From an uncultured Pseudomonadales bacterium (GTDB taxonomy: Bacteria > Patescibacteriota > Microgenomatia > UBA1400 > Chazhemtobacteraceae): DNA of 64,000 nt. Of this stretch, positions 1 through 64,000 are shown piece after piece. The position numbers were made by a program, and so were the translations under genes. Positions within the stretch are counted from its first letter, which is position 1, and each line of letters opens with the position of its first letter. The stretch spans positions 209,543 through 273,542 of the forward strand of contig CAZUBK010000002.1 of assembly GCA_964618725.1 (NCBI GenBank), given 5' to 3'. A model generated the notes under the pieces. It worked only from the letters and a program-made list of their open reading frames with translations, made no database searches and had not been told where the DNA came from.

Positions 1-52
1 TCTGAGTGGCTTAATCCCCAAGACTAGAACCTCTAACCCGATCTCTAAGATC

Positions 53-589
53 TTGAGACCGTTGTTTGAGAACAGGAACATTAATAAAATCTTGGGAACC
101 AACTTAGCTGTTTTGACGTTAGTAACGGGTGCTTCTAGCATTCCGGTCAGCGCCTTGGGAGTAATCCCGGCACAAGCTGTTTACGCCAACACGATTGAGG
201 TAGAGGTACAGACTAACAAGACTGTCGCCTATCCTCTTGAGAAACCGCTTGGTATGTCTCAGGGCTATAACGTGTTCCACCCAGGAGTGGATATTAGAGC
301 TCCTTTAGGCTCTGAGATTTATCCGATTGCTCCTGGTGAAGTAACGTTGGTGGCCGCTGGCCGTTACGGCTACGGACACTATGTGGAGGTCACCCACGCT
401 GAGAACAAAGTTTCTTTGTATGCTCACATGGGTAAGATCTTCGTCGAAGAGGGTGACACAGTTACCCCAGCGACTGCTTTAGGTGAAGTTGGATTGACCG
501 GTAGAACTACTGGTCCCCACTTACACCTTGAGATTGCTCAAAACGGAAAGAAAATCAATCCGTTAACAGTGATTTCTAAAGCTAATTAA
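53..589 (+). CDS. M23/LytM family metallo-endopeptidase, secreted
   Basis: TTG start. Motifs HPGVDI...GYGHYVEVTH...GxTGPHLHLE are typical of peptidase M23. N-terminal hydrophobic signal-like segment. Confidence 0.85.
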   Translation: MRPLFENRNINKILGTNLAVLTLVTGASSIPVSALGVIPAQAVYANTIEVEVQTNKTVAYPLEKPLGMSQGYNVFHPGVDIRAPLGSEIYPIAPGEVTLVAAGRYGYGHYVEVTHAENKVSLYAHMGKIFVEEGDTVTPATALGEVGLTGRTTGPHLHLEIAQNGKKINPLTVISKAN

Positions 590-608
590 TCCTTAAGGGA
601 TTACGAGA

Positions 609-633
609 CCCCGCCAGAAATGGCGGGGTTTTC
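609..633 (+). terminator. Rho-independent terminator downstream of M23 peptidase gene
   Basis: Hairpin ccccgcc-agaaat-ggcgggg followed by TTTT. Confidence 0.6.
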
Positions 634-780
634 GTATCTTAGGATCCCCTACTTTGGAGTTGTCCAAGATTTGTTAGAAAATTAGATTGAAATAGCAAAC
701 AAAAGTAGGATGTGGAAAAGTAAGCTTTAGTGTGGAGAACTTATTGAGGCTGGAAGATAATCCCCTATTAGACAAGGAAA

Positions 781-800
781 AACCGCCGGTTAAGGCGGTT
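781..800 (-). terminator. Rho-independent terminator for minus-strand gene 813..1280
   Basis: Hairpin aaccgcc-ggttaa-ggcggtt. On the minus strand it is followed by a T-run. Confidence 0.5.
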
Positions 801-812
801 GTAATACTAAAC

Positions 813-1280
813 TTATTGTCCGTGGAGCTTGTCATAAGATTGGCCGAAGTTAGGCTTTTTTTGCGAGCACTTCTTCTCAAGACGTTCTAAGAGGTAGGTA
901 AGATCCACGTCCGAGATCAGCTCGTCGGAGTGGAGCTGTCTTAGCTTCTTTTCGTGATCCGGTGCAGGACCTACTTCTAAGAGTTCGATCAAAAGTGCAA
1001 ATAGATTGAGGGTGCTGGATGGAAGCTGACGTCGAAAGGTGGCAACAAAGAGATCTGACGTAACAGATCGTTCTGATACTAGCTCCCAATTAAGAGCGTC
1101 AAGAATCGAAAGAACTTCTAGATAGTCTCTCTCAAACCAGATCTGCTCTTCTGATTGAGATGGATCAAAAAAGAGGGCGACTCTAACTTCGTGGGGTAAA
1201 TCAAGGAAGGTATTGTTAACTGACGATACAACATCAGGATCTGCTTCTACTGTGAGTTGAAGATATCTCCACTTTGACAT
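813..1280 (-). CDS. hypothetical protein
   Basis: 155-aa ORF with ATG start and terminator hairpin downstream. No recognisable motif. Confidence 0.4.
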   Translation of the reverse strand: MSKWRYLQLTVEADPDVVSSVNNTFLDLPHEVRVALFFDPSQSEEQIWFERDYLEVLSILDALNWELVSERSVTSDLFVATFRRQLPSSTLNLFALLIELLEVGPAPDHEKKLRQLHSDELISDVDLTYLLERLEKKCSQKKPNFGQSYDKLHGQ

Positions 1281-1338
1281 TGAGTCTCCTTGGGATTATA
1301 TGTGTGCCCTATAATTCTAACATCTGAAAGGGGTTGGG

Positions 1339-1938
1339 TCAAGCATTATCAAGCGAGGCCCAGAGGAAGCGGCAGGCAAAACTGCGATATGGGGCCCAGG
1401 GTTGTGAGATCGCTAGGATTTTGTTCTTGTCTTCACGATCGATTCCATAGATTCTACTGATGGCTGTGCGGACACCAAGGTCACCAATTGAGAAGACGTC
1501 GGAGCGCCTAAGACTAAAGATGAGAAACATCTCGGCGGACCAAGGACCAAGACCTTTTATTGAAGTCAGTGTCTTGACTATTTCTTGGTCAGACAAATCC
1601 CTTATCTTTTCGAGGTTGAGATTCCCCTCTTCAATGGAGGTGGCGATGTTTTTGACATAATTGGCTTTGGAGTTACTAAGACCAACGGTCCGTAGGTGTT
1701 CGTGTGGAATATCAAGAACCTGTTTGGAAGTAGGACTGACCTCAAAGAGATCGAGGAAACGATGGTATATGGTATTAGCAGCGTGGAGGGAGAGTTGCTG
1801 ACCAGTAACGATCGCGATCAGGTCTAAAAAGAGGTTTGTCTGTCCACCCCAGTATTCTTTTAGTTCGTGGCTTTGGATGATTGGCTTTAGACTCAGATCT
1901 TTCTTGAGATGGAGTTTGGCTTTTTCTAAGTCAGACAT
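1339..1938 (-). CDS. HhH-GPD superfamily DNA glycosylase (AlkA / 3-methyladenine DNA glycosylase II-like)
   Basis: Helix-hairpin-helix region LTSIKGLGPWSAEMFLIFSLRRSDVFSIGDLGVRTA with catalytic Asp. Length ~200 aa. Confidence 0.75.
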   Translation of the reverse strand: MSDLEKAKLHLKKDLSLKPIIQSHELKEYWGGQTNLFLDLIAIVTGQQLSLHAANTIYHRFLDLFEVSPTSKQVLDIPHEHLRTVGLSNSKANYVKNIATSIEEGNLNLEKIRDLSDQEIVKTLTSIKGLGPWSAEMFLIFSLRRSDVFSIGDLGVRTAISRIYGIDREDKNKILAISQPWAPYRSFACRFLWASLDNA

Positions 1939-2027
1939 AAAAGAGATTATATCCTACTCCAAAGAAAAGACGAAACACACCAGAGAACAAAAACAGCCAC
2001 GATTGTGGCTGTTAAATGGTAAGGGAT

Positions 2028-2924
2028 CTAGTCTGTATCCCGTTGACAGACGACGGTCATGATTAGATTGCGTAGGCGTGGAAGGATGCCTTTGAAGCTA
2101 AAAACATACAGTGTGTTGTTCTCACGGATTCCGAACATGATCCAATTTTGGTCATCGGAAAGAGATAAAGAAACCGGATCGGCTTCAAGTTTGACCTCTC
2201 CTAATGGAGTCGAGTATGTGTAGATCCCACCTGGAATTAATGTGCCAGCGAGGCTGTCTTGCAGAATGCGACACAGCTCATCTATCCTGCCCCGGAGCAC
2301 ATATATCTGATCATCATTTCTTTGCCGGGCGTGTTCAAGGATCTCTCGATCTAAATAGAGATTCTCCTCAACACTTGAGTTTTCAGATAGTTCATCAAAA
2401 CCAGACTTTGGTTCTGGATAGATGGTTAGAGTTACATTACGTTCGAGAAGTTGTCCAAAGGGATTATCTGTGTCCTGGACACGATCATGCCAGGACTCGA
2501 TGGTAACCCAAACAAGAAAACGGACACTGTCGGCAATGTTGTCTGAATACCAATCCCCCTTCTTCGTCTTCCATAAAATTGACCAAACAAAAGTTGGAGA
2601 GGAGCCAGGAGATAGGTAGATCGGCCATTCCAGATGTCGAATTACTCGATCTCTTGGGTCAATGGCAAATAGATGTTCTCCCTTGCGTTTTACCTGGCCG
2701 GAACGATTTTCGGCGAGACTAAACATGAAGCCCTTGTCACCATAGATTCCGATATTGTCGGCACGACGGTACATTAGATCACCGTCGGCCTCTTCCACCT
2801 TGATTATAAGAGTGTCTTTATATTCACCAGACGGTGTTAACTTGGGTTCCATTGGAGTATTGAGGATGGTTGTAACGAAGGGATACTGATTGATCAATGA
2901 TTGGTTACTAGACGAATCTGTCAT
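2028..2924 (-). CDS. hypothetical protein
   Basis: 298-aa ORF. No recognisable motif. Confidence 0.45.
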   Translation of the reverse strand: MTDSSSNQSLINQYPFVTTILNTPMEPKLTPSGEYKDTLIIKVEEADGDLMYRRADNIGIYGDKGFMFSLAENRSGQVKRKGEHLFAIDPRDRVIRHLEWPIYLSPGSSPTFVWSILWKTKKGDWYSDNIADSVRFLVWVTIESWHDRVQDTDNPFGQLLERNVTLTIYPEPKSGFDELSENSSVEENLYLDREILEHARQRNDDQIYVLRGRIDELCRILQDSLAGTLIPGGIYTYSTPLGEVKLEADPVSLSLSDDQNWIMFGIRENNTLYVFSFKGILPRLRNLIMTVVCQRDTD

Positions 2925-3074
2925 TTTTCTCCTCGAGTGTTAAAGATCTTATATTTCGACGTTGTGTCTCTTAGTATTATATACCCAAGTAATTTGAGTT
3001 TGCATCCTGATATGTTGGGTATATACTCAAATTTTTTTGGGTGCAAATTAGAGTTATTTGGGTATAAGACTTGT

Positions 3075-4121
3075 CTATTTGTAAATCAAGCTTCCATTGA
3101 AGTAGGTACGACGAATGTTGAGGGCAAAACCCCAATACCAAGGAATAAGAATTATCTTTCCTTTTTGTTGTTTCACCCAGATCCAACAGATATTACTAGG
3201 CTTACTTGGCCCGTCAACACGAGCGCCGAGGGAAGAAAAGGTCTGGGCAATACCATCCTCTAGACCAGTAGAACAGGAAGCTAAAGAGATACTTGGTTCT
3301 TCGACAAAGAATTTACCAATGGTCTTGAAACCAGGGCGTTTAATGTCACGAACGCGAAGTTGACGCCAAATTGGCTTGCCGGATGAGTTCTTGATGAGAC
3401 TTAGATAAATGGCATCCTTAGAGGCATGGCCTTCTACTACGGCAGCAGAGATGGGTCCATAGAGATTATGGAGTGTGTTGAGATGTTTGACAGCCTCACC
3501 GAAGGTTTCAGACTCGATGACTTTGATAGTGAAACGGTTTCTTGATTGAAGCCAGAGACTTAGACCGGCAAAATGGCCAAACCAGTAAGCGGCGCCATTA
3601 TGGTCACTACGTTGAAGCGACATAAGAAGAACGACGGGAAGTGTCCCCTTCTTTTCGTGATGGCATTGATTTAAGAGAATGGGGAGTGGATAGCGAGCAA
3701 AGATATTGATGCCAAAGTTGTTGGCAAGATATTTGGCGTTTCCCGGATTAGCTTCCTCGAGATGGCGAAGCCAGAGGAGGTTAGCATAGGTAGAAAGACG
3801 CCAGAAGCGAGGGTAGTGGTAAAAGCTATCAAACCAGGAGCGAAGGAGAAAGCGGCCATCGAGTCCGGGGTAACGATCATTGATATATTCACCGAAAGCA
3901 TGAGAAACGGCAACCTTGACGGGAGTGGTGCCATTTTTAATGAGATAGGTCAGTTCTTTGGCGAGTTGCCAGTCATTTAAAGTTGGCCACAGGGCAAGAG
4001 CTTTTTTTGAGTCGAAGACGGTAATACTAGGAGTAGGCAGTGTGCCGCGGAACCGAGAATGAAGCTTGTCTTTGTTTGTCTTGGCAAATTGAGAAAAAGA
4101 TGTGATCGTTTTGGTAACCAT
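3075..4121 (-). CDS. hypothetical protein
   Basis: 348-aa ORF, W/Y-rich. No recognisable motif. Confidence 0.45.
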   Translation of the reverse strand: MVTKTITSFSQFAKTNKDKLHSRFRGTLPTPSITVFDSKKALALWPTLNDWQLAKELTYLIKNGTTPVKVAVSHAFGEYINDRYPGLDGRFLLRSWFDSFYHYPRFWRLSTYANLLWLRHLEEANPGNAKYLANNFGINIFARYPLPILLNQCHHEKKGTLPVVLLMSLQRSDHNGAAYWFGHFAGLSLWLQSRNRFTIKVIESETFGEAVKHLNTLHNLYGPISAAVVEGHASKDAIYLSLIKNSSGKPIWRQLRVRDIKRPGFKTIGKFFVEEPSISLASCSTGLEDGIAQTFSSLGARVDGPSKPSNICWIWVKQQKGKIILIPWYWGFALNIRRTYFNGSLIYK

Positions 4122-4173
4122 GATACCTCACTTATGTTAAAGAACGTGTGGTTGGGATTATATATCAAGAGAA

Positions 4174-4191
4174 ACCGCCCGTGAGGGCGGT
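4174..4191 (-). terminator. Rho-independent terminator
   Basis: Hairpin accgccc-gtga-gggcggt. T-rich on the minus strand after the hairpin. Same hairpin family as 4631..4650. Confidence 0.5.
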
Positions 4192-4196
4192 GTAGA

Positions 4197-4586
4197 TTAG
4201 ATGAGCTTACTAATTAACTCGTCGGGGGTAGTGGCACTTTGTTTGAGGAGAACTCGACGAGCACGGTCAGGGTCATTGAGAGAATAAGAATAGATGGGTT
4301 TGCCTAAAGCGACGGCAAAACCTAGTTCAAGAGTGGTGCTAGTACCGATATAGTCATTCTGGTTGTAGATATAGACAATGTCGGCGAGGCGGATCTTATA
4401 GAAGTGATCATGAGTGAGACCAAGGAGAACGAAGTTCTTGTAGTAATCGCTCATATGAGACCACTCTTCCCCACCGGAGTGAAGATATGGCTCGTAGACA
4501 ACAATTCCTTTATCTTTCAACTCATTGGCAAAGGCACGGATTTGCTCTGTAAAGCGACGACTGCCACAGATGACGACAGATTTCAT
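4197..4586 (-). CDS. small Rossmann-like protein, possibly nucleoside 2-deoxyribosyltransferase-like
   Basis: Start at internal ATG (MKSVVICGSRRF...) preceded by a GGGAG RBS. The longer ORF would overlap groEL. Functional call is tentative. Confidence 0.45.
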   Translation of the reverse strand: MKSVVICGSRRFTEQIRAFANELKDKGIVVYEPYLHSGGEEWSHMSDYYKNFVLLGLTHDHFYKIRLADIVYIYNQNDYIGTSTTLELGFAVALGKPIYSYSLNDPDRARRVLLKQSATTPDELISKLI

Positions 4587-4630
4587 AAGACTCCCTTTCA
4601 AGGTGCGTGATGGAAAGATTGTACAAGAAA

Positions 4631-4650
4631 ACCGCCCTGTGAGGGGCGGT
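4631..4650 (-). terminator. Rho-independent terminator of groEL
   Basis: Hairpin accgccc-tgtgag-gggcggt followed by a T-run on the minus strand, immediately after the groEL stop. Confidence 0.55.
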
Positions 4651-4672
4651 GCTTCTGTATAGGCGAGGTTTT

Positions 4673-6337
<1,665 letters not shown>

Positions 6338-6372
6338 TTAACATCCCTCGCTTGCTCGAGATGACCTGAAGG

Positions 6373-6771
6373 TCATTTCACGATGGCGAGGATATCATCA
6401 AACTTGAGGAATTGGTATTCCGTGTCCCCAATCTTGACTTCGTTACCGCCCCATTTCTTGTAGATGACTCGTTGACCCATCTTAGCGGGGGCAGTGATCT
6501 CCTTACCGTCCTGATAGATGGCATCCCCTATCGCCAAGACGGTGCCATATTGGGGCTTGTCGTCGTGAGAGTCGGGAAGGTAAATACCAGAAACGGTTTG
6601 TTTTTGAGACTCGGCGGGTTCTACGAGTAGATAGCCGGGGGTGGGTTGAAGATTGGTAACACTAAGCTCAGTGGATTTCACATTATTTTTGGTTTTGTTT
6701 GTGTTCAACCCCATTTCACGGGATTTCACATTATTTTTGGTTTTGTTTGTGTTCAACATATTTTTTGACAA
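6373..6771 (-). CDS. groES: co-chaperonin GroES (Cpn10) with N-terminal extension
   Basis: Core LQPTPGYLLVEP...GIYLPDS...AIGDA...KFDDILAIV matches Cpn10. Lies upstream of groEL. Alternative starts: TTG 6771, ATG 6759, ATG 6714. Confidence 0.85.
   Translation of the reverse strand: MSKNMLNTNKTKNNVKSREMGLNTNKTKNNVKSTELSVTNLQPTPGYLLVEPAESQKQTVSGIYLPDSHDDKPQYGTVLAIGDAIYQDGKEITAPAKMGQRVIYKKWGGNEVKIGDTEYQFLKFDDILAIVK
6673..6757. repeat. 48-bp period tandem duplication (2 copies) at 5' end of groES
   Basis: ggatttcacattatttttggttttgtttgtgttcaac occurs at 6673-6709 and again at 6721-6757. In frame, giving the duplicated peptide LNTNKTKNNVKS. Confidence 0.8.
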
Positions 6772-6894
6772 AAAAGTAATTTGTAATTAATTTACAGACA
6801 GATTTTGGGTGGGACAGGAATAGTTTAGCAGTTCTGGCAAGAGAATGCTACGACTGCTATTTTGTAGAAAAAGTTTTCTGGTGTCAAGAGGGAC

Positions 6895-7605
6895 TTAGTC
6901 GAGATTGGGCTTGCGTTTTTTGTCCAGACAGTCAGATTGGAGATTGGAGTTACACGGAGATGATGTGGGGACGACTTGGTCTGGGGACTTGGAAGCTGGT
7001 TGGGTAAGATGAATCCAGTCAACTCGAGCACTGCCTTTGTCTGAGGGGCCAGAGAGGTACAAAGTAAGACCAGTGAGTTTCTTCTCAATCAAACTATCTG
7101 GGAGGGTGACTTCGTAATCGGAAAACTGGTTATTCATCGTGCCCTGAAAAGAAAGGAGAGCCTGGGGTTCCCTTTGACCTTCGTAGCGGACCTCAAAGCT
7201 ACCCGTGAAGGGGAGAAAGTTAGGGGTGCTGGTAGGGCGAGGATTATTAATATCAAAGACTGGTTCGTTGACGGAAAGGTAGATTTTAATTTTGGTATCT
7301 TTTTTGATAGTTAAGAAAGCCTTGGTGTTGTAAGTGAGGGGGAGATATTGATTGGTTAGAAGCAAATATCCTCTACTAACAGGTGGTTTAAGTGGAGAAG
7401 AAGGATCATTGCCACCAAGCCAGCCTTCAGAATTAGAACCATTAAACTCCCAGGCACGGACGGTGGCCTCATTTGTTGTACCAGCTTTGCTGCGGAGTTC
7501 AAAGAGATCAACTCCAGAACTGGTGAGGATGACAGTAATAGACAAAATAAAAAGAAGAGCGACTATTAGGGAGAGGGTGGACTTGGTTATGTTTTTAGTA
7601 CTCAT
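6895..7605 (-). CDS. secreted/membrane-anchored hypothetical protein
   Basis: N-terminal hydrophobic segment LSLIVALLFILSITVILT. 236 aa. Confidence 0.5.
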   Translation of the reverse strand: MSTKNITKSTLSLIVALLFILSITVILTSSGVDLFELRSKAGTTNEATVRAWEFNGSNSEGWLGGNDPSSPLKPPVSRGYLLLTNQYLPLTYNTKAFLTIKKDTKIKIYLSVNEPVFDINNPRPTSTPNFLPFTGSFEVRYEGQREPQALLSFQGTMNNQFSDYEVTLPDSLIEKKLTGLTLYLSGPSDKGSARVDWIHLTQPASKSPDQVVPTSSPCNSNLQSDCLDKKRKPNLD

Positions 7606-7685
7606 GGATTGAGAATAGCATAAAAAAGAAAGTGGGGGTCAAGTACCAATTTGTGGAGGGAAGCGGACCAAACGGATCCGCCTTT

Positions 7686-10600
7686 TTATTCTTCATTTTC
7701 GATTTCGTAGTCTAGGACAGAACTGGCCTTAGGAGGAAGTGGTTTAGGTGGAGGGGCGGTGTGTGGGGACGAGCCATTAAGAAGATTGGCTTGCTTCAAT
7801 TGTTCGAGGGCATTAAGAGTAATCCTCAATTTGCCGCCGGTAGTGCCTGACTTAAGTGTCTTGACTGCTTGGTCAAAGTTAAACCATAAAAGGTCATCGT
7901 ATTCGGGGGTGGGAGCTTGAAGCTTCGCGGGGTCACAAGGAGTGGTGAGGAAGTAGTAGTGTTTGCCCTTCATTGTTAGTTTTTCACCGGAATCGGTAGC
8001 CAGCTGATCTCCTCCTTGTTTGTCGGGTGGAAACTCAATCTTGTCTTGGCTGATAAGGGTAAGAGTGGGGGTAAAAGAGTCTAAGAAAGCGGCACTGAGT
8101 TCCTGCGACATCTTTTGGGTAAAGGCGCTTGGAAGAGTATGCTTATTCTCTACTCCGCCTTGGGGTAGTTGCCAGAGGTTGTGTTTCTTGTGGTGGACGA
8201 GGAGAATTTGTTGGTTGTGAAGGAAACAACCGACAACGGTGGGGCGAAAACCGGTGAGCCGAATCGAGTCGAGATCAGAAAGAGTGGGTAGACTCTGAAA
8301 AGATCGCTTGACAGGAGAGGCTGTTGGCTGAGAAGGATGAGAAACTGGCAGGGGGGGCAGTTTGGGAAGTGGAGGGTGGATGGAAGGTTGAGAAGCTGAT
8401 GGAGTTTTTGTTTGCGGCGCTTCCTCGACTTTCATAGTGAGATTAATGCGGTTCTCGGCGTCGATCTCCATGACTTTGACTTTGACTTCTTCGCCCTCTT
8501 TGAGGACTTCAGTGGGATTCTTGACAAACTTTTTACCCATTTGAGAAACGTGGACTAGGCCCTCAAGGCCGGGAATTATCTCGACAAAGGCACCGTAATC
8601 TTTGAGACTAGTAACTTTGCCGGCATAGATGTCGCCGGCTTTGATTTGAGTGATTAATTCTGCCTTTTTGGCTTCGCGGTCAACTTTGCTTATGGGAAGC
8701 GGTTTCGGCGGAGCAGGAGGAATGAGTTCGCGAAGGCTTTGAACGTGAATGTCGCCTTTTTGACGAGTGAATTGTAAACGAGAACGGTCAATAACTTTTT
8801 GACGATTGTTGGTGCGTAATTCTGGCTCTGGAGGGATGGTATAAGCCGGGAAAGGGCTACTAATGCGGTTCTCGATGGCGACTTTGTTAATGATCTGGTG
8901 TTTGCCTAAGTTGACTAAGTCGTCCTGGGTATATAGTGCCCCATACTCCCCGATGAGACGAGTGGCATCATCAGCACCGACGACAAAGCTAACGATGGTA
9001 CCGACATTACCAAAGACGGCTTTCTGAATCGGTTCTTCGAGTTGAGCAGTATATTGGTTGGCAAGAACCAGACCGAGACGATATTTTCTGGCTTCGGAGA
9101 GGATCTTGATGAAGGAAGTAGTGGCAAAATTCTGGAACTCATCGACATAGAGAAAGAAGTCGATGCGCTGCTCTTCGGGAACATTGATACGGTTCATGGC
9201 GGCAAGTTGGAACTGGGTAATGAACATGGCACCAAGGAGAGCGGCATTCTCTTCCCCCACTTTACCCTGAGAGAGGTTGACGAGGACGATCTTTTTGGTG
9301 TTCATGAGCTCCTCGATGTTGACGGTGGACTTGGGGTAGCCGACGATAGAGCGGATTTTAGGACTGGCGATGAACTGGCCGACTTTGTTCAAGATCGGGG
9401 CAATGGCTTCGTTTCTGAATTTGTCGTTGTAGGCGTTATATTCAGTGTTCCAGAAGTCGTGAATGACACGGTTCTCTTCTTGATCGACTTTTTCCAAGAT
9501 GGCGGCACGGAAGGCGTCGTCGGTAAGAAGGCGAGGCAAGTCAAGGAAGGTACTGCCGGGGACTTCTACCAGAGTGGCAAGGGTGTTTCGTAGAATGTAC
9601 TCCATACGAGCTGACCAGACGTTGGCCCAGAGTTTGGTAAAGATGCTCATAATGTTACTAACAGTGAGATCCTTGTATTCTGGTTTTAGAACCTCAAGAG
9701 GATTGATGTGAAAGGGGTGATCGGTAATGGAAGGATCCAGGTAGACAACGTCTTGTATGCGATGATCGGGGATGTAATCGAGAAGAATACCTTCGACAAG
9801 GTCACCGTGGGGATCAATGACGGCTAACCCCTGACCTTTATAAATGTCATCGATAGCCATTTTAGCGATGAGAGTAGACTTACCAGTACCAGACTTCCCA
9901 ATGGAGTAAAAGTGGCGGCGACGGTCACCGAGTTTAAGGCCGTAGACCATCATTCTGTTTTTATACTCTGTCTTGGCATAGAAAGTGATCTCTTCCCGCT
10001 CGGCTTGAGTCAAATTATCATCAACGGGAAGATTGTCGGGCGGCTCCCCTTTCATGGTTTTACCCCAAGTAAGGTTACGAAGACCAGTATTTAGTTCGCC
10101 GGGGAAATGGTAGAGACTGGCGAGTTCTTGAATGTTGAGGTATTGGTTACGGGGAAGAAACAGGGGGGAACGATCAATCATCGACTGGACGAAGAGGGCT
10201 TTGTTTCTGACTTTAGTGAATTTAAGAGCATTACTGTCGGCTTGAGCGTAGGCGCCGAAAGAACTGGCTATCTGGAGAAGGATGTCTTCGGCGTGATTAG
10301 GAGTTTTGGCAATGCCAAGGAGGCGAATAGATACATGAAAGGCCTTGTTTTTAAGTTTCTCTTCAATGACGGCTTGTTGAGGATGAGCCTTAAAGACGGT
10401 TGGATCGAGACTGACTCCGCGTTTGATGACATTGCGGCCAATCCGACTCCAGTTGTTTGGCGCTTTGGTAAGGAGAATCTGGATAATAGCGGCGGTACCA
10501 TAGGGAAGACGACCCATGACGCCTAAATACCCTGAAATAGGGTCAGTGGTGGCAAACTTATCATATGTTTTGAGAGGGAAATAGTGAGGTGAGGCAAGAG

Positions 10601-10919
10601 ACATCTGACCGACGGCTTGATAACCAAACTGACCCCAGGGGCGAAGGTAGTCTTCCATTTCAGTAATAATAGCGGTGGGATATTGGGCAGCAACTTGGCT
10701 TTTAACGAGAGGGGCAATGGCAGTATCACAGGTGACGACAAAATAGACGAGTTGATTGAGGCTAGTGAGCTCGAGGGTAATAGTAGATTGCTTCTTGAGA
10801 AGGTTTTGAATCAGGCTACCTTTTAGAACATTGCTGATGCTGGCCAAAAAGGCAGCCGTGGCTTCTGGTGTTTGTTTACTGTCTTTAGCCGAACGGATCT
10901 CGAGGATAGTACGGGTCAT
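7686..10919 (-). CDS. multidomain P-loop ATPase (TraG/VirD4-coupling-protein / HerA-FtsK-like) fused to S1 RNA-binding domain and Nudix-like C-terminal region
   Basis: Walker A GKSGTGKST, Walker B FFLYVDEFQ, ARKYRLGLVLANQ motif. S1-like GDIYAGKVTSLKDYGAFVEI...GLVHVSQM. C-terminal LPQGGVE Nudix-like signature. Confidence 0.7.
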   Translation of the reverse strand: MTRTILEIRSAKDSKQTPEATAAFLASISNVLKGSLIQNLLKKQSTITLELTSLNQLVYFVVTCDTAIAPLVKSQVAAQYPTAIITEMEDYLRPWGQFGYQAVGQMSLASPHYFPLKTYDKFATTDPISGYLGVMGRLPYGTAAIIQILLTKAPNNWSRIGRNVIKRGVSLDPTVFKAHPQQAVIEEKLKNKAFHVSIRLLGIAKTPNHAEDILLQIASSFGAYAQADSNALKFTKVRNKALFVQSMIDRSPLFLPRNQYLNIQELASLYHFPGELNTGLRNLTWGKTMKGEPPDNLPVDDNLTQAEREEITFYAKTEYKNRMMVYGLKLGDRRRHFYSIGKSGTGKSTLIAKMAIDDIYKGQGLAVIDPHGDLVEGILLDYIPDHRIQDVVYLDPSITDHPFHINPLEVLKPEYKDLTVSNIMSIFTKLWANVWSARMEYILRNTLATLVEVPGSTFLDLPRLLTDDAFRAAILEKVDQEENRVIHDFWNTEYNAYNDKFRNEAIAPILNKVGQFIASPKIRSIVGYPKSTVNIEELMNTKKIVLVNLSQGKVGEENAALLGAMFITQFQLAAMNRINVPEEQRIDFFLYVDEFQNFATTSFIKILSEARKYRLGLVLANQYTAQLEEPIQKAVFGNVGTIVSFVVGADDATRLIGEYGALYTQDDLVNLGKHQIINKVAIENRISSPFPAYTIPPEPELRTNNRQKVIDRSRLQFTRQKGDIHVQSLRELIPPAPPKPLPISKVDREAKKAELITQIKAGDIYAGKVTSLKDYGAFVEIIPGLEGLVHVSQMGKKFVKNPTEVLKEGEEVKVKVMEIDAENRINLTMKVEEAPQTKTPSASQPSIHPPLPKLPPLPVSHPSQPTASPVKRSFQSLPTLSDLDSIRLTGFRPTVVGCFLHNQQILLVHHKKHNLWQLPQGGVENKHTLPSAFTQKMSQELSAAFLDSFTPTLTLISQDKIEFPPDKQGGDQLATDSGEKLTMKGKHYYFLTTPCDPAKLQAPTPEYDDLLWFNFDQAVKTLKSGTTGGKLRITLNALEQLKQANLLNGSSPHTAPPPKPLPPKASSVLDYEIENEE

Positions 10920-10961
10920 GAATTGATTGTAAACGATTGGCTGGTGGGATCTCCAATGAGA

Positions 10962-11558
10962 CTAGGCCTTTGGCTCAAAGATGATGTGGTTGCGATCTTC
11001 ACTGCTGACTTTGACTTCGGAGAGGAGAACACCTTCAACAACTAGTCCTTTATCTTTAAAGAGATCATTTAGTTCAAGCTTGAGAGCTTCCTCGATTTGG
11101 GTACGACTGTTCTTTATTTCTGCCAGGGTAACTTGGGTGAAGATATTGGCGAGACGGGAACGGGAGAAAGGACGAATCACCTTGCTGACAAAGTTATCTC
11201 CAATATTCTCCCAAAGCTGCGGCGCACTGCGTTTGTCTATCTTAAAAAGGAGGGAGCCTTCGATAGTGATGCTGTGACCGTCTTGGGTGGAGGTATTGAT
11301 AGGCTCATCCCCCAGGGCTTCTTTCTGATTAATGTCAAAGCCTTTCCTGATGGTGTACTCAAGAATCTGAGCGTTAAAGAGTTTAGCGACTTGCCAAAAG
11401 GGAATCTTGAGATGGAGGCCTGGTCCCCAGACGCTAGGGAGGACTCCCCTGCCGCGGTCGTAGATACAGGCAACGTGTCCGGGGGGGACGGAGACAAAAA
11501 AACCGCCGACGACTTCATCGACGAGGAAACCAACTACAAGTTTGTCAAAATCGGCCAT
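10962..11558 (-). CDS. SPFH/Band 7 (prohibitin/stomatin-like) domain protein
   Basis: VPPGHVACIYDRGRGV...GLHLKIPFWQVAKLFNAQILEY region resembles an SPFH domain. Confidence 0.6.
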   Translation of the reverse strand: MADFDKLVVGFLVDEVVGGFFVSVPPGHVACIYDRGRGVLPSVWGPGLHLKIPFWQVAKLFNAQILEYTIRKGFDINQKEALGDEPINTSTQDGHSITIEGSLLFKIDKRSAPQLWENIGDNFVSKVIRPFSRSRLANIFTQVTLAEIKNSRTQIEEALKLELNDLFKDKGLVVEGVLLSEVKVSSEDRNHIIFEPKA

Positions 11559-11607
11559 ATTTGAGAAATGCTACTTAAGGAGTCTTAGGTGGGTGTTTGA
11601 TTTATAT

Positions 11608-12342
11608 TTAGCTTTGTTTTGGACTAGGGGCTAGATAAGTATGATACCAGAAAAGGAGTTGTTTGACTAAGAGTTCGACTAGTGAGAAGGTTAGAGTGGT
11701 GATGATGAAGAGCTTTTTCCCGGCGGGCAGGAGGGAGAAGATGACAAAGGAGGCAATGGGCATAAAGATGGTTAGAGAGAGAAATTCGTGACGACTGATG
11801 GGTTGCACAGAAAAAAATAAAGAAAAGGCTTCGAGGACAAAGATGGCGAACGATTGAAAGAGATTGAGGACAAGGTTGGGCTGACTAAGATCGAATTGAC
11901 CCAAGAAGAGGAGATTAATAGGAAGAGGAACATTGGGCATGAAGCTATATAGTAGATGGATGTCTGCTCCCTCGAGACCGGTTTTGAAGATGCGATAGAG
12001 CATTAGGATGATAACTAGCTGGACGATGATAATAAAGGTTTCGGAGATAATGGCACCGGGACTGCTCTTGAGGATCTTTTTTTGTTCGAGCTTGAGGCGA
12101 ACAGGGTCATGGGCGAATTCCTTTTTTGCTTGAGCGATTTTTTCACTAAGACCCGCCTTCTCAGCAGCTGAACGATCAGAAGTGATACTTAAGGGAAGCA
12201 TGATTATCCGAACAATGAGGGCAAAGATGATGACGGCAATACCCATATCGGGAGTCTCCATGACTTGGCTTAGGAGCCAGTAAATACCGACGAGAATGTT
12301 GAAGAAGGGTTGGTAAATGTAGATGGTAAAAATCTCAAGCAT
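11608..12342 (-). CDS. polytopic membrane protein, hypothetical
   Basis: Multiple hydrophobic helices. 244 aa. Confidence 0.5.
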   Translation of the reverse strand: MLEIFTIYIYQPFFNILVGIYWLLSQVMETPDMGIAVIIFALIVRIIMLPLSITSDRSAAEKAGLSEKIAQAKKEFAHDPVRLKLEQKKILKSSPGAIISETFIIIVQLVIILMLYRIFKTGLEGADIHLLYSFMPNVPLPINLLFLGQFDLSQPNLVLNLFQSFAIFVLEAFSLFFSVQPISRHEFLSLTIFMPIASFVIFSLLPAGKKLFIITTLTFSLVELLVKQLLFWYHTYLAPSPKQS

Positions 12343-12404
12343 AGATACAAGAAGTGTATGCCAAGAGAAATAAGAAGGGAAGCCGTGAGACTTCCCTGTT
12401 GAAA

Positions 12405-12647
12405 CTAACGCATCTCGGTATAACGCTTGTCCAAAAGAACACGGTTGAGTTCAATGACATCGCGGTTTTGATCAATGATGCTGTCTGCTTTGCGGCGAAG
12501 CAGGAAAAGCTTGCTATCGCTTTTGCAGCGTTTGATGTCAGTGGCGGCGATGAATTTAGGGTCCTTGAAGGTGTCCTGGTAAATGAGCCAGCCTCCCAGG
12601 ATCAGATTGGCGACAAGTAAAATAGCGAGAATGATAAGAACGGTCAT
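12405..12647 (-). CDS. small single-pass membrane protein, hypothetical
   Basis: N-terminal TM segment ILAILLVANLILGGWLI. Overlapping plus-strand ORF judged spurious. Confidence 0.35.
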   Translation of the reverse strand: MTVLIILAILLVANLILGGWLIYQDTFKDPKFIAATDIKRCKSDSKLFLLRRKADSIIDQNRDVIELNRVLLDKRYTEMR

Positions 12648-12696
12648 TTTTCACTCCTTTTTTAGAGTCGATGTGTTGTGTTGTTATTATGCCAAA

Positions 12697-13560
12697 TTAT
12701 AGGGCTTTTGTCAATTCTTTTGAGAGGTCGCGGGGGTGGAAATAGGCTGAGTGGGGAGTGACATATTCAGAGGTGAGCTTGCGCTTCATATAGAGATATT
12801 GGAGATGAAAGGCTAGGCGATTGAGAAGAGGAATGGACCCCCTACCTTGTTTTGATATATTTGATTTTTGACTTGACGAAAATGAGGTAGTGATTCCTTT
12901 ATATGCATTGGCAAGGTATTTTTTGACCCAGGAGTTTTGAGTAATGAAGCTTTGGTAGGTGGCTCCCCTATTAAGGATAGGTTTGACTTGGAGAACTTCG
13001 TGGGCGGTGTAGAGACTACGTTTGACTATTGGGACTTTGAGGGCGGACTGATCGAGCCAGAGATTATCACAGATCTTGTTGTTGACTTGGTGGGTTTGGG
13101 TGGCAGTAATGGGGCGACGAAGCCGAAGAGCTTTGAGGAGGAGGAAAACGAGAGGTCGGGTCAACCAGAGGGTGTTAGTTGAGGTAACAATCATAATGTC
13201 GATATCATCATTTGGTTTGGCATTGTCCATGGCAAGCGAGCCAGTCAGGGCGATGAATTTGATGGTGGGAAGGAGAGACAAGTACGGGAGGACACTATGG
13301 AGATGTGTGAGCTTTTTCTGTGTAAGTGAAAGGCTACGGAGGCGTCTTTGGGTCATTGTGGGATGAACTTTGGCCTTGAGAAAGGAATTGGTAGAAAGAC
13401 ATTTTTTGAGAGCGGCAGAAGAATGCTGTTTAGAGGAACAGAGCCAAAGATGGAGCTCTGTGGGAGTCAGATCATAATCAAAGAACTTGGCATATTTGAG
13501 GGAAGATTGAATGGCTGATTTGAGAGGAGACATAGAACAAGGATACATGGATCCACCCAA
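12697..13560 (-). CDS. nucleotidyltransferase (Pol-beta superfamily)-like protein
   Basis: GS...DDIDIMIV motif (GS-x9-DxD). Confidence 0.5.
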   Translation of the reverse strand: MGGSMYPCSMSPLKSAIQSSLKYAKFFDYDLTPTELHLWLCSSKQHSSAALKKCLSTNSFLKAKVHPTMTQRRLRSLSLTQKKLTHLHSVLPYLSLLPTIKFIALTGSLAMDNAKPNDDIDIMIVTSTNTLWLTRPLVFLLLKALRLRRPITATQTHQVNNKICDNLWLDQSALKVPIVKRSLYTAHEVLQVKPILNRGATYQSFITQNSWVKKYLANAYKGITTSFSSSQKSNISKQGRGSIPLLNRLAFHLQYLYMKRKLTSEYVTPHSAYFHPRDLSKELTKAL

Positions 13561-13568
13561 GGAGTAGA

Positions 13569-15179
13569 TTATCGAGTGGTTGCGGCAGGAACTATATTGT
13601 ATTGAGAAAGAACTTGTTGGAAGCCTTGTTGGAGAGGAGTAAGGACCTGACTTATTTGTCTTCCCTGGTTTAGACCGCTAATAGCATCTTCGAGGTACTT
13701 AATGAGCCGGGTGTTAATGCCAGTCGGGCCATCATGGGTAAGACTGGTGGTAAAGAAGGTCTTTGCAGAAGAGGCCTGTTGAAGATAGGCACCGATGATG
13801 GGGTTACTAGCAAGAGTAGTGGCGAGAGCTTTATTGGCAGGTGATTGGGCATAACCCCGCTCTTTAGTAGCGGAGTCATAGAGGATCTGTTGGGCCTGAG
13901 AGGAGGCGAGGAACTTGACGAGTTTCCAGGCTTGCTCGGGATGGGGAGCATTCTTAGGGACGCCTTCGACCCAGAAATTGGCCCAGGTAACAGCAGTGGT
14001 TTCGGGGAGTTGGGGAACAGGATAGATCTTCCAAGATAAAGAGGGATTAAGAGCTTTGATGTCGAGTGCACGCCAGGAAGGAGCAAAGATCATGGCGACC
14101 TTGCTTGCAGCAAAGGCTTGGACCGATGAAGGAAGAGTGGCGTTCCAGGAATAGTAAATGGAGTCAGGCTTGCTATATAAGGAGTAGTAATTGAGGACTT
14201 CCCCAGCCGAGTCAGGCATAGTGCGCATATTGACGCCAGCCTGGAGAAGCATTAGGGAGACGATATCGGGCCAGTGATCGACATTATTAGCAGTACCCAG
14301 GGCGACACCAGCTTGAGTGATAGTGCCAGTAACAGGGTCTTTTTGTGTCAGGACCTTGGCGGCGCTATGGAGGTCTTCCCAAGTTTGGGGTGGTTGAAGG
14401 GAGGCAGTGTCAAACATGGATTGATTGACAAAGAGTGCAAGACCTTCAAAGGTAGTGGGGACGGCGTAAATCTGGTCTCCAACGATAACAGCGTCAGAAA
14501 CGGCTTGGTAGAAGTTACTTTGGATTTCGGCAGGAGTAAGGACCGTAGTGGGAGCAGGAGAAAGACCTTGAATAAGCATGGGTAACCAGGTGCTGTGAAA
14601 ACGGACTACGTCAGGGGGAGTTGGTTGATTGAGAATAGTAGATAGTCGTTCCCGGTAGTCAACGTGCGATTGCATAGAGTAGTTAACTTTGATATCAGGA
14701 TTTTGCTTCTCAAACTCGTCGAGAACGGGTTGCATGACCTGGGAGGATTCCCAAAGACCGTGATAGATGAGAGTGGTTTGTTTGGCTTGGCTACCCCTAG
14801 AAGAGGAAAGAACCGGGAGGAGAAAACGAGTGACGAGAAAAATGATAAGTCCTAAGATCCCGAGACCCAAAACAACAAAAGGTAGGAAGCGCAAAGGAGA
14901 ACCTTGCGTGGGTAGGGTAGCGGGAACGGGAGCCGTTGGAGTTGGCTCTGGAGAAGGAGTGGGTGGAGGAAGATATTCGGGAAGAGGTGGTATCGATTCA
15001 CCCGAAGGGAGAGCGGGCTGGGATTCGGATGGTAACGAAGAAGGAGGGAGAGAGTTGGCATCAAAGATGGGAGTAATTGGTGGAGGAGAGGATGGAGCGG
15101 TGACGGGTCCCCCACTCCCGGGAAGGAGGTCGGAACTGGCGGGAGTGTCGGAACTGGGAGGTAGTGGAAAACTGGCCAT
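13569..15179 (-). CDS. extracellular solute-binding protein (ABC transporter, sugar-type) with ~100-aa Pro-rich N-terminal linker
   Basis: TM anchor, then family-1 SBP-like body (KQTTLIYHGLWE...). Pro/Ser-rich N-terminus. Confidence 0.6.
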   Translation of the reverse strand: MASFPLPPSSDTPASSDLLPGSGGPVTAPSSPPPITPIFDANSLPPSSLPSESQPALPSGESIPPLPEYLPPPTPSPEPTPTAPVPATLPTQGSPLRFLPFVVLGLGILGLIIFLVTRFLLPVLSSSRGSQAKQTTLIYHGLWESSQVMQPVLDEFEKQNPDIKVNYSMQSHVDYRERLSTILNQPTPPDVVRFHSTWLPMLIQGLSPAPTTVLTPAEIQSNFYQAVSDAVIVGDQIYAVPTTFEGLALFVNQSMFDTASLQPPQTWEDLHSAAKVLTQKDPVTGTITQAGVALGTANNVDHWPDIVSLMLLQAGVNMRTMPDSAGEVLNYYSLYSKPDSIYYSWNATLPSSVQAFAASKVAMIFAPSWRALDIKALNPSLSWKIYPVPQLPETTAVTWANFWVEGVPKNAPHPEQAWKLVKFLASSQAQQILYDSATKERGYAQSPANKALATTLASNPIIGAYLQQASSAKTFFTTSLTHDGPTGINTRLIKYLEDAISGLNQGRQISQVLTPLQQGFQQVLSQYNIVPAATTR

Positions 15180-15289
15180 AAAGCAGAAAAAATAATGATA
15201 AGAATTCTGTCGTTAGTGGTCCGCGTGCTAGTTTCACTAGTAGCTGTGTTTCCACTACTTTCCGGAATATAACAAAATGATAGCAAAGA

Positions 15290-17125
15290 TTGGTGGCGAT
15301 TTGGGTTAGAATAAAAACTGTAATGGAAGTAAGCGGAATCAATAAAATAAAGACCTTCAGGCTGACACATAAACATTTGTGGCAAGTTTTACATCGGGGA
15401 ATGTCAATGATAGGGATATTAATATCCCTGGTATTAGTAGTAGGACTGGCGTATGTTTTGGCATATCGAGGCAGGATTTTGCCGGGAGTGGCTGTGGCTG
15501 GAATAGAGGTGGGCAACATGACCGGAGAAGAGGCAGCCAGTCTTTTGAGGAAGGAAATAGGAACAGAGATGAAGAAGATAAAGGTTGTCTCGAATCAAGA
15601 GAGCTGGGAGATGGTACCGTCAGAAATAGGATTAGAAGTAGACTTGCCAGCAACGATTAATCAGGTTTGGTTGGTGGGGAGAAGAGGGGGATTACTGGAG
15701 AGATTGGGTCAGGCTCAAGGTAGTTTTTTTGAAGGCGTGAATTTGGGTTTGGTAATTAGGACTGACAAAGATAAATTTGAAAAGAGGTTGGCGGAGATAG
15801 AAAATGAACTGAACCAGGAAGCGGTTGAGCCGTCGGTAACACTAAAACAAGAGGGAGAGGAAAAGATGGTGGAGGTGAGTAGAGGAAAAGATGGCTGGTT
15901 GGTGGACACGGACAATTTAAGAAACTTATTGCTGGCTAAATGGAGTGTACTTCAGTCCAATGATCAGGAAGTACCAATGAAATTAATCCCCGTAGAGATA
16001 TCAGAGGAAGCGGTGGAGAAGATAAAGCAGGTGGCGGAAAAGTTGGTAGACAAGGAACTGGTGATGCGACTAGATGAAGAGAGCTGGGACTTCGCTGGTG
16101 AAGAATTGCTTGGTCTGTTGAGACCGGCAGAAACGGTAGTCTTTGATCAGAAGAAGGTAGAAAAGGCAGTGGCGGAGTTTGCAGAGGGAGTAAACAGACA
16201 ACCTAGGAATGCAACTTTTAAGTTTGAGGGTGGTAAAGTAAGAGAGTTTACTGCGAGTAGAGAGGGGCTAAGGGTCATTGAGGAAGACTTAGTAGTGAAG
16301 ATAAAGTCTGCTTACTTTTCCCTACTCGAGCAAGAAAGAGTAGAGATCTTAGTGACAGCGATAAGAACAGAGCCAAAGATAACAACGTCAGAAGTTAACA
16401 ATCTAGGGATTAAGGAACTACTCGGCAAAGGAGAGTCTACTTATTTTCATTCTATTCCCAACCGGGTACACAACGTTGGATTGGCGGCAAGTCGAATCGC
16501 TGGAGTATTGGTGGCACCAGGAGAGGAGTTCTCATTTAATGACGCTGTAGGTGAGATTTCGGGGAAGACTGGCTATAAGACAGCTTACGTCATATCAGGG
16601 GGGAGGACGGTATTGGGCGATGGAGGTGGAGTGTGTCAAGTATCAACGACTTTGTTTAGAGCGGCCTTGGCGGCAGGACTGCCAATCTTGGAGAGAAAGG
16701 CACATGCCTACAGAGTGGGATACTACGAGCAAGACTATCCGGCGGGGATAGATGCGACGGTGTATTCAGGTTCAGCAGATCTTAAGTTCAGAAATGATAC
16801 TCCAGCACACATTTTGATTCAACCAGTGATTGATACTGATAACTATTATCTAGCTTTTGAGATATATGGTACGAGTGACGGGAGAAAGGCAGAGATAAGT
16901 ACACCCAAGTTGTGGGGGCAGTCTCCCCCGCCTCCGACGCTTTACCAAGATGACCCAACACTGCCGGTGGGAACAATGAAACAAATAGACTGGGCAGCCT
17001 GGGGAGCAAAAACATCGTTTGATTACAAGGTGACAAGAAATGGCGAGACTGTTTTTGAGAAAACATTTGTGAGCACATATAGACCGTGGCAGGCGATTTA
17101 TTTGAGGGGGACGAGAGTGGATTAA
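15290..17125 (+). CDS. VanW family protein, membrane-anchored
   Basis: GGGVCQVSTTLFRAALAAGLPILERKAHAYRVGYY VanW signature. N-terminal TM segment. True start may be the downstream ATG. Confidence 0.75.
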   Translation: MVAIWVRIKTVMEVSGINKIKTFRLTHKHLWQVLHRGMSMIGILISLVLVVGLAYVLAYRGRILPGVAVAGIEVGNMTGEEAASLLRKEIGTEMKKIKVVSNQESWEMVPSEIGLEVDLPATINQVWLVGRRGGLLERLGQAQGSFFEGVNLGLVIRTDKDKFEKRLAEIENELNQEAVEPSVTLKQEGEEKMVEVSRGKDGWLVDTDNLRNLLLAKWSVLQSNDQEVPMKLIPVEISEEAVEKIKQVAEKLVDKELVMRLDEESWDFAGEELLGLLRPAETVVFDQKKVEKAVAEFAEGVNRQPRNATFKFEGGKVREFTASREGLRVIEEDLVVKIKSAYFSLLEQERVEILVTAIRTEPKITTSEVNNLGIKELLGKGESTYFHSIPNRVHNVGLAASRIAGVLVAPGEEFSFNDAVGEISGKTGYKTAYVISGGRTVLGDGGGVCQVSTTLFRAALAAGLPILERKAHAYRVGYYEQDYPAGIDATVYSGSADLKFRNDTPAHILIQPVIDTDNYYLAFEIYGTSDGRKAEISTPKLWGQSPPPPTLYQDDPTLPVGTMKQIDWAAWGAKTSFDYKVTRNGETVFEKTFVSTYRPWQAIYLRGTRVD

Positions 17126-17381
17126 AGGGAAACCGCCTTTTTAATAGGAGCAGGTCCGGGTGTGTATTTATCGAAGGGTTTGTTCTTTGCCGCTTCAACA
17201 GTCATTTTTTTTCTTTCCAATTCTGACTGAGTTGGGCCTAATATGGAATATTTCGGCGTAGCGGGGAGTGGTCTTGATAAAAGAGCTAGTGCTCTTTCTT
17301 TAGTGGTACCAATGTTTGGTTTTACTGTTCCTAGTTCTTCCATGGGTCAAATCTATCATAGTTTAGATGTAAAATGTCAAC

Positions 17382-18452
17382 ATGGTAATTCTTGCTATCG
17401 AAAGTACATGTGACGAGACGGGGACCGCCGTGGTAAGGAGATCTGGTGATGGTATAGAAGTCTTGAGCAATGTAGTGGCTTCATCGTCTGGGATGCATGA
17501 GAAGTATGGCGGGATAGTGCCAGAGGTGGCGGCGAGAGAACAGATAAAGGTGATTATTCCAACAATTAAGGAGGCTTTGGAGAAGGCAGGGGTGGAACCG
17601 AAGGACATTGGGGCGGTGGCGGTGTCTTGTGGACCTGGGCTGGTGGGGAGTCTGTTGATTGGAGTGGAGACAGCCAAAGCGCTGGCGCTGGCGTGGAACA
17701 AGCCATTATTGGCAGTGAATCATATGGAGGGACACGTGTTGGCGAATTGGATAATAAATGGCAGTGATCCCTCGACAGGTCTTCTCGGGAAGACGCACTC
17801 TGTGCCTCAGGTGCCGGAACTACCGGCGGTAGGACTGGTGGTGTCGGGAGGCCATACAGATCTAATCTACATGAAGAGTCTGGAGGATTGGCAGTGGCTA
17901 GGAGGAACACGGGACGATTCGGTGGGAGAGTGCTTGGACAAGGGAGCGCGGGTGCTGGGGTTATCATACCCGGGAGGGCCGGCGATTGAGAAAGCGGCCG
18001 AAAAAGTAAAAGAGGAAACACAAGTATACAGCCTCCCCCGCCCCCTGCTACATGAGGATACTTTTGAGATGAGTTTTTCAGGCCTTAAGTCTGCGGTGAT
18101 ACGAGAAGTAGAGAGAAGCGGAAAGGGAATGGACGAGAAGAAAACGAATCTGTTGGCAAAGGAGCTATTGGACTCTGCTGTGGAGATACTGGTGAACAGG
18201 ACGATGAAGGCGGTCGAGAATTTCAAACCAAAGACGGTATTGATGGCGGGTGGAGTGGCGGCAAGCAAGCGCTTGCGCGAAGATTTAAGATTTAAAATTC
18301 AAGATTTAGGACTTAAGTTTTTTGTGCCGGAGTTTATGTATTGTACCGACAATGCGGCGATGATTGGGGCGGCAGCGATACTTCGACCCGAGATGTTAGA
18401 TGGAAAAGCGATGTTGGAACTGAGGCCAGAACCGGGGTTGGAGGTGGTATAA
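17382..18452 (+). CDS. tsaD: tRNA N6-adenosine threonylcarbamoyltransferase TsaD (Kae1/YgjD)
   Basis: N-terminal ILAIESTCDETGTAVV, HMEGH metal site, GGVAASKRLRE. Confidence 0.9.
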   Translation: MVILAIESTCDETGTAVVRRSGDGIEVLSNVVASSSGMHEKYGGIVPEVAAREQIKVIIPTIKEALEKAGVEPKDIGAVAVSCGPGLVGSLLIGVETAKALALAWNKPLLAVNHMEGHVLANWIINGSDPSTGLLGKTHSVPQVPELPAVGLVVSGGHTDLIYMKSLEDWQWLGGTRDDSVGECLDKGARVLGLSYPGGPAIEKAAEKVKEETQVYSLPRPLLHEDTFEMSFSGLKSAVIREVERSGKGMDEKKTNLLAKELLDSAVEILVNRTMKAVENFKPKTVLMAGGVAASKRLREDLRFKIQDLGLKFFVPEFMYCTDNAAMIGAAAILRPEMLDGKAMLELRPEPGLEVV

Positions 18453-18502
18453 TTAGCAGTAACGCACAAGATCGCTTGGCTCGATGAAAAAAGGAGAGTT
18501 AG

Positions 18503-18745
18503 ATGAGTAGAGGGAACTTCATTAGTAAACCGCGTGCAGAAATGATCTTTGACTTGGTAAATGGTCTTGATATGGTCAATGAACAGATCAAGATGTATCA
18601 AGAACTTCAAACAAGGGTTGCGACATTGCTGAAAGCGGCAATAGCGGAGCAATGCCTGGAACTGGCTATCCCTGAAGACGTTGCGTTGATTCTGGATATC
18701 GAAGGAGATTCGGTAGTAGTCAACACTATTGACGCTGAGTCGTAG
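18503..18745 (+). CDS. hypothetical small protein
   Basis: 80-aa ORF. No motif. Confidence 0.35.
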   Translation: MSRGNFISKPRAEMIFDLVNGLDMVNEQIKMYQELQTRVATLLKAAIAEQCLELAIPEDVALILDIEGDSVVVNTIDAES

Positions 18746-18825
18746 GTTTAGATTCTTAGATGGCACTCGAAAGGGTGCCATTTTCATTGACAAAGGTATT
18801 GGAGATGTTATAACATGTTATTACT

Positions 18826-19071
18826 ATGTTAATGACAACACAAAAACCTACAAAAATTGGAAATTCTTGGGGGACGATAATACCCTCTTCTATCTGGAAA
18901 GAAATTGATGCAAAGCCTGATGGAGAACTGATTCTTCAGGTTATTGACAGAAGACTAGTAATTTCTGGTGAAGAAAGACCAATGAATTCAATAACTCCTG
19001 AATTTGTAGAAATGATGGAAGAAGTACACAAAAGATACGGCCCTGCTTTGGCGAAGTTAGCAAAGAAATAA
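18826..19071 (+). CDS. AbrB/MazE (SpoVT-AbrB) type antitoxin, Phd-like partner of Doc
   Basis: KIGNSWGTIIPSSI swapped-hairpin motif. Stop abuts the Doc start. Confidence 0.6.
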   Translation: MLMTTQKPTKIGNSWGTIIPSSIWKEIDAKPDGELILQVIDRRLVISGEERPMNSITPEFVEMMEEVHKRYGPALAKLAKK

Positions 19072-19072
19072 A

Positions 19073-19468
19073 ATGATAAGAGTAAGATATCTGACGCTGG
19101 AGCAGGTACTACTGATTCATGACAGTCAGATTCAGAGGTACGGCGGAAGACACGGAATAAGGGATCTCGCTTTATTAGAGTCAGCGGTGTTCCGACCACA
19201 GACTAGCTTTGCTGGAAGTGATTTATATCCATCTCTTTTTGATAAAGCGGCGGCGGTCATGCATTCGATTGTATTGAATCATGCCTTTCTGGATGGGAAC
19301 AAAAGATCGGGCGTTTTTTCCGCAGTGATGCTCTTAAAAATAAATGGTTATGATATTTTGACCAGCAGGAAAGGTTTTGAAGAGGCGACGATGAACGTAG
19401 AAAACAAAATGTGGGAGCTTGAAGATATTAGTGACTGGTTAAGGAGGAATAGTAAGAAAAGGACATGA
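19073..19468 (+). CDS. doc: Doc (death-on-curing) / Fic family toxin
   Basis: Fic motif HAFLDGNKRSG. 131 aa. Directly follows the antitoxin. Confidence 0.8.
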   Translation: MIRVRYLTLEQVLLIHDSQIQRYGGRHGIRDLALLESAVFRPQTSFAGSDLYPSLFDKAAAVMHSIVLNHAFLDGNKRSGVFSAVMLLKINGYDILTSRKGFEEATMNVENKMWELEDISDWLRRNSKKRT

Positions 19469-19472
19469 AAAT

Positions 19473-19490
19473 GGCCGGCAAATGCCGGCC
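19473..19490. terminator. GC-rich perfect hairpin (ggccggca-aa-tgccggcc), likely bidirectional terminator
   Basis: Between the convergent Doc gene and the minus gene 19496..19918. Related to the hairpin at 19968..19991. Confidence 0.5.
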
Positions 19491-19495
19491 AGAGG

Positions 19496-19918
19496 TTACT
19501 TATACGCGTGAGCGTTAACATGCAGATCGTGTAAGACATGGGAGAAGTGGTTGTCGGCAATTTCGTTGTGTTGGGAGTTAAGAAGGAGGATGAAGGTAAA
19601 GATACCATCTATCCCGCCAGGCTCAATAAGCCACTGTACAACATTGAGTGGATATTGCTCAGGCAAGAGTGGATTAACAGAGTTCCAGAAGTTACTGACT
19701 GCTTCTTGATTATCGGGAATGCCTGATTGAACTATACCCACTTCGTGATAGGCGGTACTATCGCCGAGAATGAAGGCGTTGGCGATATCATCGCCGAGGT
19801 TTAAGGCTTTGGAAATATAGAGCTTACCTATTTGGTCTTTGGTCTCTACTGAGACTATTTCTGCGAATTTTTTCTTCCATTCCTGGCGAAACACCTGAGC
19901 ACGGAGGTTGTCATCCAC
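19496..19918 (-). CDS. hypothetical protein
   Basis: 140-aa ORF flanked on both sides by related GC hairpins. Confidence 0.5.
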   Translation of the reverse strand: MDDNLRAQVFRQEWKKKFAEIVSVETKDQIGKLYISKALNLGDDIANAFILGDSTAYHEVGIVQSGIPDNQEAVSNFWNSVNPLLPEQYPLNVVQWLIEPGGIDGIFTFILLLNSQHNEIADNHFSHVLHDLHVNAHAYK

Positions 19919-19967
19919 TAAGGTTTTCCTTTGCTAAAAAAAGAGCGATTGCTTATTTTAGCACGAC

Positions 19968-19991
19968 TTTGGCCGGCGGGTGCCGGCCAAA
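19968..19991. terminator. GC-rich hairpin (tttggccggc-gggt-gccggccaaa)
   Basis: Shares the ggccggc core with the hairpin at 19473. Confidence 0.45.
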
Positions 19992-20006
19992 GTCTGAATT
20001 ATTTGA

Positions 20007-20513
20007 TTATAGCTCTTCGATGATTTTCTTTCTTTGAGTCTCAAGCTCAATAAAGCGAGCAGCAACTTGATGCATTCGATCATAATCTGAAAGGAGTTTT
20101 GCAAAAAGTGGAGCAAATTCAGGTCCTGTTTGCGTCAGACTGAGACCACTTAGGTAACTACCATCATAGTCAGAAGTCCAATGCGGATCCCAGCCACGTT
20201 TGGTCATTTTCTCTCGGACTGAATACTCCTCTGCCATGTCAATGAGTGAATCTTTTGAGGAGAGGACGAGGGTGGCGGTAAAGTTTTGGTCCACGTCAGG
20301 GGTAACGGACATTTTTATCCGGAGATGGTCATCGCCACGGCTGAGTTGCAGCAAAATTGTCTGTTTACTGTAATCACGATTAGTGAGCTGCCAGTCCGTA
20401 TCATTGAGAACTTTTTTGATATCTTCCAAGCGTTGAGGAATCAAATCGAGGGCGTCAGGCTGATTCATGAAGATTTCCTTTTTCTTTAAAAGAACGAGAC
20501 TTGTATTATACAT
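20007..20513 (-). CDS. hypothetical protein
   Basis: 168-aa ORF. The likely start is the internal ATG. Confidence 0.45.
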   Translation of the reverse strand: MYNTSLVLLKKKEIFMNQPDALDLIPQRLEDIKKVLNDTDWQLTNRDYSKQTILLQLSRGDDHLRIKMSVTPDVDQNFTATLVLSSKDSLIDMAEEYSVREKMTKRGWDPHWTSDYDGSYLSGLSLTQTGPEFAPLFAKLLSDYDRMHQVAARFIELETQRKKIIEEL

Positions 20514-20566
20514 AGACTGGCAAGCTTAGAGAGAAAAAAGAGTTAAATCAGAGTTATAATACAAGA

Positions 20567-22624
20567 GTGGAAAAAGCATACGACCACAAACAAGAAGAAA
20601 AGATTTATGAAGCCTGGGAGAGGTCGGGGGCATTTGTGGCTCCAACTCGGGATGAGGCAGAAAAGAAGGGATTGGCGCCGTTTACAATCATCATGCCACC
20701 ACCGAACGCGAGTGACCCGATGCATGTAGGGCATGCGATGTTTGTGAGCACTGAAGACATTATGATCCGATATCGCCGAATGAAGGGAGATGCGACGTTG
20801 TGGCTTCCCGGGACGGATCATGCGGGGATAGAGACGCAATTTGTGTTTGAGAAGAAGTTGGCCAAGGAGGGTAAAAGCAGATTTGATTTTGATCGGGAGA
20901 CGCTTTATAAAATGATTTGGGAACACGTTAAAGAAAATTCCGGGGTGGCAATAGGGCAGATGAAGAGGCTGGGGGCGAGTGCCGATTGGAGTAGGTTTAA
21001 GTTCACTTTGGATGATGATGTGGTGGACATGGTATTAGACACGTTTCTTAAACTTAATGAGGATGGCTTGATTTACCGTGGCGAGAGACTGGTCAACTAC
21101 TGCACCAAGTGTGGGACGGGGTATTCAGAACTTGAAGTGGAATATGAAGAGAGAAACTCCCCTCTTTATTACATGAAGTACGGGCCCTTTGTTTTGGCAA
21201 CGGTCAGGCCGGAAACGAAATTTGGTGACAGTGCGGTAGCAGTTAATCCTAAAGACAGGAGATACAAGAAGTGGGTTGGAAAAGAAATCGAAGTAGAAGG
21301 TTTGTTGGGTAAATTCAAAATTAAAGTAATCGCGGACGAACTAGTAGATCCTAAGTTTGGAACAGGAGTGGTTAAAGTAACCCCAGCCCATGATCCAAAT
21401 GACTTTGAGATGGGCCAACGTCACAACCTTCCGATGAAGCAGGTAATTGGTTTTGATGGGAAATTAACTAAAATTGCCGGCAAATATGCTGGAATGAAAG
21501 TGGAAGAAGCGAGAAAGGTAGTAGTGGAAGACCTGGAAGAGAGGGGGTTGATCGAGAAGATTGATGAGAAGTATGTCAATCGGGTGGCAACGTGCTATCG
21601 ATGTCATAGGACAATCGAGCCTTTACCAATGAAACAGTTCTTTGTCAGAGTGGAGTCGTTGGCTAAGAAGGCATTGGCGGCTTTAGATTCGAAGGAGACG
21701 ATTCTTTTGGGGGCGGGAAGAGAGAAGATACTTAGGCATTGGCTTAGGAATCTGAAGGACTGGAATATATCACGCCAAATTGTTTGGGGAATTAGGATAC
21801 CGGTGTGGTACAAGAATGGAAACAAAGATGAGTGGATAGCGAGCAAGACTTCTCCAGGAGAGGAATATGTACAGGAGACGGACACTTTTGATACTTGGTT
21901 TAGTTCGGGCCAGTGGCCAGTGGTGACACTGAAAACAAATAAACCAGGCGACTTTGAATACTATTACCCCACTTCGGTACTGGAGACGGCCTATGAAATT
22001 TTGCCATTTTGGGTGATGAGGATGATGATGCTGGGAATATACCTAACGGGTAAGTCACCTTTTAAGTATGTGTATCTTCACGGACTGATCCGGGATGAAC
22101 ACGGGCGGAAGATGAGTAAGAGTATAGGGAATGTGATTAACCCGCTTGAGTCAATCGGAAAGTATGGAGCAGATGCGTTGAGGATGGCCTTGGTGATGAA
22201 CAGTAGTCCGGGGGTGGATAAAAACGCAAGTGAGGCGCAGATCAGAGGGATGAGAAACTTTGCCAACAAGATCTGGAATGCGAGTCGATTTGTATTGATG
22301 ATGGAGGAAAAGAACAAGAAGGGAGAAAGAGATGGAGAGTTTAAGACACACATGAAGGAGACAGTGAAACTGGTGACTAAACAAATGGAAGAACTGAAAG
22401 TGGGGTTGGCAGCAGAGACGGTTTACAATGAGTTTTGGCATTGGTTCTGTGATGAATCTATTGAGGAAACTAAGGCGGGAAGCATATCGTATGAGGCATT
22501 GTATGGCGGCTTACTGACTTTTTTGAGACTATTACACCCATTTGTACCTTTTGTAACGGAGGCCGTATGGAAAGAGCTGGGAGAGAAAGGAATGTTGATA
22601 TCAAAAAATTGGCCAGACAGGTAG
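20567..22624 (+). CDS. valS: valyl-tRNA synthetase (short form, 685 aa)
   Basis: HIGH region PPPNASDPMHVGHA, GTDHAGIETQ, KMSKSIGNVINP. C-terminal coiled-coil region appears absent. Confidence 0.85.
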   Translation: MEKAYDHKQEEKIYEAWERSGAFVAPTRDEAEKKGLAPFTIIMPPPNASDPMHVGHAMFVSTEDIMIRYRRMKGDATLWLPGTDHAGIETQFVFEKKLAKEGKSRFDFDRETLYKMIWEHVKENSGVAIGQMKRLGASADWSRFKFTLDDDVVDMVLDTFLKLNEDGLIYRGERLVNYCTKCGTGYSELEVEYEERNSPLYYMKYGPFVLATVRPETKFGDSAVAVNPKDRRYKKWVGKEIEVEGLLGKFKIKVIADELVDPKFGTGVVKVTPAHDPNDFEMGQRHNLPMKQVIGFDGKLTKIAGKYAGMKVEEARKVVVEDLEERGLIEKIDEKYVNRVATCYRCHRTIEPLPMKQFFVRVESLAKKALAALDSKETILLGAGREKILRHWLRNLKDWNISRQIVWGIRIPVWYKNGNKDEWIASKTSPGEEYVQETDTFDTWFSSGQWPVVTLKTNKPGDFEYYYPTSVLETAYEILPFWVMRMMMLGIYLTGKSPFKYVYLHGLIRDEHGRKMSKSIGNVINPLESIGKYGADALRMALVMNSSPGVDKNASEAQIRGMRNFANKIWNASRFVLMMEEKNKKGERDGEFKTHMKETVKLVTKQMEELKVGLAAETVYNEFWHWFCDESIEETKAGSISYEALYGGLLTFLRLLHPFVPFVTEAVWKELGEKGMLISKNWPDR

Positions 22625-22657
22625 TCTTCAAGAAATGGGCGGGTTGTATGCAGAGAT

Positions 22658-23224
22658 TTGCTTTCGTATTATGACTATGTGAGGACTGCCCAAGTACACC
22701 ATACAGTTAAGGAGAAAAAGAAAAAACAGAAGAGAGATGGATTCTTTCGCTCCCCCGCCTTTCAGGGAATGGTGGCAGTATTGCCGGTGGTGGTGGCCTT
22801 GATAATTTTAGGATTGCAATTCGAATCTGGAATGAGGGAAAGGGATGTTTTTCTTAGGCTGGGGGAGGGGGGAGACTCCCCTGCTTTGTGGTATGAAGCC
22901 GTGAAGAAAGCGGCTGAAGAAGGAGACGTTGCTTCTGGAAGGAAATTCTATACAAAAGCAGTTGGAGGTGACACCGAGTCCCCTGTTTTGGGTGCCAGCA
23001 GTGATTTGGAAGATCGATTGTGGCCAGAGAGGCGACTTGAACGTGAGTGGAGGAAAATAGAGGGATTAGTGAATGAAGGCAGGTCTGCGCAAGTTTTATT
23101 AAGGGGAGTTGAAATAAAGTGGTTGCTTGGAGAAAAGAATGAGGCAAGGGAACTGTGGGTGAGGGCGTGGGCAATTGATCCGAACGGAGAGGTACAGAAG
23201 ATTAAGGAAAGACTAGGGATATGA
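22658..23224 (+). CDS. hypothetical membrane-anchored protein
   Basis: TM segment MVAVLPVVVALIILGL. 188 aa. Confidence 0.4.
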   Translation: MLSYYDYVRTAQVHHTVKEKKKKQKRDGFFRSPAFQGMVAVLPVVVALIILGLQFESGMRERDVFLRLGEGGDSPALWYEAVKKAAEEGDVASGRKFYTKAVGGDTESPVLGASSDLEDRLWPERRLEREWRKIEGLVNEGRSAQVLLRGVEIKWLLGEKNEARELWVRAWAIDPNGEVQKIKERLGI

Positions 23225-23890
23225 TTACTTAGCTTCTTCTGATTCCGTTTCGGGTTGTGCTTGTTCTGTCTTACCTTCTTCAGTGGAAGTTTCTCCTTCA
23301 GGTGCAGGGGTAGGCTCTTCCTCTATTTGAGGCTCTTGAGCTTGAACAATCTGTTCGTCTGGTTCCGCTTGGATCTTAATTTTGGAGGTATCGATTTTTA
23401 GATCTTCAACAGAAAGAGAGTCTCCGATTTCTTTAAGACTGGAGATATCGAGAGTTAGCTCGTGAGGAATTTCTGTCGGGAGAGCTTCGACATCAAGTTC
23501 ATTTATCATCTGGATGAGGACGGCACCTTTATCTTCAACCGCTGGGGCGGTACCAGTAAGGACGAGAGGAACAGTGGCGGTGACCTTTTGGGTGAGGTCA
23601 ACTTGATGGAAGTCGACGTGAATGGGAAGGTCGGTAATGGGATTGACTTGGAGTGCACTAACTAGGAGGGGGCGGACTTCTTTTTCAGAGTTGACAGTAG
23701 CATAGATGATGGAGGTCTCACCGGCTTTCTCATAAATCTTCTGAAAGTCTTTAAGGCTGATCTGAACCGGAATTGAGGAGATCTTTTTGCCAAAGATGTT
23801 GGCGGGGATAATGTGTTGTCGACGTAATTGTTTTACCTTACGTCCAGAGAGGGTCCGCTTATTAAGATCAAGAGTTAGTTTTTCTGTCAT
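23225..23890 (-). CDS. rplY: 50S ribosomal protein L25 / general stress protein Ctc
   Basis: N-terminal LSGRKVKQLRRQHIIPANIFG and overall L25/Ctc organisation, with an acidic C-terminal tail. Confidence 0.85.
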   Translation of the reverse strand: MTEKLTLDLNKRTLSGRKVKQLRRQHIIPANIFGKKISSIPVQISLKDFQKIYEKAGETSIIYATVNSEKEVRPLLVSALQVNPITDLPIHVDFHQVDLTQKVTATVPLVLTGTAPAVEDKGAVLIQMINELDVEALPTEIPHELTLDISSLKEIGDSLSVEDLKIDTSKIKIQAEPDEQIVQAQEPQIEEEPTPAPEGETSTEEGKTEQAQPETESEEAK

Positions 23891-23957
23891 GGTGGAATTT
23901 TAACACGAGTGACGGGTTATGGGCAAATTTGTTAGTTTTTCGATGAATATGTTTAGG

Positions 23958-26735
23958 TCATTGACGGGTAAATTTGACGGAGAAGTTTGTGTCATTGGTG
24001 AACGGAGAGTTAAATATCAGTTGATTTTCTTGGGAGGAGGCGGGGGTGCTGAGGAGAACTGGTTTAAGAAAGGGTGGATAAGCGATCTTTAACAAAAATG
24101 AGGTCGATCCGAAACCTGGTTGCCTTTCCCAGTTAATGCTTAGGGAGGAGGTTGGGGTGAGAGTGGAGAGAATACTACTGCTTTCGAGACTGAGGGTGAG
24201 AGTGCTAGTGGTACTGGATTGGATTTCGTAATAGAAACCAATCTCGGTGAGATTGGGATTAGTGGCGAAAGAGGCTGTATCAAAGGTAAGGGGTTGATTG
24301 TCTTGTTCAAGACCGAGTACCCTTGTATTGAGAGGGAGATAAAAACGAGTGTAGGTTTTATATTTACCGCCTGGCCAGCCGTTATCTGGAGAGGTATTTT
24401 GATAAAGGAGGGTAATCTTGTGAGTAAGTTGGCCTGCGGGACCAATGTCTATTTGGTGGGTAACTTGGCGATTGAGATAGAAATTACTTCGGTTGATACC
24501 CAAGTTGGCTTCGACCAAGGCAAAGGTCTGGTTGGTACAGGCAATGTCAGAAAAGAGGGGTGGACAGGAGGGATATCTTAGAGAGCCGGACCAGTTTCGA
24601 GTTTCAAGAAGTTGTTGGAGCTTGTCGTCATTGAGGGAGAGAAGGAGAGAGCCGTGTTGCAAAGAGAGGTTAAGGGAGCGGGCAAGAGAAATCAAGGGAG
24701 GAGGGGTATCTTTGAGATTGGTTAAAAGGATCTTTAAAAGACTGGTCAAGAAATCTTGGCCGGTATTGTTGGGAGAGGTAAAATCAATTTGGCTTTTTTG
24801 ATTGATGATTTGATAGAGATTATCCTTGTTAATGATTTGACCTGTGGAATCGGTAACAGGACCGGTATTTCTTAGTAGTTCTTTTATGGCTTCGAGGTCA
24901 AGAGCAATAACACCATCAAAGGTTTGATTGAGTTCTTTTTGGAAAAACCACTGGACTTGTTTGGCGCTAACAGAGAAGTCGGGATACCAGTTGGCATCGC
25001 GGGCAAACCAGTTTGGATCTAAATGAGCTTTGAGGGGGGCGGGTGGTTCAACCTGACCCGAGAGTTGACTATCGGCGGTGTAGATATCTGAGACAGAAAA
25101 GTCAGCGAGTCGTCCTTTGTGGAAGTTAAGGATGGCGAAAGAGTTGATGAAACCACCGGTGGGGCGAAGTTCGGTATTATTCTGGAGGAGAAGGAGATAA
25201 GAAGAGCTCTCCTTGGCAATAGTAACCGGGATGAGATCGAGAACTGTTAAGCCGAACTGGATTCTCTTGCGAATATCAGGCAGCTTTTCCTTGGTAGACT
25301 TGAGTGTTTCTAAATAGGGGAGACGAGAGGTAAAGGAGAGATTTTGTAGACTGATTTCAACCAAGGAGAGGTCGGTGTACAGTTTCTCAAGGTTTGATTT
25401 AAGGCTTGGAAGAAGAGAGCTGAGATCAGCTTGATTTGAACCAAGAATATAGGAATAGACGTCTTGTGCTTGGGTGACGGTACTGACTGAAGTGAGAATA
25501 ATAGTACTGAGACGTTGACCAGTATCTAGAAGCCGAGCGTGTTTGTTAAGTTTCTCCTCCAGAGGGAGGAAAAAGTAAAGTTTCTGATTTAGTTCGAGGA
25601 GCTGTCTGCTTCGAGAGAACTCCCTGAAAGACGTATTGCTTAATCTGGCGGCAGTAGTGGTGTCTGAGCCCTCTAGAGCAACAAGAGCAGAGGACAGATG
25701 TTTGGCACCAAGATATGCTTGAGAAACAAGAAGAAGAGGGGGAGATAAAAGCAAAGAAAGGAGAAGGATGAATCCAAAAAAGAGGGGACCCTTTGAGCGG
25801 TTCCTGAAAATAATCTCTTTTAAATGCGTAGTCTTTTTTTGGGTGACGGTTTTGAAATCGGAGAAGGATTTAAGAACTGTTTCTGTTGGCTGTATTGGAG
25901 TAGTGGGGGGAGGAGTAGGTATCTCTTTAGGAGGTAGGGATAGATTGACAAAAAGAGAGGTAAGACTTTTTTCTAGATCACTGGTGGGGTTCCAGTCAAG
26001 TACGGCTTGAGTGTGAGCGATTGAGGAACGATTGGGAACAAATGAGGGAAGTGGCTTGATGACGAAATCGAGACTAGATTGTTTGTTTAAACGCTCTTGC
26101 GCTTGTTTCTTGGCAAGGGTGACAAAGTCGAGTTCGGTAATCTGATCTAGACTGGAGAGCCAATAGATGGGATGGGAGAATCCAGAGGAAAAGAGGATCC
26201 GAAGAAGGGGATCACTAATGTCAGAGACGTGGGTAGGAAAAAGCAAGTTTTGGCCTTGATTGGCGAGTTCTAGCTTGGTACCTTTAGAGATCGCTCGAAG
26301 AAATGCTTGGGCATTGAGGGAGGAGGAGAAACGAAGATCTCCGTAAATATCGGTGAGCAAGACGCGACGAATGTTGGCACTATTTGATTCGGGAAATACC
26401 TCAAACTTTTGATTGGGATAACTTTCAACGACCACTGATTTGCTACCGGTTTTCTCCAAATGGTCACGGAGATGATGGAGCTGTTCAGTGGTACCAAGAG
26501 AGGGGAAAAAGATACAAAGGTAGTCAGGATTATTGACCTGGTGCAAGAGATCTAGATTTTGAGTTTGATTAACTTCGGAGGGAAGAGGAAGGGAATAATT
26601 CTCAGAGGAGAGATTTGCCAAGTGAACAAATATACCTTGCTCAAGGAGGGTGTTGACAAAGGTGTAGCTGAGTAAAGGCGAGTAGCTGATTACTACAGCA
26701 ATTGGTTGATTGGCTTTTTTTTGTGTTTCAAACAT
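23958..26735 (-). CDS. large membrane-associated hypothetical protein (925 aa)
   Basis: Internal TM segment LFFGFILLLSLLLSPPLLL. No catalytic motif recognised. Confidence 0.55.
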   Translation of the reverse strand: MFETQKKANQPIAVVISYSPLLSYTFVNTLLEQGIFVHLANLSSENYSLPLPSEVNQTQNLDLLHQVNNPDYLCIFFPSLGTTEQLHHLRDHLEKTGSKSVVVESYPNQKFEVFPESNSANIRRVLLTDIYGDLRFSSSLNAQAFLRAISKGTKLELANQGQNLLFPTHVSDISDPLLRILFSSGFSHPIYWLSSLDQITELDFVTLAKKQAQERLNKQSSLDFVIKPLPSFVPNRSSIAHTQAVLDWNPTSDLEKSLTSLFVNLSLPPKEIPTPPPTTPIQPTETVLKSFSDFKTVTQKKTTHLKEIIFRNRSKGPLFFGFILLLSLLLSPPLLLVSQAYLGAKHLSSALVALEGSDTTTAARLSNTSFREFSRSRQLLELNQKLYFFLPLEEKLNKHARLLDTGQRLSTIILTSVSTVTQAQDVYSYILGSNQADLSSLLPSLKSNLEKLYTDLSLVEISLQNLSFTSRLPYLETLKSTKEKLPDIRKRIQFGLTVLDLIPVTIAKESSSYLLLLQNNTELRPTGGFINSFAILNFHKGRLADFSVSDIYTADSQLSGQVEPPAPLKAHLDPNWFARDANWYPDFSVSAKQVQWFFQKELNQTFDGVIALDLEAIKELLRNTGPVTDSTGQIINKDNLYQIINQKSQIDFTSPNNTGQDFLTSLLKILLTNLKDTPPPLISLARSLNLSLQHGSLLLSLNDDKLQQLLETRNWSGSLRYPSCPPLFSDIACTNQTFALVEANLGINRSNFYLNRQVTHQIDIGPAGQLTHKITLLYQNTSPDNGWPGGKYKTYTRFYLPLNTRVLGLEQDNQPLTFDTASFATNPNLTEIGFYYEIQSSTTSTLTLSLESSSILSTLTPTSSLSINWERQPGFGSTSFLLKIAYPPFLKPVLLSTPASSQENQLIFNSPFTNDTNFSVKFTRQ

Positions 26736-26922
26736 AATTTGGGATTGTTTTTAGTTTAGCGATTTTCGGAGTTCTCAGAAACAGGTAGTAATGGCGAGAA
26801 AACAGATTAAGCGTTATTACATTTCCTTTTACTTTATTTTATGGCTATTTTTGTTTTTTGCCAGGCATATCTTCCGTACTTACACCGGTCACATGAAAAT
26901 CTGGGCACAAGGTTTACATGGT

Positions 26923-26931
26923 TTATCCACA
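26923..26931. promoter_or_regulatory. perfect consensus DnaA box TTATCCACA in intergenic region
   Basis: Exact 9-mer in the 26736-27059 intergenic region. Confidence 0.3.
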
Positions 26932-27059
26932 TAAAGTGATGCACTAGATGGTACAGACGTTGGGGAAAACTTTTTTGGAGAGAAAATATTTTGAGAGTTG
27001 TATCGGCCTACGTGAAATTGGGCTTTGTGGAGAATACTTTAAGGTAAATTGGAGTCAGG

Positions 27060-27491
27060 TTATGTTTGTTGGTCAAGCTCCTGATTGACCAGTAGATCTG
27101 CATCAGAGTTTTGAGCCCGAGGAACATGAGTGAAAGTAACCTTAAAGGGAAGTTGTTCCAAAAGAGAAAATATCTTAAGAGAGAGGGGTCGAATATCAGG
27201 GTGTTTAATTTTGTAGAGGCCATTGAGTTGGTGAACAATTAGCTCGGAGTCGAGATAAGCGCGGAGTTCGGAAATGGGGGGAAAATTGGAAAGATTTTCA
27301 TTAAGATATTCAAGGGCGTGAATGAGGGCCTGGTATTCGGCTTGGTTGTTGGTGGTGATACCAAGAAAGTAAGAAAATGATTTCAGGACTTGACCGTGAT
27401 CATCATGAAAAATGATACCAGCAGCAGCTAGGCCCGGATTGCCACGGGAGCCGCCGTCAGTGTGAAGAATGAGGGGAGCTGGAATAGACAT
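27060..27491 (-). CDS. rnhA: ribonuclease HI
   Basis: TDGGSRGNPG...NNQAEYQALI...D..LVN catalytic DEDD-type motifs of RNase H. Confidence 0.8.
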   Translation of the reverse strand: MSIPAPLILHTDGGSRGNPGLAAAGIIFHDDHGQVLKSFSYFLGITTNNQAEYQALIHALEYLNENLSNFPPISELRAYLDSELIVHQLNGLYKIKHPDIRPLSLKIFSLLEQLPFKVTFTHVPRAQNSDADLLVNQELDQQT

Positions 27492-27508
27492 GAGGCAGAT
27501 TATACGTC

Positions 27509-28798
27509 TTAGTTGAAAAGAAGTCGAAAAATAGTTTTAGGGTGAAGATAGAAGAGGATGTTGGTAATACTTAGACGACCAGTGGACTTGAGTAGGAGCC
27601 TAGTATTTAGAATCAGAACGAAGACCTCGGTAACACCAGTAATAGCAGCGGAAGCGAGAATAGAGAAATGAGGAATGAGAAGAAGGTTGAGGGAGGCATT
27701 AAGGAACAGGGCGAGGATGGCAGTAATGGCGGCTTTGTGTTGCTTGTTGAGAGCGAGAAGGGGATAACCAATGGCGTGGTTTAGATAGCTTGGAATGATG
27801 CTGAGGGAAAGAAGTCGTAGGGTAAGAATAGAAGGGGAGAAAGTACTACCGGCGAGAAAGCTAATAATAAAAGGACTGAGGAAGAAGGCAGGTATGGCAA
27901 CAATGAAGGAAAGCAGCAGTAAAGCGGCAAGGTTTTTTTCTAAAGCGGCACGAAACTGAGCCGTTTGTTTAGCCCGGGCGGCGAGGATGGGAAAGGTGGC
28001 GTTGGCGAGGAAGCCAGCGCCGACAACAAGGCTTTCGTAGACTTTGTAGCTTAAGCCATAGTAGGCGACTGCCTCACTGCCTTGGAGGCGCTCGAGGATG
28101 AGGATATCTAGACGATTGTAGATGGAGAAGACAGTGAGAAGAGTACCCATAGGGAGACTCTGAAGAAGAATAGATTTGGCGATGCCTAATTCAAGATGAA
28201 GAGGGAGAGAAGTAAGACGAAGAGAGGAATAGAGACCAGCAAAAACGCTAATTAAGGTAGAGAGGACGAGGAGACCAAAGACATTGGTAGCGTCGAAGGA
28301 AGAAGGATGAAGGAGGAAGAGAAAGACAGGGAAGGTGAGGCTGCTGATGGTATCGACAAGGGAGAGACGCCAGAGTTGTAGTTTGGTTTGAAAGATAACC
28401 TGGAAGGAGGTCTTGAGAGACATAAGAGGGAGAAGAAGAGAGGCAACCAAAACTAAGGGACGAAGGGAAATGAGGGTAGGATAGAGGAAGGAGGTAGAGA
28501 CAAAGGCAAGGGTAATTAGAAATGAGACAGCGAGACGAAAAAGAATGGTGGTGGAGTAAATGTGAGATTGCCTTTGGGGCTCGGCGGCGGCGAGGCGAGT
28601 TGAGACAAAAGTCGAGCCCCAATCGGCGAGAGAGAAAAAAAGGAGGGTGAGAGAAAAGACGTAAACATAATGACCATAACCTTGCACCCCTAACCTGGAA
28701 GTAAGTAGAGAGGTAACAATGATAGAAGCCATAATACTAAGAGCTTTACCAAGATACTGGGCGAGGGTGTTTAAGGCGAGGAGACGGGTAAGAGTCAT
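27509..28798 (-). CDS. polysaccharide/oligosaccharide flippase (MOP/Wzx family) membrane protein
   Basis: ~12 predicted TM helices. The start ATG overlaps the upstream stop as ATGA. Confidence 0.6.
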   Translation of the reverse strand: MTLTRLLALNTLAQYLGKALSIMASIIVTSLLTSRLGVQGYGHYVYVFSLTLLFFSLADWGSTFVSTRLAAAEPQRQSHIYSTTILFRLAVSFLITLAFVSTSFLYPTLISLRPLVLVASLLLPLMSLKTSFQVIFQTKLQLWRLSLVDTISSLTFPVFLFLLHPSSFDATNVFGLLVLSTLISVFAGLYSSLRLTSLPLHLELGIAKSILLQSLPMGTLLTVFSIYNRLDILILERLQGSEAVAYYGLSYKVYESLVVGAGFLANATFPILAARAKQTAQFRAALEKNLAALLLLSFIVAIPAFFLSPFIISFLAGSTFSPSILTLRLLSLSIIPSYLNHAIGYPLLALNKQHKAAITAILALFLNASLNLLLIPHFSILASAAITGVTEVFVLILNTRLLLKSTGRLSITNILFYLHPKTIFRLLFN

Positions 28799-30009
28799 GG
28801 GCTGATTTTGGATTCTTTGGTGGTTTCTTTCAAGGAGGGATTTAGAATTAAGCCGATGAGAATGGCGAATAGAAGGCGGTTCTGGGGGAGTGTAAGCCAA
28901 TAATGGTCAAAGAGGCTAGTGAGAAGGATGACTAGAAGGGAGAGGAAGAGGGTACTTTTGCCGGTAAAGTCGAGTTTGGCGAATTGGCGAAAAAGAAATA
29001 CTGATGGGATGATGCCGAGTTCGGCTACAAGGAGAAGGTACATATTGTGAACGGGTTGATGAAGTAAGAGGAAATCATTGAGAGAGAGATTGCTTATAAG
29101 TTCCGTTTGAGCAAGGAGATAGTTACCTAAGCCTGCTCCGAGGAAGGGAAGGCTGAGAATGACTTGGAGGCTTAATTTGTTGAGAAGAAGGCGCTCAGAG
29201 ATGGTCTGAGGAAGCGTGGTGGGAAGTAGGACAGAGAAAATGAGGGTGATAAGGGTAAGTAAGGGAAAGAAGTAGAGGACGCGGTTAAATATAAAACGGA
29301 ACTTGGGCCCAAAAAGAAAAAGGAGGGTGAGACCAAAAGAGAGAAGGGTGGTGCGGGAGTAAGTAAGGATTAAACCAAGGAAGAGAAAGGGGAGAAGTAG
29401 ACGACGAAGAGTGGGAGCAATCAGAGAGTGAAAGTGAAGAAGTAGATAGTAAGAGACGAGGAGAAAGCCAGCAAGAGAGTTGGGGTGACTGAAGGTGGCA
29501 TATGATCGGAGAAGGACTTGATGAAAGAGAGTCGTTTTAGCTATATTTGGGGTCAGAAGATTAAAGGTGCGTTCTCCGAGAAGATAGAAGGGTTGTCCGA
29601 GACTGCTACTAAGGAGAAATTGGAGGAGAGAAAGAATGGCGGAGAAGTAAAAGGCAATGAGAAGACCAGCGAGGAGGTACTTGATGGGCTTGAGCGGAGA
29701 AGAAGCAAGGACAAGAGAGAGATTAGTCAGAAGGAGGAGGCGAAGCCAGTGATAGAGGGAAAGGAGTGGAGAAAGGGAAAAGAGAATATTAATCAAAGGG
29801 AGCAAAAGCAAGTAGGGGAAACGACGAAGGAGGAAGAGGACTTTTTTGTAGCCGAACGGAAGAAAAAAGAGGAGAAGGATGTCGGTGAAATAGATCGTTA
29901 GAGAGAGATAGTCGACGGGTATACCTAAGGGATGGCTCCAGGAAGGCCAGAAGTGAAGGCCAAGTTGTGAGATAGAGAAGAAGCCGATGAGGAAGAGTAT
30001 TAATTGCAC
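28795..30009 (-). CDS. O-antigen ligase / Wzy-like polytopic membrane protein
   Basis: Polytopic membrane protein translationally coupled to the flippase. Assignment from topology and context only. Confidence 0.5.
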   Translation of the reverse strand: MQLILFLIGFFSISQLGLHFWPSWSHPLGIPVDYLSLTIYFTDILLLFFLPFGYKKVLFLLRRFPYLLLLPLINILFSLSPLLSLYHWLRLLLLTNLSLVLASSPLKPIKYLLAGLLIAFYFSAILSLLQFLLSSSLGQPFYLLGERTFNLLTPNIAKTTLFHQVLLRSYATFSHPNSLAGFLLVSYYLLLHFHSLIAPTLRRLLLPFLFLGLILTYSRTTLLSFGLTLLFLFGPKFRFIFNRVLYFFPLLTLITLIFSVLLPTTLPQTISERLLLNKLSLQVILSLPFLGAGLGNYLLAQTELISNLSLNDFLLLHQPVHNMYLLLVAELGIIPSVFLFRQFAKLDFTGKSTLFLSLLVILLTSLFDHYWLTLPQNRLLFAILIGLILNPSLKETTKESKISP

Positions 30010-30018
30010 AATTACAGT

Positions 30019-30489
30019 CTACTGGGTAAGACGGGGGATGAGGAAGAGCTGTCGGTAGGGTTTCTCTCCGCGGGATTCGGTGAGAACATCGGGACTATCG
30101 GTGAGATAGCTATGGACGATTTGGCGCTCATAAGCATTGAGTCCGGGAATGATGATTTCTTGGCCGGTGGAGATAGCTTTCTCGACAGCCTGATCGGCTT
30201 TGATAAGGAGGGCATCACGACGACGCTCCTGATAGTCACCAATATTGACGAAAACCCTATGCCAGTCGCCTAGACGCTCTGAAATGACTAAGGATAAAAG
30301 AAGTTGGAGGGAAGAGACTGTTTCGCCGCGGTGGCCAATAAAAATGCCTGATTCATCGTCTGGGAGTGAGATTTGGACTTTGATTGAGGCATCTTCTAAG
30401 GCAACACCAAATTGATCTTCATTGAGACCGAGAAGGCTTAATATATTGCTGACAACTTCAGCAACTTTGGTTTGGTCTTGACTATTCAT
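30019..30489 (-). CDS. jag: Jag/KhpB RNA-binding protein (KH + R3H domains)
   Basis: IGHRGETV KH-like motif, R3H-like C-terminus. Lies downstream of yidC. Confidence 0.8.
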   Translation of the reverse strand: MNSQDQTKVAEVVSNILSLLGLNEDQFGVALEDASIKVQISLPDDESGIFIGHRGETVSSLQLLLSLVISERLGDWHRVFVNIGDYQERRRDALLIKADQAVEKAISTGQEIIIPGLNAYERQIVHSYLTDSPDVLTESRGEKPYRQLFLIPRLTQ

Positions 30490-30525
30490 GTGTGGGAAAT
30501 ATTTGATAATTCTTTAATAAGAGCC

Positions 30526-31284
30526 CTAAAGGATCTGCGACTTGCTCGCTACAAAAGAATAGGCTTTTTTGAAGTAGAGACCTAAGCCTCCTGGACCGGC
30601 GATAAAATATTGTTGAATGGCAGAAAAGAGGGTGGTGATGACCCAATAGAGGGCGAGGCCGGAAGGAAAGCGAAGGGCTATTATGCCAGTCATGACAGGC
30701 ATAAGAAAAAGCATTTGAGATTGCATAGCGCCCGCCATATCGAGAGCGTCACCTTCCTTTTCTTTTGTCTTCTTGGTGGCTTGCTTGGCAGGTTTGTGGT
30801 GCTCGAGACCGGAACGCATCATGAGAGAAAAGGCGAATTGGGTGAGGCCGGCAAGAAGAGGAAGGATATAGAGGGGATCGGGTTTACCAAGATCGAGCCA
30901 GAGGAAGTGAGTATTGATAGAGGTACCATTAGTACCGTCACCACTGAGGAAACGAATAAAGACTTGATAGAGGGCTATAAGGAGGATGAGTTGGACGACT
31001 TGAGGGAGGCAGCCAGCGGCGGGGTTAATGCCATGTTGTTTGTAAAGTTCTAGCTGAGCTTGTTGAAGTTTGACTTTGTCAGAGTGTTTCTTCTTGAGCT
31101 TGTCGAGGTGGGGCTTGAGATCCTGCATTTTTTTGGCCGAACGGATAGAGGAGATACTGATGGGGACGAGGGCACTACGAAAGACAAGGGTGAGGGCGAT
31201 GATGGCAAGACCTAAATTACCACCAAGGAGGTTATAGAGAAAAAAGAGAAATTGAATGGTGGGATTAATGATGAAATTTAGCAT
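30526..31284 (-). CDS. yidC: membrane protein insertase YidC/Oxa1 (short form)
   Basis: HGINPAAGCLPQVVQLILLIALY conserved core. Standard operon context. Confidence 0.9.
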   Translation of the reverse strand: MLNFIINPTIQFLFFLYNLLGGNLGLAIIALTLVFRSALVPISISSIRSAKKMQDLKPHLDKLKKKHSDKVKLQQAQLELYKQHGINPAAGCLPQVVQLILLIALYQVFIRFLSGDGTNGTSINTHFLWLDLGKPDPLYILPLLAGLTQFAFSLMMRSGLEHHKPAKQATKKTKEKEGDALDMAGAMQSQMLFLMPVMTGIIALRFPSGLALYWVITTLFSAIQQYFIAGPGGLGLYFKKAYSFVASKSQIL

Positions 31285-31313
31285 GGGTTTGTTTATATTT
31301 GAGGCTTATGACG

Positions 31314-31538
31314 CTATCGAAGAGGGTCAAAACCACCCTTAAAGAGGGGGTTACACCTGAGAAAGCGCTTGATGCCAAGTAGACTGCCGTGAATTATACC
31401 GTAGGTAGTGACCGCTTGGCGAGTGTAATCCGAACAAGTGGGGGTGAAACGACAGGCAAACATAGATCCAGTGAGGGGGGACAGGAAGGAATGAAGAGCG
31501 GGAGAGAGATCTTTCTTGTAGAGATAAAGGAGATTCAT
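31314..31538 (-). CDS. yidD: membrane protein insertion efficiency factor YidD
   Basis: CRFTPTCSDY...RFLRCNP motif. Confidence 0.85.
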   Translation of the reverse strand: MNLLYLYKKDLSPALHSFLSPLTGSMFACRFTPTCSDYTRQAVTTYGIIHGSLLGIKRFLRCNPLFKGGFDPLR

Positions 31539-31543
31539 AAGAA

Positions 31544-31891
31544 TTATTTAACGATTAAGAATCGTCTTAACGAAGTAAGGAGAACGCCGCTAATATCGCT
31601 AACCTTAGCTTCAAGAAGTGGTTTTTTGGCGTAGATAATGATATCAAAACCAGGCTTAAGACTTGATAGAAAGGGGAGAAGCGAGGCAGTAAGGCGGCGG
31701 CGTACACTATTACGATCAACGGCACGACCAGATATCTTCTTACTGACGATGAAGGCAAAACGGGTTTCGGAATCTGAACCTGGAGAAGATGAACTAACAA
31801 GAGTGAAGAGGGGAGTATGGAGAGAATGCCCGGTGGATTCAGCTTGGTTCCGGGAGAAACGGAGAGGAAGGCGATGTTTTTTGGGGAGCAT
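31544..31891 (-). CDS. rnpA: ribonuclease P protein component
   Basis: FAFIVSKKISGRAVDRNSVRRRL RnpA motif. Between rpmH and yidD. Confidence 0.85.
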   Translation of the reverse strand: MLPKKHRLPLRFSRNQAESTGHSLHTPLFTLVSSSSPGSDSETRFAFIVSKKISGRAVDRNSVRRRLTASLLPFLSSLKPGFDIIIYAKKPLLEAKVSDISGVLLTSLRRFLIVK

Positions 31892-31916
31892 GGTTTGAGT
31901 TTACACCCGAGATTGA

Positions 31917-32060
31917 TTACACAGTGAGCTTGTGACGGCCTTTGGCGCGTCGACGCTTGAGAACGGCTTGACCGGCTTTGCGGAACATACGAGCGAGAAA
32001 TCCATGAACTCGAACGCGTTTCTTTTTCTTGGGCTGGTAAGTTCGTTTAGTTTTTGCCAT
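31917..32060 (-). CDS. rpmH: 50S ribosomal protein L34
   Basis: Manual translation gives [47 protein letters not shown]. Absent from the ORF track because it is under 60 aa. Confidence 0.9.
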
Positions 32061-32286
32061 GGAGAATTGTGATTAATTATCTTGATTAAGACAAGGGAAT
32101 TTTACCAAAAAGCGAGTACAAGCACAAGATGTGTTCAGGAGAATAAACTTGGCCACAAGAAGAGGAAATTGTGGATTACTTTTTTAATATTCAGCTTAGT
32201 TGGCTTATAGGAGGCTGATCGGAGAAAAGGCTCGTTTTGTTTGGGTCAACTGGGGGTTGGAATAGTGTGGAAAACTTCTTAGAGTA

Positions 32287-33654
32287 GTGCCCATGTGGGA
32301 CAAAGATCAGTTATGGCAGACAGTATCAGGAGAATTGGAAGTGGGGTTCTCGGGAGCGACTTTTAGTAGTTGGATTAAACCTTGTTTTATTATCTCATTG
32401 GCCGAGATGGATAGTGAGCGAATTTTGGTGGAGTTGGCTTGTTCGACGCCATATCATGTGCAGACTATAGACGAGAAATACTACACCCAGATAAAGAGGG
32501 CAATAGAATCTCAAACAGGAAGAAAATGTGAGTTGGCACTAGTAGTAAAACAGAAAGAGAGCGAGGGGAAGAAAAAGGAGGAGGTGGGAACGCTATTTGC
32601 TCAAGAAGAGAAGATAGATGACAGAGATCTTTTGATTGGTTGTGGACTTAATCCCAAGTTCACCTTTGATAACTTTGTGGTAGGGAGCTCGAATAATCTG
32701 GCTTACTCGGCGGCAAAGGCGGTGGTAGAGATGCCAGGAGGGAGACATAATCCACTATTTATCTACGGTGGGGTGGGGGTAGGAAAAACTCATTTAATGC
32801 ATGCTGTGGGAAGAGCAATGATGGAGAGGGGATATCCAAAAGTTAAGGCAGTTACCTCAGAGCAGTTTACAAATGAGTTTGTGGCTACACTTAGGAGTAA
32901 AATGGCGGATAGCTTTAAACAAAGATATCGAGGTGTTGATACTTTATTAATTGATGATATTCAGTTCATTGCGGGAAAGGAGCAGACCCAAGAGGAGTTT
33001 TTCCATACCTTCAATCATCTTTATGCCCAGAGTAAGCAGATAATCTTGACATCGGACAAGAAGCCACAAGAGATTACTGGATTGGAAGAGAGATTGTCGA
33101 GTCGGATGATGGGGGGACTGATGGTGGATATTGGATTACCTAACTTTGAAATGAGATTGGCGATTCTAAAACAAAAATGTAGTGAGATTAATATAGAGCC
33201 GGAGGAGGGGGCACTCGACTTAATCGCGACAAACGTGAACACCAACTCGAGAGAACTAGAAGGACTACTGATGAGACTGGTCAGCTTGGCCTCGATGGAA
33301 GGGAGTCGATTGAATCAGCGGATTGTAGAAAAAGAACTGGGAGTAAGGGGAACCAGGTTAGACAAGAGACTTAGACCACAAGAAGTGATCTCGTTGATTG
33401 CTAAACAATTTGAGTTTAAGAACAAGGATCTGGTGGGAGCAAGCAGGAAGGCAGAACTGGTCAGGGCGAGACACGTGGCAATGTATATCTTGCGAGTAGA
33501 AATGGGGCTGACACTACAACAGGTGGCATCGTTGATGGGGAGGAGTGACCATACGACGGTGCTTCATGCGGTAGACAAGGTAGAAAAGGAATTTATGATT
33601 AATTTGGAAACGAGAGAACAGGTGATGAGGGTAAAGCAGCAACTGTATCATTGA
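32287..33654 (+). CDS. dnaA: chromosomal replication initiator DnaA
   Basis: AAA+ P-loop GGVGVGKTHLMHAVG. C-terminal DNA-binding helix-turn-helix region. Confidence 0.95.
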   Translation: MPMWDKDQLWQTVSGELEVGFSGATFSSWIKPCFIISLAEMDSERILVELACSTPYHVQTIDEKYYTQIKRAIESQTGRKCELALVVKQKESEGKKKEEVGTLFAQEEKIDDRDLLIGCGLNPKFTFDNFVVGSSNNLAYSAAKAVVEMPGGRHNPLFIYGGVGVGKTHLMHAVGRAMMERGYPKVKAVTSEQFTNEFVATLRSKMADSFKQRYRGVDTLLIDDIQFIAGKEQTQEEFFHTFNHLYAQSKQIILTSDKKPQEITGLEERLSSRMMGGLMVDIGLPNFEMRLAILKQKCSEINIEPEEGALDLIATNVNTNSRELEGLLMRLVSLASMEGSRLNQRIVEKELGVRGTRLDKRLRPQEVISLIAKQFEFKNKDLVGASRKAELVRARHVAMYILRVEMGLTLQQVASLMGRSDHTTVLHAVDKVEKEFMINLETREQVMRVKQQLYH

Positions 33655-33977
33655 GAGAAGAAGTTAGGATATGGATATGGATGTGGATGAAATGGGGAGG
33701 GTGGTGGAAATGTGGGGAAACCAGAGAAATATGCACATTTAAGAGTCTTTTATACACGAGATAATCCACAGGAACTGCGGATTGTGCGGGAAGAGAAACC
33801 CGAAGAGACAAGCAGGGAAAAACTAGAATGGTTTAGCAGTAAGATGGATATATCTATTATAAATTGATTTTTAGCAAATCCATCAGGCAAGAGTTAGCTT
33901 GACTTTCAACAAATCCACAGCGACTATTATTAGGACAACAAGATTTTTTAAAAAATATAAATTTACAGAACAAAAGA
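33655..33977. promoter_or_regulatory. candidate oriC (DnaA-box cluster + AT-rich unwinding region) between dnaA and dnaN
   Basis: DnaA-box-like 9-mers TGTGGATGA (33683), TAATCCACA (33762), AAATCCATC (33875), AAATCCACA (33910). AT-rich tract at 33941-33975. Confidence 0.5.
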
Positions 33978-35075
33978 TTGAAAGTAAATGTTTTGGCGGA
34001 GAATCTAAACAGGGCAATGAGTATTACATCTCGCGTGGTGGCTAGTCGAGCTCAGTTGCCGATTTTGAGCAATGTTTTACTTAGAGCTACAAAGGAGGGA
34101 CTTCAGGTCTTGGCAACTGATTTGGAGATTGGAGTGAGGCTTTGGGTTGGTGCGAAGGTAGAAGAGGAAGGGGAAATATGTATCTCGGCTCGAGTTTTGG
34201 CGGAGTTTGTAGGGACATTGTCTTCGGGGGTGATTGAGATGGCGATTGAAAAAGAGAACTTGGTTCTGAAGGTAGAAGGATCGACGGCAAGGCTTCCGGG
34301 AGTAGACGGAGGGGAGTTTCCGGCGATACCGAGTTCTAAAAGTAAGGTGGATTTGGAACTGCCAATAGAGAGACTTGTGGAGATTGTGAACACGGTTTCT
34401 TTTGCGGCGGCGAGGGATGACAGTCGGCCAATATTCACTGGAATATTGTGGAAGTTAGAGGCAGGTAAGTTGACCTTGGCAGCGACTGATGGGTACAGGT
34501 TGAGCGTGGATGAGCTCAAGGTGGAGACGGATAAAACTGAAGCATTTGTGTTACCGGTTAGAGCATTGCAAGAGGTGGTCAAGGGAGTGGAGAAGGGAGA
34601 GAAAAAAGTGGGTTTGTATGTAGATTTAGAGAAACAACAGGTGATCTTTAAGGCAGGGGGGACAGAATGGGTGAGTCGGCTCTTGTCGGGAGAGTTCCCT
34701 CCATACAATCAGATTCTGCCGAGTGGGTTTGTAACAAAGATGACAGTGGGTAGGCTGGAATTGGGTGAAGCAGTGAAGCGGGCACTCATTTTTGCTAAGG
34801 AGAGTGCCAATATTGTGAAACTTAGTATTGGGGAAGGTAAATTGGTGGTGAGTGCAAATGGAGCAGCTGGTGGAGGAGAGACGACGATGGAGGTGGAGAT
34901 GGAGGGAGAATCAGAGACAGTGGCGTTTAATGGACGGTATGTCGTGGACTATCTGAACGTAGCAGAATCAGAAGATGTTGTCTTTGAGAGCGCAGGCCCG
35001 CTTAAGGCTGGGCTGTTTAAGATGCCAGGGAAGAAATTATTGCATGTAATCATGCCGGTTAGGGTGCAGGGTTAG
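33978..35075 (+). CDS. dnaN: DNA polymerase III beta sliding clamp
   Basis: 365 aa. N-terminal MKVNVLAENLNRAMSITSRVV...PILSNVLL is typical of DnaN. Follows dnaA. Confidence 0.92.
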   Translation: MKVNVLAENLNRAMSITSRVVASRAQLPILSNVLLRATKEGLQVLATDLEIGVRLWVGAKVEEEGEICISARVLAEFVGTLSSGVIEMAIEKENLVLKVEGSTARLPGVDGGEFPAIPSSKSKVDLELPIERLVEIVNTVSFAAARDDSRPIFTGILWKLEAGKLTLAATDGYRLSVDELKVETDKTEAFVLPVRALQEVVKGVEKGEKKVGLYVDLEKQQVIFKAGGTEWVSRLLSGEFPPYNQILPSGFVTKMTVGRLELGEAVKRALIFAKESANIVKLSIGEGKLVVSANGAAGGGETTMEVEMEGESETVAFNGRYVVDYLNVAESEDVVFESAGPLKAGLFKMPGKKLLHVIMPVRVQG

Positions 35076-35076
35076 C

Positions 35077-35634
35077 CTAATCGATTCCGGGAGGGGTGGT
35101 AGTGAGTAGGTAGGGAGATAGGGTTTGAAATTCTTGGAGGGTAGTGGGAGTAAAGTACCAGATCTCGACGACTTTGCCAGAGACTTGATGTGTGCCCAGG
35201 GCAATGCCGTGACTTGGGAAGATGTAAACAGGATAATAGGGACCAAGGTAGTCGGTGTAAAGAGTCGCGGCTGGTCGACCTAGCTTGGGGGTAAGATCCC
35301 GAATATTGGTATCTTCTGTGAGTTTGGTTTTTTGGATAAGGAGAGTAACTTCGTTGTCGTCGACGATAGCAACATGGGGATCCTGGACATAATCTGAGGT
35401 GAACTGAAGGGAGGTTTTGCCATTGATTGTGTCTTGGGAAATGGGGTTGCCAAGAACGGCAATGAGATCGGCGGGAGTAGAGATATTGGGGCGGATGTTT
35501 TGATAGGTGAGAGTGGGTTGAGGAAGTGGGGTAAGGAGACGGAACATAATACCAATGACGATGAGAGTAATAAAAATGAGGGGAGTGTAGAATCTGGGGG
35601 AACGGGGATTGAGTTTGGATAAATTAAGTTTCAT
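35077..35634 (-). CDS. bitopic membrane protein, hypothetical (VirB8-like topology; speculative)
   Basis: One N-terminal TM, then ~150-aa extracytoplasmic domain. Start abuts the stop of the 978-aa gene. Confidence 0.45.
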   Translation of the reverse strand: MKLNLSKLNPRSPRFYTPLIFITLIVIGIMFRLLTPLPQPTLTYQNIRPNISTPADLIAVLGNPISQDTINGKTSLQFTSDYVQDPHVAIVDDNEVTLLIQKTKLTEDTNIRDLTPKLGRPAATLYTDYLGPYYPVYIFPSHGIALGTHQVSGKVVEIWYFTPTTLQEFQTLSPYLLTTTPPGID

Positions 35635-38571
35635 TTAGTTTCCTATTGTATATTTTCTAGCAAAACGCATGTGATTTGGATAAGAGGCAGAGACGTTGCA
35701 ATAACTGCCATAGTTGTCGCAGGCGACGAAGACACCAAAAGATTCAGCAAGGTCTTCGGCAATTGGGACGGCGGTAGGATTTTCGTCCCAAGGATAAGTG
35801 TTGAGTAAGCCTTCGCTGCCGATAATGAAAAGAAAGTCTTGGCGGAGCGGAGTGGAGCGATCGGCAAAGTGACCAAGCTCGTGAGCGAGGGTATAGCCGA
35901 CTTTCCAAGGGTCTAGACCAGAAAAGCAGTCATTGAAGTTGTTAAACCAGATGGCATTACCGGTGGCAATTCCGCAAAAATCGACATTGACAGGGTCGTA
36001 TCTTAGATTGATGGTGCCAGTTTTGCAGGCATTGTTCATGAGGATAGGATATCGGGAAGCGATAATAGTAGCAGCATCAGCGATAGCTTTTTGGTGTTCG
36101 GGGACTGGACCCCAGGTATTATCAAACTTAAGACAAGAGATGGTTGGTGGAGCAATGCCTCCACCTCCGGGATAGATACCAGTGCCCCCTGGGCCAACAC
36201 CGGACTCAAGTTGGACGAGGGTGGAAAGGAGGGGGGCAATGTTGATGGTGGGGATGTAGACGAAGAGATAGCCGGCGATGATAGCGGCAAAGATGATGGG
36301 AGCGAGGAAGACGATGGAGATGGAAGACATGATAACAAGAGGGAAGGAGGTAACGGCAACTAAAACAGCACCAGCCCCACCTGCGAGCATTTTCCAGTCG
36401 AAGTCCCAACCAAAGATATTGCGCCAGACGGACTTAAAGCTTTTCCAGAGAAAACCGATGGTTTTTTCAACAACGAAGCCAAGGACGGCACCGACAATGA
36501 TTCCGATAGGACCAGCAAGTGCACCAAGAGTTCCTCCGGCAGCGGCAGCGGCGGTGGTGGTAGCAGCTGTCGTGGCACCTTTGGCGACGAGTTGAGCGGC
36601 AACGGTTTTGAGGCCTTGTTTGATACCTTCTTTGGTGATAGTTTTGGTCGCTTGGCCAAGGAGTTTGACACTGACCTGTTTACTTAGAGATATACCTTGA
36701 ACAAAACCCTTAATGAAACCTCGACCTTCGGCTTGGCCGACTTGTTTCATGACCCAGTTGCCGACAGATTGAGTGGGATGGGAGACAAATCGAAAGGTGG
36801 ATCTTATTGGTTGAGGTAGGGATGAGGCAACCTTTGAGGTGGCAACTTGATATGAAGATGGTTTTTTGGGACGACTGATGTCATGATCGAGACTGGGGAC
36901 TCGGCCCTCGTTTTGGCGGATTTGAGATTGTTTGAGGACTGTTCTGTACAGGTGAAACTGTCGATTCTTGCCGTGTTGTTTTTTTAGCGAGGTAGAGGCT
37001 TTGGCTACATGTCTTGGGGTAATGCCAAGATTACTGAAGCCTATACTACCTGCTAGATGGGGTTCTCTAATGGTTCTAAAAAAAGCTTCTGCTTCAGTGG
37101 CCTTAGCAGTAGGAATGGAGTGAACTTCCGTAGGATTCTGTTTAATTGTGATTTCACGAGTTTCTTTTTGAAGAGAGGCAACGTCTTTGTTTATGTCGTC
37201 GATTACTCTGTTGGCTTCACCTGACTCGATAAGGCGAACAATGGCTTGTTGGTTTCCAGTATTGGTTTTCTCGATGTGTTCTTGGAGAGCGGATTGTTCT
37301 GGATAGGCCTTGTCGGCCTCATTGAGGAGAATACTGTTCTGAAATTTGGCCACTTCTTCGGTGGCTTTCTTAGTAGCTTTAGCAAAACTAATTATTTGTA
37401 GATCTTGATATTGAACAAGAGTGGCAGATTCTGGTTCGAGAAAACTTGTTTTACGAAAGGTGTCAATATCATCGATGGCGTTGATAACTCTGGGATCTGT
37501 GGGAAGAACTTGGGGAAGGTGAGATTGTATTTGTTGATCGAGCGTATATATTTCAGATTCAGGATCGAGACTGGCGGCTATAATGGCGGCATCTTCAGTG
37601 GATTCTATAATGTCGAGAGATGAAAGAAGGGAGAGCGTTTGGATGTTGGCGGTTGAATCAAGTCCTAGGGGGGTGAGGATTTCTTTGGCGAGTTCTGTAT
37701 TGAGAAACTCAGGATCAGTTCCAGGTTTGGTACTGCTGACAACGACCATGGCGAGTTCTTGTTGATGCTGGTCCAGTTCGGCACGTTTTTGTTTGAGAAG
37801 ATTTAGGGCAATTCTTTTTTGGACAAGTTTAAGAATTAATTTTTTTTGGCCATCAGTCTCAAACTTGATGCGGGTTTCTATTTCCTCATTGAGGGCTTGT
37901 GCTTCACTTAAAGCAGAGAGTTGTTGGGCCATTAGAGCTTGATCGACGGTGCCAGAGGTGGTTAGATCTTCATGGTCTTGTTCTCCTGTAGGTGTTTTCT
38001 CACCTCCTTGGGTTTCTTCTTCAAATGTTTCACCTACTTTCTCTTCTTCTTGCTTTGGGGGTTCTTCTTCGGTTTCTGTTTCATCAATACGGGCGACTAC
38101 GGTGTCAGATGGAGTAATGATCTTAGTGTCGTCGTAATAATCGATGCCAGTCTTAAGATTGCTAACTTTTATTGAGTCGCCTACCTGTTTTAGATTGGAG
38201 ACATCTCCGTTTACTAATGTGGGGAGTAATTGAGGATAGCCTTCAAGGGTTAGTTTTTCGAGATGTTGAATTACATCTTTGGAAGAGTCTTGACCAGATA
38301 GGTGAATGGGAATATTGGCCTTAATTTTTTCAAACGACATTTTGTAAAGGCGTCGGGCGAAGGATTTGACTGTATCATCACTCCATCCCTGTCCATGGGG
38401 ATCTTCACTTTTGGACAGTTCCATAACATAACTAAGGGCTTGATTGAATTTACTTTCACTTGGCCTTAAGTTGCTGATAGGAGCTTGGATATAGGAAGCA
38501 ATAACCTGAAGTGCACCCTGAATTCTTTGATCATATTCAGTAATACCTCTCTTTTTGGGATCGTAGGGCAT
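35635..38571 (-). CDS. large coiled-coil/membrane protein with C-terminal HExxH zinc-metallopeptidase-like domain
   Basis: Acidic coiled-coil N-terminal region. Two long hydrophobic segments (aa ~650-760). C-terminal GYTLAHELGHF motif. Lies 42 nt downstream of VirB4. Confidence 0.65.
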   Translation of the reverse strand: MPYDPKKRGITEYDQRIQGALQVIASYIQAPISNLRPSESKFNQALSYVMELSKSEDPHGQGWSDDTVKSFARRLYKMSFEKIKANIPIHLSGQDSSKDVIQHLEKLTLEGYPQLLPTLVNGDVSNLKQVGDSIKVSNLKTGIDYYDDTKIITPSDTVVARIDETETEEEPPKQEEEKVGETFEEETQGGEKTPTGEQDHEDLTTSGTVDQALMAQQLSALSEAQALNEEIETRIKFETDGQKKLILKLVQKRIALNLLKQKRAELDQHQQELAMVVVSSTKPGTDPEFLNTELAKEILTPLGLDSTANIQTLSLLSSLDIIESTEDAAIIAASLDPESEIYTLDQQIQSHLPQVLPTDPRVINAIDDIDTFRKTSFLEPESATLVQYQDLQIISFAKATKKATEEVAKFQNSILLNEADKAYPEQSALQEHIEKTNTGNQQAIVRLIESGEANRVIDDINKDVASLQKETREITIKQNPTEVHSIPTAKATEAEAFFRTIREPHLAGSIGFSNLGITPRHVAKASTSLKKQHGKNRQFHLYRTVLKQSQIRQNEGRVPSLDHDISRPKKPSSYQVATSKVASSLPQPIRSTFRFVSHPTQSVGNWVMKQVGQAEGRGFIKGFVQGISLSKQVSVKLLGQATKTITKEGIKQGLKTVAAQLVAKGATTAATTTAAAAAGGTLGALAGPIGIIVGAVLGFVVEKTIGFLWKSFKSVWRNIFGWDFDWKMLAGGAGAVLVAVTSFPLVIMSSISIVFLAPIIFAAIIAGYLFVYIPTINIAPLLSTLVQLESGVGPGGTGIYPGGGGIAPPTISCLKFDNTWGPVPEHQKAIADAATIIASRYPILMNNACKTGTINLRYDPVNVDFCGIATGNAIWFNNFNDCFSGLDPWKVGYTLAHELGHFADRSTPLRQDFLFIIGSEGLLNTYPWDENPTAVPIAEDLAESFGVFVACDNYGSYCNVSASYPNHMRFARKYTIGN

Positions 38572-38613
38572 GGCTATATTTTACAAGCTTGTGAGGAGAA
38601 AAACAGTTCATGA

Positions 38614-40476
38614 TTAAACTTGGCTTTGTTCGAGCTGTCTTTGTGCTTGCTGTTCTTCTTGGCGGGCGAGAATTTCGGAGGGTTTGGTAGTGACGAGGGC
38701 GTGTTCGTCGGGCGAGGCGACAACACGCAGAGCGACGTGGTTTTGGCCGGCAAAGAAGATGCCTTCACCAACATTGGCAGCGAGAAGGAGGTGGCGTTCA
38801 CCTTGGGAGAGATAGAAGGTTTCACCAACGGAGTCGATACCGGCAGGAGACTGTTTCATGAGGAACTGAAGGGCAGAGTTGGTGACGATAGCTTTGCCGT
38901 ATTGGGAATTTAAAAAGTCTTCGGCATTTTGAGAGATGATAGTAACGCCGAGGTAGTATTTGCGGGCGCGTTTGACGAAGCCCTGGAGGACTTTGGCAGA
39001 GTCTTCGTGGCGCATAAGGTACCAAGCTTCATCGACGACGAGGAGACGTTTTTTGAGTTGTTTACGGATCTTGGTCCAGATGAAGTCGAGAATCAGGAAC
39101 ATGACGATGGGGCGGATTTCGTCAGCGAGTTCGCGGAGGGTGAAGACGGTCATGGCGGAGTCGATCTCGACATTACTTTGTTGGTCGAAAATGCCTTTGA
39201 GGGCGCCCTTGACATATTTTTCGAGGCGGGCGGCGATGCCGGAGGCTTCAGGCTCTTCCATGCCAATGAGGGCTTTGTAGAGGTCTTCCATTCGGGGGGG
39301 TTCGAGGTGGTGAGTAGAGGGATCTTGGGTAATACCTTTTTGTTGGTAAGTGAGGACGAGGGCGCGATTTAGGATGGCGTCTTCATTGGGAGAGAGGGCA
39401 CCAAGCATGATCTTGAGAAGGGATTGGAGAAAGAGATATTTGTAGCTCATTTCATCGGCGGTGGAAGTCTTGGGATCAGGTAACTGAAAGGGGTTGATTT
39501 TGTGCTCTGAGGTGACGGAGAAGGCGATATAGTTGCCGCCGACGGCGCGACACATCATTTCGTATTCGTTTTCCGGGTCGATGATGATGGCTTCGGTGCC
39601 GAACATGACGGAGCGCATGAGTTCTAATTTAACGCTGTAACTTTTACCGCTACCGCTAGTAGCGAGGACGAGCATGTTGGCGTTCTCTAATGAAAAACGG
39701 TCAAAAATGACCAAAGATTCGTTATGCTCATTGATACCATATAGGATACCTTGGTTGTCGGTGAGTTCGGAAGAAGTGAAGGGGAAGGTCGTGGAGAGGG
39801 CGGTAGTATCCATATTTCTAATAATGAGGAGACGATCTTTACAGTAAGGAAGGGTACTTTTGAAGGCGTCTTCTTGAGAGAGAGAGGCGACTTTGCTGAC
39901 GATGATGAGGGAGGCAAGAAGACTTTGAACTTGGTTGGTGATGGTTTCAAGTTCTTTAGTGGTATCGGCGGAGATGGTGATGTAGAGGGAGAACTGAAAG
40001 AAGCGCTCAATCCCTTTAACGAGTTGCTCTTGGAGGACTTTGGCGTCTTCGAGCTGGGCTTGGGTGGCGGCTTGGGGGATGCGGCCGCGTTCGATATCGG
40101 CGCCAATTTCGGCTTCCATTTCGGCGATGCGACGACGGAGCTGTTCGAGTGTGCCTTTGACCTCGACGGGGTAGACGAACATGGAGATATCTATACTGTG
40201 GTCGAAGTTGATGAGAGGGGAGAGCCAATTGGCGGAGACGTAACGGGGGTAACCGGCGACAAAGAGGGTGCGGATATATGTATTACCGATCTTGAGGAAG
40301 CTGAAGTCGACTTCAATACTAGGTGGGGCGAGGATATCCTGGATGTTGACTTCACCGGTAATATTGAGGGTAAGATCGGAAGGGGAAGTGGAGAGAGTTT
40401 GGCCTTTAGGAGGATTGTTCAGGGGGGCTGAGGGAGTGGTGTTTGTTGATGGAGTTTTTTTGAGAAAGGGCAGCAT
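38614..40476 (-). CDS. VirB4/TrbE/PrgJ-family type IV secretion ATPase (ATPase portion)
   Basis: Walker A LATSGSGKS, Walker B LLVVDEAW. N-terminal YIRTLFVAGYPRYVSANWLSPLI block typical of VirB4. Confidence 0.8.
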   Translation of the reverse strand: MLPFLKKTPSTNTTPSAPLNNPPKGQTLSTSPSDLTLNITGEVNIQDILAPPSIEVDFSFLKIGNTYIRTLFVAGYPRYVSANWLSPLINFDHSIDISMFVYPVEVKGTLEQLRRRIAEMEAEIGADIERGRIPQAATQAQLEDAKVLQEQLVKGIERFFQFSLYITISADTTKELETITNQVQSLLASLIIVSKVASLSQEDAFKSTLPYCKDRLLIIRNMDTTALSTTFPFTSSELTDNQGILYGINEHNESLVIFDRFSLENANMLVLATSGSGKSYSVKLELMRSVMFGTEAIIIDPENEYEMMCRAVGGNYIAFSVTSEHKINPFQLPDPKTSTADEMSYKYLFLQSLLKIMLGALSPNEDAILNRALVLTYQQKGITQDPSTHHLEPPRMEDLYKALIGMEEPEASGIAARLEKYVKGALKGIFDQQSNVEIDSAMTVFTLRELADEIRPIVMFLILDFIWTKIRKQLKKRLLVVDEAWYLMRHEDSAKVLQGFVKRARKYYLGVTIISQNAEDFLNSQYGKAIVTNSALQFLMKQSPAGIDSVGETFYLSQGERHLLLAANVGEGIFFAGQNHVALRVVASPDEHALVTTKPSEILARQEEQQAQRQLEQSQV

Positions 40477-41352
40477 TTAGATTTGGTTAACACTAATTGG
40501 TTGTGTCGTTGTCGCCGAGGCCAAAGGTGGGGAAGTAGGAGTAGGCGATATCGTTTTCTGGGTGGAAGTCGTTTCGTCAGGGCTGCCTGGAGCCTTAAAG
40601 ACAATATTGGTAGGTTGAGGAGGGGGAGTGGATTCTCCTGGGAGGATTTTGGAGCTGATTTGAATTGGAGTAACGACTGGAGCGACTTGGACGGCAGTAG
40701 TTTCGAATTCTTTGGGATTGACCAGGAAGGGTGGAGTAACAACATCTGGGTTGTAGATACGATAGAAGAGAGTGAGGAGCTCTTGGGTAGTTAGTTGGCG
40801 GGTTTGGAGACCCAGACGGGCAAACTGACGAATGAGGTGGTCACGGCGGGGGTAGAGGGAGATCTTGGCTTTCTCGAGGATGTAGTTGTCTTCGAAAGTA
40901 GGCTTTTGGGGAGCAGGGGCGAGGGGGTTAAAGGATTTGACAGAGAGACCAAGTTCGATAGCAGTAAAGGGGACAATGACGTAGAACTTTTTTTCCATGA
41001 CTTTGTTTTCTTTGACGAGGCTTTTGATGTAGGTGCGATATTTGATGATCTGCTCTTTGATTTTTTGAGAGCGGATGGTTTCGAGTTGGGTGTCGAGGCG
41101 TTCGACGTAGTCACTTATATCTTTTCTGGTGGAGCGAAGAAGAACCTGGACGGTGAAGGAGAGTGAGTTGAGCAGGGCGGCGTAGCCGTAGATGGTGGCG
41201 TCTTGTTCTTCCTCGGAGAGGAGGCCGAAGTTGATAGCGGAGGTCTGGAGGACGATGGCGACGGAGCCGTCTTTGAGAATGACAAGATGATCTTTAATGG
41301 TATGGATGTCGAGATGGCTTTGGGTGGTTGCCTTGATGGCTTTATCGGACAT
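40477..41352 (-). CDS. VirB4 N-terminal domain-like protein (separated from ATPase ORF by one in-frame TAA)
   Basis: LKDGSVAIVLQTSAINFGLLSEEEQDATIYGYAALLNSLSFTVQVLLRSTR resembles the VirB4 N-terminus. Pro/Thr-rich C-terminal tail. Stop at 40477-40479 is immediately followed by the ATG of the next ORF. Confidence 0.6.
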   Translation of the reverse strand: MSDKAIKATTQSHLDIHTIKDHLVILKDGSVAIVLQTSAINFGLLSEEEQDATIYGYAALLNSLSFTVQVLLRSTRKDISDYVERLDTQLETIRSQKIKEQIIKYRTYIKSLVKENKVMEKKFYVIVPFTAIELGLSVKSFNPLAPAPQKPTFEDNYILEKAKISLYPRRDHLIRQFARLGLQTRQLTTQELLTLFYRIYNPDVVTPPFLVNPKEFETTAVQVAPVVTPIQISSKILPGESTPPPQPTNIVFKAPGSPDETTSTQKTISPTPTSPPLASATTTQPISVNQI

Positions 41353-41375
41353 GCTCTCAGTATACCTAAACAGGA

Positions 41376-41528
41376 TCAGGCTTGATGACCAAACTTGATT
41401 TTGTTTCTAGCAACTTTTTCTTTAATCGCTGTTAGTAGGTATTCCGTTTGAGTAATGTTAAGTTTTTCTATGATTCCGGGAATTTCTTTAGCTGTTTTAT
41501 TTGGTATGGAGAAATATATTTTAGGCAT
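41376..41528 (-). CDS. small (50 aa) putative ribbon-helix-helix-like protein
   Basis: Manual translation gives MPKIYFSIPNKTAKEIPGIIEKLNITQTEYLLTAIKEKVARNKIKFGHQA. No clear RBS. Confidence 0.3.
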   Translation of the reverse strand: MPKIYFSIPNKTAKEIPGIIEKLNITQTEYLLTAIKEKVARNKIKFGHQA

Positions 41529-41534
41529 TTTTTG

Positions 41535-42494
41535 TTATGTAGTGGCTTTGATTTGGAGTGGGGGGAGGACTTGGCCTTCAAGTTTGAGATCAAAAGTGGG
41601 GAAAGTGTGACCTTCTTTGTCGGCGGCGATTTGGTAACTACCGTCGTCAAGGGGTTTGGCAAAAAGGAATTGACCGAGTTTGTTGCTCTTGGTGGCGCGT
41701 AGTGTCAGGCCATTTTGGAGGATCTCGACGATGGTGGAATCGAGAATCTTGTTGTCAATGGTTAAGGTCATCCCGATTATGGTATTGGGTGTGGTGGGTG
41801 GGTGAGGAATAGGGAGGTTGCTACTAAAGGTAGCGGAAGTTGAGAGTGGAAGAGGAGAAGTCGAGTGTTCTGTAGGAAGGGAGAAGACCGGTATGGGGGC
41901 AGGACGAGGAGAGGGAGGAAGTCGGGGGGGTTCCTGCTCGATATAGAGTGGGGTGGAGACGGGAGTGGCAACTTCTTTAGGGGCTGTGTGGAAAGAGGGA
42001 GATGGTGGGACGGTTTCTGGAATGATGGGAGTAGAGAGGGAGGAGAGAGGCGAAGGAACTAGAGGAGGAGAAACTAGGGTGACAGTAGAAGGCGGGGTGA
42101 CTGGTTTTGGTTCTGGAGCGACGACGGTAATCTGAGATGGGAGAGGGGTGACTAGAGAAGGGGGAGGTAGTGGTGGAGAAGAGAGTTTTGCGAATGGGGA
42201 AGTAGTTTTCTGCCAAGTGTAGACGGTGGGGGAATAGATGGAACGAAAAAAGGCAACGATCCATTGATCAAGAGGGCGGCCTTCGATGGGGAGAAAGGCA
42301 ATTGAGGCGCCGATGGTGACAGAGATGGCAATGGCAGGCCACTTGAGGAAGAAGGGGAGGCCGGAGGCGTAGAAGAGGAGACCAACGATGATACCACCGG
42401 CGAGTTGGAGGAATTGTTTGAGGGTCATGTCACCGACGAGACGGAATTGGTACTGGGTGACGTTTTGGGGGATGGGGTGTTGTTGAACGGGCAT
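41535..42494 (-). CDS. PrgI/VirB3-like membrane protein with Pro-rich extracellular extension
   Basis: N-terminal LKQFLQLAGGIIVGLLFYASGLPFF...AISVTIGASIAFLPIEGRPLDQW (two TM). Sits upstream of VirB4, as PrgI/VirB3 does in Gram-positive T4SS. Long P/S/T-rich C-terminus. Confidence 0.45.
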   Translation of the reverse strand: MPVQQHPIPQNVTQYQFRLVGDMTLKQFLQLAGGIIVGLLFYASGLPFFLKWPAIAISVTIGASIAFLPIEGRPLDQWIVAFFRSIYSPTVYTWQKTTSPFAKLSSPPLPPPSLVTPLPSQITVVAPEPKPVTPPSTVTLVSPPLVPSPLSSLSTPIIPETVPPSPSFHTAPKEVATPVSTPLYIEQEPPRLPPSPRPAPIPVFSLPTEHSTSPLPLSTSATFSSNLPIPHPPTTPNTIIGMTLTIDNKILDSTIVEILQNGLTLRATKSNKLGQFLFAKPLDDGSYQIAADKEGHTFPTFDLKLEGQVLPPLQIKATT

Positions 42495-42556
42495 GTTTAG
42501 AAGAATAGGGACAATTAAAAAGCTAACTTAAAGTATACCAAGGATGAGAGTCTGAC

Positions 42557-43009
42557 TTAGTCGGTGAAGGATTTAAGAGAAGTATTTTTGAAGACGAGTT
42601 CAAAATCGGAGTCAAAGGTGACGAAATGTTTGATCTTGTGATGGCGGATGGTGAGGAGGTGATAGGCGTCACGGGGTGAGAGCTTGAATTTGTCCATAAG
42701 GAGGGGTATTTGGAGTTGGGATTTGATAGAGAAAGGGGGATTAACTATTTCGAGATATGGCAAAGAAAGGATCTTTTTTAGGTAGTTGTAAATACTTTTG
42801 TTTTGGATGTTTGTTTTTGTTTTGTGATAGTGGATTTTTCGAAGGGAATGCAAGAATTCATCAAGGCATAATGGTGATATACATAAAATCAAGTTTTGTG
42901 AAGCAAGTTTTGTAATGAGGGAAATGCTTTTTTGGTGGTTGAGAGAGTCTTCCTGAAGAAAGCTAACGAGAACGTTTGTATCAAGATAGCAGCTATTGAT
43001 AGATTTCAT
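42557..43009 (-). CDS. vapC: PIN-domain toxin VapC
   Basis: YLDTNVLV N-terminal acidic motif and FVTFDSDF C-terminal motif. Start ATG overlaps vapB by 17 nt. Confidence 0.7.
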   Translation of the reverse strand: MKSINSCYLDTNVLVSFLQEDSLNHQKSISLITKLASQNLILCISPLCLDEFLHSLRKIHYHKTKTNIQNKSIYNYLKKILSLPYLEIVNPPFSIKSQLQIPLLMDKFKLSPRDAYHLLTIRHHKIKHFVTFDSDFELVFKNTSLKSFTD

Positions 43010-43256
43010 ATGATTTATCAATAATCTGGTTAATTTCTTCTGGAGTGAAGTCTCTTCCACCTTTGAAGCCACCGGCGAGGCGTTTGACTAGTTCTTCAGG
43101 AGTTTCTTTGGATATCTTAGGTTCCTGAACGTGAAGAATTATTTGAGACCGTTTTGGTTCGAAGGTAAGTTTACTACCTAGGGGAATATTGAGATCCTTG
43201 GGGAGAATGGTGGCAGTACTTTTGTTTAGTTGGAAGACGGTTGAGGCAAAAGACAT
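42993..43256 (-). CDS. vapB: AbrB/MazE-type antitoxin VapB
   Basis: FQLNKSTATILPKDL SpoVT/AbrB-like N-terminus. 87 aa. Immediately upstream of the PIN toxin. Confidence 0.65.
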   Translation of the reverse strand: MSFASTVFQLNKSTATILPKDLNIPLGSKLTFEPKRSQIILHVQEPKISKETPEELVKRLAGGFKGGRDFTPEEINQIIDKSYEIYQ

Positions 43257-43479
43257 ATCTGTTTTTTGATTGGTATATACATTATGTTATCACTGGTATA
43301 TACAAGATGTCAAGTTGGTGGGGAAATTGATTTTGTCTAGCCTGGAGGGGTATGGGGTGTTAAAATGGAGGGATTAAATATACCAACCTAAGGAGAAATG
43401 ATGCTTGAGATGGCTGGTATATGTTTAACTTTGATTTTTGATATAAATTTGAATTAGTTAAATATAGTAAGCTTGCCCT

Positions 43480-46065
43480 ATGGATGAATCAATGAAAGAA
43501 AGAGCTGAGAGAATGGCTGAAAAACCGGAGGACAAAAAGTTTGAGCCCGATTTTGATAGGGCAGGAAAGATTTTGAAAGAAGATGTTGAGAAAGTTCATA
43601 GATTTGTAAGGAAAGCTGGCGATCATATAGTGTATGACGCTGATGGCAATGTGGTTCTTGATGAAAGGAAAGTTAAGGACTTGAGTAAATTGCAGGAACA
43701 AATTGATAAGTTGGTCAAAGTTATGGGAAAGGATCCTGTAACTGATGATGATCAGTTCGAGATTGACTCTAATGCACGAATTGACCAGATAGAGATGAAC
43801 GTTTTGAGACACCTACTTCCTAGAACAAGGTTGATAAAAGTTGCTAATTTGCAGAATAATCCTACTGGTGCAGAAGGAGAACAGGAAGAACTGAGGAGAT
43901 TGAGGGGAGAAGCTCATGTTTTGTTTTTGGAATTTGTGAGAGAGCAGGTGGAAAGAGATAAATATTATCAAGATTTGGTTGCTGGGGATTGGGTTAAGGG
44001 GATTAATGTACCAGAATATAATCAGACAGGAGAGGCTGTTGTGGAACCTGCAACCGCATCGATGTACGCCGCCGCCAGAGGTACCAGAGATTATGTTGGT
44101 CGTCAGGAACCGCCTGCTGGAGGGGGGGGTGGGGAACCACCGAGAGGAGGAGAGGAACCACCAGAGCCGCCACGAGGGAGGGGGGGGCCGCCGCGGGATG
44201 GAGGAACACCAACACCTGAAGAAGGCGAACGGAAGAAAGATCTTGTTTGGGGAGAGAGGGAATGTCCGAATTGTGGAAATGTTGTGACTGCTTTTTCTTC
44301 GAGGTGTTTCTTTTGTAATCGAGATGTAGAAGATGATATAGAAGAAATGAAGAAGGTTAAAAGCCCAAAAGATGCATTTACCTTTAAACAAATTTTTGGC
44401 AGAACAAGGATGGGCAGATATTCGAATGATATTGTAGAAATTGATGGAGAACTCTGTTCTATGTCTTCTTTGGCGATGGAGGTGGAGAATCTTTTGAATT
44501 ATGGATCTAACCCAACTTTTGTGGAAGACAGGATGAGAGATATTTACAAAAAGGCAGATCGTCTGAGAATATTAAATCCTTTGGACAAAAAGGACTATCT
44601 ACTAACTATTAGTAAGATTTGGGAAGCTTCGAAATTAATGAAGTTGGATGAGCAAGGAAAAGCTTCTAGGAGTGAGGCCAGACCTGAAACAGAAGAGGGA
44701 GAGAAAAAAGACAAGAAGTCAGAAGTGACAGAGCTGTCTTCAAATAAAGAGGAGTTGTTCTTGAGAGTGAGAGAAATAGTAAGGGAAGAGTTAAAGAAGA
44801 GGCCCGGTAATGTTGTGGATGTGGCTACCCTACTCAGTCCGTTCGGATTGGCGCTTGGATTACAGCAATATCGGATACCAGAAGGGATGACCGGCTATGT
44901 GGAAGTGAAAGATGCGATAGAAAGGGAAATTGAACTTAGAGTAAGACTTCATAATGCGATGTTGGCAAAAAGTGGTGCTGGTTTGTCGGGAAGGGCTGAT
45001 TCATGGAAAGCAATGAGAGATACGGAGAGATGGAAGAAGACTACCCTGAGAGCTGATGAAACAGGAGATGACTATTTGACAATAGCGACTTTGGAGTCAG
45101 CGGGAGGATTTTCGGTTGGGCTTATGGATAGATCAATACAGTGGTTATATTCGCAGATGGGTGAAGGTAGTCCTTACATAAAATTAGGTGAAAAGGGGGA
45201 GAGGGAAGTACAGATGAAGGAAATAAAAAGAGCAATGCTTTCTGCTTTGGGAGGCGATGAAGTGAAAAATGATGCTTTGGAGTTGGCTTGGCAATTCTGG
45301 GAGATTCATGAAGGATTTTCTCGAGCGGATACTAATAACCCACTTAATCCGCTGGTTCAATTTAAAGAGAGATCTAGATATATGATATTACCCCGTTTCT
45401 TGAAAGATAAAGGGCGCATGGGTTTTGTGACTAATCCTAAGGGTGATGATATTCAAGCGCTTGGGAAAGATGGCTTTGCAATGATTTCTACTGGAGGTGT
45501 GCCGACTCACACCTTGTTGGAAAGTGGTCAATTGTTTGCATCGATTGCTAACTATGGAGTGAATGGTTCGTCTTATGAAAAGATGGTTTCTGGTGTGATT
45601 GCTGGCAGAGAGGTCTATGATTTGTTCAACAAGATGCCGGCGGTAGCTGCTGGTGAACTAATGAAAGAAAGTTTTTGGATTGATGTTAATCCTAAATTTG
45701 GGGCGTTGTTAAAGGCAGGAATAATGAGTAAAGAAGAGCTTGAGACAACAAAGCGGTTGTATTTTAAGTCTTTGTTATGGATGCGTTCCCCAAGAAATGA
45801 AGTGGCAAAACAAGGAAGGGATTACCATTCCCCAGAAGAGATTAGGAGAGCATATCATGCGGCTATTCGGTTGGGTTATCTGAGTCAGGAAAGTGATATC
45901 AGAGAACTTAGGGACTTTGCGAAATCAATCTGGGAGATGATAATCCCGGTGTACGGCGTATCTGAGAGTGAAGCTCAACGGACTATTGCTAGTAGAGAAG
46001 GAGGGCTATCTTGGAGATTGTTTGGGAAAAGAGGTTTTGATTACGAGGGGCCAAGTGCCCAGTAG
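43480..46065 (+). CDS. large cytoplasmic hypothetical protein with zinc-ribbon (CPNCG...CFFCN) and Gly/Pro-rich segment
   Basis: 861 aa, no TM. Cys4 ribbon. Two G8 homopolymer tracts lie in the coding region. Confidence 0.6.
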   Translation: MDESMKERAERMAEKPEDKKFEPDFDRAGKILKEDVEKVHRFVRKAGDHIVYDADGNVVLDERKVKDLSKLQEQIDKLVKVMGKDPVTDDDQFEIDSNARIDQIEMNVLRHLLPRTRLIKVANLQNNPTGAEGEQEELRRLRGEAHVLFLEFVREQVERDKYYQDLVAGDWVKGINVPEYNQTGEAVVEPATASMYAAARGTRDYVGRQEPPAGGGGGEPPRGGEEPPEPPRGRGGPPRDGGTPTPEEGERKKDLVWGERECPNCGNVVTAFSSRCFFCNRDVEDDIEEMKKVKSPKDAFTFKQIFGRTRMGRYSNDIVEIDGELCSMSSLAMEVENLLNYGSNPTFVEDRMRDIYKKADRLRILNPLDKKDYLLTISKIWEASKLMKLDEQGKASRSEARPETEEGEKKDKKSEVTELSSNKEELFLRVREIVREELKKRPGNVVDVATLLSPFGLALGLQQYRIPEGMTGYVEVKDAIEREIELRVRLHNAMLAKSGAGLSGRADSWKAMRDTERWKKTTLRADETGDDYLTIATLESAGGFSVGLMDRSIQWLYSQMGEGSPYIKLGEKGEREVQMKEIKRAMLSALGGDEVKNDALELAWQFWEIHEGFSRADTNNPLNPLVQFKERSRYMILPRFLKDKGRMGFVTNPKGDDIQALGKDGFAMISTGGVPTHTLLESGQLFASIANYGVNGSSYEKMVSGVIAGREVYDLFNKMPAVAAGELMKESFWIDVNPKFGALLKAGIMSKEELETTKRLYFKSLLWMRSPRNEVAKQGRDYHSPEEIRRAYHAAIRLGYLSQESDIRELRDFAKSIWEMIIPVYGVSESEAQRTIASREGGLSWRLFGKRGFDYEGPSAQ
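44122..44129. repeat. G8 homopolymer tract inside 861-aa gene
   Basis: gggggggg directly visible. A second G8 at 44180-44187. Confidence 0.8.
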
Positions 46066-46103
46066 GGGAATCTGGTCTGTGTAATTATCTACTTTGTTTT
46101 GTA

Positions 46104-47807
46104 TTATTTTTTCCCTAAAAGACCAGCAGCAGCATCAACCGCTTTTTGTCCCGCGGCGCCATACTTTTGTGCTCCAGAGACAAAGCCGCCTAAGGGACCA
46201 CCAGCACTATCGCGAACAGCTCTTCGGCCGAGAGGTTCAGCAATATGCGTGGATGCCCATCTTTCACCACGGTAGCCTTGATTAAGGGCTTCTCCAATCG
46301 CACTACCATATTTGAAGGCAGGGACCTTTAGGGCGTCTCTGATCATATCTGCGACCTTGGGGGTAAGGAAAATAAGAGCGTAAGCCAGAAGGGAACCGAC
46401 GCCGACGGCAGAGTTGCTACCAAGTGGCCAACCTTCGGTTGAACCAGCGAAATAGGGGGGAACCCACATGTCTTCGTTGTTAATCGGAGAAGAAATGCCC
46501 ATGAAGGAGATGGCAAGCATAAACATTATGGTGATACTGGGAAAAACAGAAATATGGGCAGCAAGGTTTCTGATCCAACCAGAAAAAGATTGACTGCCAG
46601 GAAGGACATTGCCAAGAAGAATTATTGGGGAAAAGATAATACTGATGACAACAGCAGCGTAGGCTTGGATGGCCATGAAGGCAATTTTCAAAAGAACAAA
46701 GAAAAAGGCAATAATAAGAATGAGCTTAATGATGGCACCAATCGGAGTGACGGTAAACATAGCGCCATAGAGGATTGTGGGGAGACCTGTGAGAAGTGAC
46801 GCAATTGAGGAGACTCCGGCGGTAAAAAGAATCTCATAAAGGATTTGAAAACCAAGAAAGGCTCCGCCGAAAGGGGTTTGTCCGGTGATGACCTTAACTG
46901 CATAATCAGTTCCTGACTGGGTACTTAGATCTAGGGGGATATTGAGTCGGGAGAGAACTGGTTGAATTGAATCAGCGAAGGGAATCTGCATGCTAATGTC
47001 AATAATTTGGGCGCCTTGAAGAATACTGACGATGAAAGCGGGGAGGAGGAGAGAGAGGTCGATAATGAACCCAGCGATAGCATAAGAGAAAGTGATGGCG
47101 AGGAGAGTGACAACAAGTTTGGGAATGGCTAACTCAAAGTTAATAACAGTTTGGGCGTTGATTTTGGTACGAAACATTAACATAAAACCGTACAAGACGA
47201 AAATGAGAATGAACATTGTGTAGGCGATGTTACGCATGCCACTCCACGCAGGCAGAATAGGGAGAAGCTTATTAAAACCAAGACCGGCACCCGTGGCTTG
47301 AGCATAGGCGGGTTTAACTAAACGATGTTTCTCTAGGTTGTTGTTGATATGGGCAAGATAGCTGACTCCTGAGGCGGGGGGAGAAGTGATGACGGAAGTG
47401 AGCATTCGTGTTAAAGAAGGGATGGCTGAGGCATCGGCAACTCCGAGCGAAAAGGTGTCAGCAGGATTTTCGGGGATAAATTTGGTCATGAAGTCTAAAA
47501 GAACAATATCTGAAAAACCACGGAAGGCTCCTCGTTGGGTCAGACCATCTGATTGAGAGAAAGTATCAAGGGTGAAGGTATCGAAAATTGCTTGTAAGAC
47601 TGTCTTGTCTGGACATTTTCCTGAATACCAGGTTTCAAGATTCATAACATCCCCAGAACGGGAGTTGCAATAATCTTGGATATCACTAAAGGTATTAACA
47701 ACATCGGCAGCAGCTCCGGCTGGGCCTATGGCTGCAAAAGTGGGCTTGGAGGAAGAGATGAAAAGAAAAGTAGTAAAGACGAGAGTATAGAAAAGACGGC
47801 GGAGCAT
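46104..47807 (-). CDS. VirB6/TrbL-like polytopic membrane protein (candidate T4SS channel component)
   Basis: Signal peptide, ~170-aa extracytoplasmic N-domain, then 6 or more TM helices. Context next to other T4SS-like genes. Homology not verified. Confidence 0.5.
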   Translation of the reverse strand: MLRRLFYTLVFTTFLFISSSKPTFAAIGPAGAAADVVNTFSDIQDYCNSRSGDVMNLETWYSGKCPDKTVLQAIFDTFTLDTFSQSDGLTQRGAFRGFSDIVLLDFMTKFIPENPADTFSLGVADASAIPSLTRMLTSVITSPPASGVSYLAHINNNLEKHRLVKPAYAQATGAGLGFNKLLPILPAWSGMRNIAYTMFILIFVLYGFMLMFRTKINAQTVINFELAIPKLVVTLLAITFSYAIAGFIIDLSLLLPAFIVSILQGAQIIDISMQIPFADSIQPVLSRLNIPLDLSTQSGTDYAVKVITGQTPFGGAFLGFQILYEILFTAGVSSIASLLTGLPTILYGAMFTVTPIGAIIKLILIIAFFFVLLKIAFMAIQAYAAVVISIIFSPIILLGNVLPGSQSFSGWIRNLAAHISVFPSITIMFMLAISFMGISSPINNEDMWVPPYFAGSTEGWPLGSNSAVGVGSLLAYALIFLTPKVADMIRDALKVPAFKYGSAIGEALNQGYRGERWASTHIAEPLGRRAVRDSAGGPLGGFVSGAQKYGAAGQKAVDAAAGLLGKK

Positions 47808-47844
47808 GGTTTGATTATATCAAGATATTGGGGACATGAAGAGT

Positions 47845-50800
47845 TTAATTGCTCCAATCTATGGAGGGAAGTATTTTGGAGTAGTCGAGACCTTCATTGT
47901 TTACCTGGGTTGCCTTGTAGGCAGCATTGATTTGAGCAGGCCAATTGAAGGTGCCGGGTTGACTGTCGGTATAGGTACAGGAAAAGTCGTATTGAGGTGG
48001 CTCTCGGCGACAGGCGGCGTCGCCACAAGCAAAAATCTGAAAAAATTCGAGGATGCTGGCGCGGTCAGTGGGGGAATCGAGAGCACGACAATCGAGGTGG
48101 TTACTTTGGGTGGAGTAGGCGTATTGAAGAGAAGTAAAGCATTCAAGTTGAGCGGTTAGATTATTGTTGATTCCGCCGCCACAACCGAGGTCGTCAACGG
48201 GGTTGAACTTGGCATAGTTACTGGCCCCTGACTCTTCAATCCAGGTAGCCATGGTCATAGCCGGATCCATCCCTTTGACTTTGGCGATGCTGATGACGTA
48301 GTTGTAGCAACGACGGATGTTTTCCTCACTGGTAATGGCATTGGGAGCTTTGGGGTTCCAGACGGTTCCCCCAAGGGCAGTAATAAGGGCATCTACTGGT
48401 TTGACATTATGACCGGAAGGTTCGGGGACGCCGTCACAGAAAGCAAGAGAGGTGTTGGTAGCTGAGTCGCTTGCTTCTGGTGGAATGGAGAAGTCAGGGG
48501 GTATATATGAGGCGGAGACAAAAGAACCGAGATCTTCACAGTCTTCTGACTTGCCAGTTTGAAGGCCAGTGGGAATGAGCCAGAAGTTTCTGAGACGACA
48601 GAGGTCGGATTCGGCACGGCCGCCGAGACGTCTAACGGGAGCAGTGCTTTTATCGGTGATGCCCGCGGTGGCACGGTGTTTGAGATATTCGTCGCCGGTA
48701 ATTTCGGCGGAGAAGTAGGCGGAGGCTTGACCGAGCATGTAGGGGGTGTCGGGTTGGTCCATTGGTTCATAAGTAGCACCGGGGATGAGGCGAGAGGGAT
48801 ACTCAGGGTCTACACTTAATTTGCTGGGGAGCATTTGCGAATACAACGAAAGATTGGTACCGTCTTCGAGGGGTTCGGAGATGAGGCGATTAAGATCAGT
48901 TATTTTGGGATTATTAAAGACGGCGATAGTACGGCCGAAATTGCGGAAAAGTAGACCGCTACTGGCTTCGCCGACGGACTCGGCTTGCATGGTAGTTTTA
49001 TATCCCGAAGTATAGTAGAGGACTGCTCCGGTGAGGGGATTTTTGACGGGGCAACTTTGATCTTCTTTGATTTCTTCGGTTTTGACGGGGACGAGGAGAG
49101 ATTGATCGAGGACGTCGGGGAATTCGTCACCGGGGAGTTTGTCATATTTACGGGTGGGGAGCTTGAGAGGAAAAGTTGGAGGAGAGGAGAGGCTCATGTT
49201 TTTCTCGTCATCTAGATCGCGGCAGAGGTTGTCATAGGCCCAAATATCGACAGTTCGATCAGCGAGGGGGACAAAGACCTGGTCGGATTCAGTATTGAAG
49301 TCAAGGGTGCCATCTTGTTTGTAGGTGATACTGTAGTTATCGGCGGTGTAGAGCTTTTTCTCTCTTTCAGCCAGAAGCCAACTGGGAGAAATGGTATTTA
49401 AGATGCCGCCGACGGGATCACCAATGATGTCACGAAGGGCTTGGATGTATGGCAGGTTTTCGTTGAGGATGCCGACGGTGGTGGCAAAAGTGGTGGGATC
49501 AACGTAACGCAGGGCTAAGTAGCCGCGGACGTTGTCGAAGACAAAAGGCTGAAAGGCATCATACATAGCGCGAGTTTCTGGGTTGAGTTTGGCATATCTT
49601 TCGGCAGCGCTATTACAGACAGGGAATTTAGTTAGACACTTAGGGAGGGAATTGATTAGTTCACTGATGGTAAAGGTGGAGACGACAGGAGGGATGAGGC
49701 TTTCGTCGGTGGAGGTTACAGAACAATCGGGATTGACGATGGCGCCAGTAGAGTCAAGGATATTGACACCGTCGTAGATGAGCCATTCACCGGTGGCAGT
49801 GGGGCAGGCATTTCTAATAAGGGGGGTAATGGCGAGAGGGTGTGACGGACCGGAGGTAATAAAGGCAAGGACGGCATTGAGATCTAGGTCGCCAGTTTTT
49901 GGCTCGAGTCCGTATTCGGTGAAGACGTGAGGTTTACCAGTGGTACCAGTGATCTGTTGTTCCCAGAGCCAGGATTCGGTACCACAACGGATAGATGCAA
50001 AAGCACAGGAAGAAAGAGAATAGACGTTGTGGGCAGTGTAGTCAGCGGCTTGGTAGGCCTCCTTAGCGGTGGCGAGAAAGATGCCGGCGTCACGCTCAGG
50101 ATGAGAGGTATTCATGGGAGCGGCGGCTATTTTGAGGCCACTGAGCCCAGATTTGAAGAAGAGGAGCTGTTCTTTGTAGGTAGTACCACATTGAGCTAGG
50201 TCGCTACAGTTGTATTCTCTGAGATCATTTAGTTCATTGCCGAAGATGACAATATCGGTATTGCGAGTAAAGACGGCAGAGAGGCGAGTGGCAAAGTCTT
50301 TGAGTTGGGTGAGGTAGCCAATTTCGGTGTTTGGTTGTAGGCCGGTGATACGGATAAGGCGGACAGTAGCTTGACTGTAGAGTTGGTTGTAGCGTTGCAG
50401 GGTTCCATCATCTGAGTTGATGGCAAGTAGAAAAGTGACGGGTTTGTTGGCGGCGGCGGTGCCAAAGAAGTCAGCTGTATGACCGTAGCCAATGTTGGTG
50501 CCAGTATTGGAGGGAAGAGGCGGATTGTTGGAGTCTGTCGGGGTAGGGGTGACGCTTGGTGTGGTACCGGGTTCTGGTATATCAGCTGGATCGACAAAGG
50601 GGAAGGGAGAGTCAAAGATGGGTTCGGTGAAGGTGCGTTTGGTTTCTATGTCAACCGGACTTAAGCGATTGAAGATCTCGAGGGCACGATGGAGGAGGTT
50701 ACTGATGTCACCGGTGAGTCCACTACCGACTTTGTAGCGGTGAAACATCCAGGCTTTAGCATTCATTTGTTGTTCTTGAGTAAGGAGCCGCCAGAAAGTG

Positions 50801-51858
50801 CGAAAAGATTCTTTGGGGGTGCCATCTGTAACGAAAAGAGGTTTGTCGGCGAGACCGCTGTAGGGATAGACACGGGCAAGTTTGTCAGGTGTAATAGAGG
50901 ACTCTGCGGCGAGATCGGGACCTAGGCCGCCGAGTTGGAGGCCATTAAAATTAACGAGAAGACGGATATCGATGAACTCTTTACAGTTTGGATCATCGGG
51001 GCCGGAGGGGGTGCAATACCAACCAGTGTTGTCTCGATACGTAGAGGGTGGGGGTCCACCATTGCCGGGGGGGGCGTCGGAGGCTGCCTCTTCGGCACAA
51101 GTGTATCTTTCTAATTGGGCTTGAGGAGTAACGGCGCAAGTGAGTTGATAGTCTTCTAATTGGCTATGGACAAAAGGAACACGTTCTTTGCAGGTGCCGT
51201 TGGGTCGAGAGAGATTGCCGTCATAGGTACAACCATCTTCGGTGCCACCCGAAGCAACAGCACAGAAAGGTATGGGAGGAGGGGGATTGTCAGAAGGAGG
51301 AGGAGTGCCAGGATTATCATTGATGTCGTGACAAGAAGATGGGTCAGCGGGATTATCACAGACTTGGGCACCTCGACAGTCGACGACGTCAGGATTGGCA
51401 CAACAGGAGGCGATGGAGTTACAAACATAGTAACTTTGTCCAGGGTCGACACCTTGGCCGTTGTATTGAAAGGGTCCATTGGTGACGGTGATGACGGCAT
51501 TGTCGACTCCGTCAAAGTCGGGGGAGGTTGTACCGGTCCGAAACTCATTACCAAAACAAAAACGGTTAACCAGATTCCCACTAGCATCAAAACCTTCGGC
51601 ACAGGTGGGAATTATTTCAGTAGAGGTGCCACAAATGGGAGACTTGAGAGCGAACGCAGAAGTATAGAGACTAGGGTTACCACAGCAGATATCAAAACCT
51701 TCATAAGGAACAGAGTCGGTACAGGAGGGGCCGGTGGTGACACATTGGTTGCCTTGGGCATCGGGTCCACTACACCAACAATAGTTGGCACCTTGAGCCG
51801 AGGCTGAAGAAGGGAGGGAAAGAAAGAGAAAGAGGCTGATTAAGAAAGAGAGAAGCAT
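47845..51858 (-). CDS. giant secreted Cys-rich surface protein (1337 aa), candidate adhesin/cell-wall-active protein
   Basis: Signal peptide MLLSFLISLFLFLSLPSSASA, dense Cys clusters, P/S/T-rich linkers. Sits between the VirB6-like gene and the pilin-like array. Confidence 0.65.
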   Translation of the reverse strand: MLLSFLISLFLFLSLPSSASAQGANYCWCSGPDAQGNQCVTTGPSCTDSVPYEGFDICCGNPSLYTSAFALKSPICGTSTEIIPTCAEGFDASGNLVNRFCFGNEFRTGTTSPDFDGVDNAVITVTNGPFQYNGQGVDPGQSYYVCNSIASCCANPDVVDCRGAQVCDNPADPSSCHDINDNPGTPPPSDNPPPPIPFCAVASGGTEDGCTYDGNLSRPNGTCKERVPFVHSQLEDYQLTCAVTPQAQLERYTCAEEAASDAPPGNGGPPPSTYRDNTGWYCTPSGPDDPNCKEFIDIRLLVNFNGLQLGGLGPDLAAESSITPDKLARVYPYSGLADKPLFVTDGTPKESFRTFWRLLTQEQQMNAKAWMFHRYKVGSGLTGDISNLLHRALEIFNRLSPVDIETKRTFTEPIFDSPFPFVDPADIPEPGTTPSVTPTPTDSNNPPLPSNTGTNIGYGHTADFFGTAAANKPVTFLLAINSDDGTLQRYNQLYSQATVRLIRITGLQPNTEIGYLTQLKDFATRLSAVFTRNTDIVIFGNELNDLREYNCSDLAQCGTTYKEQLLFFKSGLSGLKIAAAPMNTSHPERDAGIFLATAKEAYQAADYTAHNVYSLSSCAFASIRCGTESWLWEQQITGTTGKPHVFTEYGLEPKTGDLDLNAVLAFITSGPSHPLAITPLIRNACPTATGEWLIYDGVNILDSTGAIVNPDCSVTSTDESLIPPVVSTFTISELINSLPKCLTKFPVCNSAAERYAKLNPETRAMYDAFQPFVFDNVRGYLALRYVDPTTFATTVGILNENLPYIQALRDIIGDPVGGILNTISPSWLLAEREKKLYTADNYSITYKQDGTLDFNTESDQVFVPLADRTVDIWAYDNLCRDLDDEKNMSLSSPPTFPLKLPTRKYDKLPGDEFPDVLDQSLLVPVKTEEIKEDQSCPVKNPLTGAVLYYTSGYKTTMQAESVGEASSGLLFRNFGRTIAVFNNPKITDLNRLISEPLEDGTNLSLYSQMLPSKLSVDPEYPSRLIPGATYEPMDQPDTPYMLGQASAYFSAEITGDEYLKHRATAGITDKSTAPVRRLGGRAESDLCRLRNFWLIPTGLQTGKSEDCEDLGSFVSASYIPPDFSIPPEASDSATNTSLAFCDGVPEPSGHNVKPVDALITALGGTVWNPKAPNAITSEENIRRCYNYVISIAKVKGMDPAMTMATWIEESGASNYAKFNPVDDLGCGGGINNNLTAQLECFTSLQYAYSTQSNHLDCRALDSPTDRASILEFFQIFACGDAACRREPPQYDFSCTYTDSQPGTFNWPAQINAAYKATQVNNEGLDYSKILPSIDWSN

Positions 51859-51902
51859 ACTTTCTAAGTATAGCTTGTGAGCGTGGTTGATGGGATGGCG
51901 AT

Positions 51903-52229
51903 TTAGGGAATCTGAAATTGAAGTTCGGTAACAGGGGCGCCGGTGAAGGTTTGAATGAGGAGGAGGATGAGCCAGGCGAGACCGAGGCCAATAACGCCGA
52001 CGATGGCAAAGAGCAGAGTCTGCATGCCGGCTTGATATTCTTTGGGGTTATCGGCGCCCATGACAATTTTGGCACCGGCGAAGATGATCATGCCGATGGC
52101 GGCAATGATGATGACGGGGGTAATAATGCCAAGGAGATTGGCAATGACGCATTTAATGCCGCCAAGGGTGGCGACTTCGATACCGGCTTGGACGGTGGCA
52201 CATTGTGGGTCAGCTAGCCAATCAAACAT
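51903..52229 (-). CDS. VirB2/TrbC-pilin-like small membrane protein, paralog 1 (no signal peptide)
   Basis: Two hydrophobic helices separated by a short polar loop (GADNPKEYQAGMQT). Confidence 0.55.
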   Translation of the reverse strand: MFDWLADPQCATVQAGIEVATLGGIKCVIANLLGIITPVIIIAAIGMIIFAGAKIVMGADNPKEYQAGMQTLLFAIVGVIGLGLAWLILLLIQTFTGAPVTELQFQIP

Positions 52230-52245
52230 AGATTTTAGTCAGAAA

Positions 52246-52629
52246 CTAGAAAGGTCTTAGCTCTTGAATGGACTTAGTTGCGTCAAAGATATCGACACCG
52301 AAGAAGGCACCGATAATTCTGATGAGAGCCCAAGAAGCAGCGACAATGGCGAGACCGATGACGGCGCTAGTGATTCTCTGCTGAGCCTTTTCAGTTTTGG
52401 TTTTGTCACCACCGGAGGTTATCCACTCGACACCCCCCCAGACGAGGTAGAGAAAGACGAGGATACCGGAGATGATAAGGGCGACAGAGGCGAGAGAAGA
52501 GACTAATTTACCAAGATCGGTAATCTGGATTTGTTCTGGTTGCTCGATGCCAATGGTTTGAGCAAAGGCGGGAGTCGCGAGAGCAAGAGAAGATAAAAGA
52601 GTTGAAGTAACAGTGAGCGCTTTTTTCAT
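52246..52629 (-). CDS. VirB2/TrbC-pilin-like small membrane protein, paralog 2
   Basis: Signal peptide ending AFA-Q. Family motif WGGVEWITSGGDKTKTEKAQQRITSAVIGLAIV. Confidence 0.6.
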   Translation of the reverse strand: MKKALTVTSTLLSSLALATPAFAQTIGIEQPEQIQITDLGKLVSSLASVALIISGILVFLYLVWGGVEWITSGGDKTKTEKAQQRITSAVIGLAIVAASWALIRIIGAFFGVDIFDATKSIQELRPF

Positions 52630-52704
52630 GTTTGGTTTAGATTGCTAATTAATATGATTATTCCCTAAATGCTAATACTATGTCAATGGGGTCAGACAAG
52701 CGTG

Positions 52705-53028
52705 TTAACTAATGGGGAGAGCTTCTTCTAGGCCGAAGTAAGTGCGGACGATTAACCAGATTGCCCAGGAGGCGGCAACAATAGCGAGACCGATGACGGA
52801 GGCAGTAATGCGCTTCTGGGCGTTTTCGACGTGGGCCTTTTCTCCGCCTGAGGTAATCCACTCAATCCCCCCCCAGACGAGGTAGAGGAAGACGAGGATA
52901 CCGGAGATGACGAGGGCCACATCGACGAGACTTTTGACGAGGGGGCCAATTTCGGTAAAGCCAAAGAAGCTTTCGGCTTCGGATCTAATGTCTGTTTGCA
53001 TAAAAGTTATTATGGCGTAAATGTCCAA
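52705..53028 (-). CDS. VirB2/TrbC-pilin-like small membrane protein, paralog 3
   Basis: WGGIEWITSGGEKAHVENAQKRITASVIGLAIV. Alternative start at 53001. C8 tract at 52867-52874. Confidence 0.55.
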   Translation of the reverse strand: MDIYAIITFMQTDIRSEAESFFGFTEIGPLVKSLVDVALVISGILVFLYLVWGGIEWITSGGEKAHVENAQKRITASVIGLAIVAASWAIWLIVRTYFGLEEALPIS

Positions 53029-53348
53029 TCAATATTAAGGATATCTATCTTGAGGACTTCGGAAATAAAGGCAATGATGGCGTAGGAAGCGACGAGGACG
53101 GTGAGGCCAATGAGGGCATTGCTGATTTTTTTCTGGGAGGCTTCGACTTTGGTTTTGTCACCGCCACCAGTAATCCATTCAATGCCGCCCCAAATGAGGT
53201 AGAGGAGGAAGGTAAGGGCGCCGACGACGACGAGAGTTTTCCAAAGCTGGGCGATATAGAAGGCAAGGCCGGAACCGGCTTCACCGGGAGTAGTGAATTG
53301 AGAAAGGGCAGGATTGGTGATTTGGGCGTAGACGGGCTTGATAAACAT
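53010..53348 (-). CDS. VirB2/TrbC-pilin-like small membrane protein, paralog 4
   Basis: Start at internal ATG (MFIKPVYAQ...), 5 nt after the upstream stop. WGGIEWITGGGDKTKVEASQKKISNALIGLTVL. Confidence 0.55.
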   Translation of the reverse strand: MFIKPVYAQITNPALSQFTTPGEAGSGLAFYIAQLWKTLVVVGALTFLLYLIWGGIEWITGGGDKTKVEASQKKISNALIGLTVLVASYAIIAFISEVLKIDILNIDWTFTP

Positions 53349-53353
53349 GAGTT

Positions 53354-53704
53354 TTAGAGAAAATCGGCAGGACTTAGTAAAGGAACGTCGAGAATGGTGG
53401 CAACAATACCGGCAATGAAATAGGAGACGATGACGGCGATGAGGCCAATGGCGGCATTGGTCATTTGTTTTTGGGCGGTTTCGACTTTGCCTTTTTCTCC
53501 TCCGGAAGTAATCCAAGTGAGGGCACCGGTAAGAAAATAGAAGAGGAAGGCAATTCCGGCGGCGGCGGTGATGGCACCAACAATGACGCTAGCAAAGAGT
53601 TGGAAGTCGGTAACGGGAGTTGCGGAAACTATTTGGAATTTACCCACCCCACCAATGGGGCCAAGGGGGATAGTAGCGGCGTAAGCAGAAGGAATGATGG
53701 ACAT
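53354..53704 (-). CDS. VirB2/TrbC-pilin-like small membrane protein, paralog 5
   Basis: LTWITSGGEKGKVETAQKQMTNAAIGLIAV. Confidence 0.55.
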   Translation of the reverse strand: MSIIPSAYAATIPLGPIGGVGKFQIVSATPVTDFQLFASVIVGAITAAAGIAFLFYFLTGALTWITSGGEKGKVETAQKQMTNAAIGLIAVIVSYFIAGIVATILDVPLLSPADFL

Positions 53705-53716
53705 ATTTATATTGTA

Positions 53717-54115
53717 CTATAGCGTTTCGATGTTGGGACTCAAAATAAAAGTGGCGTCGCCAAAGAAAAGATAACCGATGATGCCGGCAATAATGAAGGA
53801 GACAGTGATGATGCCAAGACCGATGACTGTGTGCATGAATTTCTGGTTAGCCTCAGCAATTTTTTTGGCGTCACCGGCGGCGGTGATGTAGCCAAGACCG
53901 CCAAAGAGGAACTGAAAAAGAGACCAGACGCCGGCGATGGCAATGAGAAGGCGGATGACGTTGGTGAAGAACTTAGAACCGATATCAGCGGTATTAACAA
54001 TTACATTGGTAGGTGGATTGAGGACGCCGATTGGGTTGGGGGCAGCTAAGGCAGTTAGGGGCAAGAAAAAAAGAAGGAATAATAAAGAGGTGGAGATAAA
54101 GGTTGTTTTTTTCAT
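53717..54115 (-). CDS. VirB2/TrbC-pilin-like small membrane protein, paralog 6
   Basis: Start at MKKTTF (ATG 54113-54115) with Sec signal peptide. GGLGYITAAGDAKKIAEANQKFMHTVIGLGII. Confidence 0.55.
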   Translation of the reverse strand: MKKTTFISTSLLFLLFFLPLTALAAPNPIGVLNPPTNVIVNTADIGSKFFTNVIRLLIAIAGVWSLFQFLFGGLGYITAAGDAKKIAEANQKFMHTVIGLGIITVSFIIAGIIGYLFFGDATFILSPNIETL

Positions 54116-54119
54116 TTGA

Positions 54120-54476
54120 TTAGAATAGCCCACCACCGCCTACCTGGAAAAGGATACGGGTAATCCAGAAGGCAAGGACGGAAAGACCTAAGCCTATTAA
54201 AGCATAGTTTAGTGTATTAGCAGCATTTTGGGTCTCTTTGGCGTTGCCAGCAGAAGCAACAAAGCGGAAACCAGCTAGGAGGGCAACAAAAAAAGCAGCG
54301 ATGCCAGTGAAGACGGGGATGTTACTGATGATGGGTTGGAGGAAACCGGCCAAAGTGATAGTTGATCCAAGGAGACTGGCGGGGGTGAAGTATTGATTAA
54401 GATTCTGAGCATAAGCGGGAGAGATGAGAAAGAGTAAGGAGATAAAAGTAAAGATAATAGAGAGAAGTAGCTTCAT
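54120..54476 (-). CDS. VirB2/TrbC-pilin-like small membrane protein, paralog 7
   Basis: Start at MKLLLS (ATG 54474-54476), signal peptide ending AYA-Q. FVASAGNAKETQNAANTLNYALIGLGL. Confidence 0.55.
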   Translation of the reverse strand: MKLLLSIIFTFISLLFLISPAYAQNLNQYFTPASLLGSTITLAGFLQPIISNIPVFTGIAAFFVALLAGFRFVASAGNAKETQNAANTLNYALIGLGLSVLAFWITRILFQVGGGGLF

Positions 54477-54483
54477 AAGTATT

Positions 54484-54807
54484 TTAGAAAGGGGCGGTAG
54501 CGCCGAGGCCAATAATTGTTAGAACGAGGCGAATGATGACGAAGCTAGTGAAAGTGATGACTAGGCCAATAAGGCTGGTGATGATGCGGGAAGTGATTTT
54601 GCTGATTTTGTCGGGGCTACCCTCGGCGAAGACGTAGCCGATGGCGGCGAGGCTCAAATTGGCAAAGAAGGCAAGACCAACAAAAAAGAAGGCAAGGTTG
54701 ACAATGCTGAATGGGCCACGAGTTAGAAGGTCAGAGATATTGGAGCCAACGGGAAAGCTTGAGTTGGCGGGATTGGTGATATTCTGGATGACTTCTGATG
54801 CTTTCAT
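54484..54807 (-). CDS. VirB2/TrbC-pilin-like small membrane protein, paralog 8 (no signal peptide)
   Basis: YVFAEGSPDKISKITSRIITSLIGLVI. Two hydrophobic helices. Confidence 0.5.
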   Translation of the reverse strand: MKASEVIQNITNPANSSFPVGSNISDLLTRGPFSIVNLAFFFVGLAFFANLSLAAIGYVFAEGSPDKISKITSRIITSLIGLVITFTSFVIIRLVLTIIGLGATAPF

Positions 54808-54813
54808 TTGTGT

Positions 54814-55212
54814 TTAGAATCCGGGGATGTTGAGAATCTGGACGCCGAGGAGGTTAAGGAGGACGACGGACATGATTATAAATAATAGACCAGAAATAGC
54901 GGCAGTAATAGTCTGTTGAGCAGCTTTGATCTTGTCGGGCATGCCAGCGGAGGTAGTGAGGACATAAAAGCCATAGAGAATAAGGAGGAGGGCGATGCCG
55001 CCACCAATGCCCAGACTAAGGGTGAGGACATTACTGACAAAGTCTTGTCCACCATTGTCGACACTAATACAGCCAAGGGCAGTATTGATAGTATTAGTGT
55101 TGCCATTACAGACTATTTCTGTAGTTTCACCAACGGCATGCACAAAAGAAGCTTGTGAAAGGAAAGCTATAGAGGAGAGAAAAAAGGTGGTGGGTCGGAT
55201 GATACGCGGCAT
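54814..55212 (-). CDS. VirB2/TrbC-pilin-like small membrane protein, paralog 9
   Basis: Signal peptide ending VHA-V. Two Cys in the mature N-terminus. TTSAGMPDKIKAAQQTITAAISGLLFI. Confidence 0.55.
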   Translation of the reverse strand: MPRIIRPTTFFLSSIAFLSQASFVHAVGETTEIVCNGNTNTINTALGCISVDNGGQDFVSNVLTLSLGIGGGIALLLILYGFYVLTTSAGMPDKIKAAQQTITAAISGLLFIIMSVVLLNLLGVQILNIPGF

Positions 55213-55257
55213 AAGTTAATTATACCTTGAATATAGACGTGGAGGTAATTAGGTAGA

Positions 55258-57006
55258 ATGGGCAGTGATATGAAGAAATGCTTGTTGGTGTTACTATCTG
55301 TTTTGGTGATCGGCTTGAGTTTGCCGGTTGCGGCAGCAGAGGACTGTATGGCTGATCCAAATGACTGGCCGCTGGACAAATTAGAGAGGTGTACTAAAGA
55401 GTTGGAGCACTTAAATGCGCTGTCAAAAGCGGCAACGGCACCCTTGGAGGCTGAGGTGAAGAGATTGGATGCTCAGATCAAGTCAATTCAAAGTCAGATA
55501 AAGCGAGCAGAAGTAAGAGAAAAAGATTTGGAGAAATCAATTGAGGAGAGGGAAAGTGAGTTGGCTGACCAATATGTTTTGTTGGCGAGAAAGATGAGGG
55601 AACACTATAAAAAGGTAAGATCTGGATCAACTTTGGCGTTGATATTATCGAAGACTGGGACAGGGGAGATATCGAGGGAACTTCAGTATCAAGAGGAAGC
55701 GGCGGAGCAAGACAGAACACTGATTTTGGGTTTGGCGGAGGAAATAGTGGGGTTGGAGAAAGATAAAAAGACTTCGGAGGAAAATAGGGTACGGTTGGCT
55801 ACTTTACAAATAAGTATTGATAAGCAGGCAGAGTTCTTTGAGAAAGAGATAGCCAATGCAAAGAATTATCAGTCAAGTTTGACTGGAAAGATCGCTGTTT
55901 TATCAGCAATACAGGAGAGCATTTTGTCGGGCAAGGGGGAGACTTTCCAGACGACGGTGGGTGATGTGCCACTGGTTGGAGATCCGAATTCATTGCCTAA
56001 TTACAATCCAGGATTCTCGCCGGCATTTGCGGCCTTTTCTTTTGGGGCACCACACTTTAAGGGGATGAGTCAATATGGCGCGTTTGGGAGGGCAAAGGCG
56101 GGGCAGGGTGTGGAAGATATTTTGCGAGCATATTACGGAGGAGGGATCGAGATCAAAAAGGACTATTCAACGGGAATAAACATAACCGTTCGGGGGTATG
56201 GGACAGTAGACATTGAAACATATACAAAGCGGATTTATGAGATGCCGGGTGAATGGGGAGACCAAGGAGGGATGGAGGCATTGAAGGCGCAGGCGGTGGC
56301 GGCGAGGTCATATGCCTTGGCGTATACAGATAATGGATCAGGTTCCATTTGTGCGACGGAGGCGTGTCAGGTGTATAAAGGAAATAACAAGGGAGGTAAG
56401 TGGGAAGAGGCGGTGAATGCGACGAGGGGGTGGGTGATGATAGCCAACGGGAAGCCATTGAGCGCTTGGTACGCATCAACATCGGGTGGGTATCAAGAAT
56501 CGTATACGAGTAACGGATATGCAACACCGGGATTTTGGGATGCAGACGGAGGTAGAGGTGGTTGGACGTCAAACGCCTGGGAAAACAAAGCAGGGAGTCC
56601 TTGGTTCTACAAGGGATGGTACAAGGATCGAAGTGGGGTGAGCTGTGGACGGAGTCATCCTTGGCTGACGAGTGAAGAGATGGCTGATGTCTTAAATGCC
56701 TATGTAGTATTGTTTCAGGGGGGTGGGGATAGTAGTCGAGTGGTACCGGTTGATTTATCGTCTTGTTGGGGAAAGGGTGGAAATCCATATTCATTATCGG
56801 AGTTACGTGAGATTGGGGGGTATACGAGTGTGAGTGGAATAAAACAGGTTGATTACAGTAGTAATGGGTTTACGGAGCGGGTGATATTACAGACGAACAA
56901 AGGAGAGGTCTCGATTTCAGGGGATCAATTTAAAAAGTCGTTTAATTTACGGGCGCCGGGAAGAATTGCTTTGAAGTCGGGATTGTTCAATATAGAGAGG
57001 AAGTGA
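55258..57006 (+). CDS. SpoIID/LytB-domain peptidoglycan hydrolase with N-terminal coiled-coil (EnvC-like) region
   Basis: Signal peptide. ~200-aa coiled coil. C-terminal GMSQYGAFGRAKAG...LSAWYASTSGGY SpoIID/LytB-like block. Transcribed divergently from the pilin-like array. Confidence 0.7.
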   Translation: MGSDMKKCLLVLLSVLVIGLSLPVAAAEDCMADPNDWPLDKLERCTKELEHLNALSKAATAPLEAEVKRLDAQIKSIQSQIKRAEVREKDLEKSIEERESELADQYVLLARKMREHYKKVRSGSTLALILSKTGTGEISRELQYQEEAAEQDRTLILGLAEEIVGLEKDKKTSEENRVRLATLQISIDKQAEFFEKEIANAKNYQSSLTGKIAVLSAIQESILSGKGETFQTTVGDVPLVGDPNSLPNYNPGFSPAFAAFSFGAPHFKGMSQYGAFGRAKAGQGVEDILRAYYGGGIEIKKDYSTGINITVRGYGTVDIETYTKRIYEMPGEWGDQGGMEALKAQAVAARSYALAYTDNGSGSICATEACQVYKGNNKGGKWEEAVNATRGWVMIANGKPLSAWYASTSGGYQESYTSNGYATPGFWDADGGRGGWTSNAWENKAGSPWFYKGWYKDRSGVSCGRSHPWLTSEEMADVLNAYVVLFQGGGDSSRVVPVDLSSCWGKGGNPYSLSELREIGGYTSVSGIKQVDYSSNGFTERVILQTNKGEVSISGDQFKKSFNLRAPGRIALKSGLFNIERK

Positions 57007-57021
57007 TGGTAGAATTGAGCC

Positions 57022-57684
57022 ATGTCAGAGGTATTTGATAAGAGAGAGAGTCGTATAAGGGGAAGTGGGAAGAATCATCCAGTATCGTTGACGAGTGGGA
57101 TGCACGTGAGGCTCAAGCCTGAGGGGGAGGGTTTCTTTTCATCTTTTATGGTTTGGCCAAAGAAACTATCATTTCAGACACAGGAGGAGGGGGAGAGGAT
57201 TGTCTTGATGTTGCGACAACATCCGGTCGTGAATGTGGGTTGGATGGTGGTGTTTTCTTTGATGTTGTTGATGCCAACATTGGTTGAATTTGTTCCTGGT
57301 TTTGAGATTTTGCCAATGCGGTTTCAGGCAATGACTATCGTATTGTGGTATTTACTAACATTGGCATATGCTTTGGAGAATTTTTTGAGTTGGTACTTTA
57401 ATGTATACATTGTGACCGATGAACGAGTAGTGGATATTGATTTTTATAGTCTGATTTATAGCCACGTATCGGTGACAAAGACGGCAAATATTCAGGACGT
57501 GAACTTTAGAAGAATGGGGGTATTCTCAGCGATGTTTGATTACGGCAACGTATATATTCAGACGGCAGGTGAGAGTCGAGAATTTGATTTTGCGAATGTG
57601 CCACATCCATCGAGGGTGGTGGAAATAATTTATCAATTGTTGGAGGAGGAGGAGCAAGAAGCTCTGGAAGGGAGAGTAAGATGA
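57022..57684 (+). CDS. membrane protein with bacterial PH (YdbS/YdbT-like, DUF304) domain
   Basis: Two TM helices followed by the VIVTDERVVDIDFYSLIYSHVSV beta-rich domain. Confidence 0.5.
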   Translation: MSEVFDKRESRIRGSGKNHPVSLTSGMHVRLKPEGEGFFSSFMVWPKKLSFQTQEEGERIVLMLRQHPVVNVGWMVVFSLMLLMPTLVEFVPGFEILPMRFQAMTIVLWYLLTLAYALENFLSWYFNVYIVTDERVVDIDFYSLIYSHVSVTKTANIQDVNFRRMGVFSAMFDYGNVYIQTAGESREFDFANVPHPSRVVEIIYQLLEEEEQEALEGRVR

Positions 57685-57911
57685 TTGATTATACGCAAGT
57701 AATTGGAGGATTTGACATTTGGCAGATAGTTAAATGGATATATGTCTTGGCTTTTTTTGTATATTTCCTTTTCTCGGTTATTGTTTGGAGACAGATTGAC
57801 TTGATGGTAAAGACACTAAATGGATCATTACAGTTACCCATGCGGGTATTGGGGGTAGTTTTAGTGTTACTTTCGGGAGCTGTTTTGGGGGTGGGACTAA
57901 TGGTACTCTGA
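57681..57911 (+). CDS. small two-TM membrane protein, hypothetical
   Basis: 76 aa. Overlaps the upstream stop (ATGA). Confidence 0.35.
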   Translation: MIDYTQVIGGFDIWQIVKWIYVLAFFVYFLFSVIVWRQIDLMVKTLNGSLQLPMRVLGVVLVLLSGAVLGVGLMVL

Positions 57912-57927
57912 AGGTGAGGTAATATTC

Positions 57928-59775
57928 ATGAAGGAATTAGGATTCGAAATACACCAGATAGTTGGAGTTGCCGATGGGAAGCATTGGTCACAAGTGCGGG
58001 TATTTTTGCCGGTAGATGATCAGGAGATTTCGACTGGGGGGGGGTTGATTCTGGTGATGAATCTTTTGGATGGGGGAGAACGGCAAGGGAATGAGTGGTT
58101 AGAGGAGGCGGTGGAACGATTTCAGACTTCGGAAGAAGGAAGAAAAGAGTGGTTACATAAGGAAGTGACTTTTTTTGAAGACAAGATTGGAGGTCAAGGA
58201 GAAATTCTCTTGGTGGTGGTAAAGAAGGAAGGAGAGGAAACAAGATTACATATTTATGGGGACGGTGAAGAAATGATGGTAGGAATCAGACGAGACAGAA
58301 GAAAGGGAAGATTGTGGCCCTTACAGGACCTTCGGCCAATAGATGGAGGCGGGGTAGTAACGGGTAAGTTAATCAACGGAGATGAATTAATAGTGGGAAC
58401 AAAGAGATTCGTGGAAGAAATATGGGAACAACTGAGAGGGGGTGGGGTTGAGGAAAGAACTGATCAGGCGAGACTGATGACGATTAACTCACCTTTAAGT
58501 GGTGACTTGGCGGGGGCTGTTGTGGTAGTAAAAGAAGTGGATAAATTTTCCAAGGATCATCGAAGAGAAGAACTGGTGGAACAAGAGGTAGAGGTGGAAG
58601 ATCGGACGACTAAGGAGCGTGAGCGACGGGAAAAATGGAGGGGATTTGTAGAGAAGCTGAGGGTGGGGGGGAGGCTACCAAAGATAGGAGCGGGTAGATG
58701 GCGAGGAGGAATACTTTTTATAGTGGTGTTGGCTTTGATAGTGAGCATTGGTTTGGGTTGGTGGCAAAAGCAACTGAAAGCTTACACTCAGAGCTACAAG
58801 ATGGTAGCGGATCCAATTGAACAGGCGATTGTGGAAGCGAGGGAATTGAGGGATCTTAATTTTCAGAGATCGAGAGGATTGGTTCTGCAGGCAAGAGATG
58901 ATTGGCAGAAGAGAGGGGATGAGTTCACTAATGGTCGTTTTGCTGATCAATGGAAACGCTTAGGAGAGGAAATTGAAACAGTTTGGAAGGAGGTATCAGG
59001 TGAGAAAAAAGTAGTGGGGGAAACTTGGTTTGATCTGGGGGTTGTAAGAGACGGAACAGAGATCATGGAAATGACAAAAGTGGGGAAAAAACTGGTGGTG
59101 TTAGATGAGAAGGCGGGAGTGGTAGTGGAAGTGGCTATAGAGGATAAAAGTGTAAGAGTGGTTGGAGGAGGAGATTTTGTGTCAACCGGGAGAAGGTTGG
59201 GAGGGGGAGAGGGGAGATTGGTGGTGTTGACTGAGAGTGGAGTGACTTCGGCTGAGATGAAGAAATGGCAGTTTGAGCGAGTGCTAAGTGAAGGAGAAGA
59301 TTGGAGAAGTAAGGTGGATGTGGACGCATATGGAAGCAATGTGTATGTTTTAGACAGAGAAGATCTGTGGAAGTATGCAGGAGACATTGATGGACTTGGG
59401 GTAAAGAGACGCTATTTTGGAGTAGGAGTTGAACCTGATTTGGGTCAGGCAGTGGACCTGGAGATTGACGGGGAAGTGTGGATATTGTTGAACTCGGGAA
59501 AGATTCTACGATTTGATCGGGGGGTAAGTGTTGCTTATGAAATGAAGGGGGTAAATGACTTTGGCAGTGTAGATGAAATGGTGGTAGGGGAAAAAGAGAT
59601 TTATGTTTTAGACAAGGGGAAGGGGAGGGTAGTAAGAATAGAACGGGAAACGGGGGAGTACAAAGGTGAGTTGTTGTGGGAAGGATTTAAGGAAGGGAGG
59701 GGATTGGTGGTTGATGAAGAGGGAGGAAGAGTTTTAGTCGGCAATGAAGGGAAAATCATGGAAGTAAGATGGTAG
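57928..59775 (+). CDS. hypothetical protein with central TM segment, Gly/Glu-rich
   Basis: 615-aa ORF. TM at GGILFIVVLALIVSIGLGWW. Confidence 0.5.
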   Translation: MKELGFEIHQIVGVADGKHWSQVRVFLPVDDQEISTGGGLILVMNLLDGGERQGNEWLEEAVERFQTSEEGRKEWLHKEVTFFEDKIGGQGEILLVVVKKEGEETRLHIYGDGEEMMVGIRRDRRKGRLWPLQDLRPIDGGGVVTGKLINGDELIVGTKRFVEEIWEQLRGGGVEERTDQARLMTINSPLSGDLAGAVVVVKEVDKFSKDHRREELVEQEVEVEDRTTKERERREKWRGFVEKLRVGGRLPKIGAGRWRGGILFIVVLALIVSIGLGWWQKQLKAYTQSYKMVADPIEQAIVEARELRDLNFQRSRGLVLQARDDWQKRGDEFTNGRFADQWKRLGEEIETVWKEVSGEKKVVGETWFDLGVVRDGTEIMEMTKVGKKLVVLDEKAGVVVEVAIEDKSVRVVGGGDFVSTGRRLGGGEGRLVVLTESGVTSAEMKKWQFERVLSEGEDWRSKVDVDAYGSNVYVLDREDLWKYAGDIDGLGVKRRYFGVGVEPDLGQAVDLEIDGEVWILLNSGKILRFDRGVSVAYEMKGVNDFGSVDEMVVGEKEIYVLDKGKGRVVRIERETGEYKGELLWEGFKEGRGLVVDEEGGRVLVGNEGKIMEVRW

Positions 59776-59804
59776 TAGGGTGGCTAATGGAGTAAAATGG
59801 TGCC

Positions 59805-60263
59805 ATGAAGGTAGTGAACAAGAGGGCATTACGAGATTTTGAAGTGCTTGAGACGTTTGAGGCGGGAATTGTTTTAAATGGAGGAGAAGTCAAGAGTGTG
59901 AAGCAGGGGTCGGTGAATTTTGCTGCATCTAGAGTAGTAATTGGATCAATGGAAGAAGGTAGGGAGGGGATCTGGTTGGTGGGCATGCTAATTAGTCCAT
60001 ATAAAAATGCACCGCAAGCAGACTATGACTCAACCAGATCACGAAAGTTGTTGTTGAAAAGAGAACAAATAGAGTATTTAGCGACAAAAATGAAGATAAA
60101 GGGTTTGACTGCAGTGCCTTTATCGTGCTATACTACGCGAGATCTGATAAAGATTGAGATAGCCTTGGTGAGAGGAAAAAAGCAATTTGAGAAGCGGGAA
60201 GAGGAAAAGAAACGAGAGGTGGAAAAGAATATTAGGCAAGTAGTTAAAAATCAGGGCAAATAA
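59805..60263 (+). CDS. smpB: SsrA-binding protein SmpB
   Basis: 152 aa. N-terminal NKRALRDFEVLETFEAGIVLNGGEVKS...NFAASRVVIG resembles SmpB. Basic C-terminal tail. Immediately upstream of the tmRNA. Confidence 0.9.
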   Translation: MKVVNKRALRDFEVLETFEAGIVLNGGEVKSVKQGSVNFAASRVVIGSMEEGREGIWLVGMLISPYKNAPQADYDSTRSRKLLLKREQIEYLATKMKIKGLTAVPLSCYTTRDLIKIEIALVRGKKQFEKREEEKKREVEKNIRQVVKNQGK

Positions 60264-60266
60264 AAG

Positions 60267-60515
60267 ATGGATAAATTTTGGAGTCAAGTAATGCCTGCCT
60301 GCGTAGCCGATTTCAATTGGGGAGGAGGTTTTTTGACTTTAGGGACAGAAGAGGCATGGGGGAAGTCTTCATTAAAGGATGTTTTGGTGGGACTAGATGA
60401 TGATGAATTCAATTTGTTTTTGGCTAGAGTAGTGATTAAGGCTTCAGGAATGGGCGTTGTAGGAGTGGACTTGACAGAAAAGGTGGCGTGGTTAAAGGAA
60501 CTAAGGAGTAGATAG
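60267..60515 (+). CDS. hypothetical small protein
   Basis: 82-aa ORF between smpB and the tmRNA. No motif. Confidence 0.3.
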   Translation: MDKFWSQVMPACVADFNWGGGFLTLGTEEAWGKSSLKDVLVGLDDDEFNLFLARVVIKASGMGVVGVDLTEKVAWLKELRSR

Positions 60516-60542
60516 TTGCAGTTGAGTTATCTTGTTATGGGA

Positions 60543-60571
60543 TTGATTTTCTTTTAAGGGTATGTTATATT
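60543..60571 (+). promoter_or_regulatory. candidate sigma70-like promoter for tmRNA precursor
   Basis: TTGATT (60543-60548), 17-nt spacer, TATATT (60566-60571). Confidence 0.3.
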
Positions 60572-60604
60572 GGTGGAGTCAACAAGGTTGACGAACATTG
60601 ACAT

Positions 60605-61004
60605 GGGGACGACAGGCTTTCGATGGAAAGCGGTTCAACAACGCCGGGTCGCCCTGCTGGTACAGGGCTAAAAGAGACCAGAAAAAAAGCTGAAGACAAA
60701 ATTTTATCAGCCGGTGACTTCTCTCCTCTTTATGAGGAAGAGGTTGCTCCTTCTTACGCTTACGCCTACGCGGCTTAATCAAGAGAGGCTTGTTTGAGAA
60801 GTGCATCTTAGGGCTAACTTAAACGAGGACATCAACTTAGGATTGCAGTCGTTAGAAACGATCGATCTAACGACCAAGAAACTGGATCAGTTCTGAAGGA
60901 GGTTTGCTTGTTTAGACTTCTTCAGAAAATAAAAACAGGCTAGGATCCGTAACAGTTGTATGAATATGTTTTTTCAGACGTGGGTTCGATTCCCACCGTC
61001 TCCA
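60605..61004 (+). ncRNA. ssrA: tmRNA (SsrA)
   Basis: 5' GGGGACG pairs with 3' CGTCTCC, including a G3:U wobble (Ala identity). Canonical T-arm GGGTTCGATTCCCAC, discriminator A. Internal tag frame ends ...YAYAYAA-TAA (stop 60776-60778). Adjacent to smpB. Confidence 0.85.
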
Positions 61005-61013
61005 CAAGTAAAA

Positions 61014-61040
61014 GAAGAAGGTTAACCCCTTCTTTTTTTG
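61014..61040 (+). terminator. Rho-independent terminator after tmRNA
   Basis: Hairpin gaagaagg-ttaacc-ccttcttt followed by a T-run. Confidence 0.55.
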
Positions 61041-61054
61041 GGTTAAGCTTGATT

Positions 61055-61678
61055 ATGGACTGGTTTTTGGATTTGTTGTTTCCTCGAACATGTTTGCTTT
61101 GTACTAAGGCGGGAAGGTTTGTTTGCGAGGCATGTAGACGAGGATTGTCTTTGGTGAGAGGAAAGAGGAAGTTGTGTGCGGAGCTGGAAAAATTGTTTGT
61201 GGTGTTTGATTATCGTCAGCCAGAGGTAAAAAAGCTAATTAAGGCGGTGAAGTATAGATTTTATAGAGGGGTGATTGGGGAGCTGATGCAAGAGATTGTT
61301 TGGGATGAAAGATTAAGGGAAGTTGAGCTAATTGTACCAATACCATTGCATCAAAGGCGAGAAAACTGGAGAGGGTTTAATCAGGCAAGAATAATTGGAG
61401 AAGTGTTGGCTGGGAGAATTGAAGTTTCGGTTTTAGACATATTGATGAGAACAAAAAATACGAGACCTTTAGCAGAGATGAAGAATCGGGAGCAACGAGA
61501 GAGGGAGATATCAGGGGTCTTTGAGGTAAGAAAAGGGGGAATGTCGAAGGGGATAAAAGGAAAAAGAATCTTGTTGGTGGATGATGTATGTACAAGTGGG
61601 GCGACAATGAGGGAAGCCGCAAGGATTTTGAAGGAGAGCGGAGTAGCTGAGGTGTGGGGGTTTGCCTTGGCGGGTTAA
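61055..61678 (+). CDS. comFC: ComF family protein (ComFC-like phosphoribosyltransferase domain)
   Basis: N-terminal Cys4 motif (CLLC...CEAC). C-terminal PRTase motif LLVDDVCTSGATM. Start at the ATG downstream of the tmRNA. Confidence 0.8.
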   Translation: MDWFLDLLFPRTCLLCTKAGRFVCEACRRGLSLVRGKRKLCAELEKLFVVFDYRQPEVKKLIKAVKYRFYRGVIGELMQEIVWDERLREVELIVPIPLHQRRENWRGFNQARIIGEVLAGRIEVSVLDILMRTKNTRPLAEMKNREQREREISGVFEVRKGGMSKGIKGKRILLVDDVCTSGATMREAARILKESGVAEVWGFALAG

Positions 61679-61754
61679 GGCGTGTGTTTAACATAGAAAT
61701 GATTTTGCTCCCATAGTAGCTTCGTACTATGGTTTTGATATAAAATATGGTAAA

Positions 61755-61838
61755 GGAGGGTTGGCCGAGTGGTTTATGGCGATAGTCTTGAAAACTATTG
61801 GGCGCAAGTCCGCACAGGTTCGAATCCTGTACCCTCCG
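61755..61838 (+). tRNA. tRNA-Ser (anticodon UGA), type II with long variable arm
   Basis: Acceptor GGAGGGT/ACCCTCC, D-arm TGGCCGAGTGG, anticodon loop CTTGAAA, variable arm gggcgcaagtccgca, T-arm GGTTCGAATCC, discriminator G. Confidence 0.9.
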
Positions 61839-61913
61839 CCCATTCGACTACGCTCAGGACGTCGCAGTTTAGCTCCGCCCATTCGACTGCTCTCAGGACG
61901 TCGCGATTCAAGT
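61836..61913. repeat. two degenerate 39-bp direct repeats beginning in the tRNA-Ser 3' end
   Basis: ccgcccattcgactacgctcaggacgtcgcag / ccgcccattcgactgctctcaggacgtcgcga. The second copy re-creates ctccgccc from the tRNA 3' end. Confidence 0.7.
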
Positions 61914-61966
61914 CCTTAATGCTTCGCCAAGAAACAAGGCAGATGTGGGACATCTGCCTTGAGTGT

Positions 61967-63460
61967 TTATAGTGTCTTTTGGACGGTTCCCGGGAAGCTT
62001 AGTGTTTGATGGACTTTCTTGGTGCGTTCATAAGATTTAATGACGCTAAGAACATCTTCAGTGGAGACGAGATCGGGATCTCGACCGAGACTTTGTTCGA
62101 GGACTTTTTCTTCCAAGACGCGGCGGACGATTTCGGCAATATCGGCGCCACTTAAGCCTTCTGTGGGTGAGGCGATCCTAAGAGGATCGTAATCTTTGCC
62201 AAGAAGAGTTCTGTTGGCAACTTTCTCCGCATTATGGAAGTGGATGCCAAAGATATGCATTATTCCTTCTTTATCTGGGAGGGGAACGTCGATGATGCAG
62301 TTGAAGCGTCCAGCTCGTTGAATGGCGGGGTCGATACTTTCTGGACGATTGGTAGCGGCAACAACCATAATGTTAGGGGAGGAGCTAATCTCGTTGAGAT
62401 TGATGAGTAGGGTGCTGATCACTCTTTGAGTGGCTTCGTGAGCCGTGCCACGATTAGGAGCAAAGGCATCGAGTTCGTCAAAGAAGAGGATGCATGGCCC
62501 TGCTTCTTCACGAACCATATCAAAGACAGCCTGCATGATTTTTTCTGACTGGCTGTACCACATAGAGAGGATATCGGCGATCTTGACTTGAAAGAGGCGG
62601 GCTTTGGTTTCTGAGGCCAAGGCCTTGGCAAGAAGCGTTTTACCGGTGCCTGGAGGGCCAACTAAGAGAACTCCTTGAGGAGGGGTCGTGCCCCAGGATT
62701 GATAGAGATCTAGATGGGTGAGAGCAGAGCTAATTTTAAACATCTCCTGCTTGGCTTCGATTTGGCCGCCAACGTCTTCGAAAGAGATACATGGATTTTC
62801 AATTTCGAGAACTTTCTTGAGAGCATCTTTGGAGATACCGCCATTAAGTTTGGAAAACAAGTCCTCGGCTTCAGTCTGAATGAGTTGGGGACGAAGATAG
62901 AGAGTGATGTCGGGAACTTGACTGGGAGAGATGTAAATTGAATTGACAACAGTTTCCAGGAGAGAGGCAAAACGGTTCAAGTCGGCGGTGAAGGCGTCAA
63001 GATCAGTGATGATTTTGGGGGGAAGACTATAGCTATTATAATCAGACTTGCCGGCCTCGACATAGAGCCAGTTGAAGGATCTTTCAGACCGAATGGTAAA
63101 TTCTTCTCTGTTTTGATTGTCGAGAACGATGATGGTGTCACCGACTTGTTTGATCAAGAAGGATCTTGAGATTTGAGGAGCAGAAATGGGAATTTCCTGG
63201 TGACGTAGATGGTCGTCAGACCGCCTGGCAGAGAAGATGGTGGCTTTCAGAGTATATGACTTGCCGTTACTTTGGCCAGCGACGGTAACTTTTTCAGCCG
63301 GTTGATTGAGGGGACAGCTACCGACCTCGTATGAAGTATGATAACTGTCGCCTTGCATGCTGTGGCGAATCTCGTTGGCGTGTTGAAATTGTTTAAAGAG
63401 TTTATCAATATCTTCTATGACGACGCGGAATTTGTTTTGAGGGGAAGCCCTTTCTTCCAT
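61967..63460 (-). CDS. AAA+ ATPase (CDC48/FtsH-type AAA module) with N-terminal substrate-binding-like domain
   Basis: Walker A GPPGTGKTLLAKA, Walker B ILFFDELDA, second region of homology ATNRPESIDPAIQRAGRF. Confidence 0.8.
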   Translation of the reverse strand: MEERASPQNKFRVVIEDIDKLFKQFQHANEIRHSMQGDSYHTSYEVGSCPLNQPAEKVTVAGQSNGKSYTLKATIFSARRSDDHLRHQEIPISAPQISRSFLIKQVGDTIIVLDNQNREEFTIRSERSFNWLYVEAGKSDYNSYSLPPKIITDLDAFTADLNRFASLLETVVNSIYISPSQVPDITLYLRPQLIQTEAEDLFSKLNGGISKDALKKVLEIENPCISFEDVGGQIEAKQEMFKISSALTHLDLYQSWGTTPPQGVLLVGPPGTGKTLLAKALASETKARLFQVKIADILSMWYSQSEKIMQAVFDMVREEAGPCILFFDELDAFAPNRGTAHEATQRVISTLLINLNEISSSPNIMVVAATNRPESIDPAIQRAGRFNCIIDVPLPDKEGIMHIFGIHFHNAEKVANRTLLGKDYDPLRIASPTEGLSGADIAEIVRRVLEEKVLEQSLGRDPDLVSTEDVLSVIKSYERTKKVHQTLSFPGTVQKTL

Positions 63461-63540
63461 TTAGAGTCCTTTCTGAAAATGTGCGAACTTATATATTTTC
63501 TTATTATACTTGATTTAAAAGGATCTGCACAGGAACCAAT

Positions 63541-63996
63541 ATGTGCTATGGTGAGAAGATGAAGACGACACAGAAGATATCATTGTTTTTGATGAGGGTA
63601 CTGCTTGGATGGATGTATTTGTATGCTGGTGTAACTAAAGTGATGAAGGCTGATTGGACGGCAGGGGGATACATTAAAGGGGTATTGTTGTATCAATGGA
63701 TGTTACAGCCAGAAGTTCTGTCGATAGTTAATTTTATGAATAAGTGGGGACTGACGTTACTGGGTATTTCCTTGATCTTGGGGGTGGGGATGAGGATAAG
63801 TGTGAGATTGGGAGTACTGTTGATGATTTTGTATTACATTCCGGTGATGAAGATGCCGTATGTAGACCAACACGTAGTTTATTCTTTAAGTCTTGTTTTG
63901 TTACTGGTATTTGGGGCGGATAAAGTGTGGGGGATGAGGGGGTGGTTGGAGGAAAAGAGATGGGTGAAGAAAAGCTTTCTTAAGTGGTTGGTTTGA
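63541..63996 (+). CDS. DoxX-like small polytopic membrane protein
   Basis: 4 TM helices. LGWMYLYAGVTKV motif resembles DoxX. The start may be the ATG 18 nt downstream. Confidence 0.5.
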   Translation: MCYGEKMKTTQKISLFLMRVLLGWMYLYAGVTKVMKADWTAGGYIKGVLLYQWMLQPEVLSIVNFMNKWGLTLLGISLILGVGMRISVRLGVLLMILYYIPVMKMPYVDQHVVYSLSLVLLLVFGADKVWGMRGWLEEKRWVKKSFLKWLV

Positions 63997-64000
63997 ATTC

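Follow-up and report, generated by a model that had tools for sequence, protein, structure and literature searches.

The locus occupies positions 35077-57006 of the window, i.e., the whole 64-kb stretch of DNA that was analysed and in whose numbering all positions are given, and an ORF check recovered, at the same positions, every ORF that an earlier note on this sequence had listed. It encodes a VirB4 ATPase, a TrsD homolog, a PrgI protein, a VirB6-like protein and an array of pilin genes (Table 1), in agreement with the chromosomal T4SS-like locus proposed in that note.

Table 1. Features of the locus and of one distal ATPase gene, in the numbering of the 64-kb window.
Feature	Position	Strand	Match or remark
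VirD4/T4CP-like ATPase with S1 RNA-binding and NUDIX domains, 1077 aa	7686..10919	-	outside 35077-57006
Single-pass membrane protein, 185 aa	35077..35634	-	last gene of the VirB4 operon
Membrane protein with HELGH, 978 aa	35635..38571	-	directly downstream of VirB4
VirB4 ATPase body, 620 aa	38614..40476	-	NF045971, PDB 4ag5, P-loop_TraG, AAA_10
TrsD/TraC-like protein, 291 aa	40477..41352	-	PF26593; N-terminal matches to VirB4 profiles
PrgI/VirB3-like protein, 319 aa	41535..42494	-	PF12666 3.2e-8, 34.4 bits (cut-off 27)
PIN-domain (VapC-like) gene	42557..43072	-	PF01850 4.3e-15; upstream of PrgI
Cytoplasmic protein, 861 aa	43480..46065	+	opposite strand; splits the locus into two operons
Candidate VirB6-class polytopic membrane protein, 567 aa	46104..47807	-	fold of AlphaFold model
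Cys-rich secreted protein, 1337 aa	47845..51858	-	gene flanked by the pilin array and the gene of the VirB6-like protein
Nine-gene array, divergent VirB2/TrbC-type pilins	51903..55212	-	PF18895 T4SS_pilin
Pilin gene	51903-52229	-	PF18895
Pilin gene	52246-52629	-	PF18895
Pilin gene	52705-53028	-	PF18895
Pilin gene, 112 aa from likely start	53010-53348	-	PF18895
Pilin gene	53354-53704	-	PF18895
Pilin gene	53717-54136	-	PF18895
Pilin gene	54120-54512	-	PF18895
Pilin gene	54484-54807	-	PF18895
Pilin gene	54814-55212	-	PF18895
SpoIID/LytB-family peptidoglycan hydrolase, 582 aa	55258..57006	+	PF08486, TIGR02669

The 620-aa VirB4 protein comprises the C-terminal part of the VirB4 N-domain and the RecA-like ATPase domain, with a Walker A motif (ATSGSGKS, residues 272-279) and a Walker B motif (LLVVDE, residues 478-483) whose residues are invariant in alignment A1. 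It matches the Pfam families P-loop_TraG (3.7e-27) and AAA_10 (2.3e-13), the Thermoanaerobacter VirB4 in the PDB (4ag5, 2.2e-46) and NCBIfam NF045971 (conju_CD1110; 1.8e-109, 367 bits at a cut-off of 325). More than 8000 homologs were found, with 70-87% identity across Microgenomates; the best 120 of these are 69-87% identical, the named ones among them belonging to Collierbacteria, Woesebacteria, Microgenomates and Patescibacteria, and the 80 GTDB loci compared all reside in Patescibacteria-type MAGs. Judged by these closest homologs, the protein appears to belong with the Patescibacteria VirB4 proteins that are related to MPF-FATA.

The adjacent 291-aa protein is cytoplasmic, with a disordered Pro/Thr/Ser-rich tail past approximately residue 205, and carries the precomputed annotation PF26593 (TraC-like), with 2805 homologs that are usually 210-235 aa long. 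Searches against PDB sequences and profiles gave nothing meaningful for this protein, and its match to NF041427 (TrsD, 2.4e-6) is under the cut-off of that model, but it aligns to roughly the N-terminal 130 positions of profiles for full-length VirB4 (residues 20-136 on positions 12-128 of NF045971 and residues 7-128 on positions 101-234 of NF045975), and the top nine Foldseek matches in the PDB to its AlphaFold model are TrwK/VirB4 chains. Residues 42-583 of the 620-aa protein align to positions 184-734 of the same 752-position NF045971 profile. Because the two proteins thus match different parts of one profile, and because TrsD and VirB4 are naturally fused in two related loci (L013 and L040) in which the fused ORF matches full-length VirB4 profiles in a single continuous stretch, the pair represents one VirB4 split in two genes, as the earlier note had suggested, with the 291-aa protein as the detached N-terminal module. 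Jointly, the two polypeptides make up a complete VirB4 with N-domain and Walker A/B ATPase domain.

Other accounts of this gene pair were considered and rejected. The 291-aa ORF ends in TAA with the VirB4 ATG directly after it in the same frame, neither ORF is disrupted, and two separate genes are the standard arrangement (64 of 66 loci), which rules out a broken or pseudogenised VirB4; L016, too, has an in-frame stop and is not a fusion. Programmed read-through was discarded since TrsD and VirB4 are in the same frame at 16 of 66 loci, where chance would give one-third. Finally, the 291-aa protein is not a duplicate of the N-domain part kept in the 620-aa protein, as hhalign found no match between them and the 291-aa protein matches a more N-terminal part of the profile.

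Components of the VirB3/PrgI and VirB6 classes are both present near virB4. The PrgI protein, which the earlier note had correctly placed upstream of VirB4, contains two transmembrane helices (residues 28-72), then a linker rich in Pro and, at the C-terminus, a domain that relatives have kept. In the 567-aa protein, a signal peptide is combined with ~170 aa of outside domain and with five or more transmembrane helices between residues 192 and 486. TrwI and DotA, which are VirB6-class proteins, are the best structural matches to its AlphaFold model, which is of medium confidence (pLDDT 72.5), and the Foldseek E-values are weak (8e-3 or higher). Since Pfam, NCBIfam, PHROGs and PDB sequence/profile searches gave no sequence-level match, the VirB6 likeness predicted earlier is seen at the level of fold only, and the protein is considered a VirB6-class candidate with a family of 316 unannotated homologs. 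Of the four proteins on whose HMM or structural similarity the earlier note had made its reading depend, the 620-aa and 319-aa proteins score above model cut-offs, the 291-aa protein is matched by profiles and by structure, and the 567-aa protein is matched by structure. The 185-aa protein, whose gene starts right where the 978-aa gene stops, has one transmembrane segment (residues 13-39), lacks family or PDB matches (Pfam, NCBIfam, PHROGs, PDB) and has weak homologs at the equivalent position in two loci (L021 and L050); by position alone, it is a candidate VirB8.

All nine products of the pilin array match PF18895, with E-values from 1e-9 to 0.011; three of the nine exceed the gathering score of 26.6 bits and six fall below it. 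They share a layout of signal peptide, first transmembrane segment, an 'ITSGGxK..AQ' loop and second transmembrane segment, such that each contains a hairpin of two hydrophobic segments, and all-against-all phmmer comparison joins the nine in one connected network. The nine tandem VirB2/TrbC-like proteins recognised earlier are thereby substantiated, with the correction that one ORF of 168 aa was over-extended and probably starts further downstream (Table 1). In 22 related loci, VirB4 likewise has a comparable array of 3 to 10 genes in its vicinity.

The remaining genes are more variable. The 1337-aa protein has an N-terminal hydrophobic segment (residues 1-21) and 42 Cys residues, 22 of which lie within the first 300 residues, consistent with its earlier description as Cys-rich and secreted. 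Neither the whole protein nor its segments matched Pfam, NCBIfam, PHROGs or the PDB, and it evolves fast, with weak positional homologs (24-35% identity) in two VirB4 loci and ~10 SpoIID loci; a role as adhesin or pilus-tip factor is speculative. The 978-aa protein combines a long cytoplasmic N-terminal part, including a bL25/Ctc-C-like domain (residues 81-189; Ribosomal_TL5_C, 2.2e-8; NF004133, 5.6e-11), with a cluster of transmembrane segments (residues 675-782) and an outside, Cys-containing domain with a single HELGH at residue 897. Over residues 595-790 it shares 27% identity (3e-13) with the transmembrane part of a Collierbacteria 843-aa protein that is encoded at the equivalent position and ends in Peptidase_M23. 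PDB sequence and profile searches gave nothing meaningful, and the only PHROG match is weak and tape-measure-like (low-complexity or coiled coil). The HExxH motif noted earlier is present, but its protein is not an established component: the sole family match of the HELGH domain in Pfam is Peptidase_M43 at the C-terminus (E=0.068), and in the closest relative (L083) the gene is not kept, with unrelated genes in its place. We regard it as a candidate wall-remodelling, VirB1-like component.

The SpoIID protein matches PF08486 (1.5e-16) and TIGR02669 (104.9 bits, cut-off 83.3), and its gene and the pilin array are divergently transcribed, with 45 bp between them. Of 58 assessable metagenome loci, 40 have a pilin gene on the minus strand less than 600 bp upstream of the gene for the SpoIID homolog, and the junction is likewise present in L027. 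The family assignment of the earlier note is thus supported and the adjacency to the pilin array is conserved, but the protein is not established as a component either, because its gene heads a housekeeping block (a bPH protein, a 615-aa protein and smpB) that also follows the homologs in metagenome loci. SpoIID may supply the VirB1 function, its membership in the T4SS being uncertain and a housekeeping role possible. The PIN-domain gene, without a match among 82 related loci, is probably not part of the T4SS. The 861-aa protein has no family match (Pfam, NCBIfam, PHROGs), no match among the 82 related loci and no similarity to Collierbacteria opposite-strand genes; it resembles only a 940-aa opposite-strand gene product at the equivalent position in L083 (22% identity, 6e-6), and as a fast-evolving protein its membership in the T4SS is doubtful.

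In any sizeable ORF of the 64-kb window, Pfam searches found no relaxase or integrase, in line with the earlier note, which had also reported VirB7/9/10 as absent, and no VirB5, VirB7-11 or TrbL. A VirB8-like component (PrgL/TraM/TcpC) found no Pfam, NCBIfam or PDB sequence match among the ORFs of the locus, and no coupling protein is encoded inside it, the sole T4CP-like gene of the window being 25 kb off. All neighbouring genes in the window are housekeeping genes, and in composition and GC3 skew the locus matches the rest of the window. A promoter and terminator scan was uninformative, because its signal was not above shuffled expectation, and an Rfam scan of the window returned a tmRNA and one tRNA only, none of them inside the locus.

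The order PrgI, TrsD, VirB4 and then convergent dnaN-dnaA is repeated in Microgenomates, WWE3 and Saccharibacteria. Among loci with a VirB4 at least 52% identical, TrsD adjoins VirB4 and PrgI lies upstream of the pair in 41 of 42 assessable loci each, and dnaN lies within 10 kb of VirB4, convergent without exception, in 30 of 33, so that the conservation of the neighbourhood, which the earlier note had put up for checking in relatives, is evident. For more distant loci (VirB4 below 52%), dnaN lies within 10 kb in 7 of 19, and TrsD is next to VirB4 in 66 of 82 loci overall. Moreover, in 37 of 37 loci VirB4 is more conserved than DnaA or DnaN, and VirB4 identity correlates with that of these two proteins (r = 0.67-0.70). 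The recurrent gene order and a VirB4 conservation above that of DnaA and DnaN therefore argue for a vertically inherited core system and not a mobile element.

Adjacency to the replication origin, as claimed in the earlier note, is not supported. The stop codon of the 185-aa ORF is 1 bp away from that of dnaN, and the window carries the neighbourhood rnpA-yidC-jag / dnaA-dnaN, which is the classic neighbourhood of an origin. However, GC skew is very strong and does not change sign over at least 35 kb to one side of dnaA and at least 30 kb to the other (2.8 kb of sequence was recovered past the left edge of the window), and because this extreme skew does not flip at dnaA, adjacency to the origin is doubtful. 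DnaA boxes are not enriched across the window (18 versus 14.8 expected), and four of them flank dnaA. Proximity to dnaA may not equal proximity to the origin in this clade, and the published gene-dosage argument is weakened accordingly.

Taken as a whole, the locus is a real, intact chromosomal Patescibacteria (CPR) T4SS with a pilin-gene array beside dnaN/dnaA. Such systems were already described in 2023-2025, and the present locus adds details only; the architecture, which the earlier note had considered undescribed, is found in Quinonero-Coronel et al. 2025 (PMC12102498), where VirB4, TrsD, VirB3, VirB6 and VirB2 arrays of 2-11 genes occur near dnaA/dnaN without a relaxase, the arrays being especially abundant in Microgenomatia, for which the dnaN/dnaA location is also noted. 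The likeness extends to a VirB4 of the Patescibacteria group with an adjoining TrsD homolog, PrgI/VirB3, a VirB6-type protein, tandem divergent VirB2-like pilins (nine here), the lack of a relaxase, a T4CP that is not adjacent and the position beside dnaN/dnaA, with no essential difference. Relative to the sections of that paper that were compared, three details are additional: the VirB6 of the present locus is detectable by fold only, where the paper calls VirB6 homologs 'scarce' in Microgenomatia; HELGH takes the place of M23 or lysozyme in the product of the gene after VirB4; and a conserved divergent SpoIID gene ends the pilin array.

Systems of the MPF-FATA type (pGO1 Trs, pCF10 Prg, CTn2 CD1110) share with the locus a VirB4 above the CD1110 cut-off, a PrgI-type VirB3, a separate TrsD-type N-module (as in pGO1), the lack of outer-membrane core proteins and a membrane-anchored wall-hydrolase candidate after VirB4. 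In contrast to them, the locus is chromosomal and vertically inherited, lacks a relaxase, an adjacent coupling protein and a recognisable VirB8-like (PrgL/TraM) protein or PrgB-type adhesin, and possesses VirB2-type pilins, which are absent from Gram-positive systems. The VirB2, VirB3, VirB4 and VirB6 functions of MPF-T VirB/D4 systems (Agrobacterium VirB, R388 Trw) are all represented, and TrwK (VirB4) and TrwI (VirB6) are the best solved-structure matches to the 291-aa and 567-aa models, whereas VirB5, VirB7, VirB9, VirB10 and VirB11 are missing, VirB4 is in two genes, nine pilin paralogs replace one and the envelope is of the monoderm type. It is very probable that the locus is a complete copy of a vertically inherited Patescibacteria T4SS, which originated from monoderm (MPF-FATA) conjugation machinery and to which VirB2-type pilins were added. 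The bacterium that carries it belongs to Microgenomates, close to Collierbacteria.

A function can be proposed only by homology and from experiments in another class, the Saccharimonadia. In Southlakia epibionticum (Wang et al. 2023), and for that species only, Tn-seq showed that epibiotic growth requires the T4SS genes and the pilin array; a pilus conduit has been proposed in the literature on this species, and a preprint reports tubular structures at a parasite-host interface, interpreted as possible T4SS pili. The link between Patescibacteria T4SS and an epibiotic lifestyle, invoked in the earlier note, is the accepted reading in the literature. By this reading, the VirB4 ATPase, produced as the TrsD-like N-module and the 620-aa body, would be docked on the membrane via PrgI/VirB3 and the VirB6-class channel protein, as in R388 and Gram-positive systems, and would power the assembly of a tube or pilus by pulling the nine pilin paralogs, which would be exported by Sec, out of the membrane for polymerisation. 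The cell wall may be opened by the outward-facing candidate hydrolase domains of the 978-aa protein (HELGH here, M23 in Collierbacteria) and possibly SpoIID, and the large Cys-rich 1337-aa protein might, speculatively, act as adhesin or tip factor. The apparatus would serve contact-dependent exchange with a host bacterium and not conjugation, with uptake of host macromolecules as the favoured direction.

A more specific version of uptake holds that the locus is a nucleic-acid import device comparable to Ced of archaea or ComB of Helicobacter, which would supply a cell unable to make nucleotides, with the distal S1-NUDIX VirD4-like ATPase handling incoming RNA or DNA. We consider this possible, albeit unlikely. 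The 1077-aa ATPase (DUF87, 2.8e-8; S1, 2.5e-19; NUDIX, 9e-6; TrwB_AAD_bind, 1.6e-4; NF045973 conju_CD1115, 6.3e-9) is a possible distal coupling protein in the same 64-kb window; four other representatives of 50%-identity clusters have S1 fusions and one has NUDIX, and in L083, the closest relative, the gene directly after VirB4 encodes a homolog (33% identity, 2e-100). That arrangement occurs, however, in just 1 of 83 loci, the T4CP homolog is non-essential in S. epibionticum, and S1 and NUDIX domains are common, so that the 1077-aa protein may serve RNA turnover apart from the T4SS. Like Ced and ComB, the locus encodes a relaxase-free, T4SS-derived machine in which a VirB4-family ATPase is combined with a VirB6-like channel and with filament proteins like VirB2, and for which uptake and not export is proposed, here as a hypothesis; VirB4 is weakly similar to CedB (5e-15), but with 55 bits against the NF041017 cut-off of 700, and CedA or ComB-specific components were not detected. 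The preprint describes its Patescibacteria parasite, with the possible T4SS pili, as feeding on host RNA, and PMC12102498 suggests import of DNA or other macromolecules. The narrower proposal that the pilus-forming T4SS and the S1-NUDIX ATPase together form a host-RNA (or general nucleic-acid) import machine, in which the coupling protein would grip and process incoming host RNA at the cytoplasmic face of the channel, is a long shot; if true, it would provide a molecular route for the proposed 'feeds on host RNA' lifestyle of Patescibacteria.

Export of effectors, toxins or lytic enzymes into or onto a host cell, with the 1337-, 978- and 861-aa proteins as cargo or accessories, seems rather improbable to us. 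The fast evolution of large proteins at conserved positions is a pattern typical of host-interaction factors, the locus is without a relaxase, and the earlier note argued in the same direction; however, the 1337-aa and 978-aa proteins have their own Sec signal or transmembrane segments and would therefore not need the T4SS for export, recognisable effector domains or T4SS secretion signals were not found, and a coupling protein is not adjacent. That the locus is an integrated conjugative element or a decayed remnant of one is barely credible, despite a VirB4 in the CD1110 family of conjugative-transposon ATPases, the conjugation-type components PrgI and TrsD and the PIN toxin gene inside the locus. 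Relaxase, integrase and repeats are lacking, all ORFs are intact, the chromosomal site by dnaN is fixed across several classes, VirB4 exceeds DnaA and DnaN in conservation while co-varying with them, and composition and GC3 skew match the window; an integrated element was rejected on these grounds, and on this point the earlier note is upheld.

Molecular handles on the way in which ultra-small Patescibacteria, poor in biosynthesis, exploit other bacteria are few, and the Patescibacteria T4SS is one of them; the sole genetically tractable species cannot do without it, and VirB2 pilins are an uncommon feature in a T4SS of the monoderm type. The present locus leaves this picture unchanged, and its additions are modest. 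It provides a fold-level VirB6 candidate family for Microgenomatia, where HMM searches found VirB6 scarce, and direct evidence that TrsD and the short VirB4 are a split full-length VirB4, fused in two lineages. Moreover, the conserved junction of pilin array and SpoIID suggests a candidate for the missing VirB1 function.

[quoted passage not shown] It consists, at 35077-57006, of two minus-strand gene runs with one plus-strand gene in between, in which sequence and structure prediction identify a split VirB4, a VirB3, a VirB6-class protein and VirB2-type pilins. As the note claimed, the locus begins right after dnaN: 1 bp separates the stop codon of dnaN (+) from that of the 185-aa gene (-) (35075-35079), which leaves no space for terminators. 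The statement that this architecture was undescribed is out of date, because Quinonero-Coronel et al. (Microb Genom 2025; PMC12102498) present essentially the same locus type, including Patescibacteria VirB4 proteins that form one monophyletic clade with kinship to MPF-FATA, T4SSs with PrgI/VirB3 and VirB6, near-absence of relaxases, T4CP genes that are seldom adjacent, and an abundance of dnaA/dnaN near virB4 in Microgenomatia and Paceibacteria. The locus represents this known Patescibacteria system in typical form.

Coordinates of the features discussed
Feature	Position	Strand	Remarks
1077-aa VirD4/T4CP-like ATPase	7686-10919	-	fused S1 (residues 760-830) and NUDIX (893-1020)
Genuine bL25 gene	23225-23890
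dnaA	32287-33654		pointing toward run A
dnaN	33978-35075	+	convergent with run A
Run A	43072 down to 35077	-	PIN (171 aa), PrgI-like (319 aa), 291-aa, 620-aa ATPase, 978-aa membrane, 185-aa single-pass
bL25/Ctc C-terminal-like domain of 978-aa protein	38005-38331		cytoplasmic part; Pfam 34.8 bits (cut-off 27), NCBIfam 5.6e-11
PIN gene and 87-aa ORF	42557-43256	-	directly upstream of PrgI
861-aa gene	43480-46065	+	between runs A and B
Run B	55212 down to 46104	-	nine small ORFs, 1337-aa protein, 567-aa polytopic protein
Pilin array/SpoIID block	55213-57684
SpoIID gene	55258-57006	+	divergent from first pilin gene, 45 bp between
615-aa Gly/Glu-rich protein	57928-59775		skew +0.61, unusually high
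tmRNA gene	60605-61007	+	long predicted tag peptide
ComF-like gene	60956-61678		phosphoribosyltransferase and double zinc ribbon

Judged from its sequence, the 620-aa ATPase is a true VirB4, matching Pfam P-loop_TraG (3.7e-27), Thermoanaerobacter VirB4 (PDB 4ag5; 2.2e-46) and the NCBIfam model NF045971 'VirB4-like conjugal transfer ATPase, CD1110 family' (367 bits, cut-off 325), and its catalytic motifs are intact, with Walker A (ATSGSGKS) and Walker B (LLVVDE) residues that do not vary among relatives. The 291-aa ORF ends in TAA and is followed at once, in the same frame, by the VirB4 ATG. This arrangement is not a lesion. The ORF belongs to a family with 2805 homologs detected, mostly 210-235 aa and annotated as PF26593 'TraC-like'. 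It corresponds to the TrsD of the literature (PMC12102498), and in 66 of the 82 related loci it directly precedes VirB4. Along the 752 positions of NF045971 the 291-aa protein covers 12-128 and the 620-aa protein 184-734; the former also matches the model for TrsD and, in two further NCBIfam VirB4 models, the N-terminal positions, and the nine best Foldseek PDB matches of its AlphaFold model (pLDDT 70.7) are R388 TrwK/VirB4 chains. Moreover, TrsD-VirB4 fusions in a single ORF occur in two related loci, L013 (390-2834; 814 aa) and L040 (9350-11719; 789 aa), and align to full-length VirB4 profiles in one stretch; the portion of the 2025 survey available (PMC12102498) makes no mention of such fusions. 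The 'split VirB4' is thus right in the evolutionary sense, with halves that share one profile and are fused elsewhere. The same-frame arrangement with an intervening stop codon, seen also in L016, is found in 16 of 66 loci without enrichment, so that read-through is not indicated.

The 319-aa protein scores above the Pfam PrgI threshold and has the expected two-helix hairpin, which bears out its assignment as PrgI/VirB3-like. The 567-aa polytopic protein gave no sequence match in Pfam, NCBIfam, PHROG or PDB, also with a 50-sequence profile, and none of its 316 homologs carries an annotation. The homolog alignment served to build an AlphaFold2 model (mean pLDDT 72.5; membrane core 80-94), whose nine top-ranking PDB matches in Foldseek are all chains from the R388 TrwJ/TrwI (VirB5/VirB6) stalk entries, with E-values of 8e-3 to 0.28 and probabilities up to 1.0. 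Fold, topology and locus position together support a VirB6-class channel protein, as the note had suggested. VirB6 homologs are described as 'scarce' in Microgenomatia in PMC12102498, where extreme divergence is suspected, and the modelled family is a good candidate to fill this place.

All nine small ORFs match PF18895 (T4SS_pilin), and three exceed its gathering score. Each is built as a signal peptide followed by TM1, a short loop and TM2, and phmmer joins them in a single network, in agreement with nine VirB2-type pilin genes. The adjacent SpoIID/LytB gene, likewise present as noted, exceeds the TIGR02669 cut-off. In a sample of 80 metagenome loci (58 assessable) the pilin array is found upstream of the SpoIID homolog in nearly all assessable cases, with a minus-strand pilin gene at most 600 bp upstream in 40 of 58; a more distant MAG (L027) carries ten pilin genes with SpoIID next to them. 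Because this adjacency recurs, the junction is regarded as conserved. SpoIID is, however, the first gene of a housekeeping block, so that a role as a VirB1 substitute functionally tied to the T4SS is no more than plausible. The genes 3' of SpoIID in the metagenome loci, encoding a bPH protein, a 615-aa protein without family match and SmpB, are also kept; the block of pilin array (-), SpoIID (+), bPH, 615-aa gene, smpB and tmRNA recurs in dozens of contigs. The window's tmRNA has the predicted tag AEDKILSAGDFSPLYEEEVAPSYAYAYAA, and the ComF-like gene overlaps or follows it.

By analogy with R388 and Gram-positive T4SSs, VirB4 hexamers would sit on VirB3 and VirB6 and power the extraction of pilins and their polymerisation; wall hydrolases would open the peptidoglycan. 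Saccharibacteria genetics and microscopy reports suggest that the resulting pilus conduit may serve host-dependent growth: by Tn-seq in Southlakia epibionticum, T4SS genes and the pilin array are essential for epibiotic growth, and a 2025 review proposed that a pilus acts as a conduit in uptake or signalling.

A conservation scan with one genome per GTDB species yielded 80 loci from Microgenomates lineages, WWE3, Gracilibacteria/Peregrinibacteria and Saccharibacteria, with VirB4 46-74% identical to that of the window. The gene neighbourhood is conserved in most relatives: at VirB4 identities of at least 52%, TrsD and PrgI are each present in 41 of 42 loci and dnaN lies within 10 kb in 30 of 33 (14-8304 bp, median 3.6 kb); in more distant classes dnaN is nearby in 7 of 19. 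In all 37 loci compared, VirB4 is better conserved than either DnaA or DnaN (means of 57%, 39% and 36%, respectively), and its identity correlates with theirs (r = 0.67-0.70), as in vertical inheritance. Elsewhere in the window the genes are of housekeeping type (GroEL, YidC, Jag, RNase P protein, LeuRS, TsaD, bL25, SmpB, tmRNA, ComF-like), the window's ORFs gave no match to relaxase, integrase or transposase, and at third codon positions the locus has the same GC skew as the sequence around it. For these reasons it is very unlikely that the locus is an ICE, in line with the note's rejection of a conjugative element.

A VirD4-like ATPase with fused S1 and NUDIX domains alongside this vertically inherited T4SS would be compatible with import of nucleic acid, possibly RNA. 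The 1077-aa protein, in which no N-terminal transmembrane segment was seen on inspection by eye, belongs to a very large family (5920 cluster representatives at E<1e-30) with recurrent S1 fusions (P0365, P0404, P0414 and P0441) and NUDIX in P0366, and a homolog (806 aa, DUF8128; 33% identity, E 2e-100) is encoded directly downstream of VirB4 in the closest relative, L083 (11874-14294, +). Against import, such adjacency was found in that locus alone (1/83), and the T4CP was dispensable in S. epibionticum according to PMC12102498. A literature search turned up no publication in which a Patescibacteria VirD4 is combined with an S1 domain.

The position 'adjacent to the replication origin' is doubtful. 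The order jag-yidC-rnpA | dnaA-dnaN is a classic oriC neighbourhood, and dnaA is flanked by four DnaA boxes close to the consensus; however, the skew does not flip there, which speaks against an origin at this place. The strand asymmetry is extreme: plus-strand GC skew is +0.31 across the whole window (1-64000) and about +0.59 at third codon positions in genes of either orientation, and the C-rich strand carries about 70% of coding bases. No sign change was found at dnaA, for at least 35 kb to the left of the junction, within 2.8 kb past the window's left edge (L164, 7000-9546), or within 3-7 kb beyond dnaA in Collierbacteria-type relatives (L001, L003, L006, L011, L013); in most other Microgenomates loci the skew flips sign at dnaA. 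Provided that skew reflects the direction of replication, this clade does not have its origin at dnaA, which undermines both 'adjacent to the origin' and, for this genome, the published gene-dosage argument. The origin may be displaced from dnaA, or replication may be unidirectional. If the origin were at dnaA, the T4SS operon would be head-on to replication, given its convergence with dnaN in 46 of 46 related loci containing dnaN.

Among the accessory genes, the 978-aa product contains a bL25/Ctc-C-like domain (81-189) and a transmembrane cluster (675-782), and its part outside carries all six Cys and a single HELGH motif. The proposed HExxH metallopeptidase is supported by this motif and one weak family match (Peptidase_M43, E=0.068). 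Its membrane-proximal part is homologous to that of a Collierbacteria 843-aa protein in the equivalent position (27% identity, 3e-13), which ends in a Peptidase_M23 domain, so that the two look like a shared anchor with interchangeable wall-active heads; this fits the peptidase and lysozyme genes reported 3' of virB4 in PMC12102498. In L083 (VirB4 87% identical) the T4CP-like ATPase occupies this slot. The 1337-aa product is a secreted protein rich in Cys (42 Cys), as described, with no domain detected in the whole or in segments (Pfam, NCBIfam, PHROG, PDB); it evolves fast, yet its gene stays in place between the pilin array and the gene for VirB6. The 861-aa gene is not conserved and has a faint positional homolog in L083 alone. 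Finally, the inserted PIN-domain gene, without counterpart in any of 82 related loci, and its overlapping upstream 87-aa ORF may form a VapBC-like pair.

Follow-up and report, generated by a model that had tools for sequence, protein, structure and literature searches.

Results

A chromosomal type IV secretion locus in a Microgenomates bacterium

The stretch of DNA analyzed here (the window, 64,000 nucleotides) belongs to an ultra-small bacterium of the Patescibacteria/Microgenomates (CPR) and carries a known kind of locus, a chromosomal, dnaA-proximal, Gram-positive-type type IV secretion system (T4SS) with a pilin array. PrgI, a split VirB4, pilins, and dnaN/dnaA make up its context (Table 1), and such features have been described for CPR T4SSs (PMC12102498, PMC12857230). 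The VirB4-like ATPase ORF matches NCBIfam conju_CD1110 (E 1.8e-109), and the 291-aa N-terminal part of VirB4 has TrsD and VirB4 N-terminal matches in Pfam and NCBIfam. A 567-aa polytopic membrane protein is a candidate for the VirB6/PrgH-position subunit; this assignment is one of position, since a Pfam search with the protein gave no match. Among the pilin genes, the ORF at 53010-53516 matches PF18895, and arrays of this type are known from CPR T4SSs (PMC12102498). The gene order agrees with PrgH-I-J-K-L of pCF10, and no VirD4 was identified within the window.

The 978-aa ORF of interest lies between the ATPase part of VirB4 and the gene for a small bitopic membrane protein, hereafter the partner. 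Its extent and both neighbors are as the initial annotation had drawn them, the strand, on which that annotation was silent, being the minus strand. The ATPase ORF (38614-40476) ends 42 nt upstream, and the stop codon (35635-37) touches the ATG (35632-34) of the 185-aa ORF. A recent survey found VirB1-type hydrolases to be poorly associated with virB4 outside Paceibacteria (PMC12102498).

Table 1. Features of the locus, in window coordinates (aa numbers refer to the 978-aa protein).
Feature	Coordinates	Strand	Remarks
185-aa bitopic partner	35077..35634	minus	signal-anchor helix aa 13-39 (partner numbering), Pro/Thr linker, ~135-aa domain predicted to be extracytoplasmic
978-aa ORF, ATG to stop	35635..38571	minus	T4SS hydrolase-slot (VirB1/PrgK-position) membrane protein
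Predicted extracytoplasmic zincin (gluzincin) metallopeptidase domain, aa 813-978	35638..36135	minus	unclassified family nearest M34
E939-D-L-A-E943	35743..35757	minus	E939, predicted as third ligand of zinc; E943, predicted as second-shell Glu; both invariant
Y926 (TYP motif)	35794..35796	minus	predicted transition-state-stabilizing Tyr; >=90% conserved
Predicted zinc-binding HExxH, H897-E898-L-G-H901	35869..35883	minus	on active-site helix; aligns to HExxH of PPEP-1 and lethal factor (LF)
C813 and C849	36025..36135	minus	near-invariant Cys pair (>=90%); probable disulfide
Flexible tether, Gly/Pro-rich, aa 789-812	36136..36207	minus	sequence ESGVGPGGTGIYPGGGGIAPPTIS; joins membrane to enzyme domain
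Transmembrane (TM) region, aa 675-788	36208..36549	minus	hydrophobic 675-709 and 728-782 (hydropathy)
K/R-rich juxtamembrane segment into Gly/Ala/Thr-rich stretch, aa 561-674	36550..36891	minus	K+R 16 vs D+E 4
Acidic, fast-evolving region, aa 165-560	36892..38079	minus	net charge -22; presumably cytoplasmic
Ribosomal L25/Ctc C-terminal-like beta domain, aa 82-164	38080..38328	minus	Pfam PF14693, NCBIfam L25/Ctc
Split VirB4	38614..41352	minus	291-aa N-part 40477-41352; 620-aa ATPase part 38614-40476
PrgI/VirB3-like protein	41535..42494	minus	Pfam PF12666, E 3.2e-8; kept in 73/80 loci
567-aa polytopic membrane protein	46104..47807	minus	>=5 hydrophobic segments; conserved in 43-46 loci
~Nine tandem VirB2-like T4SS pilin genes	51903..55212	minus	ORFs with motif GG.EWITSGG.K

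Domain architecture and predicted topology

Residues 82-164 form a domain that had gone unnoticed in the initial annotation. It matches the L25/Ctc C-terminal family both in Pfam (PF14693; E 2.2e-8, 34.8 bits, above the gathering threshold of 27) and in NCBIfam (E 5.6e-11), and shows reciprocal similarity to the L25 protein of the same genome (23225-23890; 33% identity, E 3e-11). The domain recurs in just one other orthologue, L015. The region that follows, aa 165-560, retains ~15% identity to its orthologues and matched no family in a Pfam search; here the acidic character that had been ascribed to the N-terminal half is evident from 65 Asp and Glu vs 43 Lys and Arg residues. The Gly/Ala/Thr-rich segment was likewise recovered (these residues account for 60% of aa 651-700), as were the two long hydrophobic segments, the second of which is long enough for two helices. 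The transmembrane region is the best-conserved part of the protein among orthologues. Beyond it, the tether has a pLDDT below 50 in the predicted model.

Hydropathy, cysteine distribution, the segment preceding the membrane, and the architecture of relatives favor a predicted N-in/C-out orientation. By the positive-inside rule, the K/R-rich segment would be expected to face the cytoplasm, and the confinement of all six cysteines to the C-terminal domain (813, 849, 866, 882, 951, 958) is consistent with an extracytoplasmic location of that domain. Two relatives, P0026 and P0031, carry DnaJ J-domains at their N-termini, and because these must be cytoplasmic, the N-terminal part of the protein would be so as well. 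Five Lys or Arg residues occur in aa 702-727, the loop that joins the two hydrophobic segments, and they complicate a simple model with three transmembrane helices.

A divergent zincin domain related in fold to M34 peptidases

Structure prediction and fold searches with the C-terminal domain yielded a zincin fold, with an upper subdomain of mixed beta-sheet and helix, an active-site helix, and a helical lower subdomain, and its nearest structural neighbors are members of the M34 family, namely the PPEPs (Pro-Pro endopeptidases) and anthrax lethal factor. The AHELGHF motif, noted from the start as resembling that of zinc metallopeptidases, occupies aa 895-901, and the HExxH within it falls in helix 90-108 of the model (model numbering). 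E939, on helix 139-156, aligns to Glu185 of PPEP-1 and Glu735 of LF; in PPEP the zinc-coordinating residue belongs to a "Glu184,185 tandem" (PMC12828418). Y926 aligns to Tyr728 of LF and lies one column from Tyr178 of PPEP-1, whose role has been described together with the other catalytic residues (PMC12828418). E943 was considered as third zinc ligand and ruled out in favor of E939 by residue counting against PPEP-1 numbering. By its fold and its conserved H, E, H, and helix-borne Glu, the domain is predicted to be a gluzincin (clan MA) with zinc-dependent activity; residues C813 and C849 probably form a disulfide.

Conservation bears on the motif and on its activity alike. All 39 family members retain HExxH and two Glu residues downstream of it without exception, so the motif is not a product of chance. 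Alternatively, the domain could be degenerate, having lost catalysis and serving only in binding or regulation, as proposed for the LytM and CHAP domains of PrgK; a precedent is the finding that only the muramidase domain of PrgK is active, the others seeming regulatory (PMC12857230). Invariance of H, E, H, and E (and near-invariance of Y) across 39 sequences that are mutually only ~24-33% identical is unexpected for a dead enzyme, however, and makes this explanation highly improbable.

The family is rare (~34 cluster representatives among 1.84 billion). Word-indexed homology searches returned only the self-match for the full protein and nothing for the C-terminal 188 aa, and a 10-sequence profile recovered one fragment, P0002; word seeding fails at this level of divergence, so synteny and exhaustive HMMER searches were needed. 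None of 10 HExxH tails matched Pfam PF07737 (ATLF), even at E <= 10, and Peptidase_Mx1 (PF15890) reached 11.8 bits, against a gathering threshold of 25.6, in one of the 10. Sub-threshold Pfam and NCBIfam matches to M43, M64, reprolysin, M48, SprT, and eCIS_core were centered on the HExxH helix, and none was accepted. Foldseek matches to PEP carboxykinase were dismissed as noise, their source being an AF2 model built from a 2-sequence alignment (pLDDT 52.6).

The slot after VirB4 holds interchangeable enzyme modules

Positional orthologues were defined as the complete genes immediately after VirB4 in syntenic loci. All 59 of them encode a soluble N-terminal part, 2-4 transmembrane segments, and a Cys-containing C-terminal enzyme domain, and the identity of that domain varies: Peptidase_M23 in 27, CHAP in 15, and HExxH in nine (in addition to the window protein), with single cases of VanY, NlpC/P60, Amidase_6, and a C39-like domain (C39_2). 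At least 45 orthologues contain a recognized peptidoglycan hydrolase domain. In Pfam and NCBIfam searches, the 978-aa protein itself showed no SLT, muramidase, CHAP, LytM/M23, or NlpC/P60 domain. Its alignments with M23-bearing orthologues end at aa 790, and that with L018 extends to aa 970.

Two artifacts were set aside in this classification. Single-linkage BLAST clustering merged HExxH with M23 tails, and likewise the HExxH-type with the M23-type partners; profiles traced both mergers to shared transmembrane and linker segments. Under a strict HxxxD...HxH expression most M23 tails looked degenerate ("dead M23"), but they proved to have a variant spacing, SH-x6-D, and to retain the remaining motifs.

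Because the same position holds M23, CHAP, and related domains in orthologues, the 978-aa protein is best viewed as the wall-hydrolase subunit of the T4SS (VirB1/PrgK slot), equipped with an enzyme module of a new type. This lends support to the original suggestion of a hydrolase of the secretion apparatus or an effector. The designation "VirB1-like" refers to position and architecture, since no sequence similarity to PrgK was detected (BLASTP best E 1.4). P0025 joins the HExxH module and a true M23 domain in one protein, an association that may tie the module to wall chemistry.

The enzyme module and its partner are exchanged as a two-gene cassette

In tblastn searches of 80 loci, the partner was found at exactly the nine HExxH loci. 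The partner profile scores 196-240 bits at these loci and at most 15 bits elsewhere, where only the TM helix is matched. It also comes after the module in 5/5 contexts beyond these loci. Counted over 16 contexts of the HExxH module, the partner is the next gene in 15, and it stands behind no other kind of tail (Fisher p = 1.6e-11). It is not strictly obligatory, because P0025 has an HExxH protein without the 185-aa partner. The linkage also holds at loci that encode the module as a free, secreted protein or have it away from VirB4 (L082, L084, L085). The M23 and CHAP tail classes have bitopic partners of their own with the same layout of TM helix and Pro/Thr linker; profile comparison showed no relationship among the three partner classes except in the TM helix, and one class contains Big_5 Ig-like domains.

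Two genomes capture the exchange itself. Between L018 and L005, [HExxH + partner] and [M23 + own partner] swap exactly: flanks are 97-99% identical, the TM region is an island of 96% DNA identity, and no similarity remains across tail and partner. In four further pairs the block boundaries lie 2-22 nt from the partner stop. The enzyme module and the neighboring gene thus constitute an exchangeable two-gene cassette. DNA of the window was too diverged from that of L001, L018, and L005 for breakpoints to be placed, and only synteny was recovered. Tail and partner evolve at about twice the rate of VirB4 (p-distance 0.73 vs 0.34). A mirror-tree/Mantel analysis gave no excess of tail-partner co-evolution over shared phylogeny (r 0.68 vs 0.66 for VirB4).

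These data bear on whether the 185-aa protein could be a VirB8/PrgL-like scaffold subunit that co-varies with the tail only through contact in the assembled machine and acts as neither inhibitor nor substrate. It shares position and bitopic topology with PrgL, which follows PrgK in pCF10; in Patescibacteria, VirB8 homologues can otherwise hardly be detected (PMC12102498), and a bitopic partner accompanies all three tail classes. A single conserved scaffold would not be expected to comprise unrelated partner classes, one of them with Big_5 domains, or to follow the module where it is freely secreted or not beside VirB4, and an hhalign comparison with PrgL returned a probability of 1.3%. A scaffold role is unlikely on these grounds.

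A second alternative is that the module resembles PPEPs in activity as well as in fold, cutting a specific envelope protein (the partner's Pro-rich linker, pilins, or adhesins) and thereby regulating attachment, release, or pilus biogenesis. The closest folds, PPEPs and lethal factor, all cleave proteins, and genetic linkage between PPEPs and their substrates has been described (PMC8610288), the substrates of PPEP-1 and PPEP-2 being encoded by adjacent genes. In addition, the partner linker has conserved prolines after the TM helix (P36, P40, P49), and the cluster contains the nine-gene pilin array. The Pro/Thr linker is not specific, however, because the layout of TM helix and linker recurs among M23-class and CHAP-class partners, and no conserved Pro-Pro motif is present in the partner. 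Moreover, the module is interchangeable with M23, CHAP, NlpC/P60, and VanY, whose known substrates are peptidoglycan peptides. A dedicated protein-processing role is consequently considered doubtful.

Discussion

Proposed function

Taken together, the 978-aa protein is likely the envelope-hydrolase subunit of a chromosomal, relaxase-less, MPF-FATA-like T4SS in Microgenomates, with an outward-facing zincin. Its slot would equal the PrgK/TraG (VirB1-like) slot of conjugative systems. In the proposed arrangement, an N-in/C-out anchor would connect a fast-evolving cytoplasmic part of ~670 aa, including the L25/Ctc-like domain, through probably three TM helices and a Gly/Pro tether of ~24 aa to a 166-aa zinc metallopeptidase held on the outer face. 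Zinc would be bound by H897, H901, and E939, with E898 as general base and Y926 steadying the transition state, as in M34. Next to the T4SS channel or pilus, the enzyme would cleave envelope peptide bonds; these would belong either to the stem peptides or cross-links of peptidoglycan or to proteins associated with the wall. Because M23, CHAP, NlpC/P60, and VanY domains hold this position in orthologues, the HExxH module most likely does an equivalent job. The short tether would favor the cell's own wall as target; the enzyme might also exist in a released or standalone form, or act where the cell touches its host.

The nearest structural relatives, the PPEPs and lethal factor, cut proteins and not peptidoglycan, an observation that counts against a wall substrate. 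To our knowledge, no peptidoglycan hydrolase family has an HExxH M34-like fold.

The partner would be a membrane-tethered extracytoplasmic protein of the enzyme module rather than of the T4SS scaffold, most likely a cognate binder acting as an inhibitor or immunity protein or as a positioning factor. Its profile gave no relative and nothing meaningful in Pfam and the PDB.

A more far-reaching interpretation would equate the cassette with a polymorphic-toxin-like effector-immunity pair. The modules would be weapons aimed at the wall or surface of the bacterium that the CPR cell lives on as its host, the bitopic partners would provide immunity to the producer's own envelope, and module diversity would reflect host range or an arms race. 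Several observations would fit such a system: module and small gene are exchanged together, the breakpoints lying where the protein leaves the membrane and at the partner stop; each tail class has a separate partner class; the partner stays with the C-terminal enzymatic domain even where VirB4 is not the neighbor; and tail and partner diverge at roughly double the VirB4 rate. X-T4SS effectors use M23, NlpC/P60, amidase, and "HExxH" modules with cognate immunity proteins (PMC6536674), and the CPR T4SS is needed for epibiotic growth. On the other hand, the enzyme is covalently held to the producer's membrane by ~24 residues with no evident release site, its slot is the canonical wall-hydrolase slot of T4SSs, P0025 has the module without the 185-aa partner, and the partner is unlike any known immunity family in Pfam or the PDB. 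A hypervariable effector-immunity-like cassette, in which enzymes matched to the host wall or surface breach it at the contact site and each is checked by its own tethered inhibitor, is therefore put forward tentatively, as a possibility less probable than its absence.

Implications for CPR secretion systems

T4SSs of Patescibacteria are essential for epibiotic growth, and reviews describe their role as "completely unknown" (PMC11665869). Microgenomates-type loci consistently encode, directly after VirB4, a membrane protein that would present an envelope peptidase outward. With the likely assignment of the 978-aa protein as an envelope hydrolase, a new enzyme type would join the T4SS components that remodel the wall, and the gluzincins would gain a new branch. 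Enzyme module and cognate gene form a discrete, exchangeable, and hypervariable cassette, and the module raises the question of own-wall remodeling versus attack on the host wall for the CPR T4SS. If an effector-immunity reading were true, cassette replacement between near-identical genomes would mark host switching or an arms race, and the cassette would, for the first time, give molecular access to the effect that this essential CPR T4SS has on the host.

Comparison with known systems

At the level of the catalytic domain, M34 peptidases (MEROPS M34, Pfam ATLF; PPEP-1/-2/-3 and anthrax lethal factor) share a catalytic Tyr ahead of the Glu helix, predicted to be Y926 in the window protein. 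They differ in that identity is only 11-16% and that 7-12 residues are inserted between the Tyr and the Glu helix; the window domain also carries two conserved Cys residues, forms the C-terminal part of a T4SS membrane protein, and probably acts on a different substrate. A surface-tethered counterpart is Peptidase_Mx1 (PF15890), the substrate import-associated zinc metallohydrolase lipoprotein of Bacteroidota. Its alignment spans the HExxH and an EDFxE helix, and the best profile-to-sequence matches among solved structures were 9urd (E 1.3e-6) and 4l7a (E 3.7e-4 to 2.6e-3). An HExxH zincin in a T4SS hydrolase was not found described in the searched literature.

X-Tfe/X-Tfi pairs of the bacteria-killing T4SSs of Xanthomonadales likewise combine M23, NlpC/P60, amidase, lysozyme, or "HExxH metalloprotease" modules with a cognate, envelope-located binder encoded beside them (PMC6536674). 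The X-Tfes are free proteins, directed to VirD4 by a C-terminal XVIPCD signal and injected, whereas the window module is fused to a T4SS membrane subunit; X-Tfi genes usually lie upstream and encode lipoproteins, whereas the window partner is downstream and signal-anchored.

Within the CPR, Ca. Southlakia epibionticum (Saccharimonadia) has peptidase and lysozyme homologues, genes of the wall-hydrolase type, directly after virB4 in a T4SS essential for epibiotic growth (PMC12102498, citing Wang et al. 2023). It belongs to a different CPR class, and no HExxH module is reported for this locus; the likeness is one of gene position.

The closest architectural parallels are PrgK of pCF10 and TraG of pIP501, whose genes, like the window gene, immediately follow VirB4 and precede the gene for a bitopic membrane protein. 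They combine, as is predicted for the window protein, a cytoplasmic N-terminal part, a membrane anchor, and one or more extracellular enzyme domains (PMC12857230). Unlike them, the window protein is without a glycosidase domain (SLT, muramidase) and has a much longer presumed cytoplasmic part (~670 aa) and several TM segments. The M23/LytM and CHAP families of PrgK and TraG are also those found in its orthologues.

Architecture and Topology of the 978-Residue Protein

The initial annotation described a coiled-coil membrane protein with a zinc-peptidase-like C terminus downstream of VirB4, and its account of the 978-residue protein holds in most structural details. Within a window of 46% G+C, the ORF starts 42 nt past the stop of the VirB4-family ATPase ORF, and its own stop lies directly at the ATG of the downstream bitopic gene. 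The N-terminal half is acidic (65 D+E versus 43 K+R in residues 165–560), and the protein contains a Gly/Ala/Thr-rich segment (60% within residues 651–700), two long hydrophobic stretches (residues 675–709 and 728–782), and the AHELGHF motif at residues 895–901. The annotation gave no strand, which is minus, and overlooked both the division of VirB4 into two ORFs and an L25/Ctc-like domain near the N terminus.

The L25/Ctc-like domain shares 33% identity with the L25 of the same genome (23225–23890, minus strand) and is common to only one orthologue, in the related locus L015; its presence in the cytoplasmic region of this T4SS subunit may reflect domain capture. Two proteins recovered in the database search described below, P0026 (L088 3071–4627) and P0031, have the same transmembrane and HExxH layout but carry a DnaJ J-domain at the N terminus. 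These N termini suggest that different adaptor domains, and Hsp70 in the DnaJ-fused relatives, are recruited by the cytoplasmic part of these subunits.

Several features point to an N-in/C-out orientation: the 978-residue protein has no signal peptide, the segment preceding the membrane region is K/R-rich (16 K+R versus 4 D+E), and all six cysteines are confined to the C-terminal domain. The same orientation is favored by the orthologous tails, which are wall hydrolases, and by the J-domains that open P0026 and P0031, which must be cytoplasmic. A simple three-helix model does not account for the five K/R in the loop at residues 702–727. A Gly/Pro linker of 24 residues (789–812) lies between membrane and enzyme.

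A dnaA-Proximal T4SS in the Microgenomates Group

With one genome counted per species, the VirB4 relatives (57–83% identity) all belong to Patescibacteria/CPR of the Microgenomates group, among them Collierbacteria, Shapirobacteria, Amesbacteria, and Woesebacteria. Many of the collection's CPR contigs carry the titles 'uncultured Pseudomonadales/Gammaproteobacteria/Clostridia/Bathyarchaeia', labels that are evidently wrong for Patescibacteria MAGs. The locus is a chromosomal T4SS of the MPF-FATA-like kind that lacks a relaxase, has an array of pilin genes, and lies close to dnaA; dnaN and dnaA lie beyond the 185-residue gene on the strand opposite to the T4SS genes. Systems of this chromosomal type are known from Patescibacteria (PMC12102498; PMC12857230), and epibiotic growth of Ca. 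Southlakia epibionticum requires that T4SS (PMC10633639).

Features of the T4SS locus in the window
Feature	Position	Strand	Remarks
185-aa partner	35077-35634	-	Single N-terminal hydrophobic helix
978-aa ORF	35635-38571	-	ATG to stop
Ribosomal L25/Ctc C-terminal-like domain	38080-38328	-	aa 82-164 of the 978-aa protein; PF14693, 34.8 bits (cutoff 27)
VirB4 ATPase part, 620 aa	38614-40476	-	NCBIfam conju_CD1110, E 1.8e-109
VirB4 N-part, 291 aa	40477-41352	-	TrsD/TraC-like; separate ORF
PrgI/VirB3	41535-42494	-	
PIN/VapC-like gene	42557-43072	-	Between prgI and VirB6-position gene
861-aa ORF	43480-46065	+	Between prgI and VirB6-position gene; no Pfam match
Polytopic protein, 567 aa		-	VirB6 position
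Secreted Cys-rich protein, 1337 aa	47845-51858	-	Signal peptide; 42 Cys
VirB2-like pilin array	51903-55212	-	About 9 divergent tandem genes; common motif GG.EWITSGG.K
SpoIID-domain protein	55258-57006	+	Lytic-transglycosylase type; flanks pilin array

The two VirB4 ORFs adjoin without a gap, and the identical split is found in L084 and L088. The 80 related loci contain no homologue of either the PIN/VapC-like gene or the 861-residue ORF, and the pair therefore seems to have been inserted into the T4SS cluster. The secreted 1337-residue protein, whose gene separates the pilin array from the VirB6-position gene, is kept in only five to six loci, and a Pfam search that included its last 301 residues returned no match. 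The SpoIID-domain protein could supply the glycan-cutting activity that a peptidase-only hydrolase subunit is without. Such a protein also borders the pilin array in two unrelated HExxH contexts (L085 2397–4199 and L086 1570–3372).

The Post-VirB4 Slot Encodes Predicted Membrane-Tethered Wall Hydrolases

Direct homology searches with the 978-residue protein and with its C-terminal part gave no useful relatives, and synteny was therefore used to find them. A complete gene encoding about 500–1900 residues lies 3' of VirB4, at −35 to +300 nt, in 59 of the 80 loci; all 59 products share a long soluble N-terminal part, two to four hydrophobic segments, and a tail of 150–300 residues that contains Cys. 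A Pfam scan of 60 tails (the window and the 59) found Peptidase_M23 in 27, CHAP in 15, and single cases of VanY, NlpC/P60, Amidase_6, and Peptidase_C39_2, the classes beyond M23 and HExxH being aggregate Pfam counts rather than per-sequence assignments. The window's own tail had no Pfam match. Public records name these proteins 'hypothetical'. In a number of the M23 tails (L001, L005, L008, L017, L022, L030, L062, and others), the first metal motif is a spacing variant, S-H-x6-D ('SH...AIDI'), in place of HxxxD; the HxH motif and the central His are retained.

The HExxH module is present in ten tails (the window, L018, L026, L043, L064, L074–L077, and L080). BLAST alignments of the window protein with M23-bearing orthologues cover the N-terminal part and the transmembrane region and in six cases end at residue 790, at the membrane exit, whereas the alignment with L018 extends to residue 970, which indicates that the enzyme module has been replaced. 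The 978-residue protein thus corresponds in position and architecture to the VirB1-like wall hydrolases PrgK and TraG, with a different enzyme module.

The HExxH Module Resembles M34 Peptidases

No Pfam family reached its threshold on the ten HExxH tails. When 1.84 billion cluster representatives were searched exhaustively with phmmer, 36 proteins were returned at E <= 1e-3, of which 34 were genuine, a lower bound on family size because the search started from a single sequence; nearly all carry the module at the extreme C terminus of long transmembrane proteins. The initial annotation had proposed conservation of the HExxH motif and of a third ligand as a check, and H897, E898, H901, and the Glu residue E939 are indeed invariant across 39 sequences, as is E943, at a mean column identity of about 24%. 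Conservation reaches 90% or more for C813, C849, and Y926 in the same set and for H967 and F970 in a set of 32.

Against solved structures, profiles built from the family matched 9urd, a surface zinc metallohydrolase lipoprotein of Bacteroidota (E 1.3e-6), anthrax lethal factor (LF; E 6e-4), and PPEP-1/Zmp1 (about 1e-3), with 4l7a and M3B at similar levels. The aligned span begins with HExxH, passes through a Tyr and an E-x-x-x-E helix, and closes with a C-terminal 'YPxHYxFA' helix, whose counterparts are 'PKTFQFIND' in LF and 'PQTYSFLQN' in PPEP-1. In PPEP-1, Tyr178 forms the oxyanion hole and Glu185 of the Glu184/185 tandem binds zinc (PMC12828418). E939 matches PPEP-1 Glu185 and LF Glu735, Y926 matches LF Tyr728, and E943 is predicted to be a second-shell residue.

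A Partner Gene Tracks the Enzyme Domain

When the 185-residue protein was searched against the 80 loci by tblastn, the matches were exactly the nine other HExxH loci, always just 3' of the HExxH gene. A partner profile scored 196–240 bits at HExxH loci and <=15 bits elsewhere, on the transmembrane helix only; the partner accompanies the HExxH tail in 10 of 10 cases and other tails in 0 of 49 (Fisher p = 1.6e-11). M23 tails are followed by a distinct family of 330–367 residues and the remaining tails by a third of 130–225 residues, some members of which have Big_5 Ig-like domains. In all three types, a signal anchor at the N terminus is joined by a Pro/Thr linker to an ectodomain. The 185-residue partner has no relative in Pfam or the PDB.

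In five further independent module contexts, a member of the 185-residue family again comes next (68–166 bits): the standalone secreted forms P0007 and P0035, the signal-peptide form P0029, which lies near pilins and not VirB4, P0003, and the DnaJ-fused P0026. In P0025 (L083 6001–7692), the HExxH module is followed by a genuine Peptidase_M23 domain, and the next gene is a partner of the M23 type, not the 185-residue type. Together, these contexts indicate that the partner tracks the terminal enzyme domain rather than the T4SS scaffold. A split unit is seen in L084 (3604–7351), with VirB4, 609- and 177-residue proteins, a standalone signal-peptide HExxH enzyme (234 residues), a 214-residue partner, dnaN, and dnaA in order.

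Tail and Partner Are Exchanged as a Cassette

In a neighbor-joining tree of VirB4, computed without support values, HExxH loci are dispersed among M23 and other types. Between L018 (HExxH) and L005 (M23), the upstream VirB4 is 96.9% identical and the downstream sequence 98.6% identical over 4.7 kb. The N-terminal part of the hydrolase is 72% identical (L018 8788–10144, L005 2782–4075), with a 123-nt island of 96% identity at the last transmembrane helix, and no similarity is found between L018 10546–11747 and L005 4438–5936, a span that comprises exactly the tail and the partner gene. The whole hydrolase gene, not the tail alone, is a divergence hotspot in this pair, with flanks 97–99% identical. 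In four more diverged pairs, similarity breaks off at the hydrolase gene or shortly within it and restarts 2–22 nt from the partner stop. Both cassette genes evolve about twofold faster than VirB4 (p-distance 0.73 versus 0.34).

The likeliest role of the partner is that of a cognate binder. It may act as an inhibitor or immunity protein; a role as adaptor or scaffold is more doubtful, and one as substrate is improbable. Tail and partner might also constitute an effector–immunity, polymorphic-toxin-like cassette, a rather unlikely reading whose logic is nevertheless matched by the cassette behavior, the class-specific partners, and a module repertoire in common with bacteria-killing X-T4SS effectors (PMC6536674).

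In the preferred model, the protein is part of the T4SS and works outside the cytoplasm as a membrane-tethered zinc peptidase, which probably stands in place of M23/CHAP peptidoglycan peptidases and cuts envelope peptide bonds. The predicted enzyme of the 978-residue protein would act beside the channel or pilus, and its short tether would favor the producer's own wall as target. In P0025 the module is fused to a genuine M23 domain, which links it to wall chemistry, and peptidoglycan peptides are a plausible substrate; envelope proteins, considered because the closest folds are all protein-cleaving, are a more tentative one.

Comparison with Known Systems

The CPR T4SS itself and the notion of a hydrolase 3' of virB4 are already known. 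The gene order in the window is that of pCF10, PrgH-PrgI-PrgJ(VirB4)-PrgK(hydrolase)-PrgL(bitopic); sequence similarity was not found between PrgK and the 978-residue protein, nor by profile between PrgL and the 185-residue partner. New relative to the literature searched are the post-VirB4 slot of the Microgenomates type, which appears from sequence to be consistently filled by a membrane protein whose wall-peptidase module faces outward; a putative, unclassified M34-like zincin family able to occupy that slot; the recruitment of odd domains (L25/Ctc-like, DnaJ) by the N-terminal cytoplasmic parts; and the organization of module and cognate bitopic gene as a discrete, exchangeable cassette.

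What the first reader, a model, noticed from the sequence alone, without database searches (positions are those of the whole stretch)
40450..40510. VirB4 homolog split into N-domain and ATPase ORFs by a single in-frame TAA embedded in a Pro/Thr/Ser-rich linker
The 291-aa ORF carries the VirB4 N-terminal signature (LKDGSVAIVLQTSAINFGLLSEEEQD...VQVLLRSTR) and ends ...ISVNQI-TAA. The very next codon is the ATG of the 620-aa ORF, in the same frame, which carries the downstream VirB4 blocks (YIRTLFVAGYPRYVSANWLSPLI, Walker A and B). Both sides of the stop are low-complexity P/T/S-rich. Possible explanations: genuine two-piece VirB4 with translational coupling (UAAAUG); a recent nonsense mutation tolerated in a linker; programmed stop-codon readthrough; or an assembly error.
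Basis: seen in the sequence. Interest (0 to 1): 0.7.

Follow-up and report, generated by a model that had tools for sequence, protein, structure and literature searches.

The report
Ordinary two-gene VirB4 (TrsD plus ATPase)
The stop codon "splitting" this secretion-system ATPase is the normal boundary between two separate genes (a TrsD-like N-terminal piece and VirB4) that are separate in nearly all related Patescibacteria and already described in the literature, so it is ordinary.

Summary
On the minus strand, a 291-aa ORF (40477..41352) ends in TAA (40477-40479). The next codon, ATG (40474-40476), starts a 620-aa VirB4 ATPase ORF (38614..40476). "In frame" adds nothing: a zero-nucleotide gap always gives the same frame.

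This is not a disrupted gene.
- All 120 best homologues of the 291-aa protein are stand-alone proteins of 205-410 aa.
- Only 1 of the 150 best 50%-identity cluster representatives is fused to the ATPase.
- In all 58 loci (57 relatives plus the window) holding both genes, the N-piece gene ends in its own stop.
- The gap to virB4 runs from -35 to +359 nt, and 43 of 58 pairs are in different frames.
- The closest relatives have +75 nt (four in-frame stops), +71 nt and -8 nt junctions, and one has a toxin-antitoxin pair after the gene.
- The VirB4 N-terminus MLPFLKK is conserved, so the ATG is the real start.

The two proteins match complementary parts of full-length VirB4 models. The pair is the TrsD-VirB4 arrangement already reported across Patescibacteria (PMC12102498), here beside prgI and dnaA/dnaN.

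Nonsense mutation, readthrough and assembly error are all unlikely. The window's virB4 has no SD and lacks the TATACT box its relatives carry, so translational coupling is the likely, untested, mode of expression. Interest is low.

The parts
40477..41352 (-). trsD-like gene (291 aa plus TAA stop): a stand-alone homologue of the N-terminal part of VirB4 (Pfam PF26593 'TraC-like')
   Evidence: ORF. NCBIfam gives TrsD/TraD NF041427 at E 2.4e-6 (profile 21-200/201), VirB4_plasma profile 101-234/894 at E 3.8e-8, and CD1110 VirB4 profile 12-128/752. There are 2805 homologues; the best 120 are all stand-alone, 205-410 aa, and tagged PF26593.
40747..41352 (-). Conserved folded core of the TrsD-like protein (residues 1-202)
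   Evidence: Homologues align over residues ~1-206, and 64 columns are invariant in alignment A1. The AF2 model has mean pLDDT 74. The top 14 Foldseek PDB hits are all TrwK/VirB4 chains of R388, with probability 0.57-0.98 but weak E-values of 0.01-0.14.
40480..40746 (-). Pro/Thr/Ser-rich low-complexity C-terminal tail of the TrsD-like protein (residues 203-291)
   Evidence: Composition is P 19%, T 17%, S 10%. Tails vary in length (0 to ~500 aa) and in sequence among homologues.
40477..40479 (-). TAA stop codon of the trsD-like gene
   Evidence: TAA is also the stop of this gene in 47 of the 58 loci analysed.
40474..40476 (-). ATG start codon of virB4, directly abutting the TAA
   Evidence: The N-terminus MLPFLKKTPST is conserved in relatives whose virB4 follows a non-coding spacer: L067 MLPFLKKKPST, L064 MSLLPFLSKKP, L063 MQLPFLKK, L061 MRIPFLKK.
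38614..40476 (-). virB4 gene (620 aa plus stop): a T4SS ATPase lacking the first ~180-240 positions of canonical VirB4
   Evidence: NCBIfam CD1110-family VirB4 scores 367 bits (cut-off 325) over profile 184-734/752. Other matches are VirB4_plasma 293-877/894, TIGR00929 239-724/792 and TraC-F 273-784/800. Pfam P-loop_TraG scores E 3.7e-27. The PDB match 4AG5 (VirB4 C-terminal domain) scores E 2e-46.
40333..40476 (-). Thr/Pro/Ser-rich low-complexity N-terminal stretch of VirB4 (residues 1-48), after the conserved MLPFLKK
   Evidence: The natural fusion P0146 aligns only from residue 49 onward.
39640..39654 (-). Walker A (GSGKS, residues 275-279)
   Evidence: Read directly from the sequence.
39028..39045 (-). 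Walker B (LLVVDE, residues 478-483)
   Evidence: Read directly from the sequence.
41359..41364 (-). TATACT, a -10-like box 6 nt upstream of the trsD ATG; it is placed as for a leaderless mRNA (inferred)
   Evidence: The same hexamer lies 5-9 nt upstream of virB4 in 40 of 59 loci examined (58 relatives plus the window) but is absent in front of the window's virB4.
41535..42494 (-). prgI / VirB3-like gene (319 aa) upstream in the same cluster
   Evidence: Pfam PrgI E 3.2e-8. Gene order prgI - trsD-like - virB4 is the same in L064 and L067.
35077..38571 (-). Downstream cluster genes: a 978-aa protein (HELGH motif) and a 185-aa protein, joined by a second TAA-ATG abutment (stop 35635-35637, ATG 35632-35634)
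   Evidence: The relative L064 has a DUF8128 protein in the same position.

Best explanation
These are two genuine, separately encoded genes of the chromosomal, conjugation-type (MPF-FATA-like) type IV secretion system of a Patescibacterium related to Collierbacteria (class Microgenomatia). The upstream gene encodes a TrsD-like protein: a ~200-residue fold homologous to the extreme N-terminal part of VirB4, followed by a disordered Pro/Thr/Ser-rich tail. The downstream gene encodes a 'short' VirB4 that starts at a conserved MLPFLKK N-terminus. It lacks exactly the part that TrsD supplies, and it carries the rest of the N-terminal half plus the Walker A/B ATPase. The split is ancient. It is shared across Patescibacterial classes and, according to the literature, with the staphylococcal pGO1 TrsD/TrsE type. 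In this genome the usual intergenic spacer has shrunk to zero, so the TAA of trsD touches the ATG of virB4. Shown: the gene boundaries, the conservation of the two-gene state, complementary homology to full-length VirB4, and the existence of a rare natural fusion. Inferred: the two proteins assemble non-covalently into a VirB4-like unit that docks on PrgI/VirB3. Also inferred: here virB4 is co-transcribed with trsD from the TATACT box in front of trsD and translated by termination-reinitiation at UAA-AUG. The reason for that second inference is that the window's virB4 has neither a Shine-Dalgarno-like sequence nor the -10-like TATACT box that precedes virB4 in most relatives. The confidence of 0.9 is for the two-gene reading; the coupling step alone is about 0.6.
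For: Stand-alone state: one search found 2805 homologues of the 291-aa protein, and the best 120 are all stand-alone (205-410 aa, PF26593). In one search, the 150 best cluster representatives all carry the domain at residues ~1-206. Only one (P0146, 787 aa) is fused to the ATPase.

Junctions: all 58 loci with both genes (Collier-, Woese-, Chisholm- and Cerribacteria, Paceibacterota, Saccharibacteria) have a stop after the N-piece gene. Gaps run from -35 to +359 nt. Only 15 of 58 pairs share a frame (about 1/3, as expected by chance), and only 3 of these have a single stop between the genes.

Closest relatives: +75 nt with four in-frame stops; +71 nt; an 8-nt overlap; and a toxin-antitoxin pair following trsD. 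The VirB4 N-terminus MLPFLKK is conserved.

Complementarity: N-piece = CD1110 profile 12-128/752 and VirB4_plasma 101-234/894; ATPase = 184-734/752 and 293-877/894. The two matches are collinear and do not overlap.

Fold: the top 14 PDB fold hits of the N-piece model are all TrwK/VirB4.

Expression: there is no SD, no -10 box and no terminator at the window junction, while TATACT lies 5-9 nt upstream of virB4 in 40 of 59 loci examined and in front of the window's trsD.

Literature: PMC12102498 reports TrsD as the most abundant T4SS component in Patescibacteria. It found 2272 homologues, 1664 of them next to virB4, with remote homology to the VirB4 N-terminus and essentiality in Ca. Southlakia epibionticum. 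It also reports T4SS clusters near dnaA, as seen here.
Against: No reads, transcript data or protein data are available for this genome, so the identity of the TAA codon itself and the mode of virB4 translation are not directly verified. The match to the NCBIfam TrsD model is weak (27.5 bits against a cut-off of 200). The Foldseek E-values are only ~0.01 with TM-scores of 0.34-0.45, and the local Pfam copy did not contain PF26593. Physical assembly of the two proteins is inferred from homology and from one natural fusion, and has not been shown. Coupling is inferred from the absence of signals; a weak internal promoter or a non-SD initiation mechanism cannot be excluded.
Confidence: 0.9

Rival explanations
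1. A recent nonsense mutation, tolerated in a linker, interrupted a formerly single ~911-aa VirB4 gene.
For: The two ORFs are in the same frame with one stop between them. A natural fused homologue exists (P0146).
Against: The two-gene state is essentially universal among relatives, and 43 of 58 pairs are in different frames. The four closest relatives all have separate genes with different junctions. The ATG opens a conserved N-terminal motif, MLPFLKK, that in relatives follows non-coding spacers. The one fusion found lacks the low-complexity tails, so it is not the ancestor of this arrangement.
Confidence: 0.02
2. Programmed stop-codon readthrough of the UAA produces a full-length fused VirB4 alongside the two pieces.
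For: The same frame and a single stop make a fusion product physically possible. A fused homologue shows that a fusion can probably function.
Against: The in-frame single-stop arrangement is not conserved: it occurs in 3 of 58 loci, so no selection for readthrough is visible. The general view is that UAA is read by both release factors and is the least leaky bacterial stop. No downstream structure or recoding signal was found, and the same TAA-ATG junction also joins two other genes in this operon.
Confidence: 0.02
3. An assembly or sequencing error produced the TAA: the true codon is a sense codon, and this genome has a fused gene.
For: This cannot be excluded without reads. The exact protein is known from one contig only and could not be re-located in the contig index.
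Against: An error would have to create by chance exactly the gene boundary that all relatives have, immediately before the conserved VirB4 start. No homopolymer or repeat at the site would favour a miscall.
Confidence: 0.03
4. There are two genuine genes, but virB4 is expressed independently: from an internal promoter inside the trsD tail, or by direct non-SD internal initiation, and not by termination-reinitiation coupling.
For: In 40 of the 59 loci examined, virB4 has its own TATACT box placed as for a leaderless transcript, so independent expression is the common state in the clade. Many genes in the window lack SD sequences, so SD-independent initiation must be common here.
Against: In the window, positions -12 to -7 read AACCAA, with no -10-like hexamer and no sigma-70-type match on the minus strand near 40480-40560. 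The zero-nucleotide UAA-AUG junction is the classic arrangement for reinitiation (general knowledge).
Confidence: 0.25

Closest known systems
TrsD-VirB4 gene pair of the Patescibacterial T4SS (Quinonero-Coronel et al. 2025, Microb Genom, PMC12102498; essential in Ca. Southlakia epibionticum per Wang et al. 2023 as cited there)
   Same: The gene order prgI/virB3-like, trsD-like, virB4 is the same, and the cluster is chromosomal and lies next to dnaA/dnaN. The TrsD-like protein is homologous to the VirB4 N-terminus, and the organism is a Patescibacterium (paper).
   Different: Nothing essential differs. In this genome the intergenic spacer is zero nucleotides and virB4 lacks its own -10-like box. 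The paper, as far as I read it, does not spell out that the Patescibacterial VirB4 lacks exactly the region TrsD supplies.
TrsD/TrsE (TraD/TraE) of staphylococcal conjugative plasmids pGO1/pSK41 (MPF-FATA subclass; NCBIfam NF041427)
   Same: A small protein homologous to the VirB4 N-terminus is encoded just upstream of the VirB4-type ATPase. The window protein hits the TrsD model over 21-200/201.
   Different: The similarity is only remote: 27.5 bits against the family cut-off of 200. The window protein has an added Pro/Thr/Ser-rich tail, and the system is chromosomal with no relaxase seen nearby. I could not fetch the pSK41 record to compare junctions.
Full-length single-chain VirB4 (CD1110 family, Mycoplasma ICE VirB4, TrwK of R388)
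   Same: The two window proteins together cover the models collinearly. Walker A and B are present. The fold of the N-piece resembles TrwK. A natural fused relative, P0146, exists.
   Different: Here the protein is encoded as two polypeptides with low-complexity ends at the break point.
Translationally coupled abutting genes (UAA-AUG / AUGA junctions) in compact bacterial operons
   Same: The spacing is zero with no SD, and a second identical junction lies in the same operon. Relatives show ATGA and 8-nt overlaps.
   Different: Coupling has not been tested here.

Membership tests
VirB4-type T4SS ATPase (MPF-FATA / CD1110-like) | P-loop ATPase domain with Walker A and Walker B, scoring above the family threshold | tested here: met
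   NCBIfam NF045971 scores 367 bits against a cut-off of 325. Pfam P-loop_TraG scores E 3.7e-27. GSGKS is at residue 275 and LLVVDE at residue 478. PDB 4AG5 scores E 2e-46.
VirB4-type T4SS ATPase (MPF-FATA / CD1110-like) | Complete N-terminal region within the same polypeptide | tested here: not met
   The 620-aa ORF matches only 184-734/752, 293-877/894 and 239-724/792 of the models. The missing first part is matched by the separate 291-aa ORF, at 12-128/752 and 101-234/894.
VirB4-type T4SS ATPase (MPF-FATA / CD1110-like) | Encoded in a T4SS cluster with a VirB3/PrgI-like gene | tested here: met
   A PrgI-family gene lies at 41535..42494. Relatives have the same order.
TrsD / 'TraC-like' (PF26593) stand-alone VirB4 N-terminal homologue | Sequence match to the family model | tested here: inconclusive
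   NCBIfam TrsD NF041427 scores E 2.4e-6 but only 27.5 bits against a cut-off of 200. The identical database protein P0001 and all 120 listed homologues carry a precomputed PF26593 hit (named). The local Pfam copy gave no PF26593 hit, so I could not re-score it.
TrsD / 'TraC-like' (PF26593) stand-alone VirB4 N-terminal homologue | Homology to the N-terminal portion of VirB4 | tested here: met
   The protein matches the N-terminal positions of two full-length VirB4 models, at E 3.8e-8 and 2.4e-6. It is 52% identical to residues 1-199 of the fused VirB4 P0146. The top 14 Foldseek hits are TrwK/VirB4, though the E-values are weak.
TrsD / 'TraC-like' (PF26593) stand-alone VirB4 N-terminal homologue | A separate gene immediately upstream of virB4, conserved among relatives | tested here: met
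   This holds in 58 of 58 loci with both genes and in 149 of the 150 best representatives. It agrees with the 1664 of 2272 reported in PMC12102498.
Programmed stop-codon readthrough / recoding site | In-frame single-stop arrangement conserved among relatives | tested here: not met
   Only 3 of 58 loci have a same-frame junction with a single stop, and 43 of 58 are in different frames.
Programmed stop-codon readthrough / recoding site | Detection of a readthrough product | not testable with these tools
   This needs proteomics or ribosome profiling.
Pseudogene / recent nonsense disruption | Close relatives carry one uninterrupted ORF | tested here: not met
   The closest relatives, L064-L067 (64-73% identity over the aligned part), all have separate genes.

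The most novel reading that the evidence does not exclude
The split may be functionally exploited and not neutral. On this reading, the TrsD-like module is a separately dosed VirB4 N-terminal subunit. Its variable disordered tail, which in sister Microgenomates lineages reaches ~500 aa and ends in a conserved LPP[IL][AP]EI peptide, would tether or dock it to the ATPase or to another T4SS part. Lineages would then switch between independent, leaderless-type transcription of virB4 (TATACT 5-9 nt before the ATG in 40 of 59 loci examined) and obligatory 1:1 translational coupling, as in this genome, where the box is lost and the spacer is zero.
Probability: 0.25. Interest if true: 0.4.

Novelty: already known. 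Interest (0 to 1): 0.12.

Why it matters
It matters mainly for annotation. The junction should be annotated as two genes, trsD-like and virB4, and not as a pseudogene, a frameshifted gene or a recoding event. The TrsD-like protein should be recognised as the missing N-terminal part of the short Patescibacterial VirB4.

There is also a modest biological point. The Patescibacterial T4SS is reported to be essential for the epibiotic lifestyle. Knowing that its VirB4 is a two-chain enzyme with disordered ends at the break, and that one natural fusion exists, gives a simple handle for structural and genetic work, such as co-expression, fusion constructs and AF-multimer modelling. The variety of junctions (overlap, abutment, spacer with its own -10 box) is a small natural experiment in how stoichiometry of the two halves is achieved.

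Tried and rejected
- Local Pfam scans of the 291-aa protein, its 215-aa core and the homologue P0005 gave no meaningful hit. The precomputed PF26593 label could therefore not be re-scored.
- A PDB sequence search with the N-piece found nothing. Only the fold search pointed to VirB4, with weak E-values.
- The pSK41 record (AF051917) is not in the plasmid collection, so the staphylococcal TrsD/TrsE junction was not compared directly.
- The promoter/terminator scan gave counts no higher than shuffled controls and nothing at the junction.
- A literature search for 'split VirB4 / separate gene' returned nothing relevant. A search for 'leaderless' plus CPR gave no statement about leaderless genes in Patescibacteria.
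- An alternative genetic code was considered and rejected. TAA, TGA and TAG all end long ORFs in the window (18, 9 and 7 respectively), and TAA ends the same gene in 47 of the 58 loci analysed.
- I considered that the window's last trsD codons (GTTAACCAAATCTAA) derive from the ancestral GTTATACTTAAATC pre-ATG motif. The resemblance is suggestive, but the alignment is too short to claim.
Full report
**1. Observation**

The finding lies on the minus strand. A 291-aa ORF (40477..41352) ends ...PISVNQI-TAA, with the TAA at 40477-40479. The adjacent codon, ATG (40474-40476), opens a 620-aa ORF (38614..40476). Walker A (GSGKS, residue 275) and Walker B (LLVVDE, residue 478) are in the 620-aa ORF. 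Both sides of the junction are Pro/Thr/Ser-rich: the tail at residues 203-291 is P 19%, T 17%, S 10%, and VirB4 residues 1-48 are T 17%, P 15%, S 10%.

"In-frame" carries no extra information, because a stop codon directly followed by a start codon is always in the same frame. An identical TAA-ATG abutment joins two other genes of the same operon, the 978-aa ORF 35635..38571 and the 185-aa ORF 35077..35634.

**2. What the two ORFs are**

- The 620-aa protein is a VirB4-type T4SS ATPase. It scores 367 bits against the NCBIfam CD1110-family model (cut-off 325). It aligns only to profile positions 184-734 of 752. It likewise aligns to 293-877/894 of the Mycoplasma-ICE VirB4 model, 239-724/792 of TIGR00929 and 273-784/800 of TraC. 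Pfam gives P-loop_TraG at E 3.7e-27. The closest solved structure is the VirB4 C-terminal domain 4AG5, at E 2e-46.
- The 291-aa protein hits the N-terminal positions of the same full-length models: 12-128/752 and 101-234/894 (E 3.8e-8). It also hits the stand-alone TrsD/TraD family model over 21-200/201 (E 2.4e-6), far below that model's cut-off.
- The two ORFs are thus collinear, non-overlapping pieces of a canonical VirB4. The break falls within the N-terminal half, not between "N-domain" and "ATPase".
- An AF2 model of the 215-residue core is of moderate quality (pLDDT 74). Its 14 best PDB fold matches are all TrwK/VirB4 chains of the R388 T4SS, at weak E-values of ~0.01-0.14.

**3. Is the split a lesion or the normal state?**

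- A search of 5.8 billion proteins found 2805 homologues of the 291-aa protein. The best 120 are all stand-alone proteins of 205-410 aa. All carry Pfam PF26593 ('TraC-like'; name), and those named come from Collierbacteria or Patescibacteria.
- An exhaustive HMMER search of 1.84 billion cluster representatives found 1727 hits. In the best 150, the domain always sits at residues ~1-206.
- The longer proteins carry Q/N/P/T/S-rich low-complexity tails, not an ATPase. Only one, P0146 (787 aa), is a true fusion. Its residues 1-199 are 52% identical to the window's N-piece, and its residues 213-768 are 65% identical to VirB4 residues 49-603. This rare fusion is Rosetta-stone evidence that the two pieces work together.
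- I fetched 63 loci from GTDB representative genomes: Collier-, Woese-, Chisholm- and Cerribacteria, Microgenomates, Paceibacterota and Saccharibacteria. I then located both genes in each.
- In all 58 loci that hold both genes (the window included), the N-piece gene ends at its own stop. The distance to the virB4 start ranges from -35 to +359 nt, most often 25-30 nt.
- Only 15 of 58 pairs are in the same frame, the one-third expected by chance. Only three (L010, L055 and the window) have a single stop between the genes.

**4. The closest relatives**

The closest relatives (64-73% identity) tell the same story.
- L064 has a 75-nt AT-rich spacer with four in-frame stops before virB4.
- L067 has a 71-nt spacer.
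- L066 has an 8-nt overlap.
- In L065 the trsD-like gene is followed by an antitoxin/PIN pair and not by virB4.

The VirB4 N-terminus is conserved: MLPFLKKTPST in the window, MLPFLKKKPST in L067, MSLLPFLSKKP in L064, MQLPFLKK in L063 and MRIPFLKK in L061. The ATG at 40474-40476 is therefore the authentic, ancient start codon.

These data exclude a recent nonsense mutation. They also remove any comparative support for programmed readthrough. An assembly error is very unlikely, because it would have to recreate by chance the boundary every relative has.

**5. Context and literature**

The cluster runs prgI/VirB3-like (41535..42494), trsD-like, virB4, then a 978-aa protein and a 185-aa protein. 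It sits directly beside dnaN (33978..35075), dnaA (32287..33654) and yidC.

Quinonero-Coronel et al. 2025 (PMC12102498) describe exactly this.
- They found 2272 homologues, 1664 of them next to virB4.
- A TrsD homologue next to virB4 in Ca. Southlakia epibionticum ML1 is listed as essential.
- T4SS clusters often lie near dnaA.

The same paper notes that TrsD is otherwise known from the pGO1 subclass of MPF-FATA systems. The arrangement is therefore already known. What this analysis adds is explicit complementarity of the two pieces, the junction survey and the natural fusion.

**6. How it most likely works**

*Shown:* there are two genes, they are complementary parts of VirB4, and the two-gene state is conserved.

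*Inferred:* the TrsD-like core assembles non-covalently with the short VirB4 to complete its N-terminal region. In R388 that region contacts VirB3 and the membrane (general knowledge of the TrwK structures).

*Expression:* trsD in the window is preceded by TATACT 6 nt before its ATG (41359-41364). Several other genes in the window show TATAAT, TATACT or TACAAT at -12 to -14 and no Shine-Dalgarno sequence. This geometry fits leaderless transcripts.

Of the 59 loci examined (58 relatives plus the window), 40 have an exact TATACT 5-9 nt upstream of virB4, typically GTTATACTTAAAnc-ATG. This suggests virB4 often has its own promoter. The window's virB4 has neither that box nor an SD, and no terminator or promoter-like site lies at the junction. 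Co-transcription with trsD and termination-reinitiation at UAA-AUG is therefore the most likely mode here (about 0.6). Independent SD-less initiation is the alternative (about 0.25).

**7. Verdict**

It is a known two-gene VirB4 (TrsD + VirB4) of the Patescibacterial T4SS, with a compact zero-spacer junction. Novelty: already known. Interest: low.

Side observations are listed separately: leaderless-type -10 boxes, the long tails with a conserved C-terminal LPPIAEI peptide in sister lineages, an intein in one relative's VirB4, and a toxin-antitoxin module that moves around the cluster.

Noticed in passing
window 41359-41364 (-); also upstream of 46104..47807(-), 47845..51858(-), 7686..10919(-), 20567..22624(+), 1339..1938(-); virB4 upstream regions in loci L002-L058: -10-like hexamers (TATACT, TATAAT, TACAAT) lie 5-9 nt upstream of start codons that have no Shine-Dalgarno sequence. 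This is the geometry expected for leaderless mRNAs. An exact TATACT precedes virB4 in 40 of 59 loci examined (typically GTTATACTTAAAnc-ATG), although the flanking spacers have diverged. I found no statement about this in the CPR literature searched.
   Followed up: partly
window 35632-35637 (-): A second same-frame TAA-ATG abutment lies in the same operon, between the 978-aa ORF (35635..38571) and the 185-aa ORF (35077..35634). The 185-aa protein has no Pfam hit. I did not test whether this pair is also a conserved two-gene unit.
   Followed up: partly
proteins P0144-P0215, homologues of window 40477..41352: Many TrsD-like proteins of other Microgenomates carry 100-500-aa Q/N/P/T/S-rich low-complexity tails. 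These tails end in a conserved C-terminal peptide, LPP[I/L][A/P]EI[K/T/E]. The window's tail ends QPISVNQI, which resembles that peptide only loosely. This may be a docking motif.
   Followed up: no
L066 1148-3655 (GCA_964561445.1): The VirB4 of a close relative carries an intein (Intein_splicing plus a LAGLIDADG homing endonuclease), giving a 1212-aa product. Its trsD and virB4 genes overlap by 8 nt.
   Followed up: no
L065 959-1652; window 42557..43256 (-): A small antitoxin-like gene (84-87 aa) plus a PIN-domain toxin pair sits downstream of trsD in L065, but upstream of prgI in the window. The two small proteins are visibly similar (MTFTATAFQLGTSTVVTLPKGL... versus MSFASTVFQLNKSTATILPKDL...). 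This looks like a mobile TA module moving within the T4SS cluster.
   Followed up: partly
window 30526..35075: yidC (30526..31284 -), dnaA (32287..33654 +) and dnaN (33978..35075 +) directly flank the T4SS cluster. The cluster therefore sits at the replication origin, as reported for Patescibacteria in PMC12102498.
   Followed up: yes
window 35635..38571 (-): The 978-aa protein downstream of virB4 combines three features: a region resembling the ribosomal L25/TL5 C-terminal domain (residues 82-164, E 2e-8), several hydrophobic segments, and a C-terminal HELGH zinc-peptidase-like motif. The relative L064 has a DUF8128 protein at the same position. It may be the VirB6-like or hydrolase component.
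   Followed up: no
window 41535..42494 (-): The PrgI/VirB3-like protein is 319 aa, much longer than the 91-position Pfam domain. It has a long Pro/Ser/Thr-rich middle region and a C-terminal globular part. Low-complexity P/S/T linkers are a shared feature of several proteins in this cluster.
   Followed up: no
window 60605-61007 (+), 61755-61838 (+): A tmRNA gene (90.6 bits) and a tRNA gene were found by the Rfam scan. They are unrelated to the finding.
   Followed up: no
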